Source: Parcubacteria group bacterium
GTDB taxonomy: Bacteria > Patescibacteriota > Patescibacteriia > UBA9934 > GWF2-40-263
Direction: 5' to 3'
Length of the DNA stretch: 64,000 bases
NCBI GenBank assembly: GCA_013204395.1
Contig: JABMNZ010000025.1
Location: forward strand, 9,007 to 73,006
In this document: positions 1 to 64,000 of the stretch, in pieces
How positions within the stretch are numbered: position 1 is the first letter of the stretch
Layout of the letters: each line of letters begins with the position of its first letter
Notes under the pieces: model-generated
Told to the model about the DNA's origin: nothing
Seen by the model: only the letters and a program-made list of their open reading frames with translations
Database searches by the model: none
Translations under genes and position numbers: made by a program

Positions 1-182
1 TTTGTGACAACTTGTCGGTCGTAGGTGATTGCCTTCTGGAACTCAGAAGTGGCAAATGGTCTTGGTTCGCGATATCCTTTCACCGCGTAACGAAGTTTGT
101 TTATTGCTAGTACCACCATGCCCATCAGGTGGAAAATGATTCGATGAGGAGTTGGAGGTGCTACCATTTTATGTTCAAACAT
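1..182 (-). CDS. hypothetical protein, N-terminal fragment (gene runs off the window start)
   Basis: Minus-strand open frame starting at ATG 180-182 (MFEHKMVAPPTPHRIIFHLMGMVVLAINKLRYAVKGYREPRPF...) with no stop before position 1. It is incomplete, so it is absent from the ORF track. No obvious SD, so this is a weak call. Confidence 0.25.
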   Translation of the reverse strand, partial: MFEHKMVAPPTPHRIIFHLMGMVVLAINKLRYAVKGYREPRPFATSEFQKAITYDRQVVT

Positions 183-195
183 AAATGCAAAAAGA

Positions 196-618
196 TTATT
201 CACCTTCTTCGTCAAGACTCTTTGGGTTAGGGGAGTATAGCTTTCCGCTAATGCGCCACTGGTCTACATATTGACCAAGGCCAACTTTGTCTCGCTTGTT
301 CTTTACGGTGGTGGTTCTTTGTGACCATTTCAAGAGAGACTCAAAGTTGATCTTGTATCGACCCTGAACCACGACGTATGTCACTTCATCTGCCTGAATG
401 GCTCTACGTATGGTTCGTTGGCTTACACCGAACATTTTTGCGGCCTCAGATACGGAAAGGCGGATTACAGACTTCATATAACTATGTTGATAACTATGTT
501 TGTCAATGCCAGTGTAGTCAAAAAATACCAACCTGTCAACCCAACCCTTGATTTTTTCCTTTATTTCCGGTAGTTTCCTCCTATTGTCGTAATACTTTTC
601 TAAATAATGATGCTTCAT
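196..618 (-). CDS. helix-turn-helix DNA-binding protein (excisionase/MerR-superfamily-type HTH)
   Basis: Motif LSVSEAAKMFGVSQRTIRRAIQADEV...YKINFESLLKW is typical of Xis/AlpA-like HTH proteins. The ATG at 616-618 lies only 2 bp from the divergent sigma-factor start. An internal ATG at 475-477 (MKSVIRLSVSEAAK...) is preceded by a tandem 12-bp direct repeat and is a plausible true start. Confidence 0.6.
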   Translation of the reverse strand: MKHHYLEKYYDNRRKLPEIKEKIKGWVDRLVFFDYTGIDKHSYQHSYMKSVIRLSVSEAAKMFGVSQRTIRRAIQADEVTYVVVQGRYKINFESLLKWSQRTTTVKNKRDKVGLGQYVDQWRISGKLYSPNPKSLDEEGE

Positions 619-620
619 CT

Positions 621-1175
621 GTGAGCAACGAAAAAGAAAAATTTCTTTTGTTCCGTATCCGGGCTTTTAATGATGAGAATGCCTTTAATAAGGTAGTTGA
701 CCTCTATAAGGATAAGGTCACAAAGTTTCTCTCATTTAAACTCCCAACCAGTCATGATGCGGAAGATGCAGTTGCAGAGACGTGGATTCGTTTCTGGAGA
801 TATGCTCGAGGAACAAAAATAGAATCCATCTCAGGCATCATTTTCACCATTGCAAGAGGGGTCGTGTATGACTTCTATAAGCTGAAAGAGAAACGTAACG
901 AACAAGCTCTTCCAGCAAGTGATGAAGCGCCTGAGCTCAGTGACCCACTGCATGAGCAAATCATCAATCAGGTGGACGTAAGTATCCTTAAAGAGTTGAT
1001 CGTACAGTTAGACGAAGAGGATGCTCACATCATACTTATGCGTCATGTCCAGCAGATGAGGATTAAGGACATGGCAAAAGAGCTTGGACTATCTGAGAAT
1101 GCAGCTTCAGTGAAACTTCATAGAGCAATTAACAAATTCAGAACAAGTATCCTGGAAAAGTTTGGAGAATTATGA
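621..1175 (+). CDS. ECF-type RNA polymerase sigma-70 family factor
   Basis: GTG start. Region-2-like segment DAEDAVAETWIRFWRY and region-4 HTH MRIKDMAKELGLSENAASVKLHRAINKFR are present. 184 aa. Confidence 0.75.
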   Translation: MSNEKEKFLLFRIRAFNDENAFNKVVDLYKDKVTKFLSFKLPTSHDAEDAVAETWIRFWRYARGTKIESISGIIFTIARGVVYDFYKLKEKRNEQALPASDEAPELSDPLHEQIINQVDVSILKELIVQLDEEDAHIILMRHVQQMRIKDMAKELGLSENAASVKLHRAINKFRTSILEKFGEL

Positions 1176-2032
1176 ACGACCACGATATCCAAAATCTATT
1201 CGACAACATCTCTGAAAGTTCAGAGTTGTTTGTGTCAGTGGATGATGCACGGGTACGTGATTTAGTTTTTGAGAGAACAGGATTAGATGTATCAAAGGAA
1301 TCAGTGTCATACGGCATGCGCGACTATCTTGAGTATCACATGTGGAATTTTTCACATGCAATGCTCAGGCCAATGGCCGCAGCAGCAGCCGTATTTTTGT
1401 TTGCTATCACCGGTTGGATCACAATGGCTAACGCTTCACAGAACACACTGCCTGGCGACAACCTTTATCCAGTTAAGATTTCAGTAGAGAAGGCACAAAT
1501 GATTCTCGCATTCAGCTCTGATCAGCGGGCAGGCCTGCAGATGGAGTTCACCAGTCGAAGATTGGATGAAATGGTGGAAGTATCCGCACGCTTGCATGAA
1601 TCAGAGCCAGAAGCAGTTCGCTTGGCAGTAGATCGTTTCAAGAGCGAAGTTGCAATCATTCAAGAGGAACTAACAACAGAAGGTGCAAGCACGGAGCTTG
1701 CAAAAGCAGTCGGTCGCAGAGTAGAAGGATATTCCTCAGCTGTAACAGCTTCATCCGCGGAACTTTCTCAAGAGGTGATCGATGAGGTGGAAGAAGTTAT
1801 AGAGGAGACAAAGGAGCAGGCAGTACAAGTCATCATCACTTCGCATGAGGCTGATCAGAATGAAGATGATGCAAGAGAGCTGGCCATAACATTTGAAAAA
1901 GAACTAGCACTTGCACTGGAAGCTGGTGCTGACGAAGAAACACTTGCAACGGCACAGGCTCTGGCAGATGAAGGAGCCTACCGACGAGCCTTCCAAGTTC
2001 TAAAAGAGTTCAACCTATTAATCCAAGAATAA
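1172..2032 (+). CDS. putative anti-sigma factor (single-pass membrane protein)
   Basis: ATGA overlap with the sigma-gene stop suggests translational coupling. One TM helix (MAAAAAVFLFAITGWITMA) separates a ~65-aa cytoplasmic N-terminus from an acidic coiled-coil C-terminus. Function is inferred from context. Confidence 0.5.
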   Translation: MNDHDIQNLFDNISESSELFVSVDDARVRDLVFERTGLDVSKESVSYGMRDYLEYHMWNFSHAMLRPMAAAAAVFLFAITGWITMANASQNTLPGDNLYPVKISVEKAQMILAFSSDQRAGLQMEFTSRRLDEMVEVSARLHESEPEAVRLAVDRFKSEVAIIQEELTTEGASTELAKAVGRRVEGYSSAVTASSAELSQEVIDEVEEVIEETKEQAVQVIITSHEADQNEDDARELAITFEKELALALEAGADEETLATAQALADEGAYRRAFQVLKEFNLLIQE

Positions 2033-2266
2033 ACTGAGCCTTGAATCGGGCCAGGTGCCTCTCATTTAATGAGGGACCTCTTGCTCGCTCATCCATTTGT
2101 GATCACCTGGATGAGCATTATTCACTGATTCGCGAAGTAGCTATAAAAGGTCGAGACCCATGAGGTCGCTGCTCGTAAATTAATCAAAAGCCCTGAACCA
2201 GGGCTAAAAAGGTTCGCCTGCCCCACAAATAATACTGAGGGCGGGTAAAGTACCCAGATACAAAAT

Positions 2267-5200
2267 ATGACTAATTCTCTTCAACTGAAGAAAGCAATCA
2301 CAATGTTTATTGCTGCTGCAACAATTCTTGCTACAGCAGGTTTGACAGCATTTGTGCCTATGCAGGCTTCTGCCGCTTCTTATGGCGACCTGATCATGGG
2401 AGAGACTCTCTCAACTGTTTATTACTACGGTTCAGACGGTCAGCGATACTCATTCCCTAACGAGAAGACCTATTTCTCTTGGTACATGAGTTTTGACGAT
2501 GTTGTACAAGTTACCGATGAGGAGCTTGCTGACATCACACTGGCAGGAAACATTGTTTACCGCCCAGGTTCACGATGGATCAAAATTCAAAGCGACGAAA
2601 AGGTATACGCTGTTTCACCAAGTGGCTCAATCCATTGGATTGAGGACGAGGCTACAGCTGTTGGCCTTGCTGGAGACGCTTGGAACACAAACATCGATGA
2701 TGTTCCAGACGTATTCTTCGTCGACTTCACTGTTGGTGACTCTCTTACAGACGCAGCAGCCGGATATGAGGGCATGCTCTGGACAGACGGTACTAACAAC
2801 TACCTCGTACTCGACGGCATGGCTAGCATGGTCGACGACGGAGGTGCAAACGGTTACCAGGCAGGCTTCTGGCTTACTGGTACTGGATTTGACCCAGCTG
2901 GTCTAACAGCAGGTACAGCTGTAACTGCTGAGCTCGCTTCTCTTACAGACGCAGCACAAATGGTTACCACTGACACCGTTGTAGAAGCTGCAGATGTTTC
3001 AGTAAGCATCTCAGGTTCTCCATCAGCTTCAACCTTGATCGCTGGTCAGGGAATTGCAGATCTTCTGCACGTAACCCTTACAAACAACTCAGGTTCTTCA
3101 GTGAACTTGAACACATTGACCCTTACCCGCAACGGTGTGTCTTCTGACACAACATTGGCAAACATTTATCTATTTGATGGATACATTCGTTTGACTGACG
3201 CTGCAACCATCTCTGATGGAAAGGTAACTTTCAATGATAGCTCAGGTCTTTGGACCCTGGCTGCAGGTGCTTCTGCAACATTGGCTGTTCGTTCAGACAT
3301 TGCTGCAAGCACAAATGGTCAGACCGTTGGTCTTTCTGTTGTAGCTAACACTGACCTAACATTCTCAAGCGCTGGTGCTGCATCAGGTTCTTTCCCAATG
3401 ACTGGATCTGTTCACACAATCGCTACTTCCCCACCCACATTTGGAACTGCTGACTTCACAGGAAGCACAACCCCATCTGCTGCTTCAATTGATCCACAAG
3501 ATGACTACCGCGTATTTGAGCGCACCTTGTCTGTTGGTTCAAACGAGCTTGATCTATACGCAGCTCGCTTCCGAAACATTGGTTCCATTGACGCTGATGA
3601 TATCAGTGGATGGCAGCTTTATGTTGGAGGTGTGGTTCGTGGATCTACCGTTGCAGCTGAGGATGCAGATGGTTACATCTCATTCGACCTTTCAGCTGAT
3701 CCATTAGCACTTGCTACTGGTAATCACCAGGTTAAAGTACTTGCCGACGTTATTGGTGGGTCTGGACGAACCGTTACTGTTGGTCTACGTAATAGCGCCG
3801 ACTTCGTCGCTATGGACCAGGATTACGGACAGCCAGTGCTCTCAACTGTTGGGGCTTCTGCCTTCGCAGCAATGGACGCAGGTGCTCAGACCATTAATAG
3901 TGGCTCACTAACCTTCACCAAGTCTACTAACTCACCTTCTGGTGATGTTACTGAGACTGCTTCAGGTGTAACTCTTGGTAGCTGGTCTGCAAGAGCTTTT
4001 GGTGAGAACATGAAGGTTGAAAGCCTCCGCTTCGCTTTCACAGAAAGTGACGGACATGACGTAACCCTTCGAAATGGTGCTGTGTTCCTTAATGGTACAC
4101 AGGTTGGTTCCACAGCTGGCCTTGAGGCCAATGCTGGTGCTGGAACAGATTACACTTCATATACATTCGGATCTTCTTTCATTGTTGTGCCTGGTACTCC
4201 AGCTACTCTTGAAATAAGAGCTGATATCTATGACACAGATGGAACTGACAGTATCGAAGATGCAGATACAATCATTGCTGAGATTGTTGACATGAATACT
4301 GTTCTAAATGTTCAACAAGTTACATCTGGTGGTTACATCGACGCTCCAGACGGAGCCGCTGTAACGGCAAATACTCTTACAGTAACAGCAGCATCTCTCA
4401 GCGTTGCTAAGAATGGTGCGTATGCTGATCAAACAACTACAGAGCCAAGAAGTAACTATAAGATTGGTTCATGGTCTGTAACAGCTGGAACATCTGAAGG
4501 AGTTAACTTGACTGATATCAACGTTGATTTCGACGGAGCCTCTGATACATCAGAGCCAGCAGGTGGTGACATGTATAATCTTTACGTGATGTACGGTCCA
4601 TCAGCTAACATGACAACATCTAGCACAAAGGGAACAATCGCTGAGACTGCCAACTCATGGTCAATTAACTATGCATTGGAAGCCGGTGAAACCATTTATG
4701 TAGATGTTTATTTGGACATTGACGCAGCTATCACCACTGGTGAAATTATTCAAGCTGTTGTTGATGTGAATGGAACAAGCATGCTCTCTGGTTCATCTCC
4801 TACAACTAATGAAATCACTGGTCAGGCGATCACCACAGCTGCAGGTACATTCACTGAGTTCAATGATGACCACCCAGTTGACGCCATTGTGGCTGGCAAC
4901 CAGGAGGTTACAGCTGCAAAGTACCGATTCAGTGCAGCTAACGAGACATACACCATCACTGAAATGAAGACGTCTGTTGCAAGTGCTACAGCCGCTGGAT
5001 TAGTAAGTGCTGTTAGTTTGTATGACGGAAGCACATTGGTAGGTACAACCATCCTCGACGAGGACACCAACACTTCTGGAACGTTTACTGGTATGAGTAT
5101 CGAGGTTGCAGACAATGCATCTAAGACTCTTACATTGAAGTACACGTTGACTGAGGTTGGAGTAGGTGGAGGAACATCACAGACTGATGTTCAGAACACT

Positions 5201-5998
5201 CTTGAGTCTGTAAAATTCCGTGACAGTAATGGAACGGAGACAACAGAAGCTGATACTAACGCTGTTGACTCTAGTGGTACCGCTTCATGGACTAATGACA
5301 CAATTCTTGGAAACAACCTCTTCGTGTTCAGGTCCATCCCAACTGTTACCCACACCGACCTCACAAACTCAACACTTGTGAACGGTCAGGCAACAGATCT
5401 CTACAAGTTCACTGTCACTGCTGACGCTAACGGCGCTGTTGCTGTTAAGCAGTTCAAGCTAACAGCTTCTTGGAGCGATGGTGGTACTGCAGACACACTA
5501 GAAGTTGAGTCCTTGAAGCTTTACAAGAATGGATCTGACATCACTACTTCTGTAGTAATTCAGGACCAGGATGGAGCTTCTCTAGAGAGCACAAGTGGTT
5601 TGCTAGAGGCAGATTCTGACCTTGTTGTCACATGGGCATCTGAGGACACCGTTTCTGCTGGTGAGACAGTTACTTATACTGTTCGTGGAACTCCACAAGG
5701 CTTCCGCCTTACTGGAGACGACACCTCTGGTGACTCTATTAGCCTCTACTTGGCTCAGGACACCTCTTCAAACAGCACAAACGTCTACCTAAACGTTGGT
5801 GATACAACTGTCAGCGTTATCGAACTCTTCACATCTGCAGCTGCAGGAAATGCAACTACAAATGAGCCTGAGTTCATGTGGTCAGACAACAGTGCTTCAG
5901 CTCACTCTTCAACTGCTGGTTCAGCCTCAACAGGTGACTGGCACAACGGATACTTGGTTAAGAATCTTGACCTTGGATCTGAAACTTGGACTAAATAG
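2267..5998 (+). CDS. giant secreted Thr/Ser/Gly/Ala-rich surface protein with repeated beta/Ig-like domains (adhesin or S-layer-like)
   Basis: 1243-aa ORF with a signal peptide (IAAATILATAGLTAFVPMQASA) and beta-rich low-complexity composition. A ~105-aa N-terminal module (VYYYGSDGQRYSFPNEK...DAWNTNIDDVPD) is shared with the C-terminus of the next gene. Confidence 0.75.
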   Translation: MTNSLQLKKAITMFIAAATILATAGLTAFVPMQASAASYGDLIMGETLSTVYYYGSDGQRYSFPNEKTYFSWYMSFDDVVQVTDEELADITLAGNIVYRPGSRWIKIQSDEKVYAVSPSGSIHWIEDEATAVGLAGDAWNTNIDDVPDVFFVDFTVGDSLTDAAAGYEGMLWTDGTNNYLVLDGMASMVDDGGANGYQAGFWLTGTGFDPAGLTAGTAVTAELASLTDAAQMVTTDTVVEAADVSVSISGSPSASTLIAGQGIADLLHVTLTNNSGSSVNLNTLTLTRNGVSSDTTLANIYLFDGYIRLTDAATISDGKVTFNDSSGLWTLAAGASATLAVRSDIAASTNGQTVGLSVVANTDLTFSSAGAASGSFPMTGSVHTIATSPPTFGTADFTGSTTPSAASIDPQDDYRVFERTLSVGSNELDLYAARFRNIGSIDADDISGWQLYVGGVVRGSTVAAEDADGYISFDLSADPLALATGNHQVKVLADVIGGSGRTVTVGLRNSADFVAMDQDYGQPVLSTVGASAFAAMDAGAQTINSGSLTFTKSTNSPSGDVTETASGVTLGSWSARAFGENMKVESLRFAFTESDGHDVTLRNGAVFLNGTQVGSTAGLEANAGAGTDYTSYTFGSSFIVVPGTPATLEIRADIYDTDGTDSIEDADTIIAEIVDMNTVLNVQQVTSGGYIDAPDGAAVTANTLTVTAASLSVAKNGAYADQTTTEPRSNYKIGSWSVTAGTSEGVNLTDINVDFDGASDTSEPAGGDMYNLYVMYGPSANMTTSSTKGTIAETANSWSINYALEAGETIYVDVYLDIDAAITTGEIIQAVVDVNGTSMLSGSSPTTNEITGQAITTAAGTFTEFNDDHPVDAIVAGNQEVTAAKYRFSAANETYTITEMKTSVASATAAGLVSAVSLYDGSTLVGTTILDEDTNTSGTFTGMSIEVADNASKTLTLKYTLTEVGVGGGTSQTDVQNTLESVKFRDSNGTETTEADTNAVDSSGTASWTNDTILGNNLFVFRSIPTVTHTDLTNSTLVNGQATDLYKFTVTADANGAVAVKQFKLTASWSDGGTADTLEVESLKLYKNGSDITTSVVIQDQDGASLESTSGLLEADSDLVVTWASEDTVSAGETVTYTVRGTPQGFRLTGDDTSGDSISLYLAQDTSSNSTNVYLNVGDTTVSVIELFTSAAAGNATTNEPEFMWSDNSASAHSSTAGSASTGDWHNGYLVKNLDLGSETWTK

Positions 5999-6115
5999 TT
6001 CAACGCTCTAACAAGAGCATCTCTCCACCGATCCATACTTTTCACGAGCATCTGACTGAAAGCTTCGGCTAGACGTCTTGGCTCACCGAGAATGGGATCC
6101 TGGGGAAACAGTAAA

Positions 6116-6144
6116 GACCGTGCCTTCGGGCACGGTCTTCTGTT
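6116..6144 (+). terminator. intrinsic terminator-like hairpin downstream of the giant surface-protein gene
   Basis: GACCGTGCC-TTCG-GGCACGGTC perfect 9-bp stem followed by TTCTGTT. It lies inside the 5' extension of track ORF 6092, which argues that the true start of the next gene is ATG 6158. Confidence 0.45.
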
Positions 6145-6157
6145 ATACTTATCCCAT

Positions 6158-7639
6158 ATGAAACTTCATCACATTATTTTTGGTTCAATGTTCATGTTCG
6201 CCTTAGCTGTTCTTCCTGCACACGCGGAAGGTTCTTGGGTGCAAAAAGAATACGGAACAATCCAAGGGCTCCAAGGAATCGCTCAAATAGGGGACACTTA
6301 TTTTGCTGCTGGTAATACTGGAAACATTATTCGCTCAACGGACGATGGGGAGACATGGTCAGCTTTTGACCAGTCAGCAAGTGTCTATTGGCAAGACATG
6401 GGAGTATTTGGAAGTTATATCTGGGCCATTGGTGAAGGTGGTGCAATGCGCGAGTCTCAGGACTCGGGTAGCACATGGGCTGGTGTGACAACGGGAGTAA
6501 GTGAGGTGCTGTATGACATGGACACATCCACTCTATATGGATACCTCGTTGGATCAGGAGGAAGGATTATGGCATACCATACCGACGCCAGGCTTTGGCT
6601 TGCTGTAACTTCAGACACGACAAGTGTTTTATATCGCGTTCAAGACCGTGGGGACGCTACAGCTTGGGTCGTGGGTGGACAAGGGATTTTGCTTTATACC
6701 CTTGACGCCGGGCAGACATGGACAAACAAAGGAAACGTTGCAACAGATGATCTCTATGGGGTGTGGTTCACGTCTGCTACTGAGGGATATGTAGTTGGTC
6801 GCAATGGAACATTTCGTAAAACAATTGACGCTGGAGCGTCATGGACAACTATCGCTGTAAGTGGACTCTCAAGCCAGTCACTTTATGACATTCGTGGATC
6901 GGGAGATGATTTGGTGATCGCTGGGGATAAGATTTTAATTAGATCCGAAGATGCGGGAGTCACGTGGTCTGTTACAGATTACACAACTGAGAATTACACA
7001 TTCCGCAACGCTCTTTTTTCTGATGAGGGTCCTTGGGTGGTCGGAACAAATTACGACATGGCCTCTGTGATGCTCCGTTATGAGCAATCCGGCGGAGCCG
7101 GATCCGGCTCCGCCGGAGAAGAAGAAGTGGTCGAGGAGGAAGAGGAAACAGTTCTACTCGTTCCCGTTGAGGCTGAGCCGGGTACTTTGATTAAAAAAGT
7201 TTGTCTCGAAGGAGCAACGGCTACTGATCCTTGTCGTGCTGTTTACTATTACGCAACAGACGGAATGCGCCATGCATTTCCAAATGAAAAAGTTTTCTTT
7301 ACCTGGTTTGATGATTTTGATTCTGTAGTAGACGTAAGCGCAGACTTTCTCTCTGATATCCAACTTGGTTCAAACGTGACATATCATCCAGGGACGCGAA
7401 TGGTGAAGTTTCTATCAGTACCAACCGTTTACACAGTATCTATTGGTAGTGAGCTCAGATCGATTGCCAGCGAGGAGATCGCGGTAGGTATGTATGGCGA
7501 TGATTGGAATCAGCAGATCGATGACATCTCAGATGCCTTCTATGGCAACTATTCTTTCGGGGAGCCAATTGAGGCTATTGAGGACTACATACCAGAGCTG
7601 GCATCTGAAGCAGTATCAAGTTTGGATGACAATTTCTAA
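6158..7639 (+). CDS. secreted BNR/Asp-box repeat beta-propeller protein (Ycf48/sialidase-like fold) with C-terminal shared module
   Basis: Five SxDxGxTW motifs (STDDGETW, SQDSGSTW, TLDAGQTW, TIDAGASW, SEDAGVTW). Signal peptide MKLHHIIFGSMFMFALAVLPAHA from ATG 6158. An acidic linker (GEEEVVEEEEE) precedes a ~105-aa domain homologous to the N-terminus of 2267..5998. Confidence 0.7.
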   Translation: MKLHHIIFGSMFMFALAVLPAHAEGSWVQKEYGTIQGLQGIAQIGDTYFAAGNTGNIIRSTDDGETWSAFDQSASVYWQDMGVFGSYIWAIGEGGAMRESQDSGSTWAGVTTGVSEVLYDMDTSTLYGYLVGSGGRIMAYHTDARLWLAVTSDTTSVLYRVQDRGDATAWVVGGQGILLYTLDAGQTWTNKGNVATDDLYGVWFTSATEGYVVGRNGTFRKTIDAGASWTTIAVSGLSSQSLYDIRGSGDDLVIAGDKILIRSEDAGVTWSVTDYTTENYTFRNALFSDEGPWVVGTNYDMASVMLRYEQSGGAGSGSAGEEEVVEEEEETVLLVPVEAEPGTLIKKVCLEGATATDPCRAVYYYATDGMRHAFPNEKVFFTWFDDFDSVVDVSADFLSDIQLGSNVTYHPGTRMVKFLSVPTVYTVSIGSELRSIASEEIAVGMYGDDWNQQIDDISDAFYGNYSFGEPIEAIEDYIPELASEAVSSLDDNF

Positions 7640-7652
7640 GAAGACCGATACA

Positions 7653-9722
7653 ATGCCGCTACTGATTATGCGGCATTTATCTTTATTTACGGAAGCTAAG
7701 CTTCCGACAACAAAGGGTTTTTTTGCGGGGCTAGTGATAGCTTCGCTCGTTTTAACTACTTTTCCTGCGCAGGCTCAGTCAGGTGATCGTTTTGACGATG
7801 AGTTGTGGTACCTCGATCAAATCTCTTTAGATCAGGCTGACATAAAGACTGGGCTCTCACCGACTGTCGTTGCTGTGCTTGATGCTGGGTTTGATTTTGA
7901 TCACGAAGATCTTGATGGTCAGTACTGGGTTAATACAGACGAGACGGCCGGTGATCAGACTGATAATGATGGTAATGGGTATGAGGATGATGTGATGGGA
8001 TGGGATTTTGTTGATAACGATCCAGATCCGTCCCCAGACACAACACCACCTATAAGGGATTCGGTTGTGTCTCACGGAACCGTTATTGCTGGAATAATTG
8101 TTGCTAAGCAGGGGAATGGTTTTGGTATTCGTGGCATTGCGCCTGAGGCTAAGATCATGCCACTACGTGTATTGAATCGCGACGGAGGTGGCTCGACAAT
8201 TGATGTCAGGCGTGCTGTCCGCTACGCAGTTGAAAACGGTGCGGACGTGATTAATCTCAGCATAAACTTTACTACCTCAGATCAGAGGCTTCGTGAAACA
8301 CTTGAGTGGGCACACGACCAAGGGGTGATTATTGTTGGGGCAATTGGCAACGGCAATACTGACACAGATCTCACACCAGTCTATCCAGCCTGCTATGACG
8401 GCGAGATTGGAAAGAATATTGTTATTGGTGTTGGCGCAAGTGATCGTTTTGATAAAAAAGCTGAGTTTTCAAATTTCGGCAGCAAGTGTGTAGACCTTGT
8501 CGCCCCCGGCGTGGATATTTTTGCAACCGTGTATCACGATCCGTCACAACTCTTACTAAGTACTGCTTACTCGTCGCCGTGGGAAGGAACATCTTTAGCA
8601 GCTCCTATCGTGTCCGGAGCTGCAGCACTTTTACGCGGCATGTATCCGTCCATTACCCCTGACCAGGTTCGCAATGTTCTTAAACTCTCTGTTGATCCAA
8701 TAAAAGAAACATCTCTTGAGGCGCGAATACGTCTTGGTGCTGGTCGGTTGAATGTTGCAAAGGCACTTGAGGTAGCAAAGATTGTTGTTGCTGGCCCACG
8801 TACTTCTGTGGCAAAGCAGGATATTTCCACCACAAGCTTTGCGATTGCTCAGGCCCATGGGTCAAGTCCTCAGGTTCGTCGGTATGATGGCAGGGGGAAT
8901 GTGATCGCAGATTTTTATGCATACAACAAAGCATTCACAGGAGGGGTGCGTGTAGCTATGGGGGATGTTGATGGTGATGGTCAACTTGAAATAGTGACGG
9001 GCGCTGGACCAGGTGGGGGGCCACAGGTTCGAGTGTTTGATTTAGATGGTCGACCAGAAAGACAATTTTTTGCCTTCGAGGAAGGAGGACGTGGCGGAAT
9101 CTATGTGGCTACAGGCGACACAAATGGAGATGGTATTGATGAGATAATTGTAACCGCGGACCGTGACAGCACTGGACAGGTTAGGATCTTTAATCAGCAC
9201 GGTCACTTAAAGGGTTCGTTTTTCCCGCTTGGAAGAACAGATGCAGCGCTGGCGGTGAGTGTTGCTAATCTAGACGATGATCCTGAAGAGGAATTGCTTA
9301 TCTCTACGATGGCCGAGTCTGATGGAACGGTTTGGGTTTATGATGGTACGGGGGTTTATGTCCGTTCGTTTGTTGCTCTTAATGGTGAAGTGGACAGCTT
9401 AACTACTACGACAGCGGATTTGGATGGTGATGGTGTTTCGGAGATACTCGTTGCATCTGGCCCGGGTCACACCCCAAGGGTTTCCGTGTATAATCAACAA
9501 GGAGTGTTGTTGGATACTTTACTTGCGTTCGCATCGAATTTTATGGGAGGAGTATCTGTAACCGTTGGGGACATTGATAACAATGGCCGTAAAGAAGTTT
9601 ACACAGCTCCACTCACAGCTGGTGGGCCACAGGTTCGAATTTTTAATCAGACGTTAGATCTCATTGGAGGTTTTTTCACTTTTGACCAAGGGAATCGTTA
9701 TGGAACATTTGTTTCGATGTAG
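7653..9722 (+). CDS. subtilisin-like S8 serine peptidase with C-terminal FG-GAP repeat beta-propeller
   Basis: Catalytic triad contexts VAVLDAGFDFDHEDL (Asp), HGTVIAGII (His) and GTSLAAPIVSGAAALL (Ser). Four or more GDVDGDG..EIV / GGPQVRVFD FG-GAP-type repeats. Start is ATG 7653 or 7668 (signal peptide MRHLSLFTEAKLPTTKGFFAGLVIASLVLTTFPAQA). The track ORF begins at 7494 and overlaps the upstream gene. Confidence 0.8.
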   Translation: MPLLIMRHLSLFTEAKLPTTKGFFAGLVIASLVLTTFPAQAQSGDRFDDELWYLDQISLDQADIKTGLSPTVVAVLDAGFDFDHEDLDGQYWVNTDETAGDQTDNDGNGYEDDVMGWDFVDNDPDPSPDTTPPIRDSVVSHGTVIAGIIVAKQGNGFGIRGIAPEAKIMPLRVLNRDGGGSTIDVRRAVRYAVENGADVINLSINFTTSDQRLRETLEWAHDQGVIIVGAIGNGNTDTDLTPVYPACYDGEIGKNIVIGVGASDRFDKKAEFSNFGSKCVDLVAPGVDIFATVYHDPSQLLLSTAYSSPWEGTSLAAPIVSGAAALLRGMYPSITPDQVRNVLKLSVDPIKETSLEARIRLGAGRLNVAKALEVAKIVVAGPRTSVAKQDISTTSFAIAQAHGSSPQVRRYDGRGNVIADFYAYNKAFTGGVRVAMGDVDGDGQLEIVTGAGPGGGPQVRVFDLDGRPERQFFAFEEGGRGGIYVATGDTNGDGIDEIIVTADRDSTGQVRIFNQHGHLKGSFFPLGRTDAALAVSVANLDDDPEEELLISTMAESDGTVWVYDGTGVYVRSFVALNGEVDSLTTTTADLDGDGVSEILVASGPGHTPRVSVYNQQGVLLDTLLAFASNFMGGVSVTVGDIDNNGRKEVYTAPLTAGGPQVRIFNQTLDLIGGFFTFDQGNRYGTFVSM
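7690..7706. repeat. perfect 17-bp palindrome CGGAAGCTAAGCTTCCG (copy 1 of 3), embedded in-frame in the signal-peptide n-region of the S8 protease
   Basis: An exact 17-mer with a central AAGCTT. The identical core recurs at 19200-19216 and 57287-57303. Three exact copies of a 17-mer in 64 kb is far above chance. Confidence 0.8.
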
Positions 9723-11802
9723 TCCGTTCTTTTACAAGGCAAAACAGGGGGCCATTTTTTGTTTGCTCTTTATTATTGCTTTGCCGGTTTACGCGCTGAC
9801 ACCGAACGATGATTATTATTCCGAGCAGTGGTACATGGAGACCATGGGAGCGCAGATTGCATGGGACGAAGAGACTGGTGATGGTTCTGTTGTTGTTGCT
9901 GTTTTAGATACTGGAATTGATTTGGACCACCCCGATCTTGAGGATAATATTTGGGTGAACTTAGGTGAGATCGCGGGCGATGGTATTGATAATGACAATA
10001 ACGGTTATATAGATGACGTGAACGGTTACGACTTTGTCGATGAAGACGGAACTCCGGTTCCAGATCGCTTTGGGGGGTTTGATGTAGACGCTGTTTCTCA
10101 TGGGACTGTTATAGCCGGCATCGTTGGTGCAGTTGGGAATAACGATGAGGGGATGGCGGGTATCAACTGGAATGTAGAACTCATGTCTGTAAGAATTTTG
10201 GATAGCAATGGTGTGGGTGATTCAAATCTCGCAACTAATGGTGTTGATTATGCCGTAGATAATGGGGCAGATGTTATTAACTTAAGTTTCACTGGGTTTG
10301 ACCACGATGAGCGATTACGTCTTGCCCTACAACGGGCTTTTGAAGCTGGGGTAGTAGTTGTGGCGGCTGTTGGGAACTCTGATAACGGAGGGGTAAATAT
10401 TGATAACAGACCAATCTTTCCTGCGTGTTATGGAGAACGAGCGGATGAAGATTGGATTTTAGGTGTGGCGGCAACGGACGCAAATGATGTGAAAGCAGAT
10501 TTCTCAAACTACGGAGCAACCTGTACGGATATATCTGCTCCCGGTGAGGATATTTTTGCCACGATCTATCAAGACGACGATTGGCCAGGACTTGAGGAGG
10601 GATTTTATCAATCTGGTTGGTCAGGGACATCTATGGCGTCCCCAATGGTGGCAGGCGCTGCGGCTTTGTTAAAGTCTCACTATCACTCTCTGACACCAAG
10701 CGATATCAAAAGTGCTTTGAGATTATCTGTGGATCCTGTGAAGGCAACCGGTGATGCTGTTGGGAAAATGGGATCCGGGAGATTAAACATTTCTAAAGCA
10801 CTTATCCTTGCCGCTTCTTATGCAGATGAGGGCGATGGGGATGATGATGAAGTAACCACAATGACCGAAACAACGAGTTCAAATTCGAGCTACAGAATCG
10901 CAGTTGCGCCAGAAAGTGGTGGTCCACCAACTGTGAGAGTGTTTACAAATTCTGGAGACGAAATAGTCGCGAGCTTCAATGCCTATGACGAATCTTTTAC
11001 TGGTGGAGTTCGACTGGCTATGGGAGATGTTGATGGCGATGGGGAGGAGGAGATTGTGACCGTGCCAGGTTCAGGTGGTCCCCATGTTCGCATATTTGAT
11101 CTAGACGGAAATCTTGAAAGTGACTTTTTTGCATTTTCGACATCCATGAGATCTGGGTTGTATGTGGCAACGGGGGATATTGATGGAGATGGACTTGAAG
11201 AGATTGTTGTGAGTACTGACGAGGGAGGTGGCGCACTTGTCAAAATTTTTGATAACAACGGTGATCAAATCGGCTCTACTATTGAGCCGTTTGAAGATGT
11301 GCCAGCGCCGCGCAGTGTGCGTGTGGCCATGGGAGATGTAGATGGTGATGGCGAGGACGAGGTGATCACAACATTGGGTGATGGTCATGAGCCATTGGTG
11401 CGTGTGCACAAAGCTGACGGAACATTTCAAAGCGAGTTTCTTGCCTATGCACAGACCTATGACAAGGGGGTCTTTGTGGCTTCAGGTGATCTAGACGGCG
11501 ATGGTGATGATGAGATTGTGACAGGTACAGATAATGGTGGTGGTCCACAGGTGCAGATTTATGATGGCGAGGGAGGGTGGCTTGGAACGTTCTTTGCCTA
11601 TGATGATCAGTTCCGTGGAGGGGTTCGTTTGTCTGTAGGGAATCTTTCTAAGTGGCCAGGTGCATCAATTATTACTGCCGCAGGACCAGGGGGAGGCCCA
11701 CATATCCGAGTTTATAATGGATACGCCTCTTTAATAGGAACGTTCTTCTCAGATGACGAAGGTGATAGAGGGGGGGTTAACTCTGGAGCCTGGAGTCTCT
11801 AA
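9700..11802 (+). CDS. second subtilisin-like S8 peptidase with FG-GAP repeats (tandem paralog)
   Basis: VAVLDTGIDLDHPDL, HGTVIAGIV, GTSMASPMVAGAAALL; seven or more FG-GAP-like repeats (AMGDVDGDGEEEIV, ATGDIDGDGLEEIV...). ATG 9700 gives the signal-anchor MEHLFRCSPFFYKAKQGAIFCLLFIIALPVYA. The track start 9664 is a TTG. Confidence 0.8.
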   Translation: MEHLFRCSPFFYKAKQGAIFCLLFIIALPVYALTPNDDYYSEQWYMETMGAQIAWDEETGDGSVVVAVLDTGIDLDHPDLEDNIWVNLGEIAGDGIDNDNNGYIDDVNGYDFVDEDGTPVPDRFGGFDVDAVSHGTVIAGIVGAVGNNDEGMAGINWNVELMSVRILDSNGVGDSNLATNGVDYAVDNGADVINLSFTGFDHDERLRLALQRAFEAGVVVVAAVGNSDNGGVNIDNRPIFPACYGERADEDWILGVAATDANDVKADFSNYGATCTDISAPGEDIFATIYQDDDWPGLEEGFYQSGWSGTSMASPMVAGAAALLKSHYHSLTPSDIKSALRLSVDPVKATGDAVGKMGSGRLNISKALILAASYADEGDGDDDEVTTMTETTSSNSSYRIAVAPESGGPPTVRVFTNSGDEIVASFNAYDESFTGGVRLAMGDVDGDGEEEIVTVPGSGGPHVRIFDLDGNLESDFFAFSTSMRSGLYVATGDIDGDGLEEIVVSTDEGGGALVKIFDNNGDQIGSTIEPFEDVPAPRSVRVAMGDVDGDGEDEVITTLGDGHEPLVRVHKADGTFQSEFLAYAQTYDKGVFVASGDLDGDGDDEIVTGTDNGGGPQVQIYDGEGGWLGTFFAYDDQFRGGVRLSVGNLSKWPGASIITAAGPGGGPHIRVYNGYASLIGTFFSDDEGDRGGVNSGAWSL

Positions 11803-11822
11803 GTTTGCTATACTACTGACAT

Positions 11823-12839
11823 ATGTCTCAAGAACTAAAGTTTACAAACAAAAATATCCTTGTGACCGGCGGTGCTGGTTTCATTGGCTCGCATTTATGT
11901 GAGCAATTGCTTCGCGATGATCATAGGGTGGTTTGCATAGATAACCTTTCAACGGGCACAGCAAGTAACATTAACGCACTTTTACAGAATCAGAACTTCA
12001 GATTTATTCGTTTGGATATCAACGAGCCATTTGATTTGGAGAGTCACGCAGAGCTCGCTACTTTCAAGTTACCTTTTCAAGGAATCCAAGAAATTTATCA
12101 TTTAGCTTGTCCAACATCGATTAAAAACTTTGACCAGTTTAAAGTTCAAACACTACTTTCAAATTCCTTGGGGAATTATCACGTGCTTGAAATTGCGAAG
12201 AAGTACCGTGCGCGCGTCATGCTGGCTTCTAGTTCCGTAGTGTACGGACAAAGAGCGGAAGGAAGTGGCATGGTTGAGGAGTCTGAAATGGGTTTGGTAA
12301 ATCAACTTTCTCAGAGAGCTTGTTATGACGAGGGTAAGAGATTCTCGGAAACCATGTTTGAGACTTATCGTCAGGTGCACGGTTTGGATATTCGTATAGC
12401 AAGAATTTTTCGCACGTATGGACCGCGCATGCCACTGTTTGATGGACAGCTCATTCCCGATTTTATCTTGAATGCCCTAGATGGAAATGACCTTGTCATG
12501 TACGGAGGAAAAGATTTCAGCACATCTCTCATGTTCATTTCAGATTTGATTGACGGCCTTGCTCGTATCATGGACGCCCCGGAATACACGGGTCCCGTGA
12601 ACATTGGAAGTGATGTTGATTTGAATCTTGTGGATGTGGCGCAGCAAATTATTGAGATGACCAGCTCATCTTCTAAAATCGTTGATGGAGATAATTTTGC
12701 CTTTCTTTCAGAGTTGGCTTTGCCAAGAATTACAGCGATTAAGGACCTTGGCTGGTTCCCCCTTGTGCGTTTGCCAGACGGTCTACGTCGCACCATTGAA
12801 TACATGAAGGCAAATAAGTTGCTTCTGACAAATGTATGA
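11823..12839 (+). CDS. NAD-dependent sugar-nucleotide dehydratase/decarboxylase, UDP-glucuronate decarboxylase (UXS/ArnA-DH)-like
   Basis: ILVTGGAGFIGSHLCEQLL Rossmann motif, IYHLACPTS and YDEGKRFSETM (YxxxK) signatures resembling the UXS family. Confidence 0.65.
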   Translation: MSQELKFTNKNILVTGGAGFIGSHLCEQLLRDDHRVVCIDNLSTGTASNINALLQNQNFRFIRLDINEPFDLESHAELATFKLPFQGIQEIYHLACPTSIKNFDQFKVQTLLSNSLGNYHVLEIAKKYRARVMLASSSVVYGQRAEGSGMVEESEMGLVNQLSQRACYDEGKRFSETMFETYRQVHGLDIRIARIFRTYGPRMPLFDGQLIPDFILNALDGNDLVMYGGKDFSTSLMFISDLIDGLARIMDAPEYTGPVNIGSDVDLNLVDVAQQIIEMTSSSSKIVDGDNFAFLSELALPRITAIKDLGWFPLVRLPDGLRRTIEYMKANKLLLTNV

Positions 12840-13501
12840 AGGTGATTGCTCTTATCCCAGCGTACAACGAAGAAACAACACTTGCGGTTGTTTTGGAAAA
12901 AACAGCTTCGTTTGTCGATTTGATGTTAGTTGTAGATGATGGCTCTACAGATAGAACAAGTGAGATCGCCTTAAGTCATGGAGCGACGGTTGTCAGCCAT
13001 GTGATTAACCGCGGCCTGGGTGCAGCCATTGGTACTGGATTCGCCGCGGCAATGATGCTTAAAGCGGATGCCGTCATAACCTTGGATGCAGATGGGCAGC
13101 ATGACCCATCGGAGATCCCATTATTTGTTGAAGCCATTAATGATGGAGCTGACGTCGTCATTGGTTCAAGAATGCTTGGAGGTACGGGTATGCCATGGTA
13201 TCGACAGGTAGCGAACCGTCTTGGAAATCTAGTGACCTTTCTTTTGTTTGGCGCTCTTGTCACAGATAGTCAATCTGGTTTCCGTGCGTTCACCGCCTAT
13301 GCCATTAGGCAGATCGAAATCAAGACTAATCGAATGGAGGTTTCTTCAGAATTGATCGCGGAGTCTCGTCGGCACAAGCTTCATCTTGTAGAGGTTCCCA
13401 TAAAAGCGATTTATACGGAGTATTCTCTCTCAAAGGGACAAAGCTTCCTTGTGGGTATCAAGACACTTATCAAACTTGTCTTGCGCCGTATCAGTCAATA
13501 A
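12836..13501 (+). CDS. GT2 polyprenyl-phosphate glycosyltransferase (DPM1/GtrB/ArnC-like catalytic domain)
   Basis: IPAYNEETTL...VVDDGSTDRT...LDADGQHDPSEI (DxD) pattern. ATGA-coupled to the upstream gene. 221 aa. Confidence 0.7.
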   Translation: MKVIALIPAYNEETTLAVVLEKTASFVDLMLVVDDGSTDRTSEIALSHGATVVSHVINRGLGAAIGTGFAAAMMLKADAVITLDADGQHDPSEIPLFVEAINDGADVVIGSRMLGGTGMPWYRQVANRLGNLVTFLLFGALVTDSQSGFRAFTAYAIRQIEIKTNRMEVSSELIAESRRHKLHLVEVPIKAIYTEYSLSKGQSFLVGIKTLIKLVLRRISQ

Positions 13502-13508
13502 TTGATCT

Positions 13509-13841
13509 ATGACCGTAATCCAGATTCTGATTGTCGTATTTGCGCTTTTTGCCATCTCTCGAACAGTCTGGCAATTTAAGAGGGGGTCACTCACCATTGC
13601 TTGGCTTCTTTTTTGGATGATCTTTTGGTTGGTTGCCGCAACGGTTGCTGTGCTGCCGCAGACCACAGACACGGTTGCAAGATTTGTGGGTGTTGGCCGT
13701 GGGGCTGACGCAGTGATCTATTTTTCATTGGTAGCATTGTTTTATCTGGTGTTCCGCACATACGTGAAGATCGAAAAAACAGAAAACGAAATCACAAAGC
13801 TTGTTCGCAAGCTTTCCCTAGATGAACTAGATGACAAATAG
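13509..13841 (+). CDS. small 3-TM membrane protein (DUF2304-like; candidate flippase-type partner of the GT2)
   Basis: 110 aa with three hydrophobic helices. The position immediately after a GtrB-like GT2 mirrors GtrA/ArnEF arrangements. Function is inferred. Confidence 0.45.
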   Translation: MTVIQILIVVFALFAISRTVWQFKRGSLTIAWLLFWMIFWLVAATVAVLPQTTDTVARFVGVGRGADAVIYFSLVALFYLVFRTYVKIEKTENEITKLVRKLSLDELDDK

Positions 13842-14883
13842 TATGCACCCGAAAGTTTCCATTATCTATCTGGCTTACAACACTCATAAATACCTCGACG
13901 AGGTATTTTCGTCTTTACGGCAGTTGAACTACCCAAAGGACAGGCTTGAGATTATTGCGGTTGATAATGATTCAAAAGATGAGAGCGCCGCGTGGCTGCA
14001 CAAGCAAGATGGAATCACGTTTTTTCCAAGTGAGACGAATCTCGGGTTTGCGGGTGGAAACAATCTTGGGATCACCCATGCCCTGCTAAATGGAGCAGAC
14101 TACGTTTTTCTTCTTAATGGGGACGCAAAGTTAGATCCCGATGCCATCATGGGGGCCGTGAAGGTGGCTGAGGCAGATCCTTCGATTGGTTCGGTCCAGT
14201 CCAGGATTATGCTTTGGGAAAAGCCTGAGATTGTAAATGCGACTGGTGGCATGGTGCACTTTTTAGGATTCGGATTTGTAAAAGACAACGGGCTTCCTTG
14301 GAAAGGATCCACACAACCAAGTGAGATTGCTTATGCTTCAGGGGCTGCTGTCCTGTATCGGGCATCCGTTTTGCAAAAAGTTGGTTTACTTGATCCATTC
14401 TTTTTCATGTATCACGAAGATCTGGAACTTGGTTGGAGGATTCGTCTAGCTGGAGGGAAAAATATGTTAGCTCCACAATCTGTCGCCTATCATGATTATG
14501 AGTTCTCTCGATCCATTCAAAAGTTCTACTGGATGGAACGAGCTCGAGTTCTTGTTCATTTTTCACATTTGACATGGAGGTCACTTTTAATTCTCGCCCC
14601 AGCAATGGCGTTATCAGAACTCGGACTACTTGTTTTTGCCATCAAAGGTGGTTGGCTCAAAGAAAAATTTCTTGTCTACGCTTCTTTACTCTCACCTAAA
14701 TCGTGGAGATATATTTCACGCAAGCGAAAAGAGAGCACTGCTATTCGATCGGTGAGCGATAGAGAAATTGCTTCACTTTGGACGGGTCGCATAGAACATC
14801 AAGACACAAGTAGCCCAATTGTGGATCGCGTTATCAATCCTGTTATGTCGATCGCTTGGTCGGTTATGAAAAAATTTATCTAA
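13831..14883 (+). CDS. glycosyltransferase family 2
   Basis: VSIIYLAYNTHKYLDEVFSSL...IIAVDNDSKDES, typical of GT2 rhamnosyl/glucosyltransferases. An alternative ATG lies at 13843. Confidence 0.7.
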   Translation: MTNSMHPKVSIIYLAYNTHKYLDEVFSSLRQLNYPKDRLEIIAVDNDSKDESAAWLHKQDGITFFPSETNLGFAGGNNLGITHALLNGADYVFLLNGDAKLDPDAIMGAVKVAEADPSIGSVQSRIMLWEKPEIVNATGGMVHFLGFGFVKDNGLPWKGSTQPSEIAYASGAAVLYRASVLQKVGLLDPFFFMYHEDLELGWRIRLAGGKNMLAPQSVAYHDYEFSRSIQKFYWMERARVLVHFSHLTWRSLLILAPAMALSELGLLVFAIKGGWLKEKFLVYASLLSPKSWRYISRKRKESTAIRSVSDREIASLWTGRIEHQDTSSPIVDRVINPVMSIAWSVMKKFI

Positions 14884-16044
14884 ATGGACAAGCAAATAAA
14901 AATTGCGCACGTTGTTTCAACTTATCCTCCTTACCGAGGTGGAATGGGGAGGGTTGCTTTTGAATATGTGGAGCGACAAAGAGCAAGAGGTTATAGCGCG
15001 CATGTGTTTACCATTGCTGGTGAAAAAGTTGAGGACGACCCCCGTTATGTCCATAGGGTCCCGTCGATAATGCATATCGGTAATGCTGGCGTACTGCCGT
15101 CACTGTTTAAGCGACTTTCTGGTTTTGATCTTGTTCATCTTCATTATCCATTTTACGGTGGCGCTGAGCCCACTATTGTCCGTAAGGCTCTTCGTCAGAA
15201 CCAAGGTCTGGTTATGACCTACCACATGGATAACTATGCCCCTGGACTTAAGGGGGCAATCTTTTCTGCTCACAGGCGTCTTTTGTTTCCATGGCTCATG
15301 AATCGTGTTGATAGAATCTTGGTGAGCTCTTTAGACTATGCAAAACATTCAGCCCTTGCGGAACTTAATCTAGAAGACCGTATCGAAGAGCATCCGTTTG
15401 GTGTTGAGTTGGATCGATTCAAACCAGGTGAGGAAACACATCTACGGTCAGATTTGAATCTTGATTCTGACATTCCTGTCCTTTTATTTGTTGGGGGTCT
15501 TGATGCGGCCCATCATTTCAAGGGACTCACGGTGCTATTTGAAGCTTTGGAAAAGTTAGTGGCACAGTCTTGGCATTTGGTTGTGGTTGGAGAGGGTCCA
15601 CTTCGGGAGACATACAAAGCAAACGCGGACGCTGCTGACCTTTCACAAAGAGTGACCTTTGCTGGTAATGTTTCAGATGAGGATCTTCCTCGTTACTATC
15701 GCCTAGCTGATATGCACTTGTTTCCTTCGACGGGCAGGGGAGAGGCATTTGGACTTGTGGCTGCAGAAGCGGCGGCTAGCGGAACTCCATCCATTGCTTC
15801 GAATCTTCCTGGTGTTCGCACGGTTGTGAGAGATGGGGACACAGGGCTCCTCGTAACCCCAAACGATGTAGAGGAGCTGTCTAAGGGCATTTTAACGCTT
15901 CTGGAACAGCCTGAGGTGAGGAGAAGGTTTGGATTATCGGCTCGCATTCATGCTGAGCAACATTACGGTTGGGAACCCATTATGGATCGTCTTGAGGAAA
16001 CTTATGAATCCGTCTTAGGACAACAATCAACGCGCGCCTACTAA
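14884..16044 (+). CDS. glycosyltransferase family 4 (GT-B)
   Basis: C-terminal EAFGLVAAEAAASGTPSIASNLPGVRTVVRDGDTGLLV (EX7E-type motif). Confidence 0.75.
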   Translation: MDKQIKIAHVVSTYPPYRGGMGRVAFEYVERQRARGYSAHVFTIAGEKVEDDPRYVHRVPSIMHIGNAGVLPSLFKRLSGFDLVHLHYPFYGGAEPTIVRKALRQNQGLVMTYHMDNYAPGLKGAIFSAHRRLLFPWLMNRVDRILVSSLDYAKHSALAELNLEDRIEEHPFGVELDRFKPGEETHLRSDLNLDSDIPVLLFVGGLDAAHHFKGLTVLFEALEKLVAQSWHLVVVGEGPLRETYKANADAADLSQRVTFAGNVSDEDLPRYYRLADMHLFPSTGRGEAFGLVAAEAAASGTPSIASNLPGVRTVVRDGDTGLLVTPNDVEELSKGILTLLEQPEVRRRFGLSARIHAEQHYGWEPIMDRLEETYESVLGQQSTRAY

Positions 16045-16045
16045 T

Positions 16046-17251
16046 ATGAAAATCGGGATTGTCTCAAACTTGTATCCACCAGCCGCTCGTGGTGGGGCGG
16101 AGCTTGTGGCTCAACGCATTGCAGATGAACTGTATATTCGTGGCCATGAGGTTTTTGTATTGAGCAGCCAGCCCTATGATGGGGTACGAACTTTGTTCCC
16201 GTCTATACGTGAAAGAACATTAGAGGCGGTGTACCGGTTTTTCCCCTTGAACTTTTATTATCTCCGACATGATCACTCCATTCCTTTTCCTATTCGCGCC
16301 CTCTGGCACGTAGTCGATTTGTTCAACCCGTTTTCTCGAGGGGCAATAAGACATTTGATTAAGGACGAACAACCGGATGTTATTTTTACGCATAATTTGA
16401 AAGGCATCGGAATTTCTATTGGCAAGGAGATTCAAAAACAAGGGATCCCACATATCCATACCCTGCACGATGTTCAGCTAAGTGTCCCAAGTGGACTGTT
16501 GATTGCCGGTGGTGAAGACGCTTGGCAGAACACGTCTTTTTTACGGAGGTGGTATGAGAAAGCGGTGATGTCACAGATTGGGACTCCAGACATGGTAATT
16601 TCTCCGTCAGAATTTTTGCTGAAATTTCATCATGATCGTGGAATGATGACCAACTCTCCATCAGAAATTATTCCAAACCCACTTCCACCAGGGATGATCA
16701 ACCCTCGTGGTGAACGGATAGATGGACCAACAAGGTTTTTGTACATTGGTCAGCTTGAAAAACATAAGGGGATCATCGAACTTTTTGATGCTCTAGAGCA
16801 GCTTCCAGATGATGTGCAGCTTCACATTGCTGGCGAAGGGACCCTTGGTGAGTATGTCTCACAGCGTGCTGAGCGGGATCGTCGCATCAAGTATCATGGT
16901 TTCGTGTCGCTCAAACACTTGGTGAGCATTCTACGTTCCACCGATGCCGTCATTGTTCCGTCTACCTGTTATGAGAATTCTCCCACGGTTATTTACGAAG
17001 CGTTTCTTATAGGTGTGCCAGTCATTGCCTCGCGCATCGGGGGGATACCCGAGTTGATCGAGGACCGTGAGACAGGGTGGCTTGTGGAGCCTGGGAACGT
17101 AGACGAATTAGCCGCCGGCATGCTTCGTTGTTATGAGCGCCAAGATGAATGGTGGGCCATGACAAAAAAGATCCGCGCTAATGTGGAGAAGTATTCTGTA
17201 AAAAATTATATTGATCGGCTAGAGACACTGATGCAAACCGTTATTAAATAA
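16046..17251 (+). CDS. glycosyltransferase family 4 (GT-B)
   Basis: ENSPTVIYEAFLIGVPVIASRIGGIPELIEDRETGWLVEPGN motif. Confidence 0.75.
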   Translation: MKIGIVSNLYPPAARGGAELVAQRIADELYIRGHEVFVLSSQPYDGVRTLFPSIRERTLEAVYRFFPLNFYYLRHDHSIPFPIRALWHVVDLFNPFSRGAIRHLIKDEQPDVIFTHNLKGIGISIGKEIQKQGIPHIHTLHDVQLSVPSGLLIAGGEDAWQNTSFLRRWYEKAVMSQIGTPDMVISPSEFLLKFHHDRGMMTNSPSEIIPNPLPPGMINPRGERIDGPTRFLYIGQLEKHKGIIELFDALEQLPDDVQLHIAGEGTLGEYVSQRAERDRRIKYHGFVSLKHLVSILRSTDAVIVPSTCYENSPTVIYEAFLIGVPVIASRIGGIPELIEDRETGWLVEPGNVDELAAGMLRCYERQDEWWAMTKKIRANVEKYSVKNYIDRLETLMQTVIK

Positions 17252-17255
17252 GAAA

Positions 17256-17279
17256 AACCGAGCGAACGCTCGGTTTTTG
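17256..17279 (+). terminator. rho-independent terminator of the glycosyltransferase operon
   Basis: ACCGAGCG-AA-CGCTCGGT hairpin followed by TTTTT. Confidence 0.6.
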
Positions 17280-17281
17280 GA

Positions 17282-17340
17282 TTGACAAAATCTATTAAAT
17301 AGGGTACTTTTTGTCGTTCGCTCAACCAGAAAGGAGGTCC
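17282..17340 (+). promoter_or_regulatory. candidate sigma-70 promoter plus strong SD for the ABC exporter
   Basis: TTGACA (17282-17287), 17-nt spacer, TACTTT; AAAGGAGG sits 5 nt before the TTG start at 17343. Confidence 0.4.
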
Positions 17341-17342
17341 AT

Positions 17343-19145
17343 TTGAACTTCTGGAAGCGATATTGGGCTCTCACGAGTCCGTTCAAGCGTGACATTGGTT
17401 GGTCCATCGGTTGGATCGCTGTGGCAACGTTGATGAGCCTTGCGGCTCCCTACGTCAACAAGTTGGTCTTTGACTTGGTCAACATCTGGTGCATGCCTCA
17501 GACGGGATCCCATGTCGGGGTCATCGAAACTCTGAGCGGGTGGATGCCCAGCGCGAACACCATGTGGTGGCTCGCCGGCACAATCATCCTGATCAAGGTT
17601 GTTGTCGAAGGTCTTTCAAGCACGGTGGGAATGCTCAACCAGCGCAGCTGGCTCAAGCTCATCCTGCTCATGAACGAGCGCATGCCCGTTTTGACCATGA
17701 GTCACTTGCTCAAGCTTTCCATGGGTCACCACATCCGTGAGAGTACGAGCAAGCAGATCACCAAGCTAGAGCGCGGTATCAACGCCGCGAGCCAGCTCAC
17801 GGATCGTCTCTTCGGAAGACTCCTGCCCGAACTCCTCGTCATTCCAGTCTTTTCAGTGGTCCTCTTGGTCCTTGATTGGCGTGTTGGGGTGCTAAGCCTA
17901 GTGCTGGGGGTGGTGAGTGGAATTTGGTCGGTGTACGATTTCCGGTCACTAACCCCACATCGCAAGAGGATGGAGACGCTCTACCAACAATCGAGCACCA
18001 TCGGCTACGAAGCCATCAGCAACATCGCGACCGTTCAAGCATTCGGTTGCGAGCAGCACGAACGTGGAAGGATCAAGGGCATCCTCGCGAATATTCGTGC
18101 GGTCGAATGGGCTCAACTGGCACGTGCCATGTTCGGTGGGTACCTACGAGACGGGATGTCCAACATCTCCGGTGCTGCCGTCATCTTGATTGGTCTCTGG
18201 GGACTTCAGTCCAATGCCATGTCATTGGGAACGATGGTGATGCTACTTCAACTCAACGGTCGGTTTATCCGTTCGTGTCGCACTGTGACGCGGGAATGGA
18301 TGGAGATGGGGCGGAATCAGGAGTCGCTCTCACACCTCATGGACCTGCTGGACAAGCAGCCTGACGTTGTATCGCTTCCAACAGCGGTTGACGTAGGTTC
18401 GTCGGTTGGAGATATCGAGTTTGAACAGGTGGTCTTCTCCTACGACGGCAAAGGTCCTGCAGTACAAGACGTCAGTTTCCTGGCCAAGGCTGGGGAGATG
18501 GTGGCGATTGTCGGTCCGTCAGGATCTGGTAAGTCCACTCTGATCTCGCTTCTGCTGCGCGCCTACGACGTGGAATCGGGTGCAATCAGGATCGGGCGAC
18601 AGGATCTCCGTGTACTGAGCCTGGACAGCTGGCGCTCCAAGGTGGGCATTGTTCCACAGAGCGTGGAGCTGTTCTCCATCTCTATTGCTGCCAACATTGC
18701 CTACGGGCGACAAGGCGCAACGGATGAGGAGATCATGGCGGCAGCCAAGCTTGCTGGAGCTCATGAGTTCATCTTGGCCAAGCCAGACGGCTACGACACC
18801 ATCGTTGGTGAAAGGGGCCTGGATCTTTCCGGTGGCGAGCGCCAACGGATCGGGATCGCACGCGCGATCCTCCGGGATCCACAGGTTCTGATCTTCGACG
18901 AGGCAACTAGCAGCTTGGACGTCATTTCCGAGGCTCACATCCAGGAAGCACTGGAAACGCTCCGCAAGGACCGAACGACCATCGTGGTCGCTCACCGGTT
19001 CTCAACGATCAAGAAGGCTGACCGCATCGTGGTCATGGACGGCGGCCGAATCGTTGCCCAAGGAACGCGCGAGGAACTGCTCGAAGGCAGCCCGCTCTTC
19101 ACCGAGTTGGCACGCCTGCAAAGCGAACTCGCAATCCGCGACTGA
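17343..19145 (+). CDS. ABC transporter, fused permease/ATP-binding exporter (MsbA/ABCB-type)
   Basis: 600 aa with six TM helices, then Walker A GPSGSGKST, signature LSGGERQR and Walker B LIFDEATS. TTG start with a perfect SD. GC content is visibly higher than the flanking DNA. Confidence 0.8.
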   Translation: MNFWKRYWALTSPFKRDIGWSIGWIAVATLMSLAAPYVNKLVFDLVNIWCMPQTGSHVGVIETLSGWMPSANTMWWLAGTIILIKVVVEGLSSTVGMLNQRSWLKLILLMNERMPVLTMSHLLKLSMGHHIRESTSKQITKLERGINAASQLTDRLFGRLLPELLVIPVFSVVLLVLDWRVGVLSLVLGVVSGIWSVYDFRSLTPHRKRMETLYQQSSTIGYEAISNIATVQAFGCEQHERGRIKGILANIRAVEWAQLARAMFGGYLRDGMSNISGAAVILIGLWGLQSNAMSLGTMVMLLQLNGRFIRSCRTVTREWMEMGRNQESLSHLMDLLDKQPDVVSLPTAVDVGSSVGDIEFEQVVFSYDGKGPAVQDVSFLAKAGEMVAIVGPSGSGKSTLISLLLRAYDVESGAIRIGRQDLRVLSLDSWRSKVGIVPQSVELFSISIAANIAYGRQGATDEEIMAAAKLAGAHEFILAKPDGYDTIVGERGLDLSGGERQRIGIARAILRDPQVLIFDEATSSLDVISEAHIQEALETLRKDRTTIVVAHRFSTIKKADRIVVMDGGRIVAQGTREELLEGSPLFTELARLQSELAIRD

Positions 19146-19191
19146 CCGAGCCTGTGCTCGGTCGAGGGACTCCACGAGTCCCTCTTTTTTG
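19146..19191 (+). terminator. twin hairpin terminator after the ABC exporter
   Basis: CCGAGC-CTGT-GCTCGG followed by GAGGGACTC-CAC-GAGTCCCTC, then TTTTTT. Confidence 0.6.
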
Positions 19192-19197
19192 TTGCCC

Positions 19198-19219
19198 GTC
19201 GGAAGCTAAGCTTCCGGCC
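19198..19219. repeat. palindrome element GTCGGAAGCTAAGCTTCCGGCC (copy 2 of 3)
   Basis: This 22-mer is identical to 57285-57306. It sits immediately 3' of a terminator at the right border of a GC-rich insert. Confidence 0.8.
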
Positions 19220-19332
19220 TGTATAGAAAAAAACGACCCTATGGTCAAAAACCATGCATTGAATGCAACAATCGATACTAAGTTTAGTTATGAATCATGC
19301 ATTCAATGTGCGATATATTGTTTGTCTGACAA

Positions 19333-19358
19333 ATAAAAAAACGACCCGTATGGTCGTG
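19333..19358 (-). terminator. minus-strand terminator for the 19386..19778 gene
   Basis: The reverse complement reads CGACC-CATACG-GGTCG followed by TTTTTTT. A near-duplicate motif AAAACGACCCTATGGTC occurs at about 19228. Confidence 0.5.
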
Positions 19359-19385
19359 GTGGTTGGGGGGCGAGTTGGTGGAGAG

Positions 19386-19778
19386 CTAGGAGAAGAAGCC
19401 TCGAGTGAGCGAGATCACTCGGTCGCGACGTTCGGAGTTCAGTGCCATTGCAGCGACGATGGCGGTCTGGCCATCGAGCTCATGCAGGCCTTCGGGCACA
19501 GTCGGCGTCACAGGCTCGGCGCTCTCGATGACGATGCGGGTGTACGAGCAGATGCCGCCATCGATCATCTTGAAAGGCAGGATGTGAGCGCAGCGCGTGC
19601 GCAGGGAGATTTCTCCGATCACGGGAACGCTGTCGGTCATGCCGGTGCCCAAGGCAGCCAGCACGATCATGGCTTCGGCGAGCGCCTCGGGGGAGTCGAA
19701 GGTGACTTGGTGGTTCTCAATCACCTGACTGAGCTCACCTCTTTGAAAGACCAGGATCTTGAAAGCGAGTGTGAACAT
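19386..19778 (-). CDS. Roadblock/LC7 (MglB-like) domain small protein
   Basis: 130 aa; the pattern ...EALAEAMIVLAALGTGMTDSVPVIGEISL... resembles robl/LC7 proteins. GGAGA SD. GC-rich. The overlapping plus-strand ORF 19263..19844 looks like antisense noise. Confidence 0.45.
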   Translation of the reverse strand: MFTLAFKILVFQRGELSQVIENHQVTFDSPEALAEAMIVLAALGTGMTDSVPVIGEISLRTRCAHILPFKMIDGGICSYTRIVIESAEPVTPTVPEGLHELDGQTAIVAAMALNSERRDRVISLTRGFFS

Positions 19779-20120
19779 GGTGGGTCTCCACGGTTGGTGT
19801 TCGGCAAGAGTAGATCACAATTGCCGCGGTGGGTCAATATTTAAGTGGAAATATGGCCGACGAGTTTATCCACATTCTTAGTCTACTGGGAGTCTGTATA
19901 ACTAACACAGCGCATAGCCGTAGGGCGTTAAGTGAAATAATAATACATTCCTTCCGTCACTATCGTGGTGGTTGGAAATCAAGATGATTTCCCTTTGCTA
20001 TTTCTAAACTAAAAACCCCTTCTTCTGAACATCACCTTTTTGATGTGCAAAAGAAGGGGTGGGGCGCAGCTTGTGGCTGCGCCCCGACGATTCGTTATCC
20101 CGCCGAAGCAGGATGTATCA

Positions 20121-20330
20121 TCACCCCCCTGCGTCTTTCTTGTGTCTCACGTTGTGGTAGACGCTGTAACCGACGCCGTAGACGAGGAGCAAGGACAGCA
20201 TGATCATGGGGATCAGCTCCAGCGGCTCCTCCTTCCACAAGCCGGCGTGGACGTTCCATCCCAGAATGAAGACAGCCGGGCCAAAAATCCCGACACCAAT
20301 GGCAATCTTGGCGATGAACCTGCTGGACAT
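20121..20330 (-). CDS. small two-TM membrane protein
   Basis: The internal ATG (MSSRFIAKIAIGVGIFGPAVFILGW...) has a perfect GGGAGGA SD 5 nt upstream. 69 aa, GC-rich. Confidence 0.5.
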   Translation of the reverse strand: MSSRFIAKIAIGVGIFGPAVFILGWNVHAGLWKEEPLELIPMIMLSLLLVYGVGYSVYHNVRHKKDAGG

Positions 20331-20532
20331 AAGGTCCTCCCTTTTGGGTGATGATGTTGTCAGTAAATACCTGTTCTTGGTTCGCCGACAACAGGGTTGC
20401 GAGCAGTACCATGAGATACAGGATAGGCAATTCAAACATTTCAAGGCGTTTAAGTCAATAGTCGCGCCCCATAAAATTGCTCAAATAAGCAAGATCTTAA
20501 TACCCAGGCAAACAAAAGACCTCTCAACAAAA

Positions 20533-22674
20533 CTAATATTCAAATATGTATTCAAACATATAGACTTGGCCGTCTTCGCCTACGGCGCGCCAGTCGTCTG
20601 CGGTGTTCTTGGCTGTTTCTATAATGCGTGGCGCTTGCCACCAATAGTTGTTTACAAGGAAATAGAGTCGCTTAACATCACCGTGTTGTGGTACTAGATC
20701 AAGGGCTTGTTGCGCAGTTTCTCGCGTGGGGGATTCGTTCATGGCGAGGAACACCTCGTAGAGAGGGCCGCCAGTTGGGATTGGGTAGAAGAACAAGTCT
20801 CCGAAGTAGTTGAAGCCGATTTCAGAAATCGCCGCCGCGCTAACAGACTGGTTGGCAAGCGTTAGGTATGGTTTACCCCCTGAGAGGGTATCTACCATGT
20901 GTACTGCATCGATGTCTGATTGGGAGACGTTAAAGCCACGGTTATTTTCATACGCGTCGCGCCTTGGGTAGGCCATGTAGAAGCTTGAGCTTGCAACGGC
21001 AACAAGGAGTACGAGAGCGCCAGCGCGTAGAACAACCGGCTGAGTTTTGATGTTTACGAAAAGATGTCCCAAGGCCAGGATCACATACGGCACAAGAAAG
21101 AATCCTATGAGTGGGAGCAGGCGAGTTGCGTAGTTTGATCGCTCGTAGTCGATGAGGAAGGTGAACTCGATGGCCCCTGACAAGATGAAGTAGTTAATCG
21201 AAAGGGCCATGACCATTAGGGAGATGGCACGGAATCGGCGAGAAAGTTCTTTGCGATATTCAAACCAGGCAAAGATCGCCAGGATGCCAAGGACCACCAT
21301 GGTGTTGAGGCCATAGAGGTACACGAGGTCCAGGAGAGGATCAAAACGATTTTCAAAAAAGACGGTGAGGTTTAGCTGGGAAAACCATTGCAGTGGATTG
21401 AGGGCGGCTAGGTCTATACCAAGCGACTGTCCACTGATGAGCGCGTTGATAACAAAACTCAGTGGTAGGACAATGCTGGCAAAAGCAATAAGTAGGATTC
21501 GTACCAGACGATTGGTTGTAGGGGTGCGAGGGTTTGTGCGCGACGGGTCTGTAGATAAGAACATGAAGTACAGAAGCGCCGGAATTCCTGCGATCGGATG
21601 GATGAGTGCTGTGGCCATCGCCCCTATGGCTAGTACGCGCAGGCGTGGGTGCTCATGCTCAAGCAGGTACGGAACAGACGCGAGGATGAGCAAGAGAGTC
21701 CAGAGGTTTGCGAGGCCCTGGGGGGTGGTTACGATGAAGTTTGAAAGTGGAACAAGGAATAGTCCTGTGAGGGTCAACATTGCCACGGACTTCTTTCTAA
21801 CAATATGTGCTGCAGCAAAGTACCAGGCCATTGGAAGTAGAAGGGCCGTAAGGATCGGCACAAGGAAGGTGTCCGCCAGATCAACAGGAATGGAAAATCC
21901 GTGGTGGGCAAACAAGACAAGCGCGTACTGCCCGATGTAGTAGAACGGTTTAGGAGTGATCGTTCCAAACTCTGCCAGGTGCATTTCTGTTGCCTTGTGA
22001 ATGAACGAGTCAAAACCGAACCCGATTGGAAAGGCAATGGCCGCTACACTTACGGCGGCAAAAAGAAGGGTAGAAAGTAGTACTAGCGATAGGGATCGCT
22101 CCTTTCCTCTCCAGAGCATGGCAAAGATTAAGGCCGTGGCCAAGAAGAACAATAAGAACAGTCCGCCTGGCAATCTTTCCCACACAGAACGTACGGCGTC
22201 AGTTACAAGAGACTCAGAGAGGGTAGAAAAAAACAGTGTAAGAAGAAGGAGTGTAGCTGCAGCCACGATCCACACGGCTCCTGGGACATGATGCTTTTTT
22301 TCTTTCCAAAGATTGTGGGCGTTAGAAAAAAGAGAGTGGTGTTTGGTTTTGCGTGCGGCCACCAATAGTACTGGTGGAGTGAGAAGAATGGTTACGTGAA
22401 TGATCGTCGGGGTGATGGCCCAGATGTAGTAGCTTGCGGTGATGATGATCAGCACAAAGCTCAGGAGAATCCAGATTCCAAGCCACCACCGGAGCACGGC
22501 TTTTTCATTTTGAGTTACAACCCCACCAAGCTCCCATCCAAATACCCCTAAATACATGATAAGAAGCAAGACACCAAAAAACACGCTTCCCACGAGGAAC
22601 GTGTTGATGACAAAAAGTGCTAGAAACAGCACTGCAATGATGGTAGCATGGAGTCTGTGGAACATAATCTCCAC
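20533..22674 (-). CDS. polytopic membrane protein, putative GT-C-type glycosyltransferase (ArnT/PMT/DUF2298-like)
   Basis: 713 aa with at least 12 predicted TM helices and a ~150-aa C-terminal soluble domain. It sits in a glycosylation locus. The family assignment is inferred. Confidence 0.5.
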   Translation of the reverse strand: MEIMFHRLHATIIAVLFLALFVINTFLVGSVFFGVLLLIMYLGVFGWELGGVVTQNEKAVLRWWLGIWILLSFVLIIITASYYIWAITPTIIHVTILLTPPVLLVAARKTKHHSLFSNAHNLWKEKKHHVPGAVWIVAAATLLLLTLFFSTLSESLVTDAVRSVWERLPGGLFLLFFLATALIFAMLWRGKERSLSLVLLSTLLFAAVSVAAIAFPIGFGFDSFIHKATEMHLAEFGTITPKPFYYIGQYALVLFAHHGFSIPVDLADTFLVPILTALLLPMAWYFAAAHIVRKKSVAMLTLTGLFLVPLSNFIVTTPQGLANLWTLLLILASVPYLLEHEHPRLRVLAIGAMATALIHPIAGIPALLYFMFLSTDPSRTNPRTPTTNRLVRILLIAFASIVLPLSFVINALISGQSLGIDLAALNPLQWFSQLNLTVFFENRFDPLLDLVYLYGLNTMVVLGILAIFAWFEYRKELSRRFRAISLMVMALSINYFILSGAIEFTFLIDYERSNYATRLLPLIGFFLVPYVILALGHLFVNIKTQPVVLRAGALVLLVAVASSSFYMAYPRRDAYENNRGFNVSQSDIDAVHMVDTLSGGKPYLTLANQSVSAAAISEIGFNYFGDLFFYPIPTGGPLYEVFLAMNESPTRETAQQALDLVPQHGDVKRLYFLVNNYWWQAPRIIETAKNTADDWRAVGEDGQVYMFEYIFEY

Positions 22675-22684
22675 TAAGTTTACT

Positions 22685-23263
22685 ATGTCAGAGCGCGATC
22701 CGGCAAAGTTGTTTCCGCACGATCATGTCATGCGTTACACATTCGTCGCTTTAGTGCCACCATTTGTCACGCCAAACATGATCACCATGTTCCGGATTGT
22801 GATGACTCCGGTGGTACTCTGGTTTTTGTATATTGGGAATTTCGAGGTGGGCGTACCACTCTTTTTGTTTGTAGCATTTACTGACGCCATTGATGGATCA
22901 GTAGCAAGAATCCGCAAACAAATTACCCAATGGGGATCCTTTTATGACCCTCTTGCCGATAAGGTCCTGATTGGTTCTGTCGTGCTTCTTGTTGTAGTGC
23001 AACATGTAAATCTGTTTTTTGCCCTTCTGATCGTGCTGATTGAGGCCATGTTAATGACTGGGGGAATTGTTAGAAGGAGACGTGGGATAGAGGTGAGCGC
23101 TAATGTGTACGGCAAGACGAAGATGGTTCTTCAAGTACTTGGAGTCACCATGCTTTTGATTGCTTTGTGGGCAGGATTTGATTTGTTTATACCGATCAGT
23201 GTAGGAACACTTTCATTGGCAATCGTTTTTGCCGTGATAAGTTTATTCACCTATGGGATCTAA
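22685..23263 (+). CDS. CDP-alcohol phosphatidyltransferase family protein
   Basis: Canonical motif FTDAIDGSVARIRKQITQWGSFYDPLADKV (DG..AR...G...D...D). ATG 22685 lies 10 bp from the divergent upstream gene. Confidence 0.75.
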   Translation: MSERDPAKLFPHDHVMRYTFVALVPPFVTPNMITMFRIVMTPVVLWFLYIGNFEVGVPLFLFVAFTDAIDGSVARIRKQITQWGSFYDPLADKVLIGSVVLLVVVQHVNLFFALLIVLIEAMLMTGGIVRRRRGIEVSANVYGKTKMVLQVLGVTMLLIALWAGFDLFIPISVGTLSLAIVFAVISLFTYGI

Positions 23264-24860
23264 GAAAAAGAAACAATCTAAGAAAAAAAACTGGAATGTG
23301 CTGGTGATGTCAGTTGTGGCAGCTTTATTTTTTGTAGGTTCACTTGTTTTAGTGAACCCATCGAATCTTTACGTGTCACCAGATGAAACAGCAAATGCGT
23401 TCTTTGCACAGGAGTTTGCAGATCATGCAGATTTTCTTGGGGGGTATTTTCCAGCCTTGGTAGGATTGGAGGATCGTATTCATCCTAGGTCAACGGCGAT
23501 TGGGGAGTTTTACAGTTTGGCTCCGGGGAGTTTTCTTGGGCTTCCGTTTCTTTATGGAGTTTTGGCGATGGTCTTAGGGGGTTGGATCTTATGGGTCCTG
23601 ACGCCTCTTGTAACCATCGGAGCGGCACTGGCATGGCGAAAGTTGGTTGAGAAGTTTACAACGCCAGCCATAGGCCTCTTAAGTTTTGGTTTGTTTCTTT
23701 TGCATCCCGCCGTTTGGTATTACAGCGCGCGCGGGCTGATGCATAATGTTTTGTTTTTAGATCTTTTGATTTTGGGAGCATGGCTATGGGTGTGCAAGCC
23801 AAAGCGGCTTGGACCCTGGGCTGATCTGCTTGCTGGCTTGGCCTTAGGGCTCGCCTTGATGGTCCGCACTTCAGAAGCTGTTTGGATTTTTGGCGTATTG
23901 ATCGTGGCAGCATGGATTTGGCGACGGGCTTTAACATGGCGGCGGTTACGAGCGGGGCTGCTTGGCTTAGCTCTTGGGCTCGCATTATTGTTTGGAATGA
24001 ATTACGCGACCTATGGCCATCCACTAGCCACGGGATACACGACTCAGGCAGTGTCGCAGGCGATCGATTCAAGTGTAGGAGATTCACTTGATGCGTTTGA
24101 GCTGCTTCCATTTGGTTTTCATCCAATGAACGCCTGGAACCATTTTAGTGCCTATGGTGTTGGTATGTTTTGGTGGCTAAGTGTGTTGGCTGCAATAGGA
24201 TTGTTCATTTTATTTTCACAAAAGAAACACCAGAGAGATTTGCGATGGATGATAGCCCTGGCGGTAGCTGTAAGTGCTTGGCTGGTTTTAATGTACGGCT
24301 CATGGGAGATTCATGACAATCCAGATCCGTTGCAGATCACCATGGCTAACTCGTATGTACGGTATTGGCTGCCTCTGTACTTGTTTGCTACACCAATGAT
24401 CTCGGCATGTATTGTATGGCTCTCAGGCTTTGGTCGAACAAAACTTGCAAAAGGTCTGTTGGTGGCAGCTTTGTGTACGGCAGTAGTCGGCTTGAATATC
24501 AGTGCGGTTTTTGTGCAGGGCCAAGACGGTCTTCTGAAAATGAGTTCTGAGCTTCAGCGATCAGGCGAGATTCAAGAATCTGTCCTTGGTCATGTTGAGA
24601 AAAACGCAGTCGTGATTGTGGATCGCTCTGATAAACTATTTTTCCCACACCGTCGGGTCATGTATCCACTCAGGGATGATGCAACGTATGCGGCCATGCC
24701 TATAGTTCTCGAGTCTCTACCGTTGTATTATTACGGCATCACATTTCCTCAAAAAGATATAGATTTTCTAAACGATTCTAAGTTGGCGGATATGGGCCTG
24801 GCGATCGAGCTGGTCCAAACCTATGATGCAGAGTCGCTCTATCATATTTATCGACCATGA
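23253..24860 (+). CDS. GT-C family membrane glycosyltransferase (ArnT/PMT, GT39/GT83-like)
   Basis: 535 aa, polytopic, with an early periplasmic-loop acidic motif SPDETANAFFAQEF similar to the DE/DxD loop of ArnT/PMT enzymes. Confidence 0.55.
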   Translation: MGSKKKKQSKKKNWNVLVMSVVAALFFVGSLVLVNPSNLYVSPDETANAFFAQEFADHADFLGGYFPALVGLEDRIHPRSTAIGEFYSLAPGSFLGLPFLYGVLAMVLGGWILWVLTPLVTIGAALAWRKLVEKFTTPAIGLLSFGLFLLHPAVWYYSARGLMHNVLFLDLLILGAWLWVCKPKRLGPWADLLAGLALGLALMVRTSEAVWIFGVLIVAAWIWRRALTWRRLRAGLLGLALGLALLFGMNYATYGHPLATGYTTQAVSQAIDSSVGDSLDAFELLPFGFHPMNAWNHFSAYGVGMFWWLSVLAAIGLFILFSQKKHQRDLRWMIALAVAVSAWLVLMYGSWEIHDNPDPLQITMANSYVRYWLPLYLFATPMISACIVWLSGFGRTKLAKGLLVAALCTAVVGLNISAVFVQGQDGLLKMSSELQRSGEIQESVLGHVEKNAVVIVDRSDKLFFPHRRVMYPLRDDATYAAMPIVLESLPLYYYGITFPQKDIDFLNDSKLADMGLAIELVQTYDAESLYHIYRP

Positions 24861-26266
24861 CATTCATTACACGAATCGCACAATTGATTATCATATTGGC
24901 TCCAGTGGTGATCCTTGGCTGGCTTGCAACACAATGGTTTGTGCCATCTGGAGTATTTTTTGTTGAGCATATTGTAGGGGATGAGTCGCCATTTATCGAC
25001 GAGCTTGGTCCATCTCAGCGTGTTAGCGATGCTGTGGACGGGGAGCAGTCAATCATTGCAGACCCTGCGTTTTTCTTTGTGCACCCACATCGTGACTTTG
25101 AAGCAGTTCAACTTGAGGTGTGGTTTCAAAATGAAGATCTCCCAATTGTAGAACTCGGGGCACTCTCTGGACTTGATCCGGAAGCTTACAAACTCTTACC
25201 TCTCCACAACTTGTTGATCGATGAGAGTAATTGGTCTCGCATGGAACAAGATGGGCTCTTGTTGTTACAGCGAGAGAAGACATACGGTTCCATTGCCGAT
25301 TTTTTTGCTAGCCCTCCATCAAGAGATCAAGTTGCTACCTACAGGACCGGTTATGACGTCCCTTATCGTATAGACGGATATAGTCCTACGGACAGGTGGC
25401 AGGGTATAGATGTATCCCTTAGGGGTCATCATGAGTTTAAGACTTACATCAAAAATGAGACTCTGCGTTTCAATTTTGAGTACATGGACATGAATCGGGA
25501 CGAGGGCGAGGACGTTGTGCGCATCACAGTGTTCAATGAACAAGGTCAGCCAGTTGCAGAAGCGCGTGCGTCTGATGACGGAGACAGCTCAGATGATGCT
25601 CGGCCGAGCGGCCTGGAGTCTTTGGAGCTAACCGCTGGTGGGCTAGCTGAAGGCGTGTACAAGGTGGTCATGTCTACCACAAGGGATGTCTTTTTTAGAA
25701 CAATGAAAACCCCGCAGCAAAAAATCGTATTCTTGAACACGGTATTTATTGGTGATGAGGTTGGTTTCAGTGAACCACCTCGCGGCGCCAAGCTCTGGAC
25801 TACGACAAAGTGGCTACGAGCACAGACACGACATGCAGAAGGTGTACAAACCCTTACGGGGGATTCAGCCTCGGTTGAGATTGATCAACCATATGAGTGG
25901 TACCCACTCGAGCTTACTGGATCGGGGGTTGAATCTGTGGAGATTCCGTTTGGAGACATAGAGATTGTGACCGAGGGGAAGATCGCTTTTTCTTCATCAC
26001 AATATTTTGATCCAGACCCAGCTCCTTTGAGCGCGTATGCCACACTAGATCAAATGGAAGTTGATTATGTTCTGGCGCATTACACGTCGCCTCGCCAGGA
26101 GGGGGAGTGGTTAGTTGCTGACATAGGTTTCCTCGTGGATGATATCGTCAATGATGAAGGAACATGGAAGTTCAGTTTCTCTACGCCAGGAATATTAGAT
26201 CTTGAGGCAGAGATGATCGTCCACAAAACAAACCTTTGGTTTTATAAAGATCCAATGGGATTATGA
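24857..26266 (+). CDS. membrane-anchored hypothetical protein
   Basis: ATGA-coupled to the GT-C gene. N-terminal TM (IAQLIIILAPVVILGWLATQWF), then a ~440-aa extracytoplasmic domain. Confidence 0.6.
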   Translation: MTFITRIAQLIIILAPVVILGWLATQWFVPSGVFFVEHIVGDESPFIDELGPSQRVSDAVDGEQSIIADPAFFFVHPHRDFEAVQLEVWFQNEDLPIVELGALSGLDPEAYKLLPLHNLLIDESNWSRMEQDGLLLLQREKTYGSIADFFASPPSRDQVATYRTGYDVPYRIDGYSPTDRWQGIDVSLRGHHEFKTYIKNETLRFNFEYMDMNRDEGEDVVRITVFNEQGQPVAEARASDDGDSSDDARPSGLESLELTAGGLAEGVYKVVMSTTRDVFFRTMKTPQQKIVFLNTVFIGDEVGFSEPPRGAKLWTTTKWLRAQTRHAEGVQTLTGDSASVEIDQPYEWYPLELTGSGVESVEIPFGDIEIVTEGKIAFSSSQYFDPDPAPLSAYATLDQMEVDYVLAHYTSPRQEGEWLVADIGFLVDDIVNDEGTWKFSFSTPGILDLEAEMIVHKTNLWFYKDPMGL

Positions 26267-26625
26267 TCTGGAAAACAAAAACATTTTCTGCAGCTGAGGC
26301 GATATCGAGGACTGGGTTTATTGTGTCTACCACATCGTATGTATTGTTTTGGTTGATTGATCTTGCTCAGCCAGGTTTTGTATCGAGATATTTTTCTGTT
26401 CACGCCTTTTTACTCTCAGCGATAGTATTCGGAGTTTGGTGGTCGGCAGTTGTTAGAGATTACACACAAAGGCCATGGCTTGAGTCGGCAGTTGCTTTGG
26501 CTTTAGGTCTCATTCTCGCTGTGATAACCTGGGGCGCATCAGATGGCATTGAGGGATACAGACTCTTTTTGACCCTTATGGCCGTCTTTACGCCAACCAT
26601 TATTTACGTGTTAATCAAGGATTGA
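26263..26625 (+). CDS. small 4-TM membrane protein
   Basis: ATGA-coupled; 120 aa with four hydrophobic helices. Confidence 0.55.
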   Translation: MIWKTKTFSAAEAISRTGFIVSTTSYVLFWLIDLAQPGFVSRYFSVHAFLLSAIVFGVWWSAVVRDYTQRPWLESAVALALGLILAVITWGASDGIEGYRLFLTLMAVFTPTIIYVLIKD

Positions 26626-26626
26626 T

Positions 26627-27118
26627 ATGTCTGACTGCCTATTTTGCAAAATTATCGCCGGGGAGATTCCTTCGGTAAACGTATATGAGGACGAGTATGT
26701 CCTGGCGTTTCTTGATATCAATCCAGTAAAAGCTGGCCACACACTTGTGGTTCCCAAGAACCATGCTGATGATGTGTCACAGTCGTCTAACGAGGATCTT
26801 GCACAGGTCATGGGGGTAGTGCTAAAGATTGCACCAAAGATTCAGGAAACTGTTGGAGGTGATGGTTTTAATCTCATGAGTAATGTTGGAGAGGCTGCAG
26901 GGCAATCAGTTTTTCACACGCACTTTCATATCATTCCTCGATTCAATGGCGATGGATTACCAATGTGGGAGCATGAGGGTGCAACAGACGAGGGTCGTGA
27001 GGCTCTTGGTGAAAAGATTCGTAATGCCTTAATTCATCAGTCTGATACTTTACCCCCTGAGCCTGTCGAAGGGGCATCATATGAAAAAATGGAAGAGAAT
27101 AAGTACAGAAGTAATTAA
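26627..27118 (+). CDS. HIT-family (histidine triad) nucleotide hydrolase/transferase
   Basis: CLFCKIIAGEIPS ... VFHTHFHIIPRF (HxHxHxx). Confidence 0.85.
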   Translation: MSDCLFCKIIAGEIPSVNVYEDEYVLAFLDINPVKAGHTLVVPKNHADDVSQSSNEDLAQVMGVVLKIAPKIQETVGGDGFNLMSNVGEAAGQSVFHTHFHIIPRFNGDGLPMWEHEGATDEGREALGEKIRNALIHQSDTLPPEPVEGASYEKMEENKYRSN

Positions 27119-27635
27119 TAAAAATCCGTGGACCGAGTTCCTTCACGATCGTTTTGAGACACCTGATGGAAGGCAAGGAGATTATTATTACATGAAGACT
27201 CCGGTTGGATCTGTTCTTATCGTTCCACTTCTAGATGATGGTCGACTTGTTCTGCACCGAGAGTATCGATACTTGTTCGATCGGATAAGTCTTGAGTTTC
27301 CTGCCGGGGGAATCAAAATTGAACAATCTCCTGAACAAGCGGCAAGAGCAGAGTTACAAGAAGAGACGGGGTACACCGTTAATCATCTTGAGGAGATTCA
27401 AAAAATAGCTCCCGGTAATGGATTATTCTTAGAGTATACTCATGTATTTCTTGCCAAGGAACTTACCGCTGGTGAAACGAGCCCGGATGAATTTGAGGAA
27501 TTTGAACCAGTCTTAATGACGGTGGGAGAGGTTGATGCCGCGATTCAAACTGGTGAGATTTGGGATGGGTTTAGCTTGTCGGCTTGGTGTCTTGTCAGAC
27601 AAAGGGTTTTAGATATTCTTGAAAAGAATTTATGA
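27081..27635 (+). CDS. NUDIX hydrolase (ADP-ribose pyrophosphatase-like)
   Basis: Nudix box GGIKIEQSPEQAARAELQEETGY; GAAGGGG SD before ATG 27081. Confidence 0.8.
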   Translation: MKKWKRISTEVINKNPWTEFLHDRFETPDGRQGDYYYMKTPVGSVLIVPLLDDGRLVLHREYRYLFDRISLEFPAGGIKIEQSPEQAARAELQEETGYTVNHLEEIQKIAPGNGLFLEYTHVFLAKELTAGETSPDEFEEFEPVLMTVGEVDAAIQTGEIWDGFSLSAWCLVRQRVLDILEKNL

Positions 27636-28633
27636 AGATACTTTTGACAGGTGGCGCGGGGTTTATGGGATCAAACATGATCCATTATTTATTGCGCGAA
27701 TATAAAGATGTGGAGATCGTAAACTTTGATGATCTTACTTACGCAGGGAACCTGACAAACCTTTCAGATATACAGGATGACCCTCGTTACAGATTTGTTA
27801 AAGGCAACGTTGCTGATTCTAAAGCTGTCGACGCAGTGGTTAAGGGGGTGGATCTAGTGATCAACTATGCGGCCGAGACTCACGTTGATCGAAGCATCTT
27901 GGAGCCAAAGGCATTCATCGATACAAATATTTACGGTGCTTACAATTTGCTTGAGGCCGTGCGTAAGCACAAGATTCCTAAAATGGTGCAGATTTCAACT
28001 GACGAGGTTTATGGCGCTGTGATGGAAGGAGAGAGCGACGAGGAGAGCAAGTTTGAACCACGCTCGCCGTATAGCGCATCAAAGGCTGCGGCTGATCACT
28101 TGTGCAGCTCTTATGCGGTCACATACGATATGCCGGTGATTATTACGCACTCGTGCAATTTCTATGGTCCGTATCAGTTTCCAGAAAAGTTAATTCCTTT
28201 GTTCACCATGAATCTACTCGAGGGCAAGACCGTGCCTGTCTATGGCGATGGTCAGCAAATAAGAGAGTGGATTTTTACAGAGGACCATTGCCGTGCCATT
28301 GATGCGATTGCCCAAAAGGGTCGCTTGGGAGAGACCTACAATATCGGAACTGGTTTCCGAGTGCCAAACATGGATGTCACTAGAAAGTTGATGGAACTGA
28401 CTGGTCGAGGAGAAGATGCGATTGAGTATGTAAAAGACAGGCCTGGCCATGACCGTCGCTATGCAATCAACTCAAACAAACTCCGCACAGAAGTAGGCTG
28501 GGAGCCAAAGATTAGTTTCGAAGACGGACTTGCACAGACGGTCGAGTGGTATAGGTCCAACCACCAGTGGGTCGACGCCTGCCGCACCGGTTCTTATAAA
28601 GATTATTACAAACAGCAATATGTCGACCGTTGA
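27632..28633 (+). CDS. rmlB: dTDP-glucose 4,6-dehydratase
   Basis: MKILLTGGAGFMGSN..., YSASKAAADHL (YxxxK), 333 aa; typical RfbB/RmlB. Confidence 0.85.
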   Translation: MKILLTGGAGFMGSNMIHYLLREYKDVEIVNFDDLTYAGNLTNLSDIQDDPRYRFVKGNVADSKAVDAVVKGVDLVINYAAETHVDRSILEPKAFIDTNIYGAYNLLEAVRKHKIPKMVQISTDEVYGAVMEGESDEESKFEPRSPYSASKAAADHLCSSYAVTYDMPVIITHSCNFYGPYQFPEKLIPLFTMNLLEGKTVPVYGDGQQIREWIFTEDHCRAIDAIAQKGRLGETYNIGTGFRVPNMDVTRKLMELTGRGEDAIEYVKDRPGHDRRYAINSNKLRTEVGWEPKISFEDGLAQTVEWYRSNHQWVDACRTGSYKDYYKQQYVDR

Positions 28634-29102
28634 AGATGTGGCAAATAAGAAGGAGATTCAATACCAGGTGAATACTACTGCTGGATTGATAATCGGGTTC
28701 GTTGCTGTCTTGGCTGTTTTCCTTATGATTTTTGGCATGGCTTTTGTAAGTGGAGATTTCAGCAGAGAAAACATTGTTCTGTATCTCGTATTGGGTTTGT
28801 TTGGGTTAGTGGTTTTATCCAGCATCCGGAATATTCTTCATGGGCTTCGAATGGTGAAAATTATCGGCAATGAGGTTGTTCTTGAGTATAAAGAAAAGAC
28901 AGAGCATGTTCCTGTGTCAGAGATTTCTAGTGTGAATACAATGCGGTTTAAGGATAAGAATAAAAACAATTTCAAAGGGGTTGTGTACTTTAAGGTGTAT
29001 CAAGAGACGAAGAAAGGATTAACGTTTAATACGCATAAACCTGGAGGATTAGAAGCATTCGAATGGTTTGAGCGTCTTCAGAAATCACAAAAAGAATTAT
29101 GA
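28620..29102 (+). CDS. hypothetical membrane protein
   Basis: ATG 28620 (MSTVEDVANKK...) overlaps the rmlB stop. Two TM helices. Confidence 0.5.
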   Translation: MSTVEDVANKKEIQYQVNTTAGLIIGFVAVLAVFLMIFGMAFVSGDFSRENIVLYLVLGLFGLVVLSSIRNILHGLRMVKIIGNEVVLEYKEKTEHVPVSEISSVNTMRFKDKNKNNFKGVVYFKVYQETKKGLTFNTHKPGGLEAFEWFERLQKSQKEL

Positions 29103-29950
29103 AAATACTTATTATCGGAGCGGGGTACATGGGGCAGCGTTGTAAGGAAGAGTGGGGGGATGAGGCTGAACTTTCTGAAAAGATTATTGAGACCAAACGG
29201 GACGCACTCGACGAGATTGAACGGGTGAAACCTGATGTTGTGTTTAATGCCGCAGGCGTTAAGGGGGTACCGAATGTTGATTGGTGTGAAGATAATCAAC
29301 TGAAGACCATCCTTGGTAACACATTGGAACCGATTGTTTTGGCGCAGGCGTGTCAGGAAAAAGGTTTGTACCTGCTTCACATGGGGTCTGGTTGTATCTT
29401 CTATGGCGACGCTCCTCATGAGGACAAGGCTTGGCGTGAAGATGACTTTGGAAACCCACGACCTGTTTACTCACGAACCAAGTGGGCAGCAGACCTGGTC
29501 TTGTCGACATTGCCAAACGTAGGGATCGCTCGTATCCGAATGCCGATCGACTGGAAGCCATCACCCGGCAATTTGATAAACAAGTTGGCTGGATACACAA
29601 AGGTGATCGATGTAGAAAACTCTGTGACGATTGTTGAGGACATGATTGACGTGTTCCATCAGCTTTTGGAAAAGAAAGCTGAAGGGATTTTTCACGTGAC
29701 AAACCCTGGGACCATGCGCCATCGTGAGTTCATCGGGCTCTATGAGGAGCTCGTCGATCCAACTCATACAAACGAATGGATCACCAATGACGAGCTTGTC
29801 GGACAAGGGCTCGCCACCAAGGGGCGATCAAATAATTTCTTAGCCAACGAGAATCTTGGCAAAGTAGGAATCACAATGCGGCCGATATCCGAGGCACTAC
29901 GTGAAACGTTCGTGAAGTACGCAAAGGCAAAAAAAGTAGATGATGAATAG
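29099..29950 (+). CDS. rmlD: dTDP-4-dehydrorhamnose reductase-like NAD(P)-dependent sugar reductase
   Basis: MKILIIGAGYMG, VKPDVVFNAAGVKGV, YSRTKWAADLVL; collinear with the RmlD topology. ATGA-coupled. Confidence 0.6.
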   Translation: MKILIIGAGYMGQRCKEEWGDEAELSEKIIETKRDALDEIERVKPDVVFNAAGVKGVPNVDWCEDNQLKTILGNTLEPIVLAQACQEKGLYLLHMGSGCIFYGDAPHEDKAWREDDFGNPRPVYSRTKWAADLVLSTLPNVGIARIRMPIDWKPSPGNLINKLAGYTKVIDVENSVTIVEDMIDVFHQLLEKKAEGIFHVTNPGTMRHREFIGLYEELVDPTHTNEWITNDELVGQGLATKGRSNNFLANENLGKVGITMRPISEALRETFVKYAKAKKVDDE

Positions 29951-30046
29951 GATTAATTCCTGTTACGAAAAGGATTTTGAGAGCGTTATCTAGATTCATT
30001 CATTGACAAACCATAAAAAATCTGGTTTCATAAACATACAAGTTTA

Positions 30047-30079
30047 AACCCCCTGTCTATAACGACTGGGGGTTTTGTG
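30047..30079 (+). terminator. terminator after rmlD-like gene
   Basis: AACCCCC-(14 nt)-GGGGGTT followed by TTGTGTTT. Confidence 0.5.
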
Positions 30080-30101
30080 TTTCAAATATCTCAAACGAAA
30101 C

Positions 30102-30119
30102 ATACGACGGCCGTCGCAT
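30102..30119. repeat. 16-bp-class perfect palindrome ACGACGGCCGTCG(T/C) element, copy 1 of 3
   Basis: ATACGACGGCCGTCGCAT followed by AAAGCGTTTTTTT. Copies 2 (30673-30690) and 3 (54025-54044) share a ~30-bp consensus ACGACGGCCGTCGYATRAAnnGTTTkTT. Confidence 0.8.
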
Positions 30120-30140
30120 AAAGCGTTTTTTTAGAAACAT

Positions 30141-30692
30141 ATGTCAAAGAAAAGAATTCCAAAAACAAGAGCGTATTTGCAAAAACTTACAAGGCGAATA
30201 GAACGACTCGAATCAGATATACCTATTAGTTTTGGGGCACGTGGTACAGGGGTGAGAGCAGGATCGTTTGAGATCGGTGCAAGAATCGAGAATCGAATTC
30301 AAGCAAATAAACTTAGAGTCGAAAGAGATTTGGTCAGAAATGGACTCCTAGAGATTCAGCAGAGAGGGGCTGAGACTACTTTTAGCTTGACTGTAGCGGG
30401 ATTATTACAGGTATTGAAAGACAGGATTGTTCTGGAGAGGAGAGAGATGCTTGAAGATGAGCGTTGTTTTGTTATCTTTGATGTTCCAGAAGATATTCGA
30501 AAAACCAGAAATACATTACGTCACTTTTTAAAACAAGCCGGATTTAAGCAAGTTCAGCAAAGTGTTTGGGTGACAGATAAGGATGTTGCTGATGACATGA
30601 GACAACTTGTTGAAGAACTTAAGATCTCAGATTGGGTTCGAGTGATAGTGGGGCGTTTGATCGAGACGGAATATACGACGGCCGTCGTATGA
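30141..30692 (+). CDS. winged-HTH + Cas2-fold-like domain protein (PaaX-like architecture); putative regulator or nuclease
   Basis: C-terminal CFVIFDVPEDIRKTRNTLRHFLKQAGFKQVQQSVWV...DDMRQLVEELKISDWVRVIV matches the Cas2 pattern (beta1-D, basic helix, G..Q.SVF). N-terminal LVRNGLLEIQQRGAETTFSLT looks like a recognition helix plus wing. The ORF ends inside palindrome copy 2. Confidence 0.5.
   Translation: MSKKRIPKTRAYLQKLTRRIERLESDIPISFGARGTGVRAGSFEIGARIENRIQANKLRVERDLVRNGLLEIQQRGAETTFSLTVAGLLQVLKDRIVLERREMLEDERCFVIFDVPEDIRKTRNTLRHFLKQAGFKQVQQSVWVTDKDVADDMRQLVEELKISDWVRVIVGRLIETEYTTAVV
30673..30690. repeat. palindrome TACGACGGCCGTCGTA, copy 2
   Basis: Perfect 16-bp palindrome overlapping the last codons and stop of 30141..30692. 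Confidence 0.8.
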
Positions 30693-30763
30693 ATCGTTTG
30701 TTGGAAATTTGTGATTTTATTTGGACATGTTGGCAATTAGAGATTTCTGTAGTTGAGTTAATG

Positions 30764-30842
30764 ATTGACAAAGAGGTGTCGCGCTGCTAAGTTCTTTCTC
30801 TCTGTCATCCGGCAGGGGTTTGCTAAGGAGTCTCATAATAAG
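30764..30842 (+). promoter_or_regulatory. conserved cassette promoter/leader A
   Basis: GATTGACAA...GCTGCTAAGTT...CTCTGTCATCCGGCAGGGGTTTGC, then AAGGAG and ATG 30843. Near-identical to leader B, with an 18-nt exact block. Confidence 0.55.
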
Positions 30843-31577
30843 ATGAGTAGAGACAAACGTGACGGTGGGATGGTGCTGCTCGAGGAGCCGCATTTTGATC
30901 AAATGAATCCATGGGGACAGCCGGTCGTTGGCTGGCTCCCAACTTCTCAAGGAGTGGGAGGGATTCAGAACCATCGCGGCTGGGCCATGCTCAGGACCGT
31001 GCTGTGGAAGCTGGACGAGGGTGGCAACCCCATTCCTCTGTACGACCAGCCCGTGATCGTGGAGAAGCCGGGTGCCATCGTGATCGCCACGGTGGGAGAT
31101 CGGATCGGTTTGATCCAGAGCTACCGCATGGTGGCCGAGCGACTCATGCCGGAATCGGGGAACGACTACATCCGTCGTCTTCAGAGCGAAGAACGATGGG
31201 GTGAACTGGTCGAGAGTACCGGAAAGTGGATGTGGGAGGCCCCTCGCGGTCTCATCGATGGCGACCCAAAGGAGATGGACGCAGAAGCGTTCGTGATCAA
31301 GTCGGCGAAGCTGGAGGCGGCTGAAGAGGCTGGTTTCCGTCTGAAGGGAGCTCGGCTTGTCGGTCGAGTGAACGTGAACCCCACCTTCTACCTGCACTCG
31401 CAGTGGGTGGTTCACGCCGAGATCGAATCCGTTGGTGATGCCAAGCCGGAGAACCTCGAGATCATCGGGGACAAGCGCCTGTTCACCATGGATGAACTTC
31501 GTGCGGCGAGCATCGACGGCACATTCGACGATGGACTTACTCTGGCGGGCATGGCCCTGTGCGGAATGAGTCTCTGA
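30843..31577 (+). CDS. hypothetical protein (cassette gene A; weak Nudix-like signature)
   Basis: GC-rich 244-aa ORF. ...GDPKEMDAEAFVIKSAKLEAAEEAGF loosely resembles a Nudix box. The overlapping minus ORF 30717..31415 looks like antisense noise. Confidence 0.55.
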   Translation: MSRDKRDGGMVLLEEPHFDQMNPWGQPVVGWLPTSQGVGGIQNHRGWAMLRTVLWKLDEGGNPIPLYDQPVIVEKPGAIVIATVGDRIGLIQSYRMVAERLMPESGNDYIRRLQSEERWGELVESTGKWMWEAPRGLIDGDPKEMDAEAFVIKSAKLEAAEEAGFRLKGARLVGRVNVNPTFYLHSQWVVHAEIESVGDAKPENLEIIGDKRLFTMDELRAASIDGTFDDGLTLAGMALCGMSL

Positions 31578-31588
31578 AGCGAGTCTGT

Positions 31589-31672
31589 GTTCCAGAATGA
31601 GTCCATACGAGGACTAATTCTGGAGTAAAGATTTTCTACGCGCGGTCTGAAATACGGCTGCTTTTTTGTTTG
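31589..31672 (+). repeat. cassette 3' module A: 14-bp-stem hairpin plus conserved 43-nt element
   Basis: TTCCAGAATGAGTCC...GGACTAATTCTGGAG hairpin, then GATTTTCTACGCGCGGTCTGAAATACGGCTGCTTTTTTGTTTG (31630-31672). The same 43-mer, with 1 mismatch, occurs at 32753-32795. Confidence 0.7.
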
Positions 31673-31701
31673 AGTCGAATTGTCGATCTTATACCTTTAC
31701 G

Positions 31702-31806
31702 ATTGACAATAAGTGAAATGGCTGCTAATTTGAGTCCTCTCTGTCATCCGGCAGGGTTTTGCAGATGCAGCTCTGGCCCACCAAGGTCAGTCTGTGCGAG
31801 GTTCAC
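31702..31806 (+). promoter_or_regulatory. conserved cassette promoter/leader B
   Basis: GATTGACAA...GCTGCTAATTT...CTCTGTCATCCGGCAGGGTTTTGC; GAGG SD before ATG 31807. Confidence 0.55.
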
Positions 31807-32703
31807 ATGGGAGACGAAATCACAGAGGTTCCACCCGAGATTCAGAGAGTCGCTTGTTTGGCGATGACTCCTGAGGGGCAGGTGGTGTTCGACCACACAG
31901 GTGACAGGGCGGAGCTCAGGCTTGTGCAAGGTCAGCTGTGGGCAATGGAAACGGCAGAAGAGTGTGCTCAGCGACGGCTGACCACAAGTCTCTTCGTGCG
32001 CTCAGGCTCCGAGATGAGTCTTCATAACCTGGGGCTGATCAGCCTCGGATCCGAGAGTCAGAGGACCCAGATGGTCCTGTTCGTTGCAACGGGAGTCGAT
32101 CTGAGAAAGGAAGGTATGCGGTCCATGGACGGACTGCAGGAAAACGACGAGCCTGTCCTACTGTCGCTCTACGAGATCTACAAGCAGATCAGGGAAGGGG
32201 CTATCAGCGACACGCTGGTCCAGACTGCCGTGATGCGGATGCTGGTTACCGGACTCATCAATCCACCAGGGGTATTGCCACTGGCTCGATTCACGCCGGT
32301 GCACTCGATCACTCACCACTGGTTCTCTTCATTCATGGGCCATGGGATGACCTTGACCGTCATGTCTGATGGGCGCATCAGGCTTTACGACGGGTCAGAT
32401 GACTTCTGCTCGATGCCTCCGTCGGTCTTCGGAGTTCTCGCCACGGACCTCAAGCCGATCATTCGTCGGTTGAAGCGTCAGTCGCGTCGCAAGAGTGGTG
32501 TCTGGAGCTTCCGTCTCTACTTCTACCACGGCTACACCTACGACTACGCCGCCAAGAGGGACCGTGGAGGCAATGGTCCGCACCTGACGTTGTACTACGA
32601 GGTCAAGGAGCTCGAAAATGCACGTGCGCTCGCCATCAAGTTCCAGGAGATCCTGGATGCTCAAGCGAAGCTCCCTCAACTGAACCGACTCTGGTTCTTC
32701 TGA
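31807..32703 (+). CDS. hypothetical protein (cassette gene B)
   Basis: GC-rich 298-aa ORF with no recognisable motif. The track ORF starts at TTG 31759 inside the leader. Confidence 0.55.
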   Translation: MGDEITEVPPEIQRVACLAMTPEGQVVFDHTGDRAELRLVQGQLWAMETAEECAQRRLTTSLFVRSGSEMSLHNLGLISLGSESQRTQMVLFVATGVDLRKEGMRSMDGLQENDEPVLLSLYEIYKQIREGAISDTLVQTAVMRMLVTGLINPPGVLPLARFTPVHSITHHWFSSFMGHGMTLTVMSDGRIRLYDGSDDFCSMPPSVFGVLATDLKPIIRRLKRQSRRKSGVWSFRLYFYHGYTYDYAAKRDRGGNGPHLTLYYEVKELENARALAIKFQEILDAQAKLPQLNRLWFF

Positions 32704-32711
32704 GAATCTCT

Positions 32712-32795
32712 AATCCCGAACCTGCGCTTAGATGTGCAGGTTCGGGATTGTGGATTTTCTACGCGCGGTCTGAAATACGGCCGCTTTTTTGTTTG
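32712..32795 (+). repeat. cassette 3' module B: perfect 14-bp-stem hairpin plus conserved 43-nt element
   Basis: AATCCCGAACCTGC-GCTTAGAT-GCAGGTTCGGGATT, then GATTTTCTACGCGCGGTCTGAAATACGGCCGCTTTTTTGTTTG. Confidence 0.7.
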
Positions 32796-32841
32796 GTTGG
32801 AAGTTTGACGACATTTTATACACATCGTAGAGTATCGCCGT

Positions 32842-33924
32842 ATGAAAGCACTCATTGCAGCAGGTGGGCACGCAACACGTTTGCGGCCTATTACATGGAC
32901 GAGAAATAAGCATTTGATACCAATGGCTAACAAGCCAATGCTTTGGTATGTTCTTAAAAAGGTTACGGATGCTGGAATCAAAGACATCATCGTTAATGTG
33001 AATCCTGGCGAGGTAAAGTACATGTCTGATGCCCTGGGTGATGGCAGTGAGTTTGGTGCAACCATCACGTACTTGGAGCAGCGCGGGGGTGCTAAGGGGT
33101 TGGCTCATGTTGTGGCCAATGCTGAGGAACATCTCAAGGGTGAGCGATTCCTATTTTTCTTGGGCGACAATATTATCTTGGGATCCATCAATAAGTTTGT
33201 TGATCGATTTCAAAATGAGGAGCTCGACTGCATGATTGCTTTGTCGCATGTGAAGGACCCACATCGTTTTGGTGTTGCAGAGTTTGGTGTTGATGGAGAA
33301 CTTACACGGACGGTTGAAAAACCAAAGGATCCACCATCACCATTTGCCGTCACAGGAATTTATTTATTCGACGAAAAGTATTTTGAAGCTTTCAAGAACA
33401 TTGATCCATCTCCACGAGGTGAATATGAAATTACGGATATCATTACCTGGTATATCCGTAATGGAAAAGTTGGGCACGAGGAGATTACTGGATGGTGGAA
33501 AGATACTGGAACACCAGACGCACTTATTGAGGGCAACGCTCTCATTATGGATGACATGGAGCGCGGTGAATTCTGCGTGGACTGTAAGCCTCATGTGGAC
33601 GCACAGATTCAAGGACTTGTATCCATAGGTGAGGGGTCGGTTATTTCAAGTGACTGCTTGATCCGTGGACCTGTAACCATTGGAAAGAACTGTGTGATCG
33701 AATCAAGTTTTATCGGTCCGTACACGGCCATAGGGGATGGTGTGACGGTTCGCAATACAGAGGTTGAGCACTCCATCGTATTTGAGGGAGCAACGATCGA
33801 TACCACAAGACGTATTGTAAATAGTCTTATTGGCACAAACGCAACGCTGGTAGATCACAAACGGTCGCATCCAAAAACCAGCCATAGGCTGGTGATCGGT
33901 GATAATAGTTTTGTAGAGCTGTAA
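32842..33924 (+). CDS. rmlA: glucose-1-phosphate thymidylyltransferase (long form with C-terminal left-handed beta-helix)
   Basis: MKALIAAGGHATRLRPITWTRNKHLIPMANKPM... nucleotidyltransferase motif. 360 aa. Upstream TTGACG-17-TAGAGT promoter-like sequence. Confidence 0.8.
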   Translation: MKALIAAGGHATRLRPITWTRNKHLIPMANKPMLWYVLKKVTDAGIKDIIVNVNPGEVKYMSDALGDGSEFGATITYLEQRGGAKGLAHVVANAEEHLKGERFLFFLGDNIILGSINKFVDRFQNEELDCMIALSHVKDPHRFGVAEFGVDGELTRTVEKPKDPPSPFAVTGIYLFDEKYFEAFKNIDPSPRGEYEITDIITWYIRNGKVGHEEITGWWKDTGTPDALIEGNALIMDDMERGEFCVDCKPHVDAQIQGLVSIGEGSVISSDCLIRGPVTIGKNCVIESSFIGPYTAIGDGVTVRNTEVEHSIVFEGATIDTTRRIVNSLIGTNATLVDHKRSHPKTSHRLVIGDNSFVEL

Positions 33925-33959
33925 AAACAATCAGGTGAAACAAGTCCTTATGGGCTTGT

Positions 33960-35282
33960 TTATTTTTGAAGCTCTCTTTGCCAGATGGTTCCATCTTCTC
34001 CCATAAGAAGCATGACGTCTCCTTCGTCTAAGATTAGAACTTGCCCAGGAGTATCTGTGATTAATGGAAGGTGATCTGGTTGAGGGTCTTTGATGGCTAG
34101 GGCAAACGTGGTACCCGCCGCTTGATAGAGAACCACGGACCCCTTTGGGTACCATGCAATTTGATCGATTTTTTCACTGAGTCGCGTGATGGTGTGGGTT
34201 TGGTGCTGATCTCGTTGATAAAGTCGTAAGTCGAAATCACTTGTGTAGAGAAGTTGTTGGCCGTTTTTGTTCCATGTCCACCGTACTGCCATTTCATTGA
34301 GAAGAATTGGCTGCTCTCTGTTATTGGTATCAATGAGAATCAGTCGGTTGTGTTGAGAATCAAAAAGTCCAATGAGGGGTGATGGCGTAGGAATAAATGT
34401 GTAGTTTCCCAGTGGAAGATAGGTGATGATCGAGGCAATCTCTTCATCAAGAAAAGAGAGGACTGATCGATTGTTGTGTTCTGAGAGAATGATATTTCGT
34501 TCCTCAAACGAGGTTATTACAGACAGATCTGTGATAATGAGTTCCTTTGTGTAGGCTTTGATATCTACCTTAAGGGTTTCGTTGTCTGCCTTTACGTATA
34601 GCAAGTTGTCGTCTTCAACATCCCACCAGTAGGAGTCAACGTCTGCGAGCTCCATTGAAAGAGTTGATGGAACGTTACTATTTGTTTCAACTGGGACAAG
34701 TTCATGAAGTGATCCATATTCCCTTACTAGGAGAACATAGTCACCCTGAGGAGAAAATGAAATTGTGTAATGACTTGAACGGTTAAAGGAGAGTCTCATG
34801 AGCAGTTGAGTTGAGCTTTCATCTCCCTCTGTGCTCCACATTTCGAGCCAAGAACTTTCTTGGGTGAGGTATATGAGTTTATCTCCAGAGGGGCTTACAC
34901 CTGAAGCCAATATATTAAGATGCTGGACCGGTACAGGCTCTTTGTCTAGAAAAAGAATGACATCAGCGAATGTTGTTTCTCTACTTTTGAAGAATAGATT
35001 TTGTTTCCAGGAGATATACTCATCTTTTTCCAGCTTGATTTCATGCTCCCCTGGCAACACCGTTTCAATAACTGATGGAGTACGATCATATTCTTGTTCT
35101 CCGTCTATAAGCACATTGGCATTTCGTGGAACAGAGGTCATGTTGAGCACGGCGGTGTGTACAATGCGTCCGGATGCAATATCGAGTCTATAGCCAGCTG
35201 TATACAACACCAAAAGTGGTGCAGCAATCAAAAACATGAGAACAAAGGTTAGAAAAATGATTAGTCGAAGTTTGGATGACAT
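33960..35282 (-). CDS. membrane-anchored PEGA-domain protein with beta-propeller-like C-terminal region
   Basis: N-terminal TM, then a PEGA-like segment VLIDGEQEYDRTPSVIETVLPGEHEIKLEKDEY. 440 aa. Confidence 0.5.
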   Translation of the reverse strand: MSSKLRLIIFLTFVLMFLIAAPLLVLYTAGYRLDIASGRIVHTAVLNMTSVPRNANVLIDGEQEYDRTPSVIETVLPGEHEIKLEKDEYISWKQNLFFKSRETTFADVILFLDKEPVPVQHLNILASGVSPSGDKLIYLTQESSWLEMWSTEGDESSTQLLMRLSFNRSSHYTISFSPQGDYVLLVREYGSLHELVPVETNSNVPSTLSMELADVDSYWWDVEDDNLLYVKADNETLKVDIKAYTKELIITDLSVITSFEERNIILSEHNNRSVLSFLDEEIASIITYLPLGNYTFIPTPSPLIGLFDSQHNRLILIDTNNREQPILLNEMAVRWTWNKNGQQLLYTSDFDLRLYQRDQHQTHTITRLSEKIDQIAWYPKGSVVLYQAAGTTFALAIKDPQPDHLPLITDTPGQVLILDEGDVMLLMGEDGTIWQRELQK

Positions 35283-35340
35283 ACGAAGGTAGTTTACACC
35301 ATTCTCAGATGAGGTATCCTATGAATCGTTAGATACTATT

Positions 35341-36645
35341 ATGCTTCCAAGAAAACAACAAAAAAATAAGCAACCATTTCCAAGATCATTTACAGTTTTA
35401 CTTCTCCTCCTCGTAACAACGATTGCCTTCAGCATCGGTTTTTTTGTTGGGGAGACAAGTAGAGCACGTGAGCTGGTTCCAGTTGGAGAGGGGGTTGTTA
35501 CTGAGAAAGGGGATGTGCCTCCATATTTAGCGGATGATATTTCGTTTGAACAGTTTTGGAGTGTGTGGAACTTTGTCAAAGAAGAGTTTTACAAACAGCC
35601 GGTAAGTGATAAGGATTTGTTTTATGGATCTCTAAAGGGGTTGCTTTCTGGATTAGATGATCCGTACTCTGTCTATTTTGATCCAGAAGAAAGGAATAAG
35701 TTTAATGCAGATCTTGAGGGGAGTTTTGAGGGAATCGGGGCTGAGATTGGAATTAAAGACGATCAGTTGCAGATTATCGCACCTCTTTCGGGTATGCCAG
35801 CTGATTTAGCTGGTTTGTTGCCGGGAGATTGGATTGTAAAGATTGATGGGACAGAAACAAGAAACATGAGTGTTGAGGCCGCCGTCTCTCTTATTCGTGG
35901 TGAGGGAGGAACAGAGGTGGTTCTCTCTATTTATCATGAGGGATTAGAGGCAATTAAAGATGTGACCATTGTTCGAGGCAAGATTGTGATCGATTCCGTA
36001 AAGTGGGAGACAGATGAGAATAAGATCATGGAGATCTCTATCTCTACATTTAATCACGACACAAGTGGGTTGATGAATGAGGCTATTCAGGAGGCGCTTT
36101 CTACAAACGTAGAAGGCATTGTTCTCAATCTTCGCTCAAATCCAGGTGGGTTGTTAACCACAGCGATTGATATAGCCAGTGCCTGGGTTGGATATGACAC
36201 AGTGGTAATAGAGAGAACTAGAAGTCAGGCAAATACCTTTAATGGTGTAACCGCTCCTCGACTTCAGGATATCCCAACGGTTGTCCTGGTAAATGGTGGA
36301 AGTGCCTCTGCTTCTGAGATTGTTGCTGGAGCACTCCAGGACTATGGTTATGCGACTGTTGTTGGGACTCAGACATTTGGAAAAGGATCCGTACAGGATT
36401 ATCAGGAGCTCTCTGATGGTTCTGCGGTAAAGATCACCACAGCGGAGTGGTATACACCAAATGGGAGGACAATAAATAAGACTGGGCTTTCGCCGGATAT
36501 AGAAATCTTGTTTACACTTGAAGAGTATGAAGCGGGGATCGATCCTCAGTTGATTGTCGCCAAAGAGATCATTTTGGGAACGTATGAACCAACCGAAGTC
36601 ACAATCGAAGAAACCGACCCCACCGAGAACATCGAAACCGAATAA
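35341..36645 (+). CDS. S41 C-terminal processing (tail-specific) peptidase with PDZ domain
   Basis: PDZ GIGAEIGIKDDQLQIIAPLSGMPADLAGLLPGDWIVKIDG; catalytic region LNLRSNPGGLL ... Signal anchor. Confidence 0.8.
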   Translation: MLPRKQQKNKQPFPRSFTVLLLLLVTTIAFSIGFFVGETSRARELVPVGEGVVTEKGDVPPYLADDISFEQFWSVWNFVKEEFYKQPVSDKDLFYGSLKGLLSGLDDPYSVYFDPEERNKFNADLEGSFEGIGAEIGIKDDQLQIIAPLSGMPADLAGLLPGDWIVKIDGTETRNMSVEAAVSLIRGEGGTEVVLSIYHEGLEAIKDVTIVRGKIVIDSVKWETDENKIMEISISTFNHDTSGLMNEAIQEALSTNVEGIVLNLRSNPGGLLTTAIDIASAWVGYDTVVIERTRSQANTFNGVTAPRLQDIPTVVLVNGGSASASEIVAGALQDYGYATVVGTQTFGKGSVQDYQELSDGSAVKITTAEWYTPNGRTINKTGLSPDIEILFTLEEYEAGIDPQLIVAKEIILGTYEPTEVTIEETDPTENIETE

Positions 36646-36664
36646 AAAAGGAAAGCGAGAAAAG

Positions 36665-37105
36665 GTGCAGAGAGAGCTCTCCGCGGGTGGTGTGGTGTTT
36701 AGACGCTCCGGTAATGGAGTCTCGTTTGCGATGATGAAAGATTCCTATGGCAAATGGACATTTCCCAAGGGGCATATTGAAACAGGTGAGGATATTGAAG
36801 AGACTGCCGCACGTGAAACACTTGAGGAGCTTGGTCTTGAACAGGTTAGATTACTTGAATATTTGGGTTCAATTGATATTTGGTTTCGTGATCGATTTGA
36901 AAAGAAGGGACAGTTAATCAACAAGGACATTCATTACTATTTGTTCGAGGCCCCATCAGGAAGCCAGCTGGCACCAAATCCAGATGAGCATGCTTATGAT
37001 GCTTCCTGGGTACCAATGAGTCGTGTTGAAAAAATGTCTAGTTATCAGGACATGATTCCAATTGTAAAGAAGGCACTCGCCCATGTAAAAAGGCTTGGGC
37101 GTTGA
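36665..37105 (+). CDS. NUDIX hydrolase
   Basis: Nudix box GHIETGEDIEETAARETLEELGL. Probable GTG start at 36665 after AAAGGA. Confidence 0.7.
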   Translation: MQRELSAGGVVFRRSGNGVSFAMMKDSYGKWTFPKGHIETGEDIEETAARETLEELGLEQVRLLEYLGSIDIWFRDRFEKKGQLINKDIHYYLFEAPSGSQLAPNPDEHAYDASWVPMSRVEKMSSYQDMIPIVKKALAHVKRLGR

Positions 37106-37138
37106 CCAGACTCACGTGGTCTGATCTACTAATAGTGT

Positions 37139-37528
37139 ATGCAATTATCATTCCAAGGACGTGTGGTACCAGGAGAGGGAATGGCGCGTCGACTTGGTTG
37201 TCCGACTGCGAATATTGCGGTTGAACAAGGTGTTATTATTCCAGCTCTTGGGGTTTACGTTGGTGAGACTGAGGTAAATGGGAGGCGTTATGGATCATTG
37301 ATTTGTATTAATGATGGTCGAACAGGCTATAACCTAAAGATGGAGGTTCACCTATTGGGGCAGGACATTGAGCTTAATGGGAAGCGCATTAAAGTAAGGC
37401 TTGTGGATAAGATCAGAGACCTCATTCCTTATCCTGGCGAAAAGGAAATGGCGGAGATCGTTCAGCAAGATATGGTGAAGGCAACAGCTTGGATGCAGGG
37501 TCTTGAGACTCAAAAAAGCGCGGTATGA
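37139..37528 (+). CDS. riboflavin kinase (stand-alone RFK domain)
   Basis: GEGMARRLGCPTANI motif typical of the RibF C-terminal kinase domain. 129 aa. Confidence 0.7.
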   Translation: MQLSFQGRVVPGEGMARRLGCPTANIAVEQGVIIPALGVYVGETEVNGRRYGSLICINDGRTGYNLKMEVHLLGQDIELNGKRIKVRLVDKIRDLIPYPGEKEMAEIVQQDMVKATAWMQGLETQKSAV

Positions 37529-37812
37529 AACGCGTTTTTATTGTTTATTAGGAGTGTGAATCATGGTTTTTTTTGATCTTGATGTATAAAGTGGATCTTA
37601 AATACGGTACTGAGTTGAGTCAAAAATTGGGTGCTGAGTTGGTTGTAGTTTCGGGCAAGAAGCACTTCTCTGGTCCTGTTGATAATGAAGAGAGTTGTGT
37701 GGAGCTTCCTCAGGCTCTAGATGCCGTAGTGGATATCTCAAGGGCTTGATATTCCCAAAAAATTAACATCGTGTTAACCTAATCCGCGTAAACATTAAGT
37801 TTTTCACACCTT

Positions 37813-38094
37813 ATGGCCAAACTTACCAAGAGCCAGTTCATGGTTGCGTTCGGTGAGCAGCTAGGACTCTCTAAGAAAGACGCTACAGAGAAGTGGGAGG
37901 CGTTTGTAGAACTCGCTTTGCGCGAGGTAGTTACAAACGGCGAATTCCCACTCCCAGGACTCGGCAAGCTCGTTAAGAAAGAACGTGCAGCCCGAATGGG
38001 TCGCAACCCAATGACAGGGGAGTCAATCTCGATTCCTGCAAAGACCGTTGTAAAGTTCCGTGTAGCAAAGTCCGCAAAGGACGCGTTGCTTTAA
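37813..38094 (+). CDS. hup: DNA-binding protein HU
   Basis: MAKLTKSQFMVAFGEQLGLSKKDATE...GKLVKKERAARMGRNPMTGESISIPAKTVVKFRVAK; classic HU/IHF family. Confidence 0.9.
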   Translation: MAKLTKSQFMVAFGEQLGLSKKDATEKWEAFVELALREVVTNGEFPLPGLGKLVKKERAARMGRNPMTGESISIPAKTVVKFRVAKSAKDALL

Positions 38095-38108
38095 AAGGTT
38101 CAGTACAA

Positions 38109-38137
38109 AAAGCCGTCCCTCACGGGGCGGTTTTTTG
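38109..38137 (+). terminator. rho-independent terminator of hup
   Basis: AAAGCCGTCCCTCACGGGGCGGTTTTTTG. Confidence 0.7.
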
Positions 38138-38164
38138 TTTTAAGTTTTTTAATGATTGAAGCAT

Positions 38165-38344
38165 TGGTATAAGAATGGAGGATACACCTGTCGAAGTGGA
38201 GGGTGTGAGACAGGTTGTCTCAGCCGTCATCATGGAACTCAGTTTCATCATGAGACACTTATAGTGCCCATCAAACCTGGTTTGATTCACGTAAGGTTAC
38301 TTGCTCCGATACGACATCGGAGTTTTTTGTTATGATAGCCGCGC
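38165..38344 (+). promoter_or_regulatory. structured ~165-nt leader ending in an intrinsic terminator 17 nt before the hflX ATG (candidate attenuator or riboregulator)
   Basis: Extended -10-like TGGTATAAG at about 38165. Three additional stem-loops: ACCTGTC...GACAGGT, TGTCTCA...TGAGACA and ATCAAAC-CTG-GTTTGAT. Terminator CTCCGAT-ACGAC-ATCGGAG followed by TTTTTT (38304-38328). A possible 30-codon uORF (MEDTPVEVEGVRQVVSAVIMELSFIMRHL) is also present. Confidence 0.4.
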
Positions 38345-39436
38345 ATGGAAAAAGAAAAAGCAATACTAGTGGATTTGATACATCCTCGCATGGATAGGCG
38401 CCATGCAATGGATCGAATGCAGGAATTAGAAGAATTGGTTAATACCTATGGGGGTATTGTCGTTGTGAAGCAATGGCAGAAAAGAAGTGCCCCTCATCCA
38501 AAGACGTACATTGGCACAGGAAAGGTTGAGGAGTTGGGTAATGAGGGTAAAGAGCATGGGGTGAGTATACTCATTATTAATGATCAGCTAAGGCCACGTC
38601 AGGTTTACGATGTTGGTGAGATGCTCAGTCCGTTTGGGATTCAGGTATGGGATAGGATTGATTTGATCTTGAAGATCTTTGCCAAGCACGCAAAAACAGC
38701 AGAAGCCAAGCTTGAGATAGAATTGGCTAGTGTGAGGCACATGGGTCCACGGATCTTTGGTATGGGAATGGAACTCTCTCGACAGGGAGGGGGCACAGGG
38801 ACTCGTGGAATCGGAGAGACAAACAGTGAGAGAATGAAAAGACACCTGAAAGAGAAAGAACGTCGTATTAAATCGAAGTTGGAAAAGTTTAAAAATGGGA
38901 GGAGCCTGGCACGCCAAGGACGTCGACGCAGAGGCCTCAAAACGGTCTCTATCGTTGGATACACCAATGCTGGGAAGACAACACTCCTTAATGCGCTCAC
39001 AGGGCGTAAGGAGTACGTCGCCAATGAGCTTTTTGCGACCTTAGATACCCGTGTGGGGCAGCTGTATTTGCCAGAGAGTCATTCGACCGCGCTTTTGTCT
39101 GATACTATTGGTTTTATTAAGGACCTGCCACCCGAACTTTTGAACGCTTTTTCCTCGACATTGTCTGAGGCTGTTGAAGCAGATCTTTTGCTGCAAGTGA
39201 TTGACGTTAGTGATAAGGACTATAAGCAGCACATAGAAGTTGTGGATGATATTTTGGAAAGGCTGGGCCTAACGGAGACGAAGCGACTGTTGGTTTTCAG
39301 TAAAATTGACGGGATAAGTAAAAAAACCAAACTAGAAATTCAGGAGCAATTTAAAGAAACTCAGCATGTATTTGTCTCAGCACTAAAACGCACGGGCCTG
39401 GACACATTAACCAGCGCAATAGAAAACAGCCTCTAG
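38345..39436 (+). CDS. hflX: GTPase HflX
   Basis: G1 GYTNAGKTTLLNALTG, DTIGF, and the HflX N-terminal domain. Confidence 0.85.
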   Translation: MEKEKAILVDLIHPRMDRRHAMDRMQELEELVNTYGGIVVVKQWQKRSAPHPKTYIGTGKVEELGNEGKEHGVSILIINDQLRPRQVYDVGEMLSPFGIQVWDRIDLILKIFAKHAKTAEAKLEIELASVRHMGPRIFGMGMELSRQGGGTGTRGIGETNSERMKRHLKEKERRIKSKLEKFKNGRSLARQGRRRRGLKTVSIVGYTNAGKTTLLNALTGRKEYVANELFATLDTRVGQLYLPESHSTALLSDTIGFIKDLPPELLNAFSSTLSEAVEADLLLQVIDVSDKDYKQHIEVVDDILERLGLTETKRLLVFSKIDGISKKTKLEIQEQFKETQHVFVSALKRTGLDTLTSAIENSL

Positions 39437-39448
39437 TGAGGCTGTTTT

Positions 39449-39691
39449 CTATTTCTTCGATTCTTTCTTTAGGGCCATGAGGTCATACGTCTTTCCTTCG
39501 CGATCCCACTTGCGCAATGTGCGCAGGCCACGAGTTGAGATGGTGACAGTCACGATTCTACCGGTCGCTGGATTACGCAGGCGCTTCTTCATCAGATTGG
39601 CCTTGAGTTTGCGTTTTGTCTTCACGTTTGAGTGAGAGACATTGTTTCCAGAGATCGTCTTTTTGCCCGTTACGAGACAAGATGTAGACAT
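39449..39691 (-). CDS. rpmB: 50S ribosomal protein L28
   Basis: MSTSCLVTGKKTISGNNVSHSNVKTKRKLKANL... signature. Confidence 0.85.
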   Translation of the reverse strand: MSTSCLVTGKKTISGNNVSHSNVKTKRKLKANLMKKRLRNPATGRIVTVTISTRGLRTLRKWDREGKTYDLMALKKESKK

Positions 39692-39739
39692 AATCTATAG
39701 GTTAATTGACGTCCACGAGTATAGCCGAGAGTTCATTTT

Positions 39740-40306
39740 GTGTCCACCCCTGTGATAGACTTGGGGTATATGACAAATCAAGTACCAAAGCTTTGGATCT
39801 TTTTCTTTATTATTATCGCCGGACTTATTGTTGGGTTCGCCTTGAGTAGTCCCGCCGTTCAGGAACAGGAAGAAGTTGTAGACTTTCAGGAAAATGTTGA
39901 AATGACGGGGGTTAGAGAACAAACCTTCGGTGCGATGTTGGATGGTGGGGGTAATGCTATTTACTTAGAGAACCAGTTGTCCGGTACTACGGGTGTGCAA
40001 GTTGGATTTGCCGTCCTGGCTAGGCCTGGGTTTGTGGTGATCTTTGATGATGACGATGGTGTGCCCGGGAAGGTGATAGGGGCCTCTGATTATCTGCAGA
40101 ATGGTGGGGAGCATTTAACCGTCGCATTGCAAACGTTTTTAATTGACGGAGCTGTGTACTACGCCGTTCTATATCACGACAACGGAGATCTTGTTTTTGA
40201 CGAGAATGCTGACTCACAAGCACTGGATTCGACAGATTCTGTAGTCCTTATGACCTTTCTTTCAACCTATGAAGCACAACCTGAGGTTGGTGCGATAACG
40301 CCTTGA
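39740..40306 (+). CDS. hypothetical secreted/membrane-anchored protein
   Basis: N-terminal TM LWIFFFIIIAGLIVGFAL; 188 aa. Confidence 0.5.
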   Translation: MSTPVIDLGYMTNQVPKLWIFFFIIIAGLIVGFALSSPAVQEQEEVVDFQENVEMTGVREQTFGAMLDGGGNAIYLENQLSGTTGVQVGFAVLARPGFVVIFDDDDGVPGKVIGASDYLQNGGEHLTVALQTFLIDGAVYYAVLYHDNGDLVFDENADSQALDSTDSVVLMTFLSTYEAQPEVGAITP

Positions 40307-40378
40307 CACCTTTGTTTGCGGAGCGTATCTTCATTACTCGTTGGCGCATCCCGTGCTGACAAGTGACAAGGAGAGCTC

Positions 40379-40867
40379 GTGTCTCGAAGAAGTCGAATGA
40401 AAGACAGGCCCAAGAATCCCCGTCAGCGCATGCTTGAGGAGCTGCAGGAATTGCTGGCGTTGGCTCGTGAAGCCATCTCCACGGAGACCGATCCGCTGCT
40501 GATCAACGCTGATCAGCTCGCACCGGTTCTGGAGTTGGCGGAGCGGACCGCGAAGATCGCGCGGACCTACACGATTCAGCGTGAGCTGATGATGGAGATC
40601 TACGGGCTGTTGATCAGTGGGAAGTTCAACTTCCGTCTGCTCGACGAGATCTTCCAGGGACGTCGTGGGAAGAGGCCTACGGCCGTCTTCGACCAGAGCA
40701 TCAAGATCATCTCGATCCAGGTCGCTGGTCGCATCCCCGTGAACGAGGCACATGTTCGTGACCCGCTCACCGGTGAGAGCATGCCGGCCACGGAAGTCCG
40801 TGTGGGTCTGATCGAGTTCCTCACGTCCATTGGGCGTCACGTCGAAGCCGGAGCCTTCGCGCTTTAG
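40379..40867 (+). CDS. hypothetical protein (GC-rich islet)
   Basis: AGGAGA SD then GTG start. 162 aa. The overlapping minus ORF 40334..40903 looks like antisense noise. TTGACA-17-TATCTT promoter-like sequence at about 40303. Confidence 0.5.
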   Translation: MSRRSRMKDRPKNPRQRMLEELQELLALAREAISTETDPLLINADQLAPVLELAERTAKIARTYTIQRELMMEIYGLLISGKFNFRLLDEIFQGRRGKRPTAVFDQSIKIISIQVAGRIPVNEAHVRDPLTGESMPATEVRVGLIEFLTSIGRHVEAGAFAL

Positions 40868-40890
40868 GCCACACGACCACAACACGCAAT

Positions 40891-40921
40891 CCCGGTATGG
40901 CACCTGTCATCCGGGTTTTTT
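40891..40921 (+). terminator. terminator after 40379..40867
   Basis: CCCGG-(15 nt)-CCGGG followed by TTTTTTG. It contains CTGTCATCCGG, the same 11-mer as the cassette leaders. Confidence 0.5.
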
Positions 40922-40938
40922 GATAGAATGGTTTTGAT

Positions 40939-41472
40939 ATGGATATTCCAGTTAGAAAAAGTAAACGTGCCAAGAACATGTCTATTGTGGTTCATTCCGG
41001 TGGGCGATGGGAGGTTGTGGTACCAGCTCTTAGGGGTCCGTCTGACAGAACGATCAAAAGACATGTGGATAACCATCGTGACTGGATCGAGAAACAGGTG
41101 GATCGTATGAGTCGGGAAAAAGAGCGAGATACGCTCTGTCATGGTGGTGTGGCACGAAGCGTTGTTGAAGAACAGACATTGCAGATGATCGAGGCAACAG
41201 TTTTGAAAATGAGACGGGTTCATCCTGTAACGATCGAAAAGATCCGTCTTGGAAACTGGAAGAGGCAGTGGGGGAGTTGTAGCAGTGGTATGACCCTTGG
41301 TTTTCACTATAAGCTTTCTTTGCTGCCCACACATCTCGCAGAATATATCGTCGCTCACGAACTTGCCCACACAACCCATTTTAACCACTCAAAGGCCTTT
41401 TGGGAGCTGGTTGAGAGACTTTGTCCCAATGCTAAATCTTGCCGAAAAGCTCTGCGACAGTTCACCTTGTGA
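40939..41472 (+). CDS. YgjP-like (DUF45) HExxH metal-dependent hydrolase
   Basis: HELAHTTHFNHSKAFWELVERL matches the YgjP family signature. Confidence 0.75.
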   Translation: MDIPVRKSKRAKNMSIVVHSGGRWEVVVPALRGPSDRTIKRHVDNHRDWIEKQVDRMSREKERDTLCHGGVARSVVEEQTLQMIEATVLKMRRVHPVTIEKIRLGNWKRQWGSCSSGMTLGFHYKLSLLPTHLAEYIVAHELAHTTHFNHSKAFWELVERLCPNAKSCRKALRQFTL

Positions 41473-41492
41473 TGTGATAAACTATCTCTACT

Positions 41493-42230
41493 ATGCCAAC
41501 GAAAAAATCAAAATCTAAAAAGAAAGAAGTTGTCCCATCTCACAATACTTGCCGGATACCCCTGGCAAGTAATGAGAATATTAATGAACCAGTTAGGATT
41601 TATGAAATCTCATGGAGAATCTTTAGGATCATGTCAGAATTTGTTGATGGATTTCAATTTTTGTCTGAATCCAGCAGAGAGGTGACATTTTGGGGGTCTG
41701 CTCGTTTAAAACCAGCGAACAAGTGGTACAAGGTTGCTGTTCAACTCGGTGAGATGTTGGGTGAGTGCGGATTTACAATCATAACGGGAGGTGGTGGTGG
41801 CATCATGGAAGCTGGTAATCGTGGTGCACAGAAGGTTGGGGCAGAATCAATTGGACTGAACATTCAATTGCCTTTTGAACAAACAGTAAACAAGTACGTA
41901 ACAAAGAGTCGAACATTTCATTATTTCTTTACCCGCAAGGTTCTCATGGCCGCGTCAGCGCAAGCTTATGTTTTTTTCCCAGGGGGCTTTGGGACATTGG
42001 ACGAGTTTTTTGAGATCGTAACACTCATTCAAACAAAGAAAATGCAGTCCACCCCCATTGTGTGTGTCGGGCATGATTTCTGGGATGGATTGTTTGAGTG
42101 GTCTGCAGATGTTCAGCGGGACAACTTTCACACAATCGGACCAGATGACCTTAATTTATTCACTGTCGTGGATACGGCAGAGGAGGCATATAAAATAGTT
42201 TCTAAATCTCAAGAAAGGTCATTTTTCTAG
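41493..42230 (+). CDS. LOG family (TIGR00730) Rossmann-fold nucleotide-binding protein
   Basis: ITGGGGGIMEAGNRGA ... PGGFGTLDEFFEI motifs. Confidence 0.8.
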   Translation: MPTKKSKSKKKEVVPSHNTCRIPLASNENINEPVRIYEISWRIFRIMSEFVDGFQFLSESSREVTFWGSARLKPANKWYKVAVQLGEMLGECGFTIITGGGGGIMEAGNRGAQKVGAESIGLNIQLPFEQTVNKYVTKSRTFHYFFTRKVLMAASAQAYVFFPGGFGTLDEFFEIVTLIQTKKMQSTPIVCVGHDFWDGLFEWSADVQRDNFHTIGPDDLNLFTVVDTAEEAYKIVSKSQERSFF

Positions 42231-42231
42231 T

Positions 42232-43581
42232 ATGCCGAATCATTCACATACACATTCAAAACAACAGGCTTGGATCATTGATGTAAACATGGGATATGGG
42301 CATTCTCGCGCTGCCTATGCATTAAAGGATTTATCTAAAGGACAAGTTATTTCAGCAAATGACTACGATGGAATTCCCGAAGAAGACATGAAGCTTTGGA
42401 ATGAGAGTCGAAAGATATACGAAGCTATTTCTAGAATGAAACCTATTCCCGTGATCGGAAACTATTTGTTCGAGGCGCTTGATTACTGGCAACAAATTGA
42501 AAAGTTTTACCCAAGGAGGGATTTATCAAAACCAAACATTCAAGTAAGACAGATTTTTCAAATGATAAAAAAGGGTCTTGGTAAGCACCTTATTGAACAG
42601 CTTTCTGAGAATCCACTCCCGTTCGTCACCACTTTTTTCATTCCAGCGTTCTTTGCTGAGTATTATAATTACCCTGGCGATATCTGGTGTGTAACGACTG
42701 ACGCAGACATTTCTCGTGCTTGGGCTCCAATGGACCCAAAGCGATCACGAATTAAATATTTAGCAAGCAACGGACGAGTGGTGGAGAGGTTGAAATTGTA
42801 TGGAGTCCCTGCAGAAAATATTTTTGCCACAGGTTTTCCTTTACCAAAGGAACTTATTGGTGGACCAAATTCAAAGATTTTAAAGGACCTACTCACGCAT
42901 AGGTTGTGCAATCTTGACCCAAACGGAATTTTTCATAATCGATATGCGGATATTCTTAAAGCAAAACTTGGTGCAGCTCGTTGTAAAACTGAAAGTGCTG
43001 CTCATCCTTTAACCGTGACCTATTCAGTTGGTGGGGCCGGGGCGCAGCGTGCTCTTGGAGTGAAGATTATGAAGAGCCTCAAGGCAAAGATTGCTCGACA
43101 TGAAATCCGCTTGAATCTTATGGCTGGATTTCGAAAAGATGCCATAGATTATTATCGTAGCGCCGCCATAAAATTAGGATTAGAAAATGAGCTCGGTACA
43201 TGGATTAACGTTCCAGAGCATGAGAGCCGAGCCTCTTATTTTTCTGACTATAACCAGGTTCTCAAAACCACAGATATTTTATGGACGAAACCGTCAGAGA
43301 TGTCGTTTTATTGTGGGCTGGGGATTGCGCTTATCATGGCTCCGCCAATTGGAAGCCAAGAAGAGTTTAATCGTATCTGGGTTGGGTATGTTGGTGGTGG
43401 AGTGCCTATGAATGACCCTCGTTATACAGATGAATGGCTTGAAGATTGGATCGAGTCTGGTGGAGTTGCTAGGATGGCCTACAATGGTTACATTGAAGCC
43501 CCGACGCACGGTACTTATCGTATCGAAGACCTTGTTTTAGGCAGAAAAAGTGAAATTCAACCGTTACCGTTGATTGTGTAA
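42232..43581 (+). CDS. putative GT-B glycosyltransferase (GT28, MGDG-synthase/UgtP-like)
   Basis: N-terminal WIIDVNMGYGHSRAAYAL resembles the GGGH..AA.AL motif of MGDG synthases. C-terminal GLGIALIMAPPIGSQEE.N resembles MurG-like donor-binding regions. Weak call. Confidence 0.4.
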   Translation: MPNHSHTHSKQQAWIIDVNMGYGHSRAAYALKDLSKGQVISANDYDGIPEEDMKLWNESRKIYEAISRMKPIPVIGNYLFEALDYWQQIEKFYPRRDLSKPNIQVRQIFQMIKKGLGKHLIEQLSENPLPFVTTFFIPAFFAEYYNYPGDIWCVTTDADISRAWAPMDPKRSRIKYLASNGRVVERLKLYGVPAENIFATGFPLPKELIGGPNSKILKDLLTHRLCNLDPNGIFHNRYADILKAKLGAARCKTESAAHPLTVTYSVGGAGAQRALGVKIMKSLKAKIARHEIRLNLMAGFRKDAIDYYRSAAIKLGLENELGTWINVPEHESRASYFSDYNQVLKTTDILWTKPSEMSFYCGLGIALIMAPPIGSQEEFNRIWVGYVGGGVPMNDPRYTDEWLEDWIESGGVARMAYNGYIEAPTHGTYRIEDLVLGRKSEIQPLPLIV

Positions 43582-43584
43582 AAT

Positions 43585-45171
43585 ATGGATAAGGCCCTTG
43601 AACATCTTCTTGCTACCATCGCTCAGATGAAGCGAGAAAAAGATGACACAAAAAATAATGAGGATGTTATCAAAGTCTCAGACACAGTGTCTGTGGCTGC
43701 TTCTGTTTACGAGACGGTTCGCAATACACTTGAGTACGATGAAGAGCATTTGCTCAGACGCAATGCTATTCGTCGCATTCTTAAGCGCAGCATGATTGAG
43801 GGTCCCACAGGCGAAATGGCGGGAAAGTTAGTGAGAGAACTTATCTGGGCGAAGTACATGCCCAATGCGAGTGTTCCAACCAACATGATCGATAAGGTTG
43901 CTGGGATTTTAGAGAAGTACAAGTTCATGTTTGGAATTCTTGAACCTGAAAGTCCTGAAGGGCAAAAAGTCTACACGTGGCTTCTAGATGTACTGTCTGT
44001 TGAAATCGAATATGTCTTGGGCCCGCCGTGTATTGATGAGGCTCTGGCAAGTTATGCTTATCAAGAGCTGAAGAAACGTGTTGAATGGCAAACGCAAGTG
44101 ATTTCGGAAAGTGATAGAGAGCTTCAGCTTTATATTGCCATTCACCGCTCCGTTTTGAAATCAAATCTTGCAACTTTGCGTTACAGAATTCTGACGCTCT
44201 ATTATCCAAATTGGAGAAAAGCAAAACCAGGAGACCATGTTGTCAAAGAGATTTCCATGAACCTAGTGAAGGTTATTGATTCTGTTGAGGGGCAAATTTT
44301 GCACCATGCACAGGATTCAGTTTTTCGATTTGTGCGTCGGCATGGAATCGTATTTCATTTACTTTCTGATATTGCAAAAGATAATCCAGACGCGTTTGCA
44401 CAGGCCATACAGGGTAAGGATGTGGCTAGTATAGACACAGCTATCTCAAAGGCGGCTCAAGAGCGATATAATACTTTTAGAAAGAAGCTAACACGAACGG
44501 TATTCCGTGCGGCCGTTTTTCTTCTGTTGACCAAATCTATTTTGGCGATCTTGGTTGAATATCCATATGAGCTTCTGATTCTACGCTCAACGGATTACTT
44601 ACCATTGATGATTAATATTTTGTTTCCCCCATTGCTTCTTGCAGTGGTTGGTTTAACGGTTCGTATTCCAAAAACAAAGAATACGGAAAAGGTCCTTGAA
44701 GAGTTGCATGGCCTATTGGGGTTTGGAGATGACTTTACATTGATCTTTAAACGTAAAATGCAATGGACCAAGGGGGCTATTTGGTGGATCTTTAATAGTC
44801 TGTATCTGTCCGTGTGGCTTGTGACTATTTCGCTCATTGCTTGGATGCTCCGTGTTGGACTAGATTTTAATGCTTTGTCGATAATCTTCTTTATATTTTT
44901 CTTGTCCCTTGTTGCCTACTTTGGACTTCGTATCCGCAACACACGTCGTGAGTTGATTGTGATCGATGTCTCACGTGGATTTTTTGGGAGCATCTCGGAT
45001 ATTTTATTCCTTCCGATTGTCAGAGCAGGACGTTGGGTTGCCCTAAGGGCACCTAAGGTGAATATCTTCCTGTTCTTTTTTGACTTTATTATCGAAGCAC
45101 CATTTAAAGCCGCAATAGGAATTATTGAAAGTTGGCTAGCATTCTTGCGTGAGAAAAGAGAGGAGATTTAA
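43585..45171 (+). CDS. hypothetical membrane protein (large cytoplasmic N-domain plus C-terminal TM bundle)
   Basis: 528 aa; TM helices after about residue 300. Confidence 0.5.
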   Translation: MDKALEHLLATIAQMKREKDDTKNNEDVIKVSDTVSVAASVYETVRNTLEYDEEHLLRRNAIRRILKRSMIEGPTGEMAGKLVRELIWAKYMPNASVPTNMIDKVAGILEKYKFMFGILEPESPEGQKVYTWLLDVLSVEIEYVLGPPCIDEALASYAYQELKKRVEWQTQVISESDRELQLYIAIHRSVLKSNLATLRYRILTLYYPNWRKAKPGDHVVKEISMNLVKVIDSVEGQILHHAQDSVFRFVRRHGIVFHLLSDIAKDNPDAFAQAIQGKDVASIDTAISKAAQERYNTFRKKLTRTVFRAAVFLLLTKSILAILVEYPYELLILRSTDYLPLMINILFPPLLLAVVGLTVRIPKTKNTEKVLEELHGLLGFGDDFTLIFKRKMQWTKGAIWWIFNSLYLSVWLVTISLIAWMLRVGLDFNALSIIFFIFFLSLVAYFGLRIRNTRRELIVIDVSRGFFGSISDILFLPIVRAGRWVALRAPKVNIFLFFFDFIIEAPFKAAIGIIESWLAFLREKREEI

Positions 45172-45194
45172 TAGGGTTCAAGTTCGATGGGGGT

Positions 45195-46181
45195 ATGAAA
45201 GAAAAACATCTACGAATAATGCTCGTTATAGCTCTCATTGGTGCGGTGGGAGTGTTTACCTTCGCGTCATTTTGGATGAACAACAACCCCGATATAGAGC
45301 CTAATTTTGGCGTTACATACTCGTGGCTGTACGCAGAACAGCTTGGATTAGATTATAAAGAAACCTACAAGGCGCTCGTGCATGAAATGGGAGTGAAATC
45401 TATTAGATTACCAATCTATTGGTCTGATATCGAGTCTGCTGAAGGGGAGTATGACTGGAAAAAGCCAGATTGGTTGATTGATATTGCTGAGGATAATGAT
45501 TTGAAAATAACGATGGTTGTCGGGGCAAAGGTTCCAAGGTGGCCTGAATGCTTTGTGCCTGATTGGGTGGAAAAGTTGAATACAACTTATCAGCAACAAG
45601 CTACACTTTCGTTTATTGAAGAAACAGTGAATCGGTATAAAAATTCCTCGGCTATTGTTCGTTGGCAAGTAGAGAACGAACCGTTTTTTCCATTCGGAGA
45701 ATGTCCTAAAGTGGATGTGCCTCAGATTACTGAGCGAGTTGATTTGGTGCGCCGTCTTGACGATCGACCTATCCAAATGACGGTGAGTGGTGAATTAGGA
45801 TCCTGGATAGATTCAGCAGAGGCTGCTGACATACTTGGGATCTCCATGTACAGACAGACTTGGAATGATCTCTTTGGATATTTTGTTTATCCACTAAGTC
45901 CGGAGTATTATTATTTTCGAGCAAAGCTGGTGGACGGTCATGTTCAGCAGGTAATAGTCTCAGAGCTACAGGCAGAGCCTTGGTTTAATGAGCCGATCAA
46001 TACTCGGTCAATTGCCGATTGGTATGATGCGTTCACCGTTGAAATGTTCCAAGAAAATATTAGCTTTGCCCGTGAGGCTGGTTTGTCTGAAGTCTATTTG
46101 TGGGGAGCTGAGTGGTGGTATGCCCTTAGGCAAGCCGGAGAAGATCGTTTGTGGAATGAAGCTCAATCAATTTTTGAATAA
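45195..46181 (+). CDS. glycoside hydrolase, clan GH-A TIM-barrel (GH5/GH113-like)
   Basis: Acid/base motif WQVENEP and candidate nucleophile VSELQAEPW. N-terminal signal anchor. Confidence 0.5.
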   Translation: MKEKHLRIMLVIALIGAVGVFTFASFWMNNNPDIEPNFGVTYSWLYAEQLGLDYKETYKALVHEMGVKSIRLPIYWSDIESAEGEYDWKKPDWLIDIAEDNDLKITMVVGAKVPRWPECFVPDWVEKLNTTYQQQATLSFIEETVNRYKNSSAIVRWQVENEPFFPFGECPKVDVPQITERVDLVRRLDDRPIQMTVSGELGSWIDSAEAADILGISMYRQTWNDLFGYFVYPLSPEYYYFRAKLVDGHVQQVIVSELQAEPWFNEPINTRSIADWYDAFTVEMFQENISFAREAGLSEVYLWGAEWWYALRQAGEDRLWNEAQSIFE

Positions 46182-46184
46182 CAT

Positions 46185-47600
46185 ATGCCAAAAGTACCCT
46201 CTTACGACGTGATTGTTATAGGAACAGGATCCGCTGGGTTCTCTGCTATTGAAGCCGCTAGAAGTCTCGGGGCTTCCGTGTGTGTGATAGAAAAGGATCG
46301 GTTCGGGGGAGAATGCCCGAATTATGCTTGCGTGCCTTCTAAGGCCATTTTAAAGGCAGCAGCAGCCTATAGATTCATGGGGCACGCTCGTGAATTCGGT
46401 ATGGAGATCGGGGGTAGATCTTTTGATTTTAAAAAAGTGATGAACTATCGACAAAAGGTTGTGGACACCATTACGGGTGGTGGAGAATATGGAGATCGGT
46501 ATGTAAAAATTTTAGAACAACATAAGGTTGATAGTATTATTGGTGAAGCGAGTTTTGTGGACCCACACACCATTGAAGTGAATGGAAAGAATATTTCCGG
46601 AAAAACCATTGTTGTAGCAACAGGGACGGTCGATTTTATCCCACCAATTCCAGGACTTAGTGAGATTAAGTATTGGGGGTGGAAAGAAGCTCTCGCACCA
46701 AAGCGACGGACAAAGAGCATGGCGATTATAGGTGGCGGTCCGGTCGGTTGTGAAATAGCCATGTTTTATGTGAGTTTTGGAACACGAGTGATACTGTTAC
46801 AAACAGCGCCGGTTGTTTTACAGCGAGAGGATTTAGAGATTTCAAAATTAGCGGAAGAGGCTCTTTTAAAAGCCGGTGTTGAAATTCATGTGAATGTTCA
46901 GATTCAGGAAGTCATCAGTGCTAATGGTGGTGTGACTGGGATTAAGATTCATGCCGCTGGCGGACCACAGATGCTTGCGGTTGAAACCGTTGTGGTGGCA
47001 ACTGGAAAGAGGCCAAATATTGATAGCTTAGGGCTTGAGGACGCCGGTGTGACAATGGATAAAGATGGAAGATTTACAACAAGCAAAGATCAGCGAACAA
47101 ATGTAAAACATATTTTTGCTGCGGGAGATGTTGATGGTGGACTTCAATTTACACACACAGCTCATTACGAAGGGTGGATTGCTGGCAACAACGCTGCACT
47201 TGTTGCAAAACGAAAGCGCACGGCACCAGATAAGAGAGATATGCGTGTTGTGCCAAGAGTGACGTATATCGATCCTGAAGTTGCCTCTGTTGGTATGACC
47301 GAGACTGAGGCTCGTAACCAATACAAAAAATTGTTAATCGGTAGATATGATGTTGCTGCACTTGGCAGGGCGGTCACTGATAATAGTCGCTTTGGTCTTA
47401 TAAAGATTATTGCTCATCCAACAACTAGAAAAATCCTAGGTGCACATATGATAGGTGAAAGATCTGGGGAAGTAATTCATGAAGCTGCTATGGCAATGTT
47501 TCTTGGTGCAAAGATCGATAAGCTCGCAGAGATGATCCATGCGTTCCCAACGTATTCTGAGGGGTTAAAGGCAGCTGCGGCATCTGCTAGCTTGGAATAA
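46185..47600 (+). CDS. FAD-dependent pyridine nucleotide-disulfide oxidoreductase, class I (dihydrolipoyl dehydrogenase/mercuric reductase-like)
   Basis: YDVIVIGTGSAGFSA, redox-active GGECPNYACVPSK, C-terminal dimerisation HAFPTYSEG. Confidence 0.8.
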   Translation: MPKVPSYDVIVIGTGSAGFSAIEAARSLGASVCVIEKDRFGGECPNYACVPSKAILKAAAAYRFMGHAREFGMEIGGRSFDFKKVMNYRQKVVDTITGGGEYGDRYVKILEQHKVDSIIGEASFVDPHTIEVNGKNISGKTIVVATGTVDFIPPIPGLSEIKYWGWKEALAPKRRTKSMAIIGGGPVGCEIAMFYVSFGTRVILLQTAPVVLQREDLEISKLAEEALLKAGVEIHVNVQIQEVISANGGVTGIKIHAAGGPQMLAVETVVVATGKRPNIDSLGLEDAGVTMDKDGRFTTSKDQRTNVKHIFAAGDVDGGLQFTHTAHYEGWIAGNNAALVAKRKRTAPDKRDMRVVPRVTYIDPEVASVGMTETEARNQYKKLLIGRYDVAALGRAVTDNSRFGLIKIIAHPTTRKILGAHMIGERSGEVIHEAAMAMFLGAKIDKLAEMIHAFPTYSEGLKAAAASASLE

Positions 47601-47602
47601 TT

Positions 47603-48145
47603 ATGATAACGATTTACCTCTACAGCTTATTTTTCCTGATGATTGTATTGATGGGAATCATTGGGATGGTGGCCTATTTTTTGTTTAACGGAATTGTCAG
47701 TGTTCCATGGGTTCGCACGCCAACAAGACATACGAGTGAGATGTTGACTCTTGCAAAGTTGAAGCCGGGAGAAAGAGTGATTGACTTCGGGGCAGGTGAT
47801 GGCACCATAATTATTCAAGCGGTGAAAGAGTTTGGGGCCATTGGGTATGGCATTGAAAGGTTGTCTTTACTTGTGTGGTGGTCTAGGTGGCTTGCAAAAC
47901 TTAATGGAGTTTCAGATCGAACCACATTTGTAAAAGGGGATATGTTCGCCAAGACACCTCCTCCAGCTGACGTGATTACCAGTTACCTGTTTAGTGAAAT
48001 AAATAGCAAGCTCGAGCCAGTATTAATCAAACATTATCCAAGTGGAACAAGAGTGGTTGCAAGGGTTTTTAGTTTTCCTGGTCTTAAACACATTAGGTCT
48101 CAGGTCATTGATTCAGACACGATTCACTTGTATGAGATCCCATAA
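47603..48145 (+). CDS. class I SAM-dependent methyltransferase
   Basis: Motif I VIDFGAGDGTIIIQAV. Confidence 0.6.
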   Translation: MITIYLYSLFFLMIVLMGIIGMVAYFLFNGIVSVPWVRTPTRHTSEMLTLAKLKPGERVIDFGAGDGTIIIQAVKEFGAIGYGIERLSLLVWWSRWLAKLNGVSDRTTFVKGDMFAKTPPPADVITSYLFSEINSKLEPVLIKHYPSGTRVVARVFSFPGLKHIRSQVIDSDTIHLYEIP

Positions 48146-48171
48146 TAAGATGTGCTATAATCGGTCACGTT

Positions 48172-48738
48172 ATGCCAAATAAAGAAGTTGTTTTAGACAT
48201 AGAAACACAAACCGCTGCCGGCCCTGATTTTAAGCAGATGAAGATATCTGTTATAGGGGTCTATTTTTATGAGACGGATTCATACGAATGTTATGAAGAG
48301 AAAGACTTCGCTCGCTTGTGGCCACTTCTTGAGCATGCTGATCGAGTAATCGGATACAACTCTCGATACTTCGACATGCCAATCATGAATAATTACTACC
48401 CGGGTGACCTTAATGCATTTCCTCAATTGGATATGTTAGAAGAAATACGCAACTCACTTGGGTTCAGATTGAAGTTGGATGACGTAGCAGCTGCCACGGT
48501 GGGGTATCGCAAAAGTGGGCATGGACTTCAGGCTGTCGACTGGTGGAAAGAGGGGGAGATTCAGAAGATAAAAGATTATTGCCTTCAAGACGTAAAAGTA
48601 ACCAAAGGGGTGTATGAGTATGGTCTAAAATACAATGCTTTGGCCTATGAAGATCGTGTGGGTGGGAGGAAGGCAATCCCAGTTGATTTTGCATTAAAAG
48701 AGGAAGCTCCCGCCATCAACCTAAGTATGGGGTTTTAG
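48172..48738 (+). CDS. DEDDy-type 3'-5' exonuclease (RNase D/DnaQ-like fold)
   Basis: VLDIETQT (Exo I), IGYNSRYFDMPI (Exo II), YCLQDV (Y-x3-D, Exo III). Confidence 0.6.
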   Translation: MPNKEVVLDIETQTAAGPDFKQMKISVIGVYFYETDSYECYEEKDFARLWPLLEHADRVIGYNSRYFDMPIMNNYYPGDLNAFPQLDMLEEIRNSLGFRLKLDDVAAATVGYRKSGHGLQAVDWWKEGEIQKIKDYCLQDVKVTKGVYEYGLKYNALAYEDRVGGRKAIPVDFALKEEAPAINLSMGF

Positions 48739-48784
48739 ACCCAACCTGTGTCTAGTGTCGTGAAAATGTGTGGATAACCACCTC

Positions 48785-48839
48785 TTTGACACACAACATA
48801 TAGTGGCCTATCATACTAACTGACCACAAGATGTAGTGG
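48785..48839 (+). promoter_or_regulatory. nrdJ promoter with two tandem NrdR boxes
   Basis: TTGACA (48785-90), 17 nt, TATCAT (48808-13). Box 1 ACACAACATATAGTGG (48791-48806) matches the acaCwAtATaTwGtgt consensus at 14/16. Box 2 CCACAAGATGTAGTGG (48824-48839) matches at 12/16. The boxes are 33 bp apart, about three helical turns. Confidence 0.6.
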
Positions 48840-48986
48840 TGGCAGTGGGGAAGAGGATCTTTAGATGGTGCAGACCCTTCCAGGAGAATATATGATCCCA
48901 ACGTTGGATCGTATTTTTATCTGCCAAGTATCAGCCAAACATTTCTTTCAAAAACTCGCCTAATCAACCTAAGTTCCTCGCTTGTT

Positions 48987-51900
48987 ATGCTAGACCAAAC
49001 CAACATCAAGGTTAATGACCAAACCGTTGATACAAAAGCGATATCAGAAACAGTTTGGGATTTTATGACATCTGTAAAAACCGTTCAGAAACGTAGCGGC
49101 GAAGAACAATCTTTCGACCAAAAAAAGTTGATGGATTCAATCCAGCATGCACTGCATGCTGCAGGAATGAAGGATGGACGGTTGGCACAAAAGATTACAG
49201 AGCAAGTGCTTACTCGTCTTACCCGCCAGTTTGATGGTCATACAATTCCATCTATTACAGACGTTCGCGAATTTGTTTACCTCACGTTTATTGATAATAA
49301 CTTGGTGCACGTTGCAAAATCATATAGTTCATTTAGGAGCACAAATCGTGAAGATGACCGTAATGAGAAATATGGGCATGGCATAAGTACTTCACGTTAC
49401 TTTACAAAACAAGGAGTTCATCCTTATGACGAGATCGAGTGGGAAAAGCGAGATGCGGTCATTAATGATTTCAAGGGAAACATAGTTTTTGAACAAAAGG
49501 GTGTAGAGGTTCCAAAGACATGGTCACAGACTGCAACCAACATTGTTGTTTCAAAGTATTTCTTTGGCACAGTTGGAAATGAAAACCGAGAGTATTCAGT
49601 CAGGCAGCTTGTTGGTCGAGTTGCAAAGACTATTTCAAATTGGGGGCGCAAGGATGGTTATTTTCAAACTCAAGAAGACGCACAAGTATTTGATGATGAG
49701 CTACATCACATTTTGGTAAACCAGATGGCAGCGTTCAATTCACCGGTTTGGTTTAATGTAGGTACAACACGTCCACAGCAGTGCTCTGCATGCTTTATCA
49801 ACTCTGTTGAGGATGACATGCGTTCAATTCTGAACCTATGTGTTACCGAGGGCATGCTTTTTAAAGGTGGTTCTGGTGCAGGTTCAAATCTTTCAAGACT
49901 TCGTTCTAGTCATGAGTACCTTGGTGGTTCAAATGGAAAGGCCTCTGGACCAGTGTCTTTCATGAAAGGATTAGATGCTTTTGCTGGTGTGATCAAGTCT
50001 GGTGGAAAGACACGTCGAGCGGCAAAGATGGTTATTCTAGATATTGGACATCCAGACATCGACAAGTTTATTACCTGTAAGGTGGCCGAAGAGGAAAAAG
50101 CATGGGCTCTTATGGATGCTGGGTATGACGGTTCTATTGATGGACCAGCTTATGCATCGATTTATTTCCAAAATGCCAACAACTCTGTTCGTGTAACAGA
50201 TGAATTCATGCAGGCTGTTGAAGATGATGGTGATTGGGAGACAAAAGCTGTAACGACTGGAGAAACAATGCAGACTTGGAAGGCACGTGAGCTCATGGCT
50301 ATGATGGCTGAGGCTGCATGGAAGTGTGGTGACCCAGGAATGCAGTACGACACAACCATTAACAAGTGGCATACCAGTAAAAACACGGACCGAATTTACG
50401 CATCAAACCCATGTAGCGAGTACATGTTCCTAAACGATAGTGCTTGTAATCTTGCTTCACTTAACCTTTTGAAGTTCCGTAAGGAAGTCAATGGTGAATT
50501 GATATTTGATGTAGAGGCCTTTAAGAGGGCTAACGAGATCATTATTACAGCCATGGAGATTCTTATTGGAAACTCTGTGTACCCAACACCTGCCATCGAG
50601 CAGAACTCTCACGACTACCGCCCACTTGGAATCGGCTATGCCAACCTTGGGGCCTTGCTCATGAGTCGTGGTTTAGCTTATGACTCAGATGAGGGACGAA
50701 ACTTGGCTGGTGCCATCACCTCGTTGCAGAGTGGACACTGTTACTATCAAAGTTCAAAGATCGCGGAAAAGATTGGGGCCTTTAATGGTTACGCCAAAAA
50801 TGCAGAGCCTGCCATGGAGGTCATGCGCATGCATCGTGATGCCGCTTACTCAGCGAGCAACGCCGGTGTCCCCGAAGAGCTCATGACAGAATCTCGGAAG
50901 TCTTGGGACAATGTGGTTGAGCACGGAAGCAAGTTTGGTCTTCGGAACGCGCAGATTTCAGTGCTTGCCCCAACGGGAACGATTAGTTTCTTGATGGACT
51001 GTGACACCACAGGTGTTGAACCTGATATTGCGCTAGTAAAGTACAAGTGGCTTGTAGGTGGCGGAATGATGAAGATTGTAAACGGAACCGTTCCTGAGGC
51101 GCTCACACGTCTTGGTTACACAGATGTTCAAAGAAATGAGATTCTTGCCTTCATTGAAGAAACAGACACTATTGAAGGAGCTCCTCATGTGAGACCAGAA
51201 CATTTGTCTGTATTCGATTGCGCATTTAAAGCCGCGAAGGGGACACGAACAATTCAGTATATGGGTCATCTTAAAATGATGGCCGCTGTACAACCGTATA
51301 TTTCTGGTGCCATCTCCAAGACTGTAAACATGCCTCACGAGGCAACCGAGCAGGAGATTGCCGATGTGTATATGGCTGGATGGAAGCTTGGTCTTAAGGC
51401 TATTGCTATCTATCGTGACGGATCTAAGCGTCAGCAGGCGCTTACAACATCTAAGGAATCAGATGCGAAAAAGCAGAACACGGATCGTGATCAGGAGGTT
51501 GAGGACGAGAAAGCACGTGTCATAGAGACTGTGAAGGTCATGAATGATAGGAAACTGCGACGACGACGACTACCAGATGAACGTCGATCCATCACACATA
51601 AGTTTGCCGTTGGAAATCATGAGGGCTATATCACCGTTGGACTTTATGACGACGGAACGCCAGGTGAGCTATTCATGACAATGGCCAAGGAAGGTTCAGT
51701 AATATCAGGTTTAATGGATTCGTTTGCTACGTCGATTTCGATCGGCCTTCAGTACGGGGTGCCACTGGAGGTATTGGTAAACAAGTTCGTCCACATGCGC
51801 TTTGAGCCATCTGGTTACACGAACAACCCACAGATCCGTATTGCCAAGTCCATCACGGACTACATCTTCCGCTGGCTAGCGATCAAATTCCTGCCACGTG

Positions 51901-52184
51901 AGAGTCAGTTGTCAGTAGGGATTAATGTGGTAGATGAGGATGTTGATGAAGCAGCTGTGTCGGGGGGCACAGGGGAGGTGGCAAAAGAAATGGTTGCAGA
52001 CAAAGCTGCTGATCAACCAAATCTTTTCCAGGCTGCTCCTGAACAGAGTGCAACCCGCGCTCACACACAAACCTTTGACAACCAGTCCGACGCACCAGCC
52101 TGCGACACATGCGGCTCCATCATGGTCCGCAACGCTGCCTGCTATAAGTGCTTGAACTGCGGTGCAACAAGCGGTTGTTCATAA
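48987..52184 (+). CDS. nrdJ: class II (adenosylcobalamin-dependent) ribonucleotide reductase with N-terminal ATP-cone
   Basis: 1065 aa. ATP-cone VQKRSGEEQSFDQKKLMDSI. C-terminal Cys cluster CDTCGSIMVRNAACYKCLNCG typical of NrdJ. Confidence 0.85.
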   Translation: MLDQTNIKVNDQTVDTKAISETVWDFMTSVKTVQKRSGEEQSFDQKKLMDSIQHALHAAGMKDGRLAQKITEQVLTRLTRQFDGHTIPSITDVREFVYLTFIDNNLVHVAKSYSSFRSTNREDDRNEKYGHGISTSRYFTKQGVHPYDEIEWEKRDAVINDFKGNIVFEQKGVEVPKTWSQTATNIVVSKYFFGTVGNENREYSVRQLVGRVAKTISNWGRKDGYFQTQEDAQVFDDELHHILVNQMAAFNSPVWFNVGTTRPQQCSACFINSVEDDMRSILNLCVTEGMLFKGGSGAGSNLSRLRSSHEYLGGSNGKASGPVSFMKGLDAFAGVIKSGGKTRRAAKMVILDIGHPDIDKFITCKVAEEEKAWALMDAGYDGSIDGPAYASIYFQNANNSVRVTDEFMQAVEDDGDWETKAVTTGETMQTWKARELMAMMAEAAWKCGDPGMQYDTTINKWHTSKNTDRIYASNPCSEYMFLNDSACNLASLNLLKFRKEVNGELIFDVEAFKRANEIIITAMEILIGNSVYPTPAIEQNSHDYRPLGIGYANLGALLMSRGLAYDSDEGRNLAGAITSLQSGHCYYQSSKIAEKIGAFNGYAKNAEPAMEVMRMHRDAAYSASNAGVPEELMTESRKSWDNVVEHGSKFGLRNAQISVLAPTGTISFLMDCDTTGVEPDIALVKYKWLVGGGMMKIVNGTVPEALTRLGYTDVQRNEILAFIEETDTIEGAPHVRPEHLSVFDCAFKAAKGTRTIQYMGHLKMMAAVQPYISGAISKTVNMPHEATEQEIADVYMAGWKLGLKAIAIYRDGSKRQQALTTSKESDAKKQNTDRDQEVEDEKARVIETVKVMNDRKLRRRRLPDERRSITHKFAVGNHEGYITVGLYDDGTPGELFMTMAKEGSVISGLMDSFATSISIGLQYGVPLEVLVNKFVHMRFEPSGYTNNPQIRIAKSITDYIFRWLAIKFLPRESQLSVGINVVDEDVDEAAVSGGTGEVAKEMVADKAADQPNLFQAAPEQSATRAHTQTFDNQSDAPACDTCGSIMVRNAACYKCLNCGATSGCS

Positions 52185-52194
52185 GAGATAATAA

Positions 52195-52220
52195 AACGAG
52201 GTCCTATGGCCTCGTTTTTG
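52195..52220 (+). terminator. terminator of nrdJ
   Basis: CGAGGTCC-TAT-GGCCTCG followed by TTTTTG. Confidence 0.6.
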
Positions 52221-52245
52221 GTATACTGAATAAAATAGTATTTTT

Positions 52246-53931
52246 ATGAAAAGATTTTATTTACTCCTACTTCTTACCCTTCTCATTATCCCAGGGGTGA
52301 TCTATGCCTTTAATCAAGATCTGACTGAGCGGCTACATGGGTACATCTTGCTCCAGGTCGATCAGCATGGGGAAGCATGGTATGTGCGGGACACGGATGA
52401 CAAACGCTATTACATGGCCAATGGGGATGCGGCGTACTCAATGATGCGTTTCTTTTCTTTGGGGATTACAGACGCTGACCTGGCAACGATTCCTTCTGTT
52501 TCTGATACCACAGAGATGTTGGCATCTGCGTCGGCATGTGATTATAACTCCCTCGCTAACAGTCTCAAGGGAAAAATATTGCTTCAGGTCGAGCAACATG
52601 GGGAGGCGTGGTACATCTATCCGGATCGATGTCGGATGATTTACATGGAAGACGGAGCTGCGGCTTACACCATCATGCGCTTTTTGGGACTTGGAATTGC
52701 GGATAATGATCTTGCACAAATAGAGATGGGAAAAGTGGATGGCTATACCGAGGTTCAATACGATGATTCGACATCGATAGACCCCAATGAGACGAGTGAG
52801 TCCACGGCCGTATCATGGCCATCAGATATAGGAACGTCACATTTTGGTCGGCTGACAGAATTTGGACGGATTGACTCACAGCTTGAGGGGGGATGGGTGC
52901 GCCCACACTCAGGACCGTTTGTTTGGGATTGGATTGAGGGTACTCAGGGCACCTACCAATGGGATCAGGCCGATGAGGTCGTTGCTAGTCTTCAGGGGGA
53001 TCGTCAGGCCATTCTTGCTACGATCTGGGGATTTGCAAACTGGGATCAGGAGCAATGCCATGACAGCAGCGACGATACAAACAATGGATTCATTCGCACC
53101 ATGGATTGGATGCATGCACCGTGTGATGAGAGTGCTTATCTCGCTTGGTTAAGTGATGTGGTTGAGCGCTATGATGGTGATGGGGTCGATGACATGCCGG
53201 GACTTGAATACCCCGTCAGGCATTGGGAGATTTTTAATGAGCCGTCAATGCAAGATGGCACCGTCTTCTTTCAGGATGATGCTCAGACCTATGCTGAACT
53301 TCTGGCCGTTTCGTATGAAGCGATTTTAGCCGCTGATTCAAATGCCATCGTCCTTCCGGCGGGGCAAGCTGGAATGCATGCAAGTTCAGTAGCTTATTGG
53401 GATAACGTCCTTGGCGAGATTAGTGGCGTATTTGATATCGGAAACATTCATTCAATTTCATCGAGTAATGTTTTTTGGAGCGATGACTATCGAGACTATC
53501 TGGACGATTTTGGGTATGCAGATACCGATTTCTGGGTCACCGAAGCACTTGTTGGCGATTTTTCACAGAATCTTTCAGATGATGACGCGGCACAACTGAC
53601 GTTTACAAGCTATGTCAACGCCTTTGCAAACGGAGCCTCTGTTATATTCAACGTTGGCGCTCACGATCCAACGGGTGGGCCTGGAGAAGCCTCTGAAGAG
53701 ACATTCGAGATGATGGCTGCCTTCATTGGTGCGTTTAGCCGTGTTGAACGCATGGACGATACGACCGTCCTTTTTCAGCTACCTGACGGAACAACTGTTT
53801 ACGCAATATGGGACGGAGCCTCGTTACCAAATGGAGTCACCGGGACAATGAGTGTCTTGGAGTATGACGGTGATAGCTATCAGGCAGAAGCCGATCACGT
53901 CACTAGCACCATTCCATTGTTTGTTTATTAG
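52246..53931 (+). CDS. secreted protein with two tandem ~60-aa N-terminal repeats and a GH-A-like (NEP motif) catalytic domain
   Basis: Signal peptide MKRFYLLLLLTLLIIPGVIYA. Repeats LHGYILLQVDQHGEAWYVRDTDDKRYYMANGDAAYSMMRFFSLGITDADLA and LKGKILLQVEQHGEAWYIYPDRCRMIYMEDGAAAYTIMRFLGLGIADNDLA. HWEIFNEPS motif. Confidence 0.5.
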   Translation: MKRFYLLLLLTLLIIPGVIYAFNQDLTERLHGYILLQVDQHGEAWYVRDTDDKRYYMANGDAAYSMMRFFSLGITDADLATIPSVSDTTEMLASASACDYNSLANSLKGKILLQVEQHGEAWYIYPDRCRMIYMEDGAAAYTIMRFLGLGIADNDLAQIEMGKVDGYTEVQYDDSTSIDPNETSESTAVSWPSDIGTSHFGRLTEFGRIDSQLEGGWVRPHSGPFVWDWIEGTQGTYQWDQADEVVASLQGDRQAILATIWGFANWDQEQCHDSSDDTNNGFIRTMDWMHAPCDESAYLAWLSDVVERYDGDGVDDMPGLEYPVRHWEIFNEPSMQDGTVFFQDDAQTYAELLAVSYEAILAADSNAIVLPAGQAGMHASSVAYWDNVLGEISGVFDIGNIHSISSSNVFWSDDYRDYLDDFGYADTDFWVTEALVGDFSQNLSDDDAAQLTFTSYVNAFANGASVIFNVGAHDPTGGPGEASEETFEMMAAFIGAFSRVERMDDTTVLFQLPDGTTVYAIWDGASLPNGVTGTMSVLEYDGDSYQAEADHVTSTIPLFVY

Positions 53932-53953
53932 ATTCAGTTATTAGTGAAGAAAA

Positions 53954-53981
53954 ACATTCGCCATGAGGCGGATGTTTTTTG
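53954..53981 (+). terminator. terminator after 52246..53931
   Basis: CATTCGCC-ATGA-GGCGGATG (one G-U) followed by TTTTTT. Confidence 0.55.
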
Positions 53982-54024
53982 ATGGTGACATGGTGTGATT
54001 ATGAGCAAATCAGTCCCGACGGAA

Positions 54025-54044
54025 ATACCGACGGCCGTCGTATA
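54025..54044. repeat. palindrome element ATACCGACGGCCGTCGTATA, copy 3 (1-nt insertion relative to TACGACGGCCGTCGTA)
   Basis: It shares the extended consensus with 30102 and 30673 and is preceded by a partial direct repeat CCGACGGAAATACCGACGG. Confidence 0.7.
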
Positions 54045-54093
54045 AATGGTTTTAGATCTTTCTCAATCAGACAACCATTTAAATGATCCATGT

Positions 54094-54121
54094 AAAGAAA
54101 AAAGACCCCTGCGTTGGGGTC
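54094..54121 (-). terminator. minus-strand terminator for 54132..54554
   Basis: The reverse complement reads GACCCC-AACGCA-GGGGTC followed by TTTTTTC. Confidence 0.5.
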
Positions 54122-54131
54122 GGTCGTGGGG

Positions 54132-54554
54132 TCAGGGGGTGTCGGACTTGAGCGGTGGGAGGTTCAGCGGTTCGCCGATCCAAACGATCTGGTCGCGAAC
54201 ACGTTGCCTCACGTGGTCGTTGAACGCGATTTCCTCGCTGTAGATGAGGAGGCCTCCGGTGTGTTGAATCCGGAGTCCGCGCTCTGTCAGGATGCACACG
54301 GCGGGGATCCCACCGGAGACACATGGGCGGACGTTCTCTCTCCAGGAGATGACGGCCGGAGTGACGGCCCTCTTGCAGTTTCCCGCGCCCCAGATGTCGG
54401 CGTAGGCTTCACTGCAGATCTGCTCGACGATCATGTCGATCTCAGCTTGCTCTTCCTTGTCAGGGTTGAAGATCCATGACACTCCCCCAACAAGCAGAAA
54501 AAGCATCCAGCCGATGAGTCCGGCAACCCAGAAGTATCTCAATGGATTCATTGT
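54132..54554 (-). CDS. hypothetical membrane-anchored Cys-containing protein (GC-rich islet)
   Basis: ATG 54552-54554 (MNPLRYFWVAGLIGWMLFLLVGG...) with GGGAGA 10 nt upstream. 140 aa. The track ORF extends further to 54692. Confidence 0.5.
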   Translation of the reverse strand, partial: TMNPLRYFWVAGLIGWMLFLLVGGVSWIFNPDKEEQAEIDMIVEQICSEAYADIWGAGNCKRAVTPAVISWRENVRPCVSGGIPAVCILTERGLRIQHTGGLLIYSEEIAFNDHVRQRVRDQIVWIGEPLNLPPLKSDTP

Positions 54555-54742
54555 GTTGGTCTCCCAGTGGTTACGCCACGAACCGTTCGTTGTGGGACTA
54601 CTTGAGTAGTAGCTTTCTAGGCTTACCCAGCCGTAAGGGGGTCTTGGCTTGCAAGAACGAGTTAATCTAGCCATATTTTCGTTCTTTGTCAACCCAAAGA
54701 GATCATAGGGTTGGTTATACTTTCTGATATACTACTTTCCAT

Positions 54743-55750
54743 ATGGAAAAGAAATACGTTGCTAATAAGGCGTTTATTGTGAATCAAGCTGGGAAAGTTC
54801 TTATGCTTCGCGATGCTGGGAAAGGCGATCATGTAAATGCGAAAGGGAAGCTTGGGTTTCCTGGTGGGCGCATGGATCGAGGTGAGACACCTCAAGAGGG
54901 TCTATTGCGCGAATTAAAAGAAGAGATTGGGGTTGAGGAGGGGGCACTCGATATCGGCCCACCGATTCATGTGAGTATCTGGGGTATAGGGGGAGATGTC
55001 CTTGAAAAGCCAATCATTGGAATTCACTATTTGTGTCGACCTCGTGGAGAGCTCACGATCACACTCTCTGACGAGCATGACGAGATTGTCTGGATTGATC
55101 CAAGGCAGTCTCTTCCAGAGGAACAGACAGATCACGACCTTAGAGCTCTTCTAGAGGCGTATAGGGCGCATGAGGGTATTGTTGTGGCGGCAGATGTGGC
55201 GATTAAGGGTCGACAGGGATACGGACTTATTCAATTATTCACAGGCAATGGTAAAGGTAAGACAACGGCTGGTATAGGTGAGGCGATTCGGGCTGTGGGT
55301 GCGGGTAAAAAAGTAGGAATTGTCTTTTTTGATAAGGGTGGTGACGATCATTATTTTGAAAGATTGGTGCTTGAAAAGCTTGATGGTGTTGATTTTGTGG
55401 CTACAGGTAGGGACAGAATTCATCCTTCCACAGGAGCGTTTGACTTTTCAATTCAGGACCTAGATTTGGTAGAGGCGCAGCGTGGCTTGGGGGAAGTCCA
55501 CAGGATGTTCACCGAAGGATACGATCTTGTCATCATGGACGAGATTAACTCAACAACAGACCTTGGTATGATCTCTGTGGAATCTGTTTTGGCAGCACTC
55601 GACAAGAAACCTGAGGGTACTGAGCTCATCATGACTGGCCGAAATGCTCCTCAGGAATTTCTTGATCGTGCGCATCTTGTCAGCGAGATGAAACTTAGGA
55701 AACACTATTTTTATTCAGGCGTGAAAGCACGTGAAGGCCTTGACTACTAA
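54743..55750 (+). CDS. NUDIX hydrolase - corrinoid (cob(I)alamin) adenosyltransferase CobA/CobO/BtuR-type fusion protein
   Basis: N-terminal Nudix box GGRMDRGETPQEGLLRELKEEIGV. C-terminal P-loop LIQLFTGNGKGKTTAGIG and MDEINSTTDLGMI, typical of the CobA family. Confidence 0.7.
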   Translation: MEKKYVANKAFIVNQAGKVLMLRDAGKGDHVNAKGKLGFPGGRMDRGETPQEGLLRELKEEIGVEEGALDIGPPIHVSIWGIGGDVLEKPIIGIHYLCRPRGELTITLSDEHDEIVWIDPRQSLPEEQTDHDLRALLEAYRAHEGIVVAADVAIKGRQGYGLIQLFTGNGKGKTTAGIGEAIRAVGAGKKVGIVFFDKGGDDHYFERLVLEKLDGVDFVATGRDRIHPSTGAFDFSIQDLDLVEAQRGLGEVHRMFTEGYDLVIMDEINSTTDLGMISVESVLAALDKKPEGTELIMTGRNAPQEFLDRAHLVSEMKLRKHYFYSGVKAREGLDY

Positions 55751-55762
55751 TGGTATTCAAAA

Positions 55763-55790
55763 CTCCCCCGCGTAACGGGGGAGTTTTTTG
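55763..55790. terminator. bidirectional terminator between convergent genes
   Basis: CTCCCCCG-CGTAA-CGGGGGAG flanked by A-run/T-run (AAAA...TTTTTTG). Confidence 0.65.
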
Positions 55791-56522
55791 TTACCGATAC
55801 TTTTCAACGAATCTACGCAGGATTTCCATAGGCACGGAGATCTCCTCTTTTTTACACCTTTCTTTTAAAGCCTCCGCTTCTTCAGGTGGGAAGTAGCCTT
55901 CATTTTTGTAGACATCGATTCGATCACAGACCCCTACGTTATCCAGCTCTGGGTGAAACTGAGTTGTGTAAACATTCTTTCCGATTCTGAATATGTTGTA
56001 AGGACATTGTTCAGATGATGCTAGCCACACAGCACCATTGGGTAGTTCCTGGCAGGCTTCTTTATGGCCAGTGAATGCTTGAAATGTGCTTGGCAGCCCC
56101 GTGAGAAGAGGATCGTCTTGGGCTTCAGGCTTTAACTTTATGGTGACACTCCCAGCGGCTTCCCCATACTTTTCCTTTGATACGAGACCTCCATGTTCTC
56201 GTGCAAGAAGGCCAAGTCCGTAGCACGCGCCAAAATAGGGAAAGTCCTTTGCGACAACACGTCTGAGTATTTCAGACAGCCATGCTTCTGCGGCAAGCTG
56301 GCGCTCGGACTTTTTCTCCTGAGCGTCGCTAACATTCCATGGTCCACCACCAACAATGATTCCTGAATAATCTTCAAGATTAATATCAGTAAGCTCGTCA
56401 GAGTCCATACGCATTCGAAATACATCTTCGGCGTTCATGTCGCCGTATTTCAAAATCGCGTCGAACTCGCCTTTAGAGACAAGGTCATTCTTACGTAGCT
56501 GTAAAATCAAGAATGGTTTCAT
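55791..56522 (-). CDS. class I glutamine amidotransferase-like protein
   Basis: Nucleophile context FGACYGLGLL, TTQFHPELD (His/Glu). 243 aa. Confidence 0.7.
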   Translation of the reverse strand: MKPFLILQLRKNDLVSKGEFDAILKYGDMNAEDVFRMRMDSDELTDINLEDYSGIIVGGGPWNVSDAQEKKSERQLAAEAWLSEILRRVVAKDFPYFGACYGLGLLAREHGGLVSKEKYGEAAGSVTIKLKPEAQDDPLLTGLPSTFQAFTGHKEACQELPNGAVWLASSEQCPYNIFRIGKNVYTTQFHPELDNVGVCDRIDVYKNEGYFPPEEAEALKERCKKEEISVPMEILRRFVEKYR

Positions 56523-56553
56523 ATAAGATCAATAATAATATTGAGTTCGAAGT

Positions 56554-56581
56554 TTGACAACTATTTATTCTCACGTATGAT
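56554..56581 (+). promoter_or_regulatory. strong sigma-70-like promoter at left border of GC-rich island
   Basis: TTGACA (56554-59), 16-nt spacer, TATGAT (56576-81). Two terminator-like hairpins follow (about 56627-56660 and 56672-56704) before the GNAT ATG at 56724. Confidence 0.45.
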
Positions 56582-56723
56582 GATTCTAGGTATGAATACA
56601 CAGATCCACACAACAACTTCACGCCGCCGCGGTCGCCACTAGGACGATCCGCGTTTTGTTATCATGCAACCGAGAGTCGTCCATAGGGCGACTCTTTTTG
56701 TTTTATCTAAAAAGGAGACGTCC

Positions 56724-57233
56724 ATGCCGACGATTCACACACATCCCTCATCTGTCCCGGATCACGTCTGGGACATCATCTCTGTGGCCACCACAGCAGA
56801 GCCAAAGATCGATTCCACCCGCAACACCCCTGAGAACCTCAAGGGTCTCTACCAGCGCCACCTTGCTGTGGTGCTCATGGCAGAAGGGGAGCCGGTCGGA
56901 TTCATCGCGGCCTGGCCGGTGGAAGATGGTTTCGCGGAGATCGGCTCCATCTGGATTCGCAGTGATCATCGTGGCAGGGGACTCAGTCACAAGCTATACG
57001 ATGCCGTGGCAGGTCTCAGAGGAATCAAAGAACTGGTGGCCTTCGGGGTCACAACCAACCCTATTTCCGTTCACGTCGGAAAGCGCGTAGGGCTGACGAT
57101 CGTCGATGACTGGAGCCGCCCGGTTCCCATGCATCTGACCTGCGGGCCTTGCGAGCTCATCGCACTCGCTGATCAGGCTACGTGTCCAAAACGAGGGACA
57201 TCATGTTGGCTTAGGGTCATGAAGCCTAAGTAA
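56724..57233 (+). CDS. GNAT family N-acetyltransferase
   Basis: AGGAGA SD then ATG 56724. IWIRSDHRGRGLSHKLYDAV (R/QxxGxG/A acetyl-CoA motif). GC-rich. The track ORF begins at 56664. Confidence 0.65.
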   Translation: MPTIHTHPSSVPDHVWDIISVATTAEPKIDSTRNTPENLKGLYQRHLAVVLMAEGEPVGFIAAWPVEDGFAEIGSIWIRSDHRGRGLSHKLYDAVAGLRGIKELVAFGVTTNPISVHVGKRVGLTIVDDWSRPVPMHLTCGPCELIALADQATCPKRGTSCWLRVMKPK

Positions 57234-57245
57234 CGCCCCGCACCA

Positions 57246-57280
57246 CCTGCCAGGACATACGGTCACGGCAGGTTTTTCTT
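57246..57280 (+). terminator. terminator after GNAT gene
   Basis: CCTGCC-(15 nt)-GGCAGG followed by TTTTTCTT. Confidence 0.55.
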
Positions 57281-57284
57281 ATCT

Positions 57285-57306
57285 GTCGGAAGCTAAGCTT
57301 CCGGCC
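57285..57306. repeat. palindrome element GTCGGAAGCTAAGCTTCCGGCC (copy 3 of 3)
   Basis: Identical 22-mer to 19198-19219, again directly after a terminator. Confidence 0.8.
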
Positions 57307-57395
57307 CGTGGGGGTTTTCTTAGCCTTTCTCGTTCCAGTGCAGGTTGTTTATGTAGGTATTTAAAAACCCCGATGTCGTATCGGGGGGGGGTGGA

Positions 57396-58220
57396 TCAGA
57401 GTTCCGGGTAGCGGTCCTCGATCCGGCGCACTAGTCGTTCGAACTCGGGCAGTCGGTGGTTGTCTGGTCTCCAGGCGATGGAGTCCATCAGGTTGATCTC
57501 CTCTACGATCCTTGCGCCATCTTGCGGAACGCCATCGACGAAGTCGCGACCCATGAGCCATACCGTGTCTGCGATGCGCAGAGCAGACCGGATGTCATGG
57601 GAGATCACAACGATGGTTCGGTGCTCGTCCATGTTGGTCGTTTCGACGAGAAGGTCACACACAGCCGTCTTAGCCAGGGTGTCGAGCCCGGAGAACGGTT
57701 CGTCCATCATGATCAGCTTGTCACCGTTGATGACCTGCTGAGCGATCGCCAGTCTTTGACGTTGGCCACCAGAGAGCTGAATGGGGTACTTGTCGATCTC
57801 TCGGGCGATTCCGAACCGCTCGAGGAGCTCCATGATTCGACTCTTGTAGTCGGTGGCAGAGATCTCGGGATTGTTCCGTGCCGATACCAACATGTTGCCC
57901 ATCACCGTGCGGTGAACGAGCAGCATGTAGTTCTGGTACACCACCCCCACTGATCCTGCGACCACTGGGACAAGCGGTGAGCCAGCCCTCACGATGCCCT
58001 CATTGGGCCTTTCCAGTCCGGCAAGGGCCCTGAACAACGTGGTCTTTCCACAACCCGATGGGCCGAGAATTGCCACGATCTGTCCTTGGGTCATGCCAGG
58101 TCGGATCACGTCATGAACTTGTACGGACAAACCCTTGAGGATGGTTCTGTCTCCGAAGGACTTGGTCACACCAACGGCTTCCAACAGCAGGTCGCCCCTT
58201 GAGTGTTCGTAGTCTCCCAT
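57396..58220 (-). CDS. ABC transporter ATP-binding protein (NitT/TauT nitrate/sulfonate/bicarbonate family)
   Basis: Walker A GPSGCGKTT, signature LSGGQRQR, Walker B LIMMDEPFS. GC-rich. Confidence 0.8.
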   Translation of the reverse strand: MGDYEHSRGDLLLEAVGVTKSFGDRTILKGLSVQVHDVIRPGMTQGQIVAILGPSGCGKTTLFRALAGLERPNEGIVRAGSPLVPVVAGSVGVVYQNYMLLVHRTVMGNMLVSARNNPEISATDYKSRIMELLERFGIAREIDKYPIQLSGGQRQRLAIAQQVINGDKLIMMDEPFSGLDTLAKTAVCDLLVETTNMDEHRTIVVISHDIRSALRIADTVWLMGRDFVDGVPQDGARIVEEINLMDSIAWRPDNHRLPEFERLVRRIEDRYPEL

Positions 58221-58221
58221 C

Positions 58222-58998
58222 TCAGTGTCCTCCTAGTGCGGTGTGCGGAGCGCAGACGCGCTTGGCCAGGCCCAACAGGTAGTCGATGCCGATGCCCATG
58301 ACAAGCACAAGCAGCATGATGGCCGTCTGGACGCCAGGGTCGGTGTACTTCTTGGCGTCGTACATGATGACTCCCAGGCCTCCTGAGCGTGAGATGACCT
58401 CCACACCAGCGAGCATGGCAAAGCCGATGGCGTTGTTCTGCCGCATGGCCTCCAGCGCATCTGCGAAGGTGCCAAAGACGACAATCTCTTTGACGATCTC
58501 CCACTCGCTCATCCTGAGCGTGCGGGCGTAGTCATATTTGCTCTGGGGAATCGCCATGACCACGGCAACCATGGAGGTCGTGAAGAAGACCGTGATGGCG
58601 AAGGTGAGCAGGGAGAGCTTTACACCGTCTCCGCTCACGAACATCTGCCTGGCGATGAACGAAAGTCCAGCGATCGACAGAAAGCGCATCAGGGTGACCC
58701 CCCTGACCAATGGCTGAACAAAGCCGAGGCTCCGTGCGTAGCTCAGGAGCAGGGAGATCACCGTTGCCAGGCCTAGGGCCATGGTGGTCAGCTTCAAGCT
58801 TTCCATGATGTCCAGGTAGAAGCTCTGTTTGCCCATAAGCCCCATGAGGGCGGAGAGCGTGTCAGAGACACCCGGAACGGTTGGGGAGCGCCACAGCTCC
58901 CACGTCAGGATGAAGACGGCGATCCAGATGATGGACCACAGCCAGAAACCAGCGGGAGACAAGGGTTGGTTTGGTGTAAACCATGCCTTGGGGTTCAT
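58222..58998 (-). CDS. ABC transporter permease (binding-protein-dependent inner membrane component)
   Basis: 258 aa, 6 TM. Adjacent to and 1 bp from the ATPase gene. Confidence 0.7.
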   Translation of the reverse strand: MNPKAWFTPNQPLSPAGFWLWSIIWIAVFILTWELWRSPTVPGVSDTLSALMGLMGKQSFYLDIMESLKLTTMALGLATVISLLLSYARSLGFVQPLVRGVTLMRFLSIAGLSFIARQMFVSGDGVKLSLLTFAITVFFTTSMVAVVMAIPQSKYDYARTLRMSEWEIVKEIVVFGTFADALEAMRQNNAIGFAMLAGVEVISRSGGLGVIMYDAKKYTDPGVQTAIMLLVLVMGIGIDYLLGLAKRVCAPHTALGGH

Positions 58999-59146
58999 TG
59001 CGCGCCCTCCTTAGACTGACTACATTTTGTCGTCAGCTTGAAATCATTGACTTGAGCAGCCGGGAAATACCAGCCGCTTAAGAAAATGCCCGACATCCAC
59101 ATCTGCAAGAGATGCTTAGTCGGGCAGCGTTGTCGTGCTCTACGTC

Positions 59147-59803
59147 CTAGAGCGTGATCACCCTCACTTCCACGCGACGGTTGGTCGCGCGACCCTGGGG
59201 AGTCCCGTTGGACTCCAGGGGGTTGTCCTCCCCGTGGGGGTGGACCGTGATCCGGTCCTTGGGGAAGGTCGCCGGGGCGATCTCCTGCAGGTAGACCTTG
59301 ACCGCGAAGGCGCGATCTTCGGACAGGACCAAGTTGGTCTCAGCTTCTCCCTGGCTGTCGGTGTAGCCGTGGATCTCTACCCGTGTGCTCTCGGCCATGA
59401 CCAGCAGGGTTGCCAGCTCGTCCAGGTCGCCGGCGGCGCTGGTGTTGAACTGTGCCGAACCGCTCTTGAAGCTGATCTGCCAGCTCCGCGATCCGATCAC
59501 CTGACCGGGGGCGCTGGAGGCCTTGGCGAAGTCCGGAGCGGCGATGCCACCACCCTCGACGCCTTCCAACTTGGAGGCGGCCAGGAGGTACTCACCGTTG
59601 AACACGTCGTCGAACGCGGGATAGGACGAGATGTCCTCGGGCCAGAGATCGACGGCGAGGTCGCCGTAGTACTCGTAGGAGCGCTTGAAGGGGTTGCCCG
59701 CCGATGGGTCAACTCCGTAGAACTGGAGTGCCTCGTCCATGGTGAAGGCCTGGCTTCCGCCGAGTCTCACGCGAACGGTGCGGGTCTTGTCCCACTCCTC
59801 CAT
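59147..59803 (-). CDS. OmpA/MotB-like C-terminal domain protein, in-frame continuation of upstream ORF across a single TAA
   Basis: VEIHGYTDSQGEAETNLVLSEDRAFAVKVYL ... NRRVEVRV OmpA-like signature. The ATG is 3 nt after the TAA of 59807..60964, in the same frame. Confidence 0.55.
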   Translation of the reverse strand: MEEWDKTRTVRVRLGGSQAFTMDEALQFYGVDPSAGNPFKRSYEYYGDLAVDLWPEDISSYPAFDDVFNGEYLLAASKLEGVEGGGIAAPDFAKASSAPGQVIGSRSWQISFKSGSAQFNTSAAGDLDELATLLVMAESTRVEIHGYTDSQGEAETNLVLSEDRAFAVKVYLQEIAPATFPKDRITVHPHGEDNPLESNGTPQGRATNRRVEVRVITL

Positions 59804-59806
59804 GCC

Positions 59807-60964
59807 TTAGTAGTAGGCGGCCCAGTCCTTCGCGTCCATGACGGCCGTCTGGTAGATGGCGAAGGACGCTTCGCCGCTGTGGGTGAGGGCTTCGCGGCTG
59901 GAGCGGACCTCGAGGTTGCCCTCGAAACCACCTGCCAGCCAGTTCACCACCTCGCCCTTGTGGGCCTGGTTCCACTTGCGGATGCCGAAGATCGCGTTGG
60001 GCATCTGCCCACTGTTCTCTTTGGTGGAGAAGATCTTCGCCAGGCCACCCTTGAGACGGGTGACGTTCACGTCGCCGGGGGTCCATGTGCAGGTGCCTGC
60101 GATGCAAACATTCTGCGTGCGACCGGTGAGCTTGCCACCCTTGACCTCCTTGAGGTCGTCGCACTGGTCCTCGATGTAGGCCTTGTCGCCCTCGTCGAAG
60201 CTGCCGGTGTACAGGAAGTTCAGCGCGTCGGGATCCCAGGTGTTCCCGTTGGGATTCACTGGGATGTTGTTGAGTGCTGCCCAAGTGAGGGCCACGTTGA
60301 TGTCGCCGTCACCCTGCACCCCCGCGAAGCGCTTGCCTCGGCAGAAGTCCGGGTTGTTCACGCACTCGGGTGGACCCATGAAGGTGTCCTCGCCCAGCGA
60401 CCGTCCGAAACCGCCGATGATCTCGGCGCGATACTCCGGTCCCAGCTTGGCGAGCTCACGGTTGAGTCCGTCGACGTACCAGGCCGCCGCATCGCCCATC
60501 ATGGCGGTGTGCGTGTAGCCGGCCGTGCAGTTGTCCGAGTTTGTGCGCTGCATCTGCGTGGCACAGGCGATGAGACCGTCCTTCTGGTCTCCGTACATGT
60601 CCTGGCCTTCGATGCGGAGGTTGACCCCCCACTTCTCCATGATGGAGCCCTGCAAGGTGCGGGGTCCACCGTTGGCGTGGTTCACGCCGGCCATGGAGTT
60701 CCAGGGGATGACGCCCCAGTAGATCTCGGTCGAGGTCATGGCCGCCGGGCTGTTCCCGGGGATGGTCACTCCCTCGCTGCTCGCGCTGACGCGCTGGTTC
60801 TGGAAGCTGTTGTCCAGCTCGACGTTGCCGTCGATGGTCACCGACTCGGTGCTCTCGGGTGCGGCCATGCGGTAGAGGGTGAGTCCACCAGCGAACATTG
60901 CCGCCAGAACAGCCACTACGGCGAACAGTCCACCGACCGCGCCCTTGTTTACGGATGTGCCCAT
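59807..60964 (-). CDS. secreted protein (signal peptide; possible solute-binding-like domain), N-terminal part of a split secreted/OmpA-domain gene
   Basis: Signal anchor GAVGGLFAVVAVLAAMFAGG. 385 aa, Cys-rich. Placed in an operon with ABC permease and ATPase. The TAA at 59807-59809 is followed in-frame by 59147..59803. Confidence 0.5.
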   Translation of the reverse strand: MGTSVNKGAVGGLFAVVAVLAAMFAGGLTLYRMAAPESTESVTIDGNVELDNSFQNQRVSASSEGVTIPGNSPAAMTSTEIYWGVIPWNSMAGVNHANGGPRTLQGSIMEKWGVNLRIEGQDMYGDQKDGLIACATQMQRTNSDNCTAGYTHTAMMGDAAAWYVDGLNRELAKLGPEYRAEIIGGFGRSLGEDTFMGPPECVNNPDFCRGKRFAGVQGDGDINVALTWAALNNIPVNPNGNTWDPDALNFLYTGSFDEGDKAYIEDQCDDLKEVKGGKLTGRTQNVCIAGTCTWTPGDVNVTRLKGGLAKIFSTKENSGQMPNAIFGIRKWNQAHKGEVVNWLAGGFEGNLEVRSSREALTHSGEASFAIYQTAVMDAKDWAAYY

Positions 60965-60994
60965 GTAACTATCTCCTCGAATGCCCAGAACTTG

Positions 60995-62125
60995 CTAGGA
61001 CTTGTTGGTTCTTCTTGCGGCGAGTTCCCTGCGGATTCTCGCCCGGCGATCTTCATCCGATTCCCCGGATGTGGTGGGAGCAGATTCTGGCTCTGCTACG
61101 GAAAGCGCTCTAGCTCTCCTGCCAAGTCTGCTTGTCGCAGACGATGGGTGTTCACTGGGAAGCTCCATGGCTGCCAGTTCACGTGTTGCCCCGCTCCATT
61201 GCCGAAGCACTTGCTGGCTTCCAGCAACGTTTGCGATGTTCACACGAGCCAGAACGTCATGTCCTTCTGCAAGGCGAATCTCGATATCAGCGGCACGCAT
61301 CTCTGCGGCAGCTCGGAGTTCTGCGACGGCTTGTCGGACAGAAAGTTCTTGCTCGGAACGTTCTCCCAGCTCACCAAGGTGGCTGCCTAGTGCATCCTGC
61401 CTCAGGTCCGCGCTGCGGAGCTGTGCTTCCTGCAAGGAAAGCTCTTCTTTGATCCGCATGATGTCCAGCTCCAGCTGGTTGCTCATCGTTTGGAGCGAAT
61501 CTCTGAACTGCTTGATGCCGGCGGTGAGTTGGCCGAATTTTGCGGCTGTTTGTTCTTTGAGGCCAGCCTTCTGAATGAGGACTTCAGCTCGACGTCTGTC
61601 ACCAGAGTCATCCAGATCCAGGGCTTCAGCCTTGAAGGCTTCAGCCTCACGGCTGCTCGAGTCTTCTTCTCGCTGACAGTCAGCGATGAATCGATCGATT
61701 CCAACCTGAGCCAGGAGCATGCGCTGGTGCTGCTTTTCAAGCCGGTCGATGACGTCACGTGTCTTTTCAACCGGATCTTCTTGCTCCGCTTCTTCATGTT
61801 CCCAATCATCTTCGGAGACATCCTCGTCTTCGATCAGGAACGTTCGGTAGGCCTTGGTGAACAAGGCTAGATACGAGGTGTAGGCAAGTCCTGCCAGGCC
61901 ACGCGCAGTCCTGTTCATTGCGGCCAAACCTGCCAGCAAGCCTCCACCCAAGATGGCACCCGCTACGATGAGCGGACCAGCAGGGGTGAAGGCAGCAGCG
62001 GCAAGCAAGGGCAGAAGGAGCCAGGCCAGCATTACGAGCACAGGAGCAAGAAGAACGGCACCAGTCATCTTGGCCGCCTTCAACTCCTTGGGAGTCATCC
62101 GTAGGCGGTCGATGAGGTCGTTCAT
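60995..62125 (-). CDS. membrane-anchored coiled-coil protein
   Basis: Two N-terminal TM helices, then about 250 aa of Glu/Arg/Ala-rich heptad-like sequence. Confidence 0.5.
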   Translation of the reverse strand: MNDLIDRLRMTPKELKAAKMTGAVLLAPVLVMLAWLLLPLLAAAAFTPAGPLIVAGAILGGGLLAGLAAMNRTARGLAGLAYTSYLALFTKAYRTFLIEDEDVSEDDWEHEEAEQEDPVEKTRDVIDRLEKQHQRMLLAQVGIDRFIADCQREEDSSSREAEAFKAEALDLDDSGDRRRAEVLIQKAGLKEQTAAKFGQLTAGIKQFRDSLQTMSNQLELDIMRIKEELSLQEAQLRSADLRQDALGSHLGELGERSEQELSVRQAVAELRAAAEMRAADIEIRLAEGHDVLARVNIANVAGSQQVLRQWSGATRELAAMELPSEHPSSATSRLGRRARALSVAEPESAPTTSGESDEDRRARIRRELAARRTNKS

Positions 62126-62140
62126 TGGTACTTACTCCTC

Positions 62141-62854
62141 TTAGGGGTTGTTGCCCGGGGGCTCCTCGGGGGTGGCATCGGGGTGCTGACCACGGACGAA
62201 GGCATCGGCCGCCATGAGTCCAGCATCGCGCTGTGCGATGTGGGCCATGGAGGCTTCCACCGCTTGTCCGATGGCGGCGCGCCGCGACTGAGCCTCGGCT
62301 TCTTCGATTTGGGCTTCACGGCGCAGCTGAGCGATCTCCATCTCCATCACCTGGGCACGCGCCCGCTTGTCGAGAACACTCGCTTCCAGCTCACCGACCT
62401 GCTCCTCGATGGCGCCGTCACGTCCCGCTTCGACTTCTTGACGGATGTCGGCGCAGGCTTGCCTGGCTTCGGCGATGTCCCAGAGCACATGTCCGGGCGT
62501 GAATCCTTGAGTGGTCTGCATGGCACCGGCCACGATCATGGCACGTTGGCCAGAGTCGGGCAGGCCCGGAGCAAACTGAGCATCGAGTTGACGCCACAGC
62601 GAGAATGCCGGAGCTGCTGCTGCAGCGATCTCGTCGTCGACGAGCCTGATGATCTCTTCGGGATCCATCTGCACGATCTCCGCACCCAAGGGGGCAGGGG
62701 TCGTGACTGGCGGCATGGTCGGCGGGGCCAACTCGGCTTCGAGCTGATTCATGGCCGCGGCCAAGTCTTCTGCTGAGAGCTCGGGGGTGTCGCCACCTCC
62801 TTTGGTCTCAACCAACAGTCCGGTTTTCAAACCGAGGGTCTTGAAAAAGCTCAT
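62141..62854 (-). CDS. coiled-coil protein (PspA-like composition, unassigned)
   Basis: 237 aa, N-terminal amphipathic MSFFKTLGLKTGLL, long acidic/Ala-rich helices. Confidence 0.5.
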   Translation of the reverse strand: MSFFKTLGLKTGLLVETKGGGDTPELSAEDLAAAMNQLEAELAPPTMPPVTTPAPLGAEIVQMDPEEIIRLVDDEIAAAAAPAFSLWRQLDAQFAPGLPDSGQRAMIVAGAMQTTQGFTPGHVLWDIAEARQACADIRQEVEAGRDGAIEEQVGELEASVLDKRARAQVMEMEIAQLRREAQIEEAEAQSRRAAIGQAVEASMAHIAQRDAGLMAADAFVRGQHPDATPEEPPGNNP

Positions 62855-63031
62855 ATCTCCTCCATGGTCCGGTTAGGACCAGTTCAGTGTTGTGATTCAT
62901 GGTTTTGTGAAGGTGTTCAGTTGTGAAGAACGACGGGGATTTTTACGTTAAAATGCTGAAAATGTCAACGGGTATAAAGGTGTGGATGAATCATTCGCTG
63001 TAAGGCCGTAGATTTAGTACCCTTTTATCGT

Positions 63032-63556
63032 ATGTTTACGAAAATATTGCTTTTTTTCGGTCTTATCCTTCTGGCATCAGTTGCTTATGCTGGTCATAAA
63101 GGGGCTCCTTGGGTTCCTACTTGGAAAAAGGACATGAAGAGGATTCGTGATTTGTTAAATCTGCAGGCAGGGGAGAGATGTGTAGAGCTTGGCTGTGGCA
63201 ATGGACGGATTTCTCGTGATCTTGCCAAGACAACAGATGCAAAAGAAATTGTCGGTTTTGAACTTAGCTTGCTACAATGGATGGTAGCGAAGTTGCAGAG
63301 TCGTCTGGACGGCTCATTTACAAAGACATCATTTGTTTTGGGTAACGCATTTAAGCATGACCTGTCTGGCTATGATGCGGTGTACATGTTTCTGATGCCA
63401 GAGACCTATAATAAAATCCAGCACAAACTTGAGAGTGAACTGAAGCCTGGCGCACGCGTTGTGACTTATGTCTGGCCTATAGCAGGTTGGATGCCAACAA
63501 AAATAGACAGGCAAGAAGGTTCCGTAGATATTTATCTTTATAAGCGTCCTTTATGA
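63032..63556 (+). CDS. signal-anchored class I SAM-dependent methyltransferase
   Basis: N-terminal hydrophobic MFTKILLFFGLILLASVAYA; motif I CVELGCGNGRIS. Confidence 0.55.
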   Translation: MFTKILLFFGLILLASVAYAGHKGAPWVPTWKKDMKRIRDLLNLQAGERCVELGCGNGRISRDLAKTTDAKEIVGFELSLLQWMVAKLQSRLDGSFTKTSFVLGNAFKHDLSGYDAVYMFLMPETYNKIQHKLESELKPGARVVTYVWPIAGWMPTKIDRQEGSVDIYLYKRPL

Positions 63557-64000
63557 GTGTTCAAGATCAAAATGCCTGGGAGCGTGAGCAGGTTGTGGTG
63601 CAAGCGGCTAGAGAAGCAACGCCAGAAAAGTTTGTCGGGTCTGAAAAAGAACCAAACGCTTTGTTTAAATCCATTGGGATCATGAACACGCCAGAGCGTC
63701 TGCCCGTTGGATACTTCAAGTATCGCCCTGAAGATTTTATTGTTGAGGAAGAGCGTCCAGATGACACGGTCATTACCGTCGATGGTAAACCAGCTGCACC
63801 AGAGTTTGAGGGCGGAGAGGGAACAGTTTACTTTGACATGACCAAGGTTGGGATTTCAACCATCGATGCAGAGAACAGAATCTCCGAGATCACGGGCTAT
63901 CCAAATAAAGATATCGGCTACGCTGGGATCAAAGATGCGGTCGCCCTTACGTCCCAAAGAATGTCAGTGAGAGGCGGAATATTAAATGAAATTTTAATGT
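63553..64000 (+). CDS. truD: tRNA pseudouridine(13) synthase TruD, N-terminal fragment (continues past window end)
   Basis: ATGA overlap with upstream stop. ...YFKYRPEDFIVEEE... and GYAGIKDAVALTSQ resemble the TruD N-terminus and catalytic Asp context (GxKD). Incomplete, so absent from the ORF track. Confidence 0.55.
   Translation, partial: MSVQDQNAWEREQVVVQAAREATPEKFVGSEKEPNALFKSIGIMNTPERLPVGYFKYRPEDFIVEEERPDDTVITVDGKPAAPEFEGGEGTVYFDMTKVGISTIDAENRISEITGYPNKDIGYAGIKDAVALTSQRMSVRGGILNEILM

Follow-up and report, generated by a model that had tools for sequence, protein, structure and literature searches.

The slpA/cwp locus of Clostridioides difficile encodes an S-layer protein together with CWB2-anchored wall proteins, including the protease Cwp84, and adjoins the PSII glycan genes; we know of no dedicated sigma factor for this locus. 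Among the SLH-anchored S-layer proteins of Bacillota, Sap and EA1 of B. anthracis and SbsB of Geobacillus are acidic and Cys-free, and they combine a signal peptide and an N-terminal wall module with an array of beta-sandwiches. In the sigX-rsiX and sigW-rsiW pairs of Bacillus subtilis, the sigma factor has two domains and its gene is translationally coupled to that of a single-pass membrane protein, with promoters of the type TGTAAC/TGAAAC-N16-CGAC/CGTA. Long structured leaders precede the S-layer genes slpA of Lactobacillus (UTLS) and slpA of Thermus thermophilus, and the cggR-gapA operon of B. subtilis is processed. The CPR, or Patescibacteria, account for much of bacterial diversity. In cryo-EM, their cells possess a periodic surface layer and have no outer membrane (PMC7906910). 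One 2024 preprint, in its accessible part, reports predicted S-layer proteins in Patescibacteria; beyond these, we found no description of a CPR surface-layer gene and its control in the literature searched.

The locus described here lies in a 64,000-nt stretch of DNA (the whole of it is called the window) whose lineage is Uhrbacteria-type Patescibacteria, according to a homology search with its large surface protein, named BIG. A divergent HTH gene is followed by the genes of an ECF sigma factor, a DUF5667 protein, BIG, a BNR propeller, two S8/FG-GAP subtilases (S8a and S8b), and glycan genes (Table 1). An ORF check confirmed the coordinates of the six plus-strand ORFs of the preliminary description, and the contiguous same-strand run that it proposed holds from sigma through S8b but not for the HTH gene at its left end, which is encoded on the minus strand. 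Since the longest ORFs overlap their neighbors, later starts are likely at 6158 (BNR), 7653 (S8a), and 9700 (S8b). The cluster continues past 11802 into the glycan-synthesis block, whose epimerase and first GT2 genes are syntenic in Uhrbacteria loci. With a rough probability of 0.55, we interpret this locus as the Uhrbacteria version of a widespread Patescibacteria envelope module, in which the sigma/DUF5667 pair controls the wall-anchored surface-layer protein BIG.

Table 1. Features of the locus, in window coordinates, and the evidence on which each assignment rests.
Feature	Position	Strand	Evidence
HTH regulator, excisionase/MerR-like HTH_17	196..618	-	Pfam HTH_17 34 bits; TIGR01764
Divergent control region	498..576		28 orthologous spacers, aligned
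ECF-type (group 4) sigma factor, 184 aa, GTG start	621..1175	+	Sigma70_r2 and Sigma70_r4_2
Single-pass membrane protein with extracytoplasmic DUF5667 helical domain	1172..2032	+	PF18915 41 bits
Structured BIG leader RNA	2033..2266	+	Covariance model R1, covariation, folding energy
Weak ECF-like candidate TGAAC-N16-CGCC, overlapping the P4 loop	2194..2218	+	Sequence and alignment
BIG, candidate major wall-anchored (S-layer-type) protein, 1243 aa	2267..5998	+	Signal peptide, AF2 model, composition
BNR/Ycf48-like beta-propeller with C-terminal anchor	6092..7639	+	PSII_BNR 57.5 bits, BNR
Subtilase S8a: signal peptide, S8A catalytic domain, C-terminal FG-GAP propeller	7653..9722	+	Peptidase_S8 167.6 bits, FG-GAP 63.1
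Subtilase S8b, S8a paralog with FG-GAP propeller	9700..11802	+	Peptidase_S8 166.7 bits, FG-GAP 41.5
Glycan-synthesis block: NAD-dependent sugar epimerase/dehydratase, GT2, DUF2304, GT2, GT4, GT4, ABC exporter	11823..19145	+	Pfam

The full gene order is kept in about 20 related Uhrbacteria-type species or loci, in genomes where the identity of BIG is as low as 47%, and the sigma-DUF5667-BIG trio is present in all the Uhrbacteria-type loci having upstream DNA (28/28). The trio was also found in 16 distant Patescibacteria loci (BIG identity of 33-42%), including that of Ca. Microsyncoccus archaeolyticus, and its order is held across lineages whose other neighboring genes nearly all differ. The coherent secreted cluster of the preliminary description was therefore borne out, its gene order being conserved and its homologs co-localized in related genomes. 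The genes of the propeller and the subtilases do not belong to the conserved core and were added in this lineage. The BIG family was detected in only about 100 species genomes of those scanned and is not universal in the phylum. In Ca. Yanofskyibacterium, the published description (PMC10936435) gives the same order of HTH, ECF sigma, DUF5667, and secreted PG-binding protein, with expression values of 7.6 for sigma, 12.5 for DUF5667, and 16.7 for the PG-binding protein. According to the same source, this 693-aa protein, which is the equivalent of BIG by gene order, belongs to the top five expressed secreted genes.

BIG carries a signal peptide (aa 1-36), an anchor domain (aa 46-160; 2402-2746), and a second small N-terminal subdomain that extends up to about aa 237, whereupon the predicted model folds aa 245-1243 into an array of roughly 8-9 Ig-like beta-sandwiches. 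The AF2 monomer model is all-beta with a pLDDT of 88. The protein contains 13.2% Thr and 10.5% Ser (24% Thr+Ser), has a pI of 4.05 and no Cys, and the length of its homologs is steady at about 1230-1290 aa. These features, i.e., the acidic, Cys-free, and Thr/Ser-rich composition, the constant family length, and the Ig-like array, are S-layer-like. Ig-like arrays are equally usual in adhesins. A BIG profile gave no matches against all PDB sequences at E values up to 1, and Foldseek searches with the model retrieved only generic Ig-like arrays (integrin legs, alpha-2-macroglobulin, and DSCAM) with a TM of at most 0.16 and no specific relative; neither search produced a sequence or specific fold match to characterized S-layer proteins. 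BIG shares with Sap, EA1, and SbsB the signal peptide, the beta-sandwich array, an acidic, Cys-free composition, and, putatively, the N-terminal wall module, but it resembles them neither in sequence nor in any specific fold, its anchor is a different, unannotated domain, and its lattice is putative.

The 115-aa N-terminal domain of BIG has a second copy, C-terminal in the BNR protein (43% identity, E = 5e-35), and it is also found on the S8b protein of sister species (L003, L004, L011, L014, L016, and L017), where it replaces the FG-GAP part. The family comprises 4,802 unannotated clusters; in most of the best 150 of them, the domain is located at one or the other protein end, and its carriers are secreted Ig-like, propeller, and GH5 proteins. 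A fold search revealed a resemblance to EccB/PlyCB wall-binding repeats, since the anchor consists of two tandem beta-beta-beta-alpha-beta-alpha repeats like those of the periplasmic part of EccB (type VII secretion) and of the PlyCB-type wall-binding domains of phage lysins. In distant BIG homologs, PG_binding_1 or SLH occupies the same position in place of the anchor domain, the SLH-bearing homolog being P0108 from Peribacteria. The domain swapping, the fold matches, and the terminal, promiscuous distribution suggest that the anchor domain tethers proteins to the cell's own wall. Since the N-terminal module is interchangeable with PG_binding_1/SLH and has a wall-binding-type fold, a role of BIG as an S-layer-type protein anchored to the wall of its own cell is more likely than one as a host adhesin. 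Of the preliminary assignment to a 1243-aa Thr/Ser-rich beta-repeat adhesin or S-layer-like protein, the composition, the all-beta fold, and the secretion hold, whereas the adhesin alternative lost ground because of this anchor swapping. The arrangement recalls the slpA/cwp locus of C. difficile, in that a surface protein, secreted enzymes, and a protease share a wall anchor (a putative one in Uhrbacteria) and adjoin glycan genes, the shared anchor of the protease being seen on the Uhrbacteria side in the sister-species subtilase. It differs in that the anchor is EccB/PlyCB-like and not CWB2, the protease is S8 and not C1, and the surface proteins are unrelated.

It is unlikely, in our opinion, that BIG serves instead as a host-attachment adhesin, with the subtilases attacking the host surface and the sigma/anti-sigma pair being switched by envelope stress or host contact. 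Patescibacteria are episymbionts, tandem Ig-like arrays are typical of adhesins, and propellers of the FG-GAP and BNR kinds often bind ligands, all of which would fit this proposal; moreover, Kuroda et al. took highly expressed PG-binding-domain proteins as attachment factors (PMC10936435). The swapping of the terminal module with SLH/PG_binding_1 points instead to the cell's own wall. To our knowledge, the archaeal hosts in the cultures of Kuroda et al. have no peptidoglycan, which also counts against attachment to the host. In addition, BIG has a constant length and a high conservation, unlike adhesins, which evolve fast and vary in their repeats, the genes of the propeller and the subtilases fall outside the conserved core, and we have found no sequence sign of contact sensing.

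Turning to the putative regulators of BIG, the ECF nature of the sigma factor was confirmed, since it matches only Sigma70_r2 (34.1 bits, cut-off 24) and r4_2 (39 bits, cut-off 25.7), and reaches 67 bits with TIGR02937 sigma70-ECF (cut-off 42.9); no match to sigma regions 3 and 1.1 was obtained in the domain searches. The HTH gene, whose probable true start is Met48 at 477 (orthologue alignments start at about residues 45-49), is divergent upstream of sigma in every Uhrbacteria-type locus and also in L029, L030, L032, and L076. The 28 orthologous spacers share a conserved operator-like block with the consensus TGTCnACAC-nAGTGTAGnCA, found at 501-520 in the window, where the left arm of its palindrome is degenerate. 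A promoter scan assigned to the HTH gene a promoter on the minus strand (TTGACA-17-TACACT, 539 to 511), and a plus-strand sigma-70-like promoter for the sigma gene was located as TTGATT (548-553)-N17-TAGTTT (571-576). The regulation by envelope stress or contact postulated at the outset was not borne out, the sigma gene lying behind this sigma-70-like promoter and the operator-like block with no specific pointer to such signals.

The start of the DUF5667 gene overlaps the sigma stop codon in ATGA and, judging from this overlap, the gene is translationally coupled to sigma. It adjoins sigma in 44 of the 44 loci where it was found, and this adjacency refers to these loci, as a DUF5667 profile used to look for more remote proteins retrieved close relatives alone. 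Its product has a single hydrophobic segment at about aa 63-88. The sigma-adjacent gene, the one membrane pass, and the short cytoplasmic N-terminus correspond to the topology typical of anti-sigma factors. Nevertheless, no anti-sigma Pfam family was matched among 35 DUF5667 orthologs at E values up to 0.1, and the HxxxCxxC zinc (ZAS) motif was not found in the protein, whose N-terminus has no Cys (there are 0 in the entire protein) and thus no zinc-binding motif. By position and topology, it is probably an anti-sigma or sensor partner of sigma. The ATGA-coupled single-pass anti-sigma factor initially proposed is therefore upheld in its overlap and its hydrophobic segment, but not by any known anti-sigma domain or ZAS motif, which also distinguishes it from RsiX and RsiW, in spite of the common design of a two-domain sigma factor coupled to a single-pass membrane protein.

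An ECF-type promoter (AAC at -35 and CGT at -10, about 16 nt apart) was expected upstream of 2267, but none was found in the sigma-BIG region of the window, and none is positionally conserved across the 28 orthologous Uhrbacteria loci, where the spacer proved to be a structured RNA leader. The scan of the window gave two matches, which is the chance level, both on the opposite strand within coding sequence. The TGAAC-N16-CGCC candidate of Table 1 is not convincing as a promoter; it occurs in a subset of orthologs only, the spacer itself is conserved, and L012 carries an insertion. A promoter within the last part of the DUF5667 gene was discarded, as conservation there is limited to codon positions 1-2 and fits the peptide YRRAFQxLKE. 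So was TTAATTC-N-GGTCGAG as an ECF promoter, since its two halves are 16 to 20 nt apart, depending on the locus, and the stem between them covaries. In sister lineages, TGTAAC-N16-CGTC/CGTA, which is the B. subtilis type, precedes sigma (L030, L032, L053, and L076), DUF5667 (L025, L027, L033, L035, L040, L049, and L064), or BIG (L043, L057, and L066), and ECF-type promoters precede BIG also in genomes without an adjacent sigma. These promoters argue for a control of BIG by sigma. Compared with sigX and sigW, no such promoter was detected in the window lineage, where sigma is behind a sigma-70-like promoter and the HTH operator, and the conserved target in Patescibacteria is one very large surface protein gene.

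The missing ECF-type promoter in the window and in the Uhrbacteria orthologs scanned, together with the sigma-70-like promoters that precede the sigma gene, would also suit a general envelope-stress pair with its targets elsewhere, next to which BIG is carried along in the operon under the housekeeping sigma factor, with the leader as a stabilizer or insulator. In favor of this, structured stabilizing 5' leaders are known on S-layer genes that have no dedicated sigma factor, such as slpA of Lactobacillus and of Thermus. We consider this quite improbable because the trio order persists where the surrounding genes nearly all change, ECF-type promoters lie directly before DUF5667-BIG or before BIG without an adjacent sigma, and expression rises after sigma in Yanofskyibacterium (PMC10936435).

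The DUF5667-BIG spacer is a structured RNA leader with covarying stems and no counterpart in Rfam. Starting at the stop codon of DUF5667, the leader fills the spacer and consists of the long hairpins P1 and P2 followed by P3 (about 2126-2182), P4 (2190-2204), and P5 (2217-2246), with an invariant AAAAGGTCGAG in the 5' bulge of P3 (2145-2155) and an invariant single-stranded AAGGUCGA element. The leader model was built from a hand-annotated seed and a covariance model (R1), which scores 109 bits on the window (core match 2045-2187) and gives one match per Uhrbacteria locus, always on the plus strand and upstream of BIG. In the alignment fitted to this model, compensatory changes occur in 38 of the 41 pairs, and 84.9% of cells are paired vs. 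36-48% in slid controls; the folding energy (MFE) is -85 kcal/mol, with z = -5.6. RNAalifold on a plain MAFFT alignment of the spacers returned 4 pairs only, because variable-length loops break that alignment. In L009, L018, and L022, the DUF5667 gene extends through the 5' strand of P1, and its stop codon is in the P1 loop. Rfam gave no match at gathering thresholds, the best permissive one having 16 bits and E = 9.5. A terminator scan detected no intrinsic terminator on the plus strand between 2033 and 2266. P1 and P2 were rejected as terminators of the sigma operon, since the tails after P2 are not U-runs. In 15 of the 16 distant trio loci, GGTCG[AG] is present upstream of BIG (P = 5e-14).

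By analogy, the slpA leaders and cggR-gapA also place a long stable leader before a highly expressed envelope gene, with an upstream regulator far less expressed; the BIG leader is, however, unrelated in sequence and belongs to no Rfam family, its single-stranded AAGGUCGA has no described counterpart, and its processing is putative. The invariance of GGTCGA across very distant lineages, its palindromic form (GGTCGACC) in Staskawiczbacteria-type loci, and the promoter-like geometry GTAAA[AG][CT]-N15/16-CGAC in four of those loci could suggest that the spacer works as DNA, i.e., as a promoter or operator in which GGTCGA would be a -10-like element or a repressor site, and not as a folded RNA. 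This is very unlikely given that the flanking stems covary widely with many G-U pairs (A-C on the other strand), that GGTCGA follows the upstream conserved block at a variable interval (16 to 20 nt in Uhrbacteria), into which L035, L036, and L064 have inserted hairpins of 100 nt, and that in L043, L057, and L066 the ECF-type promoter is 25-110 nt upstream of the element.

In the envelope module that we favor, BIG would be secreted by Sec, tethered to its own wall through the N-terminal EccB/PlyCB-like domain, and very abundant, displaying its Ig-like array and most likely forming the periodic surface layer of CPR cells. The sigma/DUF5667 pair, with DUF5667 in an anti-sigma role, would tune the transcription of DUF5667-BIG, the three genes being probably co-transcribed in Uhrbacteria, and the leader may lift BIG output above that of the regulators through mRNA processing or stabilization or through the binding of a factor at AAGGUCGA. 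More tentatively, and with considerable doubt, sigma, a DUF5667 sensor, and a leader with a universal AAGGUCGA might make up one dedicated circuit that controls surface-layer protein synthesis across much of the Patescibacteria. DUF5667 would then sense the state of the layer or wall and free sigma for the transcription of DUF5667-BIG, while the leader, bound or cleaved at AAGGUCGA, would set BIG output. If true, the S-layer gene of the CPR, a new family of wall-anchor domains, and a new cis-regulatory RNA would have been identified, and an S-layer gene would for the first time be seen to have its own ECF sigma/anti-sigma pair. These obligate episymbionts interact with their hosts at the cell surface, and knowledge of its main component and regulator matters for cultivation and for an understanding of parasitism. 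The locus offers a phylum-wide candidate surface-layer gene, a covarying leader RNA that Rfam lacks, and an ECF-type promoter in sister lineages, and the wall-associated proteome of these organisms would be recognizable by the anchor family, which has about 4,800 clusters.

The BNR protein, through its anchor, and the subtilases, through FG-GAP or the anchor of sister species, would be lineage-specific wall-associated accessories that may serve layer maturation or extracellular digestion, and the downstream genes would supply the wall or layer with a glycan. The BNR protein consists of a propeller (about aa 45-340), an acidic linker, and the anchor copy (aa 379-493; 7226-7570). Its five canonical Asp-boxes (S-x-D-x-G-x-x-W) and its PSII_BNR match (cut-off 27), which covers the profile in part only, agree with the BNR/Asp-box propeller first described, but the repeat spacing, read by eye, suggests 6-7 blades, as in Ycf48, and makes the count of five doubtful. 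Both subtilases exceed the cut-offs of Peptidase_S8 and FG-GAP (22.1 bits for the latter), so that two paralogous S8 proteases, each with a C-terminal FG-GAP propeller, were correctly recognized. They share 41% identity over their full length, and both have intact D/H/S triads (D77/H141/S314 in S8a, numbered from its start at 7653) in VLDAG/VLDTG, HGT, and GTSLAAP/GTSMASP motifs. An identity as mycosins of a T7SS was rejected, since the two scores with NCBIfam TIGR03921, 173.8 and 162.1 bits, stay below its equivalog cut-off (278.75). No C-terminal membrane anchor was found in either subtilase sequence. The C-terminal FG-GAP region of each contains four Ca-binding D-x-D/N-x-D/N-G motifs, and the nearest solved structures to S8a are of the thermitase/AK.1 type.

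The 1243-aa secreted protein BIG most probably constitutes the cell's own surface layer, anchored to the wall, and is the product of a conserved module that comprises an ECF-type sigma factor, the single-pass membrane protein DUF5667 (its putative anti-sigma or sensor partner), a structured leader RNA and BIG itself. All the ORFs named in the preliminary description exist in the window, and for three genes the longest ORF extends beyond the likely start. The same-strand run described there holds from sigma to the second subtilase, but 196-618 is a divergent HTH gene. The BNR propeller protein has five Asp-boxes, but its propeller looks 6-7-bladed and not five-bladed as had been proposed. The tandem subtilases S8a and S8b share 41% identity, and directly downstream of S8b there is a group of glycan-type genes that encode a sugar epimerase, GT2, DUF2304, GT2, GT4, GT4 and an ABC exporter. 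The Pfam search assigned no domain to BIG, and no rRNA, tRNA or Rfam match was found in the window.

Features of the surface-layer locus (window coordinates unless a locus is named; L-numbers denote loci fetched around BIG homologues in other genomes)
Feature	Position	Strand	Remarks
HTH gene	196-618	-	Divergent to sigma
Operator-like palindrome and divergent sigma-70-like promoters	498-576; equivalent spacers of L001-L024		Conservation
ECF-type sigma, two-domain	621-1175	+	TIGR02937, 67 bits (cut-off 42.9)
DUF5667 protein	1172-2032	+	ATGA overlap with sigma gene; one hydrophobic segment; DUF5667 domain
BIG	2267-5998	+	Signal peptide; 24% Thr+Ser; pI 4.05; no cysteine
BIG C-terminal motif	5870-5995	+	aa ~1200-1243
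BNR protein	6092-7639	+	Five Asp-boxes; Ycf48-type BNR match
Subtilases S8a / S8b	7653-9722 / 9700-11802	+	Intact triads; C-terminal FG-GAP repeats
S8b domain-swap loci	L003:18537-20120; L004:17392-19014; L011; L014; L016; L017		

We compared 79 loci around BIG homologues, one genome per species, annotated by tblastn and iterative HMM searches. The homology search gave a 100% match of BIG to a hypothetical protein from a 'Parcubacteria group bacterium' MAG; the next closest relatives of BIG (84-47% identity) were nearly all from Candidatus Uhrbacteria. The order HTH(-)/sigma/DUF5667/BIG/BNR/S8/S8/epimerase/GT2 is kept in loci of this type down to 47% BIG identity. The preliminary interpretation is partly right, in that the genes form a coherent unit with secreted products and stay together in related genomes. 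HTH-sigma-DUF5667-BIG is present in all Uhrbacteria-type loci having upstream sequence (28/28), and the trio sigma-DUF5667-BIG appears in unchanged order in 16 far more distant loci labelled Nomurabacteria, Staskawiczbacteria and Paceibacterota (BIG identity 33-42%), including the Pfam-confirmed locus of Ca. Microsyncoccus archaeolyticus. Across the 79 loci, the BNR and subtilase genes are restricted to the Uhrbacteria type, and thus the conserved core is sigma-DUF5667-BIG. The proteolysis part of the proposed attachment and proteolysis system is a lineage-specific addition to this core, and the cell-surface system, sound as a unit, needs re-centring on the sigma-DUF5667-leader-BIG module.

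Some neighbouring genes deserve mention. In L001-L024, a conserved ~680-aa FG-GAP-region protein is encoded on the minus strand ~2-4 kb upstream of sigma (e.g., L001:4957-7131); no S8 match was found in it, and the window starts just inside this neighbourhood, without the gene. Two BIG paralogues are found in some Paceibacterota loci (in tandem at L054:9299-12805 and 13499-17002; also in L071), and in Ca. Microsyncoccus archaeolyticus four pseudopilin-like genes, with an N-terminal methylation motif and Laminin_G_3, lie downstream of BIG (L050:12874-16417).

Residues 46-160 of BIG and 379-493 of BNR are 43% identical (E = 5e-35), defining a domain that searches of Pfam and NCBIfam showed to be covered by neither. 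In S8b of six sister species this domain replaces the FG-GAP propeller, an exchange that appears to be a clean domain swap. Its profile matched 4,802 clusters at 50% identity, 2,600 of them at E up to 1e-30; in most of the best 150 of the 4,802 matches listed it is located at one or other protein end, and its partners are secreted modules such as BNR propellers, Big_13, Big_7, PKD, invasin, cupredoxin, SH3_3, GH5 and S8. The structural model (pLDDT 93.9) consists of two tandem beta-beta-beta-alpha-beta-alpha repeats. Distant BIG homologues keep a ~1000-aa core and carry PG_binding_1 at the N-terminal anchor position, and a Peribacteria homologue carries an SLH domain there. Taking these replacements as the strongest argument, we conclude that this 115-aa domain is a putative cell-wall-anchoring module, and infer its binding to the wall. 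There are also echoes of type VII secretion (T7SS), since the best NCBIfam match of the subtilases is the mycosin model, below cut-off, and the best fold match of the anchor is EccB; these are probably coincidental because no other T7SS gene lies near the subtilases or the anchor region (2402-2746).

In the BIG model (pLDDT 88) the anchor is followed by a second, small subdomain and ~8-9 beta-sandwich domains. A comparison with all PDB chains gave no sequence match and the fold search returned generic Ig-array matches only, so BIG could not be placed in a known S-layer family. Its homologues have a constant length (1230-1290 aa) and high conservation. The signal peptide, anchor and Ig-like array, the acidic Cys-free composition, this constant length with high conservation and the SLH/PG_binding_1 swaps are all more in keeping with an S-layer-type protein anchored in the wall than with a variable adhesin. 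Across the whole family the protein ends with a near-invariant motif, W-S-D-x-S-x3-H ... G-D-W-x-N-G-Y-L-V-x-N-L-D-L, that may act as a signal for sorting, assembly or recognition.

Groundwater CPR cells observed by cryo-TEM lack an outer membrane and bear a periodic surface layer (PMC7906910); the spacing observed is 3.8/10 nm. The table of day-14 expression values for Ca. Yanofskyibacterium lists an HTH gene, an ECF sigma (7.6), DUF5667 (12.5) and then a secreted PG-binding protein (16.7), which according to the supplement is in the top five expressed signal-peptide genes (PMC10936435). This 693-aa protein occupies the position of BIG and may be its homologue. The transcriptomes behind that paper appear to be the only Paceibacteria ones, and the paper is silent on the sigma factor.

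The search for an ECF-type promoter upstream of 2267, suggested in the preliminary description, was negative: the canonical pattern occurs in the window at chance level only, and the 28 orthologous loci share no AAC-N-CGT motif at a conserved position. A conserved sigma-70-like promoter (TTGATT-N17-TAnnnT) precedes sigma, and the HTH gene has a divergent one (TTGACA-17-TACACT). In sister lineages, a classical ECF-type promoter, TGTAAC-N16-CGTA/CGTC, is found 30 nt before sigma (L030, L032, L053, L076), in the sigma-DUF5667 spacer (L025, L027, L033, L035, L040, L049, L064, where sigma has its own TTGACT-N17-TATAAT flanked by TAGGACA repeats), or 240-320 nt upstream of BIG (L043, L057, L066, with no adjacent sigma gene). 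Their hexamers are conserved and their spacers differ, as is usual for promoters. They are the strongest indication, from relatives and not from the window, that DUF5667-BIG is driven by sigma. In the Staskawiczbacteria-type loci L033, L036, L044, L049 and L064, the region that corresponds to window 498-576 contains 3-4 TAGGACA/TGTCCTA repeats and a same-strand DeoR-like HTH gene.

The 234-nt DUF5667-BIG spacer (2033-2266) forms a conserved series of hairpins, P1-P5, and is absent from Rfam. With nine sequences as its seed, a covariance model gave exactly one match per Uhrbacteria locus, on the plus strand upstream of BIG, and none elsewhere; the window match spans 2045-2187 (109 bits). In an alignment of 25 sequences, which was fitted to the model, 84.9% of the cells were paired vs 36-48% in slid-partner controls, with compensatory changes in 38 of the 41 pairs, and no shuffle reached the observed values. 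Independent single-sequence folds gave a matching architecture, and the window leader folds at -85 kcal/mol (z = -5.6). In L009, L018 and L022 the P1 5' strand lies within the 3'-terminal part of the DUF5667 CDS, whose stop codon falls in the P1 loop, suggesting that the leader is part of a transcript starting within or upstream of DUF5667. There are no U-tracts behind P1 and P2. Extra palindromic inserts of the GTGTCATTGCGAG...CTCGCAATGACAC type are found between the DUF5667 stop and P1 (L003:9711-9812, L021, L028:1331-1423, L034) and resemble small palindromic elements of a mobile or repetitive kind.

P3 shows the invariant AAAGGUCGAG as a one-sided bulge. A related GGUCGA element is located in differing hairpin contexts upstream of BIG homologues of distant Patescibacteria: upstream of BIG, GGTCG[AG] occurs in 15/16 trio loci of the distant group (P = 5e-14) and in 13/30 loci without the trio (P = 6e-6), in different structural contexts and downstream of ECF-type promoters where these are present. 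In Staskawiczbacteria-type loci, a conserved loop UAGUACGUAAA is followed by GGUCGACC. In our reading, GGTCG[AG] is a conserved site in single-stranded RNA at which a factor or nuclease would act.

Taken singly, the ingredients of this module belong to established types, namely ECF pairs, S-layer loci with shared anchors, and structured leaders; our literature search found no description of their combination, of the anchor domain or of the leader RNA.

Elsewhere in the window, a PEGA-domain protein with a possible propeller (33960-35282, minus strand) adjoins an S41/PDZ CtpB-like protease (35341-36645, plus strand), forming what appears to be another envelope pair; PEGA domains have an association with S-layer-like proteins. 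Finally, the region 58000-62900 has 60% GC vs ~46% overall and contains four minus-strand ORFs (258, 385, 376 and 237 aa) without Pfam match, and this DNA may be foreign or unusual.

Follow-up and report, generated by a model that had tools for sequence, protein, structure and literature searches.

Two adjacent secreted proteins, encoded in a 64,000-nucleotide stretch of DNA (the window, analysed here as a whole) from a Parcubacteria group bacterium, an ultra-small, uncultured member of Candidatus Uhrbacteria of groundwater type, have in common a domain of about 125-150 residues, and sequence comparison confirms that the two copies are homologous. The domain represents a large unnamed family, which in our searches is almost confined to Patescibacteria (CPR), chiefly Candidatus Uhrbacteria. 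It is probably a new family of non-covalent cell-envelope anchoring domains that is used like SLH; that it binds, to which ligand, and that the giant protein of this locus belongs to the S-layer is what we infer. A large fraction of bacterial diversity falls within the CPR/Patescibacteria, nearly all of which are uncultured and which live in attachment to other cells. Because of this attached lifestyle the envelope is central to their biology, and it is poorly annotated.

Two copies of the module in neighbouring genes

The genes and other features that are referred to below, all on the forward (+) strand, are as follows.

621..1175, +, ECF-type sigma factor (Pfam Sigma70_r2 and r4_2), conserved upstream in at least 15 genomes
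1172..2032, +, DUF5667 membrane protein in an anti-sigma-like position (Pfam DUF5667, 2.5e-10), conserved in the locus
2267..5998, +, giant secreted protein of 1243 aa, a candidate for the S-layer protein or a major surface protein, with an N-terminal module
2267..2374, +, predicted Sec signal peptide, aa 1-36, read from the sequence, cleavage after A-S-A
2378..2761, +, module copy 1, aa 38-165, of the N-terminal type, which lacks the Cys-Cys loop (BLAST core nt 2402..2746)
6107..6144, +, terminator-like hairpin, GC-rich, UUCG loop followed by a U-rich tract, directly 3' of the giant gene
6158..7639, +, secreted Ycf48-like/BNR beta-propeller protein of 493 aa (Pfam PSII_BNR 1.6e-15, BNR 4.9e-07)
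7181..7636, +, module copy 2, aa 342-493, C-terminal type (BLAST core nt 7226..7570)
7626..9722, +, first S8 subtilase with FG-GAP repeats (Pfam; start as in the public gene call), conserved downstream
9664..11802, +, second S8 subtilase with FG-GAP repeats (Pfam)

When the first 260 aa of ORF 2267..5998 were compared with the last 186 aa of ORF 6158..7639 by BLASTP, aa 46-160 of the giant protein and aa 357-471 of the propeller protein formed one ungapped alignment with 49/115 identities (43%), 62% positives and an E-value of 5e-34. The first-pass annotation, which had described a module of about 105 aa common to both proteins at 40-45% identity, was right in both its coordinates and its estimate. 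A tblastn search with each module against the six frames of the window revealed no third copy (next best E 0.26). Half-unit HMMs match the giant protein at aa 49-103 and 111-163. According to the family alignment and the structural model, the unit starts about 8-15 residues upstream of the BLAST core, at a conserved 'G-x-L-I-K' strand, and the C-terminal-type module extends to the last residue of the protein. Copy 2, which follows an acidic Glu-rich linker at the C-terminus of the propeller protein, carries a conserved Cys...Asp-Pro-Cys loop and a C-terminal helix tail. In the numbering of copy 2, Arg31, Lys77 and Arg94 (basic) and Trp43 and Trp110 (aromatic) are invariant. The same annotation had called the two proteins co-secreted, which is reasonable because both start with a hydrophobic segment followed by an A-x-A motif. 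The signal peptide of the giant protein, recognised by eye, consists of KK, a 21-residue hydrophobic stretch and PMQASA/AS, where the slash marks the predicted cleavage.

Search for a known family

Neither sequence nor profile searches link the module to an established domain. A Pfam-A hmmscan with both isolated modules at E<=10 returned only NUMOD4 at E 0.11, which is noise; there was no NCBIfam match, the PHROGs scan gave no usable match, and a profile search of all PDB sequences yielded 0 matches at E<=10. SLH (PF00395), whose profile covers three repeats of about 55 aa with a TRAE-type motif, was not matched at E<=10 by either isolated module or either full protein, nor was T7SS_ESX1_EccB matched by the modules or the full proteins, and the profiles of LysM, SH3b, CW_binding_1/2, PG_binding, SPOR and the copper-amine-oxidase N-domain gave no match in Pfam (E<=10) or NCBIfam. 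SLH, LysM, SH3b and copper-amine-oxidase N-domain identities are therefore out at the level of sequence profiles. The earlier failure to assign the module to SLH, LysM or SH3b agrees with these Pfam, NCBIfam and PDB sequence searches, which assign nothing, and no well-known domain of any kind emerged from the Pfam and NCBIfam profiles. Our literature search found no earlier description of the module in Patescibacteria or Uhrbacteria, which is not proof of absence.

A tandem of two units with an EccB- and endolysin-like fold

In the AF2 model of copy 2 (pLDDT 95.4, pTM 0.85), each half has a beta-beta-alpha-beta-alpha-beta pattern, which accordingly occurs twice, and the two halves can be aligned in register (hhalign, local P 0.0054). 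As modelled, the module is a compact tandem of two units of about 55 residues, an internal duplication with four strands and two helices in each unit. Judged by the pattern of strands and helices, the fold of the modelled unit is the same as that of the EccB repeats and of PlyCB-type endolysin cell-wall-binding domains (CBDs). The best nine Foldseek matches in the PDB are all EccB, with weak scores; endolysin cell-wall-binding domains are also among the nearest solved folds, likewise with weak scores, and the matches in a viral fold library include CHAP, lysozyme and amidase proteins. The EccB repeats have four strands and two helices and resemble PlyCB (PMC4769845). Cell-wall binding by the LysIME-EF1 CBD has been established by experiment (PMC7098653), and the ligand of PlyCB is wall polyrhamnose (bioRxiv 10.1101/2021.03.19.436156).

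The module nonetheless differs from all of these. EccB, with its R1-R4 repeats, is the membrane-anchored core of a secretion machine (mycobacterial type VII secretion) and has a central domain, unlike the module. PlyCB and the CBDs of the Enterococcus phage endolysins LysIME-EF1 and Lys170 are rings of separate subunits, whereas the module joins two units in one chain, and they show no sequence similarity to it that is detectable in PDB and PHROGs searches. They are phage-borne, while the module is cellular and occurs in no lysin that we found; finally, PlyCB/LysIME-EF1-type CBDs are basic and the module is acidic, with a mean net charge of about -7.

The likeness in fold raises the question of whether the module might be a docking or oligomerisation unit, comparable to dockerin-cohesin pairs. 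Copies on different proteins would then associate mutually or with the lattice of the giant protein, and accessory enzymes would hang on the surface layer and not on the wall. PlyCB and the LysIME-EF1 CBD, the closest characterised folds, function as ring oligomers of 8 and 4 copies, respectively (PMC4769845, PMC7098653), the module joins two units of this kind covalently in tandem, and the EccB repeats operate inside a protein assembly, as the Foldseek matches to ESX complexes indicate. Moreover, module-bearing genes tend to be neighbours, with two or three per locus in 34 of 78 sequences. However, the giant protein has the module too, so that something else would have to hold such an assembly on the cell, and the high conservation of surface-type residues across thousands of module proteins whose partners are unrelated is in keeping with a single shared ligand. 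Nor does one role exclude the other: PlyCB both oligomerises and binds the wall. We consider a docking role unlikely.

Family size, distribution and partners

In an exhaustive profile search, 4,886 protein clusters (at 50% identity) match the module profile at E<=1e-3, and 2,456 of them reach E<=1e-30. Source labels, where informative, are Patescibacteria or Candidatus Uhrbacteria, except for three stray labels on short contigs. Among GTDB species genomes, tblastn confirmed the module in 415 stretches, a list that is biased to the C-terminal type and to Uhrbacteria by its query of 10 close sequences; informative titles among the listed loci are again Uhrbacteria or Patescibacteria. Several genomes have multiple paralogues, for example four loci in isolate BH28. 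As to viruses, a scan of IMG/VR viral contigs produced no confirmed relative, and none of 50,697 phage genomes was matched by tblastn; hence no phage lysin with the module was found.

The module lies at the C-terminus in 128 of 181 proteins, at the N-terminus in 41, at both ends in 8 and internally in 4, and is thus terminal in 177. An N-terminal hydrophobic signal is present in 195 of 220 full-length proteins. The commonest architecture is propeller plus module (31/75 representatives). Other fusion partners include Ig-like domains, GH5, GH10, S8 proteases, DUF3048 and phosphodiester glycosidase, as well as cyclophilin, SH3, cupredoxin, invasin-like and chitobiase-type domains. With 4,886 clusters, a nearly always terminal position and very diverse extracellular partners, the module deserves to be called portable, as the initial reading of the DNA had it. 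The partners are extracellular enzymes, Ig-like domains and propellers and not one substrate class, which speaks for anchoring.

These data also bear on two further readings. In some members the module accompanies GH5, GH10, a chitobiase-type domain or phosphodiester glycosidase, as might be expected of a carbohydrate-binding module (CBM) by which secreted enzymes are directed to polysaccharide or detritus in the environment. Most partners, though, are not glycosidases (propellers, Ig-like domains, S8 proteases, cyclophilin, cupredoxin and the 1243-aa non-enzymatic protein), and hmmscan at E<=10 detected no similarity of the modules to any Pfam CBM. A simple CBM role was rejected on account of this non-glycosidase majority, and substrate targeting in general seems to us very unlikely. 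In protein P0149 the module is placed between GH5 and GH10 domains, an arrangement compatible with either a CBM or an anchor. The second reading is a secretion or sorting tag read by an export or attachment machine, similar to the T9SS C-terminal domain or sortase signals. The terminal position of the module and its occurrence in exported proteins are consistent with such a tag, yet the module may stand at either end, sometimes at both or internally; when N-terminal, it comes after a normal Sec signal peptide; it is a well-folded double domain of 125-150 residues in the AF2 model; and beyond the sigma/DUF5667 pair and the proteases no dedicated machinery gene is conserved nearby. The use of either terminus led us to reject a sorting signal, which we regard as extremely improbable.

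The giant protein

The mature giant protein would have about 1207 aa and 125 kDa. It contains zero cysteines, is 45% Thr, Ala, Ser and Gly, has a pI at or below 4.05 (the lower limit of the routine used), and gave no Pfam, NCBIfam or PDB sequence match; a BLAST comparison with itself found no internal repeats. Its AF2 model, built from 5 sequences, is poor (pLDDT 48), with only beta strands after about aa 262. Orthologues of 1210-1315 aa are found at the same locus in at least 15 Uhrbacteria genomes. Identity among the orthologues is 71-89% in the module and 41-84% in the remainder (just 41-65% in 12 of the 15 orthologues), and 40 of the 66 invariant columns of the alignment fall in the first 157 residues. 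Read from these sequences, a conserved module with a variable remainder is what one would see in a protein with a constant anchor and an outer part that varies. The protein thus unites S-layer-type features: it is large, acidic, Cys-free and rich in Thr/Ser/Ala, with a conserved putative anchor and a variable remainder, and a strong hairpin follows its gene. Its size, its composition and the way in which its conservation is distributed suggest that it is probably an S-layer subunit. The cells of groundwater CPR bacteria bear an S-layer and lack an outer membrane (bioRxiv 10.1101/2020.05.14.094862); a lattice of 3.8 and 10 nm has been reported.

The conservation pattern also helps to judge whether the module could instead be an adhesin domain of an episymbiont, directed at glycans or the wall of a host or partner cell and not at its own wall. 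CPR bacteria are mostly host-attached episymbionts (bioRxiv 10.1101/2020.05.14.094862), phage CBDs that share the fold target the walls of foreign cells, and the invasin-like domains, Ig-like domains and hydrolases among the partners could act on a host. A host-binding tip, however, is expected to be distal and to vary fast, but no part of the giant protein is better conserved than the module, which adjoins the signal peptide, and the presence of the module on cyclophilin, cupredoxin and proteases is easier to reconcile with retention on the producer cell. An adhesin is in our estimation a rather improbable explanation.

A probable cell-envelope anchor

Anchoring is the reading that we prefer. 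The cell-wall or partner binding suggested in the initial reading of the DNA has indirect support from the nearest solved folds, EccB repeats and endolysin CBDs with weak scores, and from a usage pattern known for SLH-type anchors. After Sec export, the module would attach, without a covalent bond, to a polymer in the wall of the producing cell, be it peptidoglycan or a secondary polysaccharide linked to the wall, and would thereby hold the protein fused to it at the cell surface. At this locus it would anchor the 125-kDa acidic giant protein via the N-terminus and the propeller protein via the C-terminus; in sister genomes, an S8 protease would be anchored too.

In usage, the counterparts of the module are SLH, CWB2 and LysM anchors. 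The likeness to SLH, which is found in Bacillota and other bacteria, lies in the pattern of a terminal non-covalent anchor common to an S-layer protein and varied exo-enzymes of one genome (for the module, binding is what we infer), in the fact that the anchor is better conserved than the remainder of the S-layer protein, and in the envelope glycan genes that lie next to the locus. The two differ in that there is no sequence relationship (no Pfam SLH match at E<=10) and in the number of units, three in SLH against two of about 55 aa in the module. The SLH fold, a three-helix-based trimeric wheel, is also unlike that of the module.

Several observations count against anchoring. A classical wall-binding domain would often occur in peptidoglycan hydrolases and phage lysins. 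Among about 270 architectures there was no peptidoglycan hydrolase fusion, and no phage lysin had the module. The EccB repeats themselves are without demonstrated wall binding, and the LysIME-EF1 CBD uses a basic patch, as opposed to the acidic module. In addition, some members have an SH3_3 or SH3_4 domain in another part of the protein and may thus rely on more than the module for anchoring.

If anchoring is true, the module would join the few known wall-anchoring modules as a new sequence family, allow the surface proteome of these bacteria, and their probable S-layer protein, to be predicted from sequence, and serve as a binding tag to label or capture uncultured Uhrbacteria cells. It would also connect the EccB repeat fold, which is poorly understood, with a wider class of envelope-binding units. 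It is tempting to go further and speculate that Uhrbacteria and related Patescibacteria generally use the module, as other bacteria use SLH, to anchor proteins non-covalently at their surface, with the giant protein as the S-layer subunit of groundwater CPR cells and, as the ligand, a wall-linked, possibly rhamnose-containing polysaccharide made by the glycosyltransferase/rml genes that follow. We put this broader proposal forward tentatively, as one that could well turn out otherwise; if it holds, a list of module proteins would give the surface proteome straight from sequence.

Locus organisation and gene boundaries

The gene order sigma factor, DUF5667 protein, giant protein, propeller protein and two S8 proteases is kept in at least 15 Uhrbacteria genomes. 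Some 10 other Uhrbacteria have, at the position of the second S8 protease, a shorter S8 protease that ends in the module (loci L010, L023, L025, L028, L030, L031, L036, L043, L048 and L050). Glycosyltransferase and rml genes come after the locus. Within the window, the Rfam scan was empty, there was no tRNA, and the promoter scan did not rise above background. The hairpin at 6107..6144 has a minimum free energy of -25.7 kcal/mol (z -4.4), which none of 200 shuffles equals. A longer propeller ORF starting at 6092 was rejected, since it overlaps this terminator-like hairpin; the start of the propeller gene is thus most likely ATG 6158, as had been assumed from the outset. A public contig has an identical 493-aa gene call for the propeller protein.

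A module shared by two neighbouring putative surface proteins

Two neighbouring open reading frames of the window encode a giant protein and a BNR propeller protein that share one module, located at the N-terminus of the former and at the C-terminus of the latter.

Features of the module locus
621..1175, plus strand: ECF-type sigma factor, directly upstream and paired with the DUF5667 gene
1172..2032, plus strand: DUF5667 membrane protein in the anti-sigma factor position, directly upstream of the giant gene
2033..2266, plus strand: untranslated leader of ~235 nt before the giant gene
2267..5998, plus strand: giant protein, 1243 aa, read from the window
6107..6144, plus strand: strong GC-rich hairpin (-25.7 kcal/mol, z -4.4) with UUCG loop and U-rich tail, just 3' of the giant gene
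6158..7639, plus strand: propeller protein, 493 aa, read from the window

When the first 260 residues of the giant protein were compared by BLASTP with the last 186 of the propeller protein, a single gapless alignment resulted, with 49/115 identities (43%), 62% positives and an E-value of 5e-34. The aligned core covers giant residues 46-160 (nt 2402..2746) and propeller residues 357-471 (nt 7226..7570), so the first-pass annotation was right about the position, length and identity of the shared segment. These are the only copies in the window, the next best tblastn match of either module having an E-value of 0.26. A 50-kb contig from an assembly of run SRR28106091 also encodes an identical propeller protein.

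The earlier failure to assign the segment to a known domain likewise held: at E<=10 the isolated modules matched no Pfam family, NUMOD4 (E 0.11) being noise. There was no match in NCBIfam, only noise in PHROGs, and a 26-sequence module profile had zero matches at E<=10 among all PDB chain sequences. The giant protein has no Pfam-A match, and the sole Pfam-A assignment in its neighbour is the Ycf48-like/BNR propeller. Database names of module homologues follow the partner domains ('hypothetical', 'Ig-like domain-containing', 'YCF48-related'), and no account of the module emerged from searches of the full-text literature. One preprint on S-layer prediction in prokaryotes at large has candidates from Patescibacteria (Nealsonbacteria) and speaks of 'many novel' anchoring domains; Uhrbacteria and PlyCB-like domains are both absent from its main text. 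Judging from our comparisons, the module would add a new sequence family to a functional class already known, that of terminal surface-anchoring domains, rather than represent a new principle.

Predicted fold

The AlphaFold2 model of the propeller protein module, based on a 26-sequence alignment, has pLDDT 95.4 and pTM 0.85, and the same secondary structure pattern occurs in it twice. The first unit comprises strands 22-25 and 30-33, helix 37-43, strand 50-53, helix 55-60 and strand 62-66; the second, strands 84-88 and 92-96, helix 99-106 (plus 110-113), strand 114-117, helix 119-124 and a short strand. Profile-profile comparison places the two halves in register across 48 columns (local P 0.0054), a weak indication of internal duplication by itself, yet one in line with the model.

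The nine best Foldseek matches in the PDB are all EccB chains (E 0.04-0.9). In a viral structure library, uncharacterised small actinophage proteins rank first (E 6e-6), ahead of weaker matches to CHAP, lysozyme and amidase proteins. EccB repeats consist of four strands and two helices and are PlyCB-like (PMC4769845); the LysIME-EF1 domain, a tetramer, attaches to cell walls (PMC7098653). The modelled likeness to EccB, PlyCB and LysIME-EF1 is consistent but weak, a resemblance at the level of fold rather than demonstrated homology.

We propose that the module is an anchor built from two PlyCB/EccB-like units, and non-covalent attachment to the cell envelope is the best-supported explanation and probably the correct one. 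Against it count the acidity of the module, the finding of no peptidoglycan hydrolase or phage lysin that carries it, and the weak fold scores. A docking or oligomerisation unit is unlikely as an alternative; such a role would be compatible with wall binding, as in PlyCB.

Family size, position and partners

Word-indexed searches returned 9 and 23 close relatives, the labelled ones all from Patescibacteria or Uhrbacteria metagenome bins. With the module profile, an exhaustive HMMER search of 1.84 billion cluster representatives returned 4,886 proteins at E<=1e-3; of these, 4,096 pass a cut-off of E<=1e-10 and 2,456 one of E<=1e-30. Scanning one genome per GTDB species yielded 415 tblastn-confirmed stretches, a set that is biased because the patterns were drawn solely from the C-terminal module type. 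Titles of the 77 retained loci read Candidatus Uhrbacteria or Patescibacteria group, or are uninformative (e.g. 'MAG: bacterium'). Many are titled 'uncultured Gammaproteobacteria', which we take as a placeholder because several such contigs bear the same Uhrbacteria-type locus. Stray labels are Methylomirabilis (one short contig) and Baltobacteraceae (one module protein). Among the matches listed, the closest genome is Uhrbacteria isolate BH28, with a module 83% identical, and the window accordingly derives from a relative of Uhrbacteria. The family is large and appears nearly confined to an uncultured radiation, its fold link to known wall-binding units being remote.

The portability suggested by the first-pass annotation is evident, as the module joins many different domains at either terminus. 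Of 181 proteins, 128 carry it C-terminally, 41 N-terminally and 8 at both ends; 4 have an internal copy. A signal-peptide-type hydrophobic N-terminal segment is found in 195 of 220 apparently full-length proteins, and most of those lacking it look like truncated gene calls. A sorting tag is highly improbable. Two subtypes can be told apart: a Cys-x9-Cys loop ahead of the first repeat is conserved in the C-terminal type and missing from the N-terminal type, which directly follows the signal peptide.

Partners in 75 representatives include the Ycf48-like BNR propeller (31), Big_13 (13), Sortilin-Vps10 (10), Big_1 (7) and Invasin_D3 (6), besides Big_7, PKD, GH5 cellulase, GH10, S8 subtilase, DUF3048 and others. 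Other searches added phosphodiester glycosidase PF09992 (many), cyclophilin, SH3_3/SH3_4 and cupredoxin. Beside such partners, an adhesin for a host surface seems quite unlikely and a substrate-targeting CBM very unlikely. In its manner of use the module, read as an envelope anchor, is like SLH, CWB2 and LysM.

A conserved locus

The gene order ECF sigma factor, DUF5667 protein, giant protein, propeller protein, two S8 proteases and epimerase is kept in at least 15 Uhrbacteria genomes, with the module always N-terminal in the giant orthologue and always C-terminal in the propeller protein. The sigma factor/DUF5667 pair lies upstream of the giant gene in all of these, which suggests dedicated regulation of the surface locus. 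The hairpin looks like a terminator, which would make the giant gene largely a transcription unit by itself and place the start of the propeller gene at 6158. The alternative start at 6092 was rejected, the hairpin being against it.

The second S8 protease (~530 aa) ends in the module in about 10 related genomes (L010, L023, L025, L028, L030, L031, L036, L043, L048 and L050 of our scan), whereas its window counterpart (9664..11802, 712 aa) ends in FG-GAP repeats. Therefore, a C-terminal domain was swapped within one conserved locus, a direct example of module shuffling.

Envelope-glycan genes follow on the 3' side, at 11823..19145, 22556..26266, 27632..29950 and 32842..33924. They comprise genes for an epimerase/dehydratase, several glycosyltransferases (two GT2 and two GT4), an ABC exporter, a CDP-alcohol phosphatidyltransferase and a nucleotidyltransferase, RmlB- and RmlD-type genes and two large ORFs without Pfam match. 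Since PlyCB has the polyrhamnose backbone of streptococcal wall polysaccharide as its ligand (bioRxiv 10.1101/2021.03.19.436156), a rhamnose-containing wall polymer may serve as a lead for the module ligand, and as no more than a lead.

The giant protein

The mature giant protein (~1207 aa, 125 kDa) has zero cysteine, 45% Thr+Ala+Ser+Gly and a pI of at most 4.05, the floor of the calculation. Identity among close orthologues is 71-89% in the module and 41-84% in the rest of the protein; for orthologues at 25% identity the corresponding ranges are 45-54% and 19-34%. Of 66 invariant alignment columns, 40 fall within residues 1-157. SLH-anchored S-layer proteins combine a conserved anchor and a variable body with similar composition, and the giant protein is like them in both respects. 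Groundwater CPR cells imaged by cryo-TEM have an S-layer but lack an outer membrane (bioRxiv 10.1101/2020.05.14.094862). It is tempting to speculate that the giant protein is an S-layer protein and the module an SLH equivalent, a joint reading that we hold only tentatively; if true, the finding would be of greater interest.

The AlphaFold2 model of the whole protein is poor (pLDDT 48, five sequences), indicating only an all-beta region beyond residue 262. Residues 166-262 (window 2762..3050), between the module and the beta-rich body, are Gly/Ala/Thr-rich with very low model confidence. Their start, G-M-L-W-T-D-G-T-N-N-Y-L-V-L-D-G, bears a faint likeness to the first hairpin of a module unit; half-unit HMMs detected nothing in this stretch. 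The last ~20 residues, G-D-W-H-N-G-Y-L-V-K-N-L-D-L-G-S-E-T-W-T-K (window 5920..5995), are conserved among close orthologues, and W-x-N-G-Y or W-x-N-G-R occurs near the C-terminus in three of four fully read orthologues at 25% identity.

Other features of the window

A minus-strand patch at ~58000..62900 has ~60% G+C, compared with ~45% elsewhere, and may be acquired DNA. It holds contiguous ORFs without Pfam match (62141..62854, 60995..62125 and 59807..60964) and an adjoining ORF (59147..59803) whose C-terminal end, read by eye only, resembles an OmpA-C-type motif. Beside these ORFs lie a further one without Pfam match (58222..58998) and the gene of an ABC ATPase (57396..58220). The high G+C probably gives rise to a spurious 751-aa ORF on the plus strand of the patch. 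PEGA domains are frequent in surface-layer-related proteins; one is encoded by 33960..35282 (minus strand), adjoined by a secreted S41 (Ctp-type) protease (35341..36645).

Follow-up and report, generated by a model that had tools for sequence, protein, structure and literature searches.

Three copies of a short palindrome in a 64-kb window (the whole stretch of DNA that was analysed) of a Candidatus Uhrbacteria (CPR) genome are very probably REP elements (repetitive extragenic palindromes) of a REP-RAYT system, in which RAYT stands for REP-associated tyrosine transposase. We base this reading on related genomes, in which the same hairpin flanks a RAYT gene, the gene occupies a fixed locus, the hairpins co-vary, and the predicted fold of the enzyme resembles 4ER8. 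REP-RAYT is a known kind of repeat system, found here in an ultra-small CPR bacterium.

Three copies of a palindrome in the window

Exact matches to the 17-mer CGGAAGCTAAGCTTCCG occur on the plus strand at positions 7690-7706 (copy 1), 19200-19216 (copy 2) and 57287-57303 (copy 3). Two are intergenic; the intragenic copy 1 is atypical for a REP. The preliminary description of this DNA had reported a perfect 17-nt palindrome in three exact copies and had judged the recurrence not to be a product of chance. Both points stand, with the caveat that the symmetry is 8+1+8 and the central A is unpaired, so that strict self-complementarity is absent. Shuffled versions of the window contained ~0.08 matches on average, compared with the three observed, and none of 100 shuffles reached six. 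When up to three mismatches were allowed, the only further matches in the window were the minus-strand images of the three copies, with one mismatch at the centre. In 596 Gb of representative genomes, 82 stretches carry the 17-mer (~69 expected by chance), where it mostly forms the tip of unrelated terminator hairpins; it is no universal motif. A DNA uptake sequence was considered and rejected, as the half-site CGGAAGC is not over-represented outside the palindromes (nine occurrences, ~6.8 expected).

Copies 2 and 3 are 21-nt hairpins, GTCGGAAGC-TAA-GCTTCCGGC, on the plus strand. Copy 2 (19198..19218, followed by CTGT; dG -14.2 kcal/mol) lies in a convergent intergenic region between a GC-rich ABC exporter gene (17343-19145, plus strand) and a 130-aa ORF (19386-19778, minus strand). 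The intrinsic terminator of the exporter (19164..19192, plus strand; hairpin 19164-19184 and TTTTTT) ends 6 nt upstream of the copy, and a terminator-like hairpin with a T-run (19234..19247, minus strand) is found on its opposite side. Copy 3 (57285..57305) is located between the convergent genes for a GNAT (56664-57233, plus strand, GC-rich) and an ABC ATPase (57396-58220, minus strand). Here, a hairpin with a U-run at the GNAT 3' end (57245..57278, plus strand; hairpin ~57245-57273 and UUUUU) lies 7 nt upstream, and the ATPase gene has its own terminator (57368..57386, minus strand), the hairpin sequence of which is found again at 38306. Both copies thus lie just past the terminators of GC-rich plus-strand genes, as previously described, and no promoter is expected in either convergent region. 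Their identity over 22 nt, GTCGGAAGCTAAGCTTCCGGCC, at 19198-19219 and 57285-57306 was likewise confirmed. Because of this 22/22 identity and the derived CCGGCC end common to both, we infer that their duplication took place in this lineage once it had diverged from the related genome BH28. The 3' flanks of the three window copies are CTGT, CCGT and AACA.

The position after a hairpin with a T-run, which all three copies have, would also suit a reused transcription terminator or a hairpin stabilising mRNA 3' ends, selected as RNA and without mobility. The hairpin is stable enough for such a role, and in L101/L104, which match copy 3 at 91% similarity over 35 nt, it makes up the upper part of the stem in a good intrinsic terminator. 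The same 17-mer is part of terminators in many unrelated genomes, and other repeated terminator-like hairpins are present in the window. Still, we consider this explanation unlikely. The identical 17-21 nt recur at sites that are not orthologous, in genomes with a GC content of 45% and 57%, whereas selection on RNA structure would permit the sequence to drift. Moreover, copy 2 has no downstream T-run, the copies come after a terminator that is already complete, and relatives carry the hairpin on both sides of a transposase gene in seven lineages (see below). The hairpin could act in termination in addition to being a REP, but such a secondary function would not replace the REP reading.

Copy 1 (7690..7706, plus strand; flanks TA...AC) consists of the 17-nt core and lies in frame within an S8 protease gene (7668-9722; Pfam domains Peptidase_S8 and FG-GAP). 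As had been noted, it falls into the n-region of the signal peptide, where it forms codons 8-13 and encodes TEAKLP (T8 to P13); the RNA is predicted to fold into a 7-bp hairpin. The start ATG at 7668 (MRH[LF]) is kept in most listed orthologues, and a promoter-like ATGACA-N17-TACAAT (7626..7654, plus strand) upstream of the gene lies in a region that is 100% conserved in four genomes. The copy is exact in L084 (protease 91% at the amino acid level) and has one synonymous change in L085 (85%). The idea that the palindrome is an insertion in the protease gene did not hold: the alignment with BH28, which does not have copy 1, shows no gap at this position, a 92.6%-identical orthologue has other residues there at unchanged length, and no clean insertion is demonstrable. 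Since copy 1 is intragenic, does not carry the outer GT or a CTGG-type flank, and shows no indel relative to BH28, its arrival by transposition is not demonstrated. It may have arrived in a part of the signal peptide that tolerates mutation, or have converted that part, and would be tolerated there.

A transposase gene flanked by the hairpin in relatives

In the related Uhrbacteria contigs L097/L115, exact copies at 7973 (plus strand) and 8745 (minus strand) bracket an ORF (7996-8676, minus strand) in inverted orientation. The hairpin, GTCGGAAGC-TAA-GCTTCCGAC, is the same 21-mer as in the window, and the downstream copy adjoins the stop codon of the ORF (TAA-CCAG-GTCGG...). The product is a 226-aa IS200-like Y1/HUH transposase (Pfam Y1_Tnp, 30.6 bits, cut-off 23). 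Its best NCBIfam match is REP_Tyr_transpos (NF047646) at 30.7 bits, far below the equivalog cut-off of 80, and searches of PDB sequences and profiles gave no matches; the Uhrbacteria RAYT is thus a distant relative of the characterised RAYTs. The motifs YH[IV]YNRG, NH[FY]H (HUH) and RY[IH]HxN (Tyr) show no or almost no variation among 38 homologues. With an AlphaFold model (pLDDT 91.9), the top PDB match in Foldseek was 4ER8, a REP-associated tyrosine transposase with its REP hairpin (E 2.6e-6, TM 0.69 on target), followed by the TnpA proteins of IS608 and ISDra2.

Homologues with 57-78% identity are found in the order serS-RAYT-kinase in L118, L119 and L120/L121, and in L122 serS is followed by the RAYT gene at the contig end. 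In six contigs from different lineages, the transposase gene has serS as one neighbour and a Ser/Thr kinase gene as the other. The homologues are labelled Ca. Uhrbacteria by NCBI, and one is annotated as 'REP element-mobilizing transposase RayT' in JGI. In seven lineages (L097/L115, L118, L119, L120, L122, L123 and L124), the gene has a hairpin on either side, ~85 nt before the ATG and at the stop codon. They share the form GTCG-N5-N3-N5-CGAC with lineage-specific stems (GGAAGC, GGACAT, GTAAGC, GGCGGC, GGTGGC), and most of the copies, RAYT-flanking or dispersed, have CTGG or CTGC after the hairpin. In the alignment of the RAYT hairpins, 96% of the cells pair, compensatory changes are found in five of nine pairs, and the covariation score was not reached by any of 500 shuffles. 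Palindromic covariation alone is also compatible with a co-evolving dimeric DNA-binding protein.

Could the copies be decayed ends (PATE- or MITE-like remnants) of an autonomous IS200/IS605 insertion sequence instead of parts of a domesticated RAYT system? The enzyme belongs to the same transposase superfamily (Pfam Y1_Tnp), the next-best folds are those of the IS608 and ISDra2 TnpA, and a disrupted homologue is found in L090. However, the single conserved locus across six contigs and the identity of the inverted flanking hairpins, which have no distinct left and right ends, argue against such remnants, as does the RAYT 4ER8 as best fold match. We give this explanation almost no weight.

The inverted copies in L097 bracket a gene of deviant GC, and the preliminary description had placed two of the palindromes at the edges of acquired GC-rich inserts. 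It is highly improbable that they are site-specific recombination or cassette-border sites (attC-, dif- or R-M-like) travelling with such DNA. Two copies do adjoin GC-rich genes, the 56.6-62.9 kb island is missing between orthologous flanking genes in L093, and the exporter block is missing from a 92.6%-identical relative. But the bracketed gene of L097 is the transposase itself, and copy 3 is inside the 6.2-kb GC-rich island (~56.65-62.87 kb), not at its border; no degenerate or second copy was found at any island edge in the window with up to three mismatches. The GC-rich exporter is present at the same locus in BH28 (75% at the amino acid level, an ordinary divergence next to the 70-88% of its neighbours), with equally raised GC and with its terminator, and the palindrome is absent from the orthologous site after it; judged by these comparisons, the exporter is ancestral and vertically inherited. 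Nearby, neither an integrase, HNH or R-M gene nor a spacer architecture of the Xer type was found, and the proposed link to a recombinase, HNH or R-M system via the AAGCTT core was not recovered; the enzyme linked to the hairpin is an HUH tyrosine transposase of IS200-like type. Integron attC, Xer dif and pdif borders were rejected on the basis of the 8+1+8 architecture, which differs from the two arms and 6-8 bp spacer of dif and from the R''/R' layout of attC, with no recombinase found, an ancestral exporter and no copy at an island edge. Of the earlier suggestion of a small mobile or site-specific element, the mobile type can be kept, in non-autonomous form, as the hairpin is cognate to a Y1/HUH transposase in relatives; site-specific recombination cannot.

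Dispersed copies in related genomes

Exact dispersed copies with the RAYT-proximal flank CCTGGTTGACGAAAATGCACTT were found in Uhrbacteria contigs of 56-60% GC from two metagenomes. All dispersed sites with resolvable context read as intergenic, with at least 10 intergenic sites in related contigs, and the dispersed copies of relatives and window taken together are nearly all extragenic and adjoin terminators. BH28 has one copy in its whole assembly, and copies 1 and 2 are absent; its REP locus on contig 55 shares a 46-nt stretch (89% similar) with copy 2. As copy number differs between genomes and the sites are not orthologous, we regard the palindrome as a dispersed repeat and not as a conserved regulon. 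No target-site signature and no pair of empty and filled sites with clean boundaries was obtained among these loci. The BH28 copy has a Tas-like gene nearby; no Tas homologue was found in the window or at any other locus. In TIGR-Tas arrays, tandem units with dual spacers and box C/D-like motifs adjoin a Tas gene. Such arrays, whose stem-loop units differ from these hairpins (PMC12045711), were rejected, as the palindromes are contiguous hairpins with a 3-nt loop and the window contains no Tas homologue.

Some dispersed copies lie upstream of genes, for example lexA (L107), a secreted-protein gene (BH28) and an ORF (L103). In L065, L103, L107 and upstream of RAYT genes, the palindrome is located 4 nt before a -35-like hexamer TTGAC[AGT]. 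This spacing, the long exact palindrome and the symmetric covariation would all fit an operator for a dimeric DNA-binding regulator, with the three window sites as part of its regulon. We nevertheless find this very unlikely. Convergent genes surround the L109 and L086 sites as well as two of the window's three copies, and one of the copies flanking a RAYT gene overlaps the region of its stop codon. The sites are not kept at the orthologous BH28 genes, and the neighbouring genes have no functional theme in common. In the promoter-like sequence of the RAYT gene, the -35 region and the CCTGGTTGAC... flank coincide.

Relation to known systems and proposed mechanism

The Uhrbacteria system resembles the REP/BIME elements and RayT (TnpA-REP, YafM) of E. 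coli in its short GC-rich hairpin and, probably, in a short flank at the hairpin foot that is conserved, in the putatively single Y1/HUH gene between inverted copies, in the extragenic copies at gene 3' ends, and in the predicted fold, which is closest to 4ER8. It differs in its host (Patescibacteria (CPR) instead of Gammaproteobacteria), in its 21-nt hairpin with a 3-nt loop, and in copy number, with few copies seen here and hundreds in E. coli. The foot flank of E. coli REPs is GTAG, that of the Uhrbacteria hairpin is of the CTGG type. The Uhrbacteria protein is 13% identical to E. coli RayT and, at ~220 aa, has an extra C-terminal helical region. In the REPIN-RAYT systems of Pseudomonas fluorescens and other Proteobacteria, a single-copy RAYT remains in the same extragenic space and the repeat co-varies with it (Bertels and Rainey; bioRxiv 10.1101/2021.07.10.451892). 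Similarly, the Uhrbacteria RAYT is found at the same locus in relatives, consistent with vertical inheritance, and its hairpin co-varies with the lineage. REPINs, which are inverted REP doublets within ~130 bp, were not found: every copy in the window stands alone, and the doublets seen in relatives are direct, at a distance of 43 nt or 257 nt.

With IS200/IS605 insertion sequences, the system shares the HUH and Tyr catalytic motifs, matching folds and, by analogy, single-stranded DNA hairpins as probable substrates; the Uhrbacteria gene differs in that it keeps one syntenic position, is not multicopy, and has identical inverted hairpins on its two sides. Rickettsia palindromic elements (RPE) of ~100-150 bp lie in frame within protein-coding genes, and we know of no cognate transposase for them. 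Copy 1 is a similar case of a coding sequence that tolerates an in-frame palindromic repeat, but the repeat comprises 17-21 nt in the n-region of a signal peptide and brings no demonstrable gain in length.

We propose that the REP hairpin is recognised as single-stranded DNA by a cognate, putatively single-copy RAYT, an IS200-like Y1/HUH enzyme, which would copy it to new sites at a low rate. No RAYT gene was found in the 64-kb window by tblastn, and the window's own genome presumably encodes the enzyme elsewhere. The candidate single-stranded substrate is the GTCGGAAGCTAAGCTTCCGAC(CTGG) hairpin, of which the RAYT would bind the foot and the adjacent C(T/C)G(G/T) flank. Like E. coli TnpA-REP and IS608 TnpA, it may then cleave and join single-stranded DNA.

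A more far-reaching version, which we offer as speculative and rather doubtful, is that the Uhrbacteria enzyme represents an independently domesticated, previously undescribed CPR lineage of RAYTs, that the mobile unit comprises the hairpin and CCTGGTTGAC..., and that its copies seed or modulate promoters. If this were true, the copy in the S8 protease gene would have been exapted as a coding or regulatory hairpin and kept in at least three lineages.

Copy number, form and distribution of the palindrome

The 17-mer CGGAAGCTAAGCTTCCG matches the plus strand of the 64-kb window exactly at 7690, 19200 and 57287 (copies 1, 2 and 3) and nowhere else. Shuffling gives an expectation of 0.08 matches, which bears out the three exact copies of the preliminary description. 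With three mismatches tolerated, the only extra matches in the window were those three sites read on the minus strand. The motif has an 8+1+8 layout in which the A at the centre is unpaired. Copies 2 and 3 share an identical 22-nt stretch (GTCGGAAGCTAAGCTTCCGGCC) and carry the 21-nt hairpin GTCGGAAGCTWAGCTTCCGRC. T-rich similarity (repeat families D5 and D7) is found upstream of all three copies, in a window of ~48% GC overall in which GC-rich stretches are present.

The motif is not a very frequent universal repeat: 596 Gb of representative genomes yielded 82 matches, where chance alone predicts about 69, and the majority are the tops of unrelated terminator hairpins. The related assembly BH28 (GCA_016844925.1) has a single copy, and viral contigs gave 0 matches. 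No known RNA was found when the window was scanned with Rfam gathering thresholds and for tRNAs. A DNA uptake sequence was rejected, as the window shows no enrichment of the half-site, and a parS, dif or attC site was rejected on architecture. In BH28, a Tas-like gene (540 aa) and the copy are about 360 nt apart; a link to TIGR-Tas or IS110 was nevertheless discarded, since the window and the other loci have no Tas homologue and are not built like such an array. This GC-rich ORF (L065:3425-5047, BH28 contig JAERTI010000055) adjoins secE-nusG-rplK and scores just below the cut-off for the TIGR-Tas RNA-guided endonuclease family of NCBIfam (E 2e-28, 99.8 bits, cut-off 100; IS110 weak). It is surrounded by TGTTGAGCCCCCTG... 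in three copies (about 2997, 5263 and 6031) and by three near-identical terminators CCCACCCT..AGGGTGGTTTTTTCTTT (about 3318, 5370 and 6085).

A RAYT gene between hairpins in related genomes

A metagenome scan with the query WCGGAAGCTAAGCTTCCGRC found 32 loci. Many lie on 56-60% GC contigs of two metagenomes, with genes shared with the window at 58-85% amino acid identity, and these have the extended consensus cctGTCGGAAGCTAAGCTTCCGACCTGGTTGACGAAAATGCACTT. On contig L097 (identical to L115), a low-GC ORF lies between two exact inverted copies with a distance of 770 nt. This ORF had been predicted beforehand to be a RAYT, the REP-associated Y1/HUH tyrosine transposase, and matches Pfam Y1_Tnp (IS200-like) above cut-off; its best NCBIfam family is REP_Tyr_transpos, far below the cut-off of that family. 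The downstream copy abuts the RAYT stop codon; the upstream one is separated from the ATG by about 85 nt and adjoins a TTGACG hexamer. Homologues with 57-78% identity occur in the order serS-RAYT-Ser/Thr kinase in L118, L119 and L120/L121, and in L122 the contig ends after serS and RAYT. NCBI assigns several of them to Ca. Uhrbacteria, and the JGI automatic annotation of one homologue reads 'REP element-mobilizing transposase RayT'. A decayed autonomous IS200/IS605 element is contradicted by this conserved synteny and is extremely improbable.

Each RAYT gene is flanked by 21-nt GTCG-N5-N3-N5-CGAC hairpins whose inner stems are lineage-specific (inner stem/loop GGAAGC/TAA in L097, GGAAGC/TTC in L124 and L123, GGACAT/TAA in L118, GTAAGC/TCC in L119, GGCGGC/TCA in L120 and GGTGGC/TGG in L122). 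When 17 hairpins were aligned, 96% of the cells paired and 5 of the 9 pairs had changes on both sides; the covariation score was reached by 0 of 500 shuffles, and slid controls fall to 24-41% paired. The RAYT proteins keep the motifs YH[IV]YNRG, NH[FY]H (HUH) and RY[IH]HxN (tyrosine). Sequence searches of the PDB (phmmer, profile search) gave no match. By fold search, the predicted model (pLDDT 91.9) is nearest to 4ER8 (E 2.6e-6), the E. coli REP-associated tyrosine transposase with bound REP hairpin, followed by the TnpA of IS608 and ISDra2. The Uhrbacteria enzyme is a distant relative of the characterised RAYTs.

L090:3599-4063 (= L117), on a contig of 38-40% GC, is a RAYT-like pseudogene with 41% identity across residues 6-128. 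The exact 17-mer lies ahead of it and the 35-nt palindrome ATCAACAATAGGAAGCTAAGCTTCCTATTGTTGAT interrupts it; apparently, the repeat has broken up the gene of its own transposase.

Genomic sites of the three copies

Copy 1 lies 22 nt into the S8 protease gene (7668-9722; 100% identity to NCBI protein NQV89539.1; best matches in Candidatus Uhrbacteria/Patescibacteria). On these protein matches, the window comes from a genome of that group. The start codon was placed at the ATG at 7668 because most listed orthologues begin with MRH[FL]/MRY[F]; a promoter-like ATGACA-N17-TACAAT (7626-7654) precedes it. The copy is in frame within the signal-peptide coding region, as first described, and encodes T8-P13. 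The idea that it was inserted there fared less well: the alignment with BH28 is ungapped at this site, with CGGAAG the sole shared stretch, and the orthologue P0252 (JGI sample 3300072015, 92.6% identical) has SKGITFPKTKT where the window has FTEAKLPTTKG, different residues at equal length. The palindrome is kept exactly in L084 (S8 at 91% amino acid identity) and with one synonymous change in L085 (85%). A clean insertion with target-site duplication was rejected, as copies 1 and 2 give no clean indel against BH28; for copy 1, insertion may serve only as a candidate route. Window positions 7620-7680, with the promoter-like region and a start-codon hairpin (AATGCCGC-N10-GCGGCATT), are 100% conserved in four genomes, the flanking coding DNA at only 70-90% identity. 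Gene callers translate this promoter as 'MTISKKIDTMPLLI', and it is apparently conserved at more distant orthologues too.

Copy 2 is separated by 13 nt from the ABC exporter's intrinsic terminator upstream of it (19164-19184 plus T-run), with minus-strand terminator-like hairpins downstream. GC3 values identify the minus-strand ORF 19386-19778 as the true neighbour beyond it, and the spacer is therefore convergent. So is that of copy 3, which lies between the 3' hairpin of the GNAT gene and, on its far side, the terminator of the minus-strand ABC ATPase gene (57396-58220). An exact look-up found no sequence on record identical to the GNAT protein.

The palindrome had been thought to mark the edges of acquired GC-rich inserts. 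BH28 contig 35 (L083) is syntenic with window 1-19.2 kb, and its exporter has 75% protein identity (neighbouring genes 70-88%), equally high GC (0.59 vs about 0.50) and the conserved terminator, followed by no palindrome. On these grounds the exporter is ancestral and the palindrome a later arrival. Copy 3 is interior to its 6.2-kb GC-rich island (about 56.65-62.87 kb), away from the edge. The exporter block and the 56.6-62.9 kb region are variable, yet their borders are not marked by the palindrome: the island is absent between orthologous flanking genes in L093, and window 17300-20530 (exporter, REP, two small genes) is missing from the gene table of the JGI 3300072015 relative. A recombination site at cassette borders is thus contradicted by both BH28 and the island geometry and highly improbable. 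In place of the exporter block, the same JGI relative has one additional gene (Wzy_C/TPR, 694 aa), located upstream of the BNR gene. The island (56650-62870) contains unknown genes besides the GNAT gene and an ABC-transporter operon on the minus strand.

Flanking sequence of copy 2 is similar to the BH28 REP locus (46 nt, 89%), and that of copy 3 to L101/L104 (35 nt, 91%). Because both have the derived CCGGCC end, copies 2 and 3 were probably duplicated within the lineage of the window.

Several other repeats were noticed. Downstream of copy 2, two TGCATT-S-AATG(C) palindromes 43 nt apart (19255-19267 and 19298-19308) could pair with each other into a long minus-strand hairpin followed by a T-run; the first overlaps an ATGCATT conserved with the start of a BH28 pentapeptide gene. 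The terminator hairpin CCGATACGACATCGG plus T-run occurs at two unrelated loci, 38306-38327 (+) and 57363-57384 (-), the user in one case being the ABC ATPase gene adjoining copy 3. A second palindrome family, (A)TACGACGGCCGTCG(T)AT, is found at 30105-30116, 30676-30687 and 54029-54040 within imperfect hairpins of about 36 nt, two copies bracketing a 183-aa gene (30141-30692). The GC-rich 31-33 kb stretch has a 62-nt terminator-like direct repeat (31618-31679/32741-32802, 85% identical) and a 26-nt repeat (30798-30823/31737-31762, 96%), which suggests that sequence was duplicated locally or that a further repeat family is present. Beside a tRNA gene, L088:1860-1990 (minus strand) has five hairpins at 33-53 nt spacing with a common AGCT-W-AGCT centre and different outer arms (GTCGAGCTTAGCTCGAC, CGGAAGCTAAGCTTCCG, GTCGAGCTAAGCTCGAC, GCGAAGCTAAGCTTCGC, CGAGCTGAGCTCG). 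REP units in L086 (about 6850-6910), L107 (about 9570-9642) and L114 (about 6088-6140) have a common flank whose end is a perfect DnaA-box-like TTATCCACA; in L107, lexA (Pfam LexA_DNA_bind plus Peptidase_S24) follows about 90 nt downstream of the copy.

The palindromes as probable REP copies

In the published REP-RAYT signature, a single gene stands at a fixed locus between identical inverted hairpins, the hairpin co-varies with the enzyme lineage, and further copies are dispersed outside genes (bioRxiv 10.1101/2021.07.10.451892). Since locus, flanking hairpins, co-variation and dispersed copies together match it, the three palindromes of the window are in all likelihood REP copies of a REP-RAYT system; their type is GGAAGC/TAA. 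The assignment carries the caveat that no REPIN doublets were seen, and no RAYT gene was found within the window. Of the small mobile element first proposed, the mobility is supported by the RAYT-linked repeat in relatives, and the marking of island borders has to be dropped. By analogy with TnpA-REP and IS608, the enzyme would bind the foot of the single-stranded hairpin together with the neighbouring C(T/C)G(G/T), and HUH/Tyr cleavage and joining of DNA would follow.

A pure terminator or RNA hairpin is unlikely, and an operator of a regulator very unlikely: either could be a secondary role of a REP, but both leave the transposase association and the convergent-spacer positions unexplained. 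Although in many relatives the hairpin is followed by a TTGAC[AGT] hexamer, a transcription-factor operator/promoter module was rejected, since the -10 is non-canonical and two window copies, L109 and L086 lie in convergent spacers.

To our knowledge, nearly all characterisation of REP-RAYT systems has been in Proteobacteria, and those who study them regard them as long-lived, vertically inherited replicators. A literature search found no paper meaningfully linking RAYT or REPIN with Patescibacteria or CPR. No new mechanism is indicated; the sole unusual points are the in-frame signal-peptide copy and a putatively mobilised flank that overlaps the RAYT promoter-like region. REP hairpins would explain exact repeats that break assemblies (L123 terminates in a hairpin) and, at copy 1, the odd signal-peptide residues seen by gene callers; they are open to misreading as island borders or regulatory sites. 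With a RAYT locus that stays fixed, hairpins that co-vary lineage by lineage, and few copies, the system would be a clean example in episymbiotic CPR genomes of roughly 1 Mb, which widens its taxonomic range and offers a minimal setting for studying repeat spread and decay.
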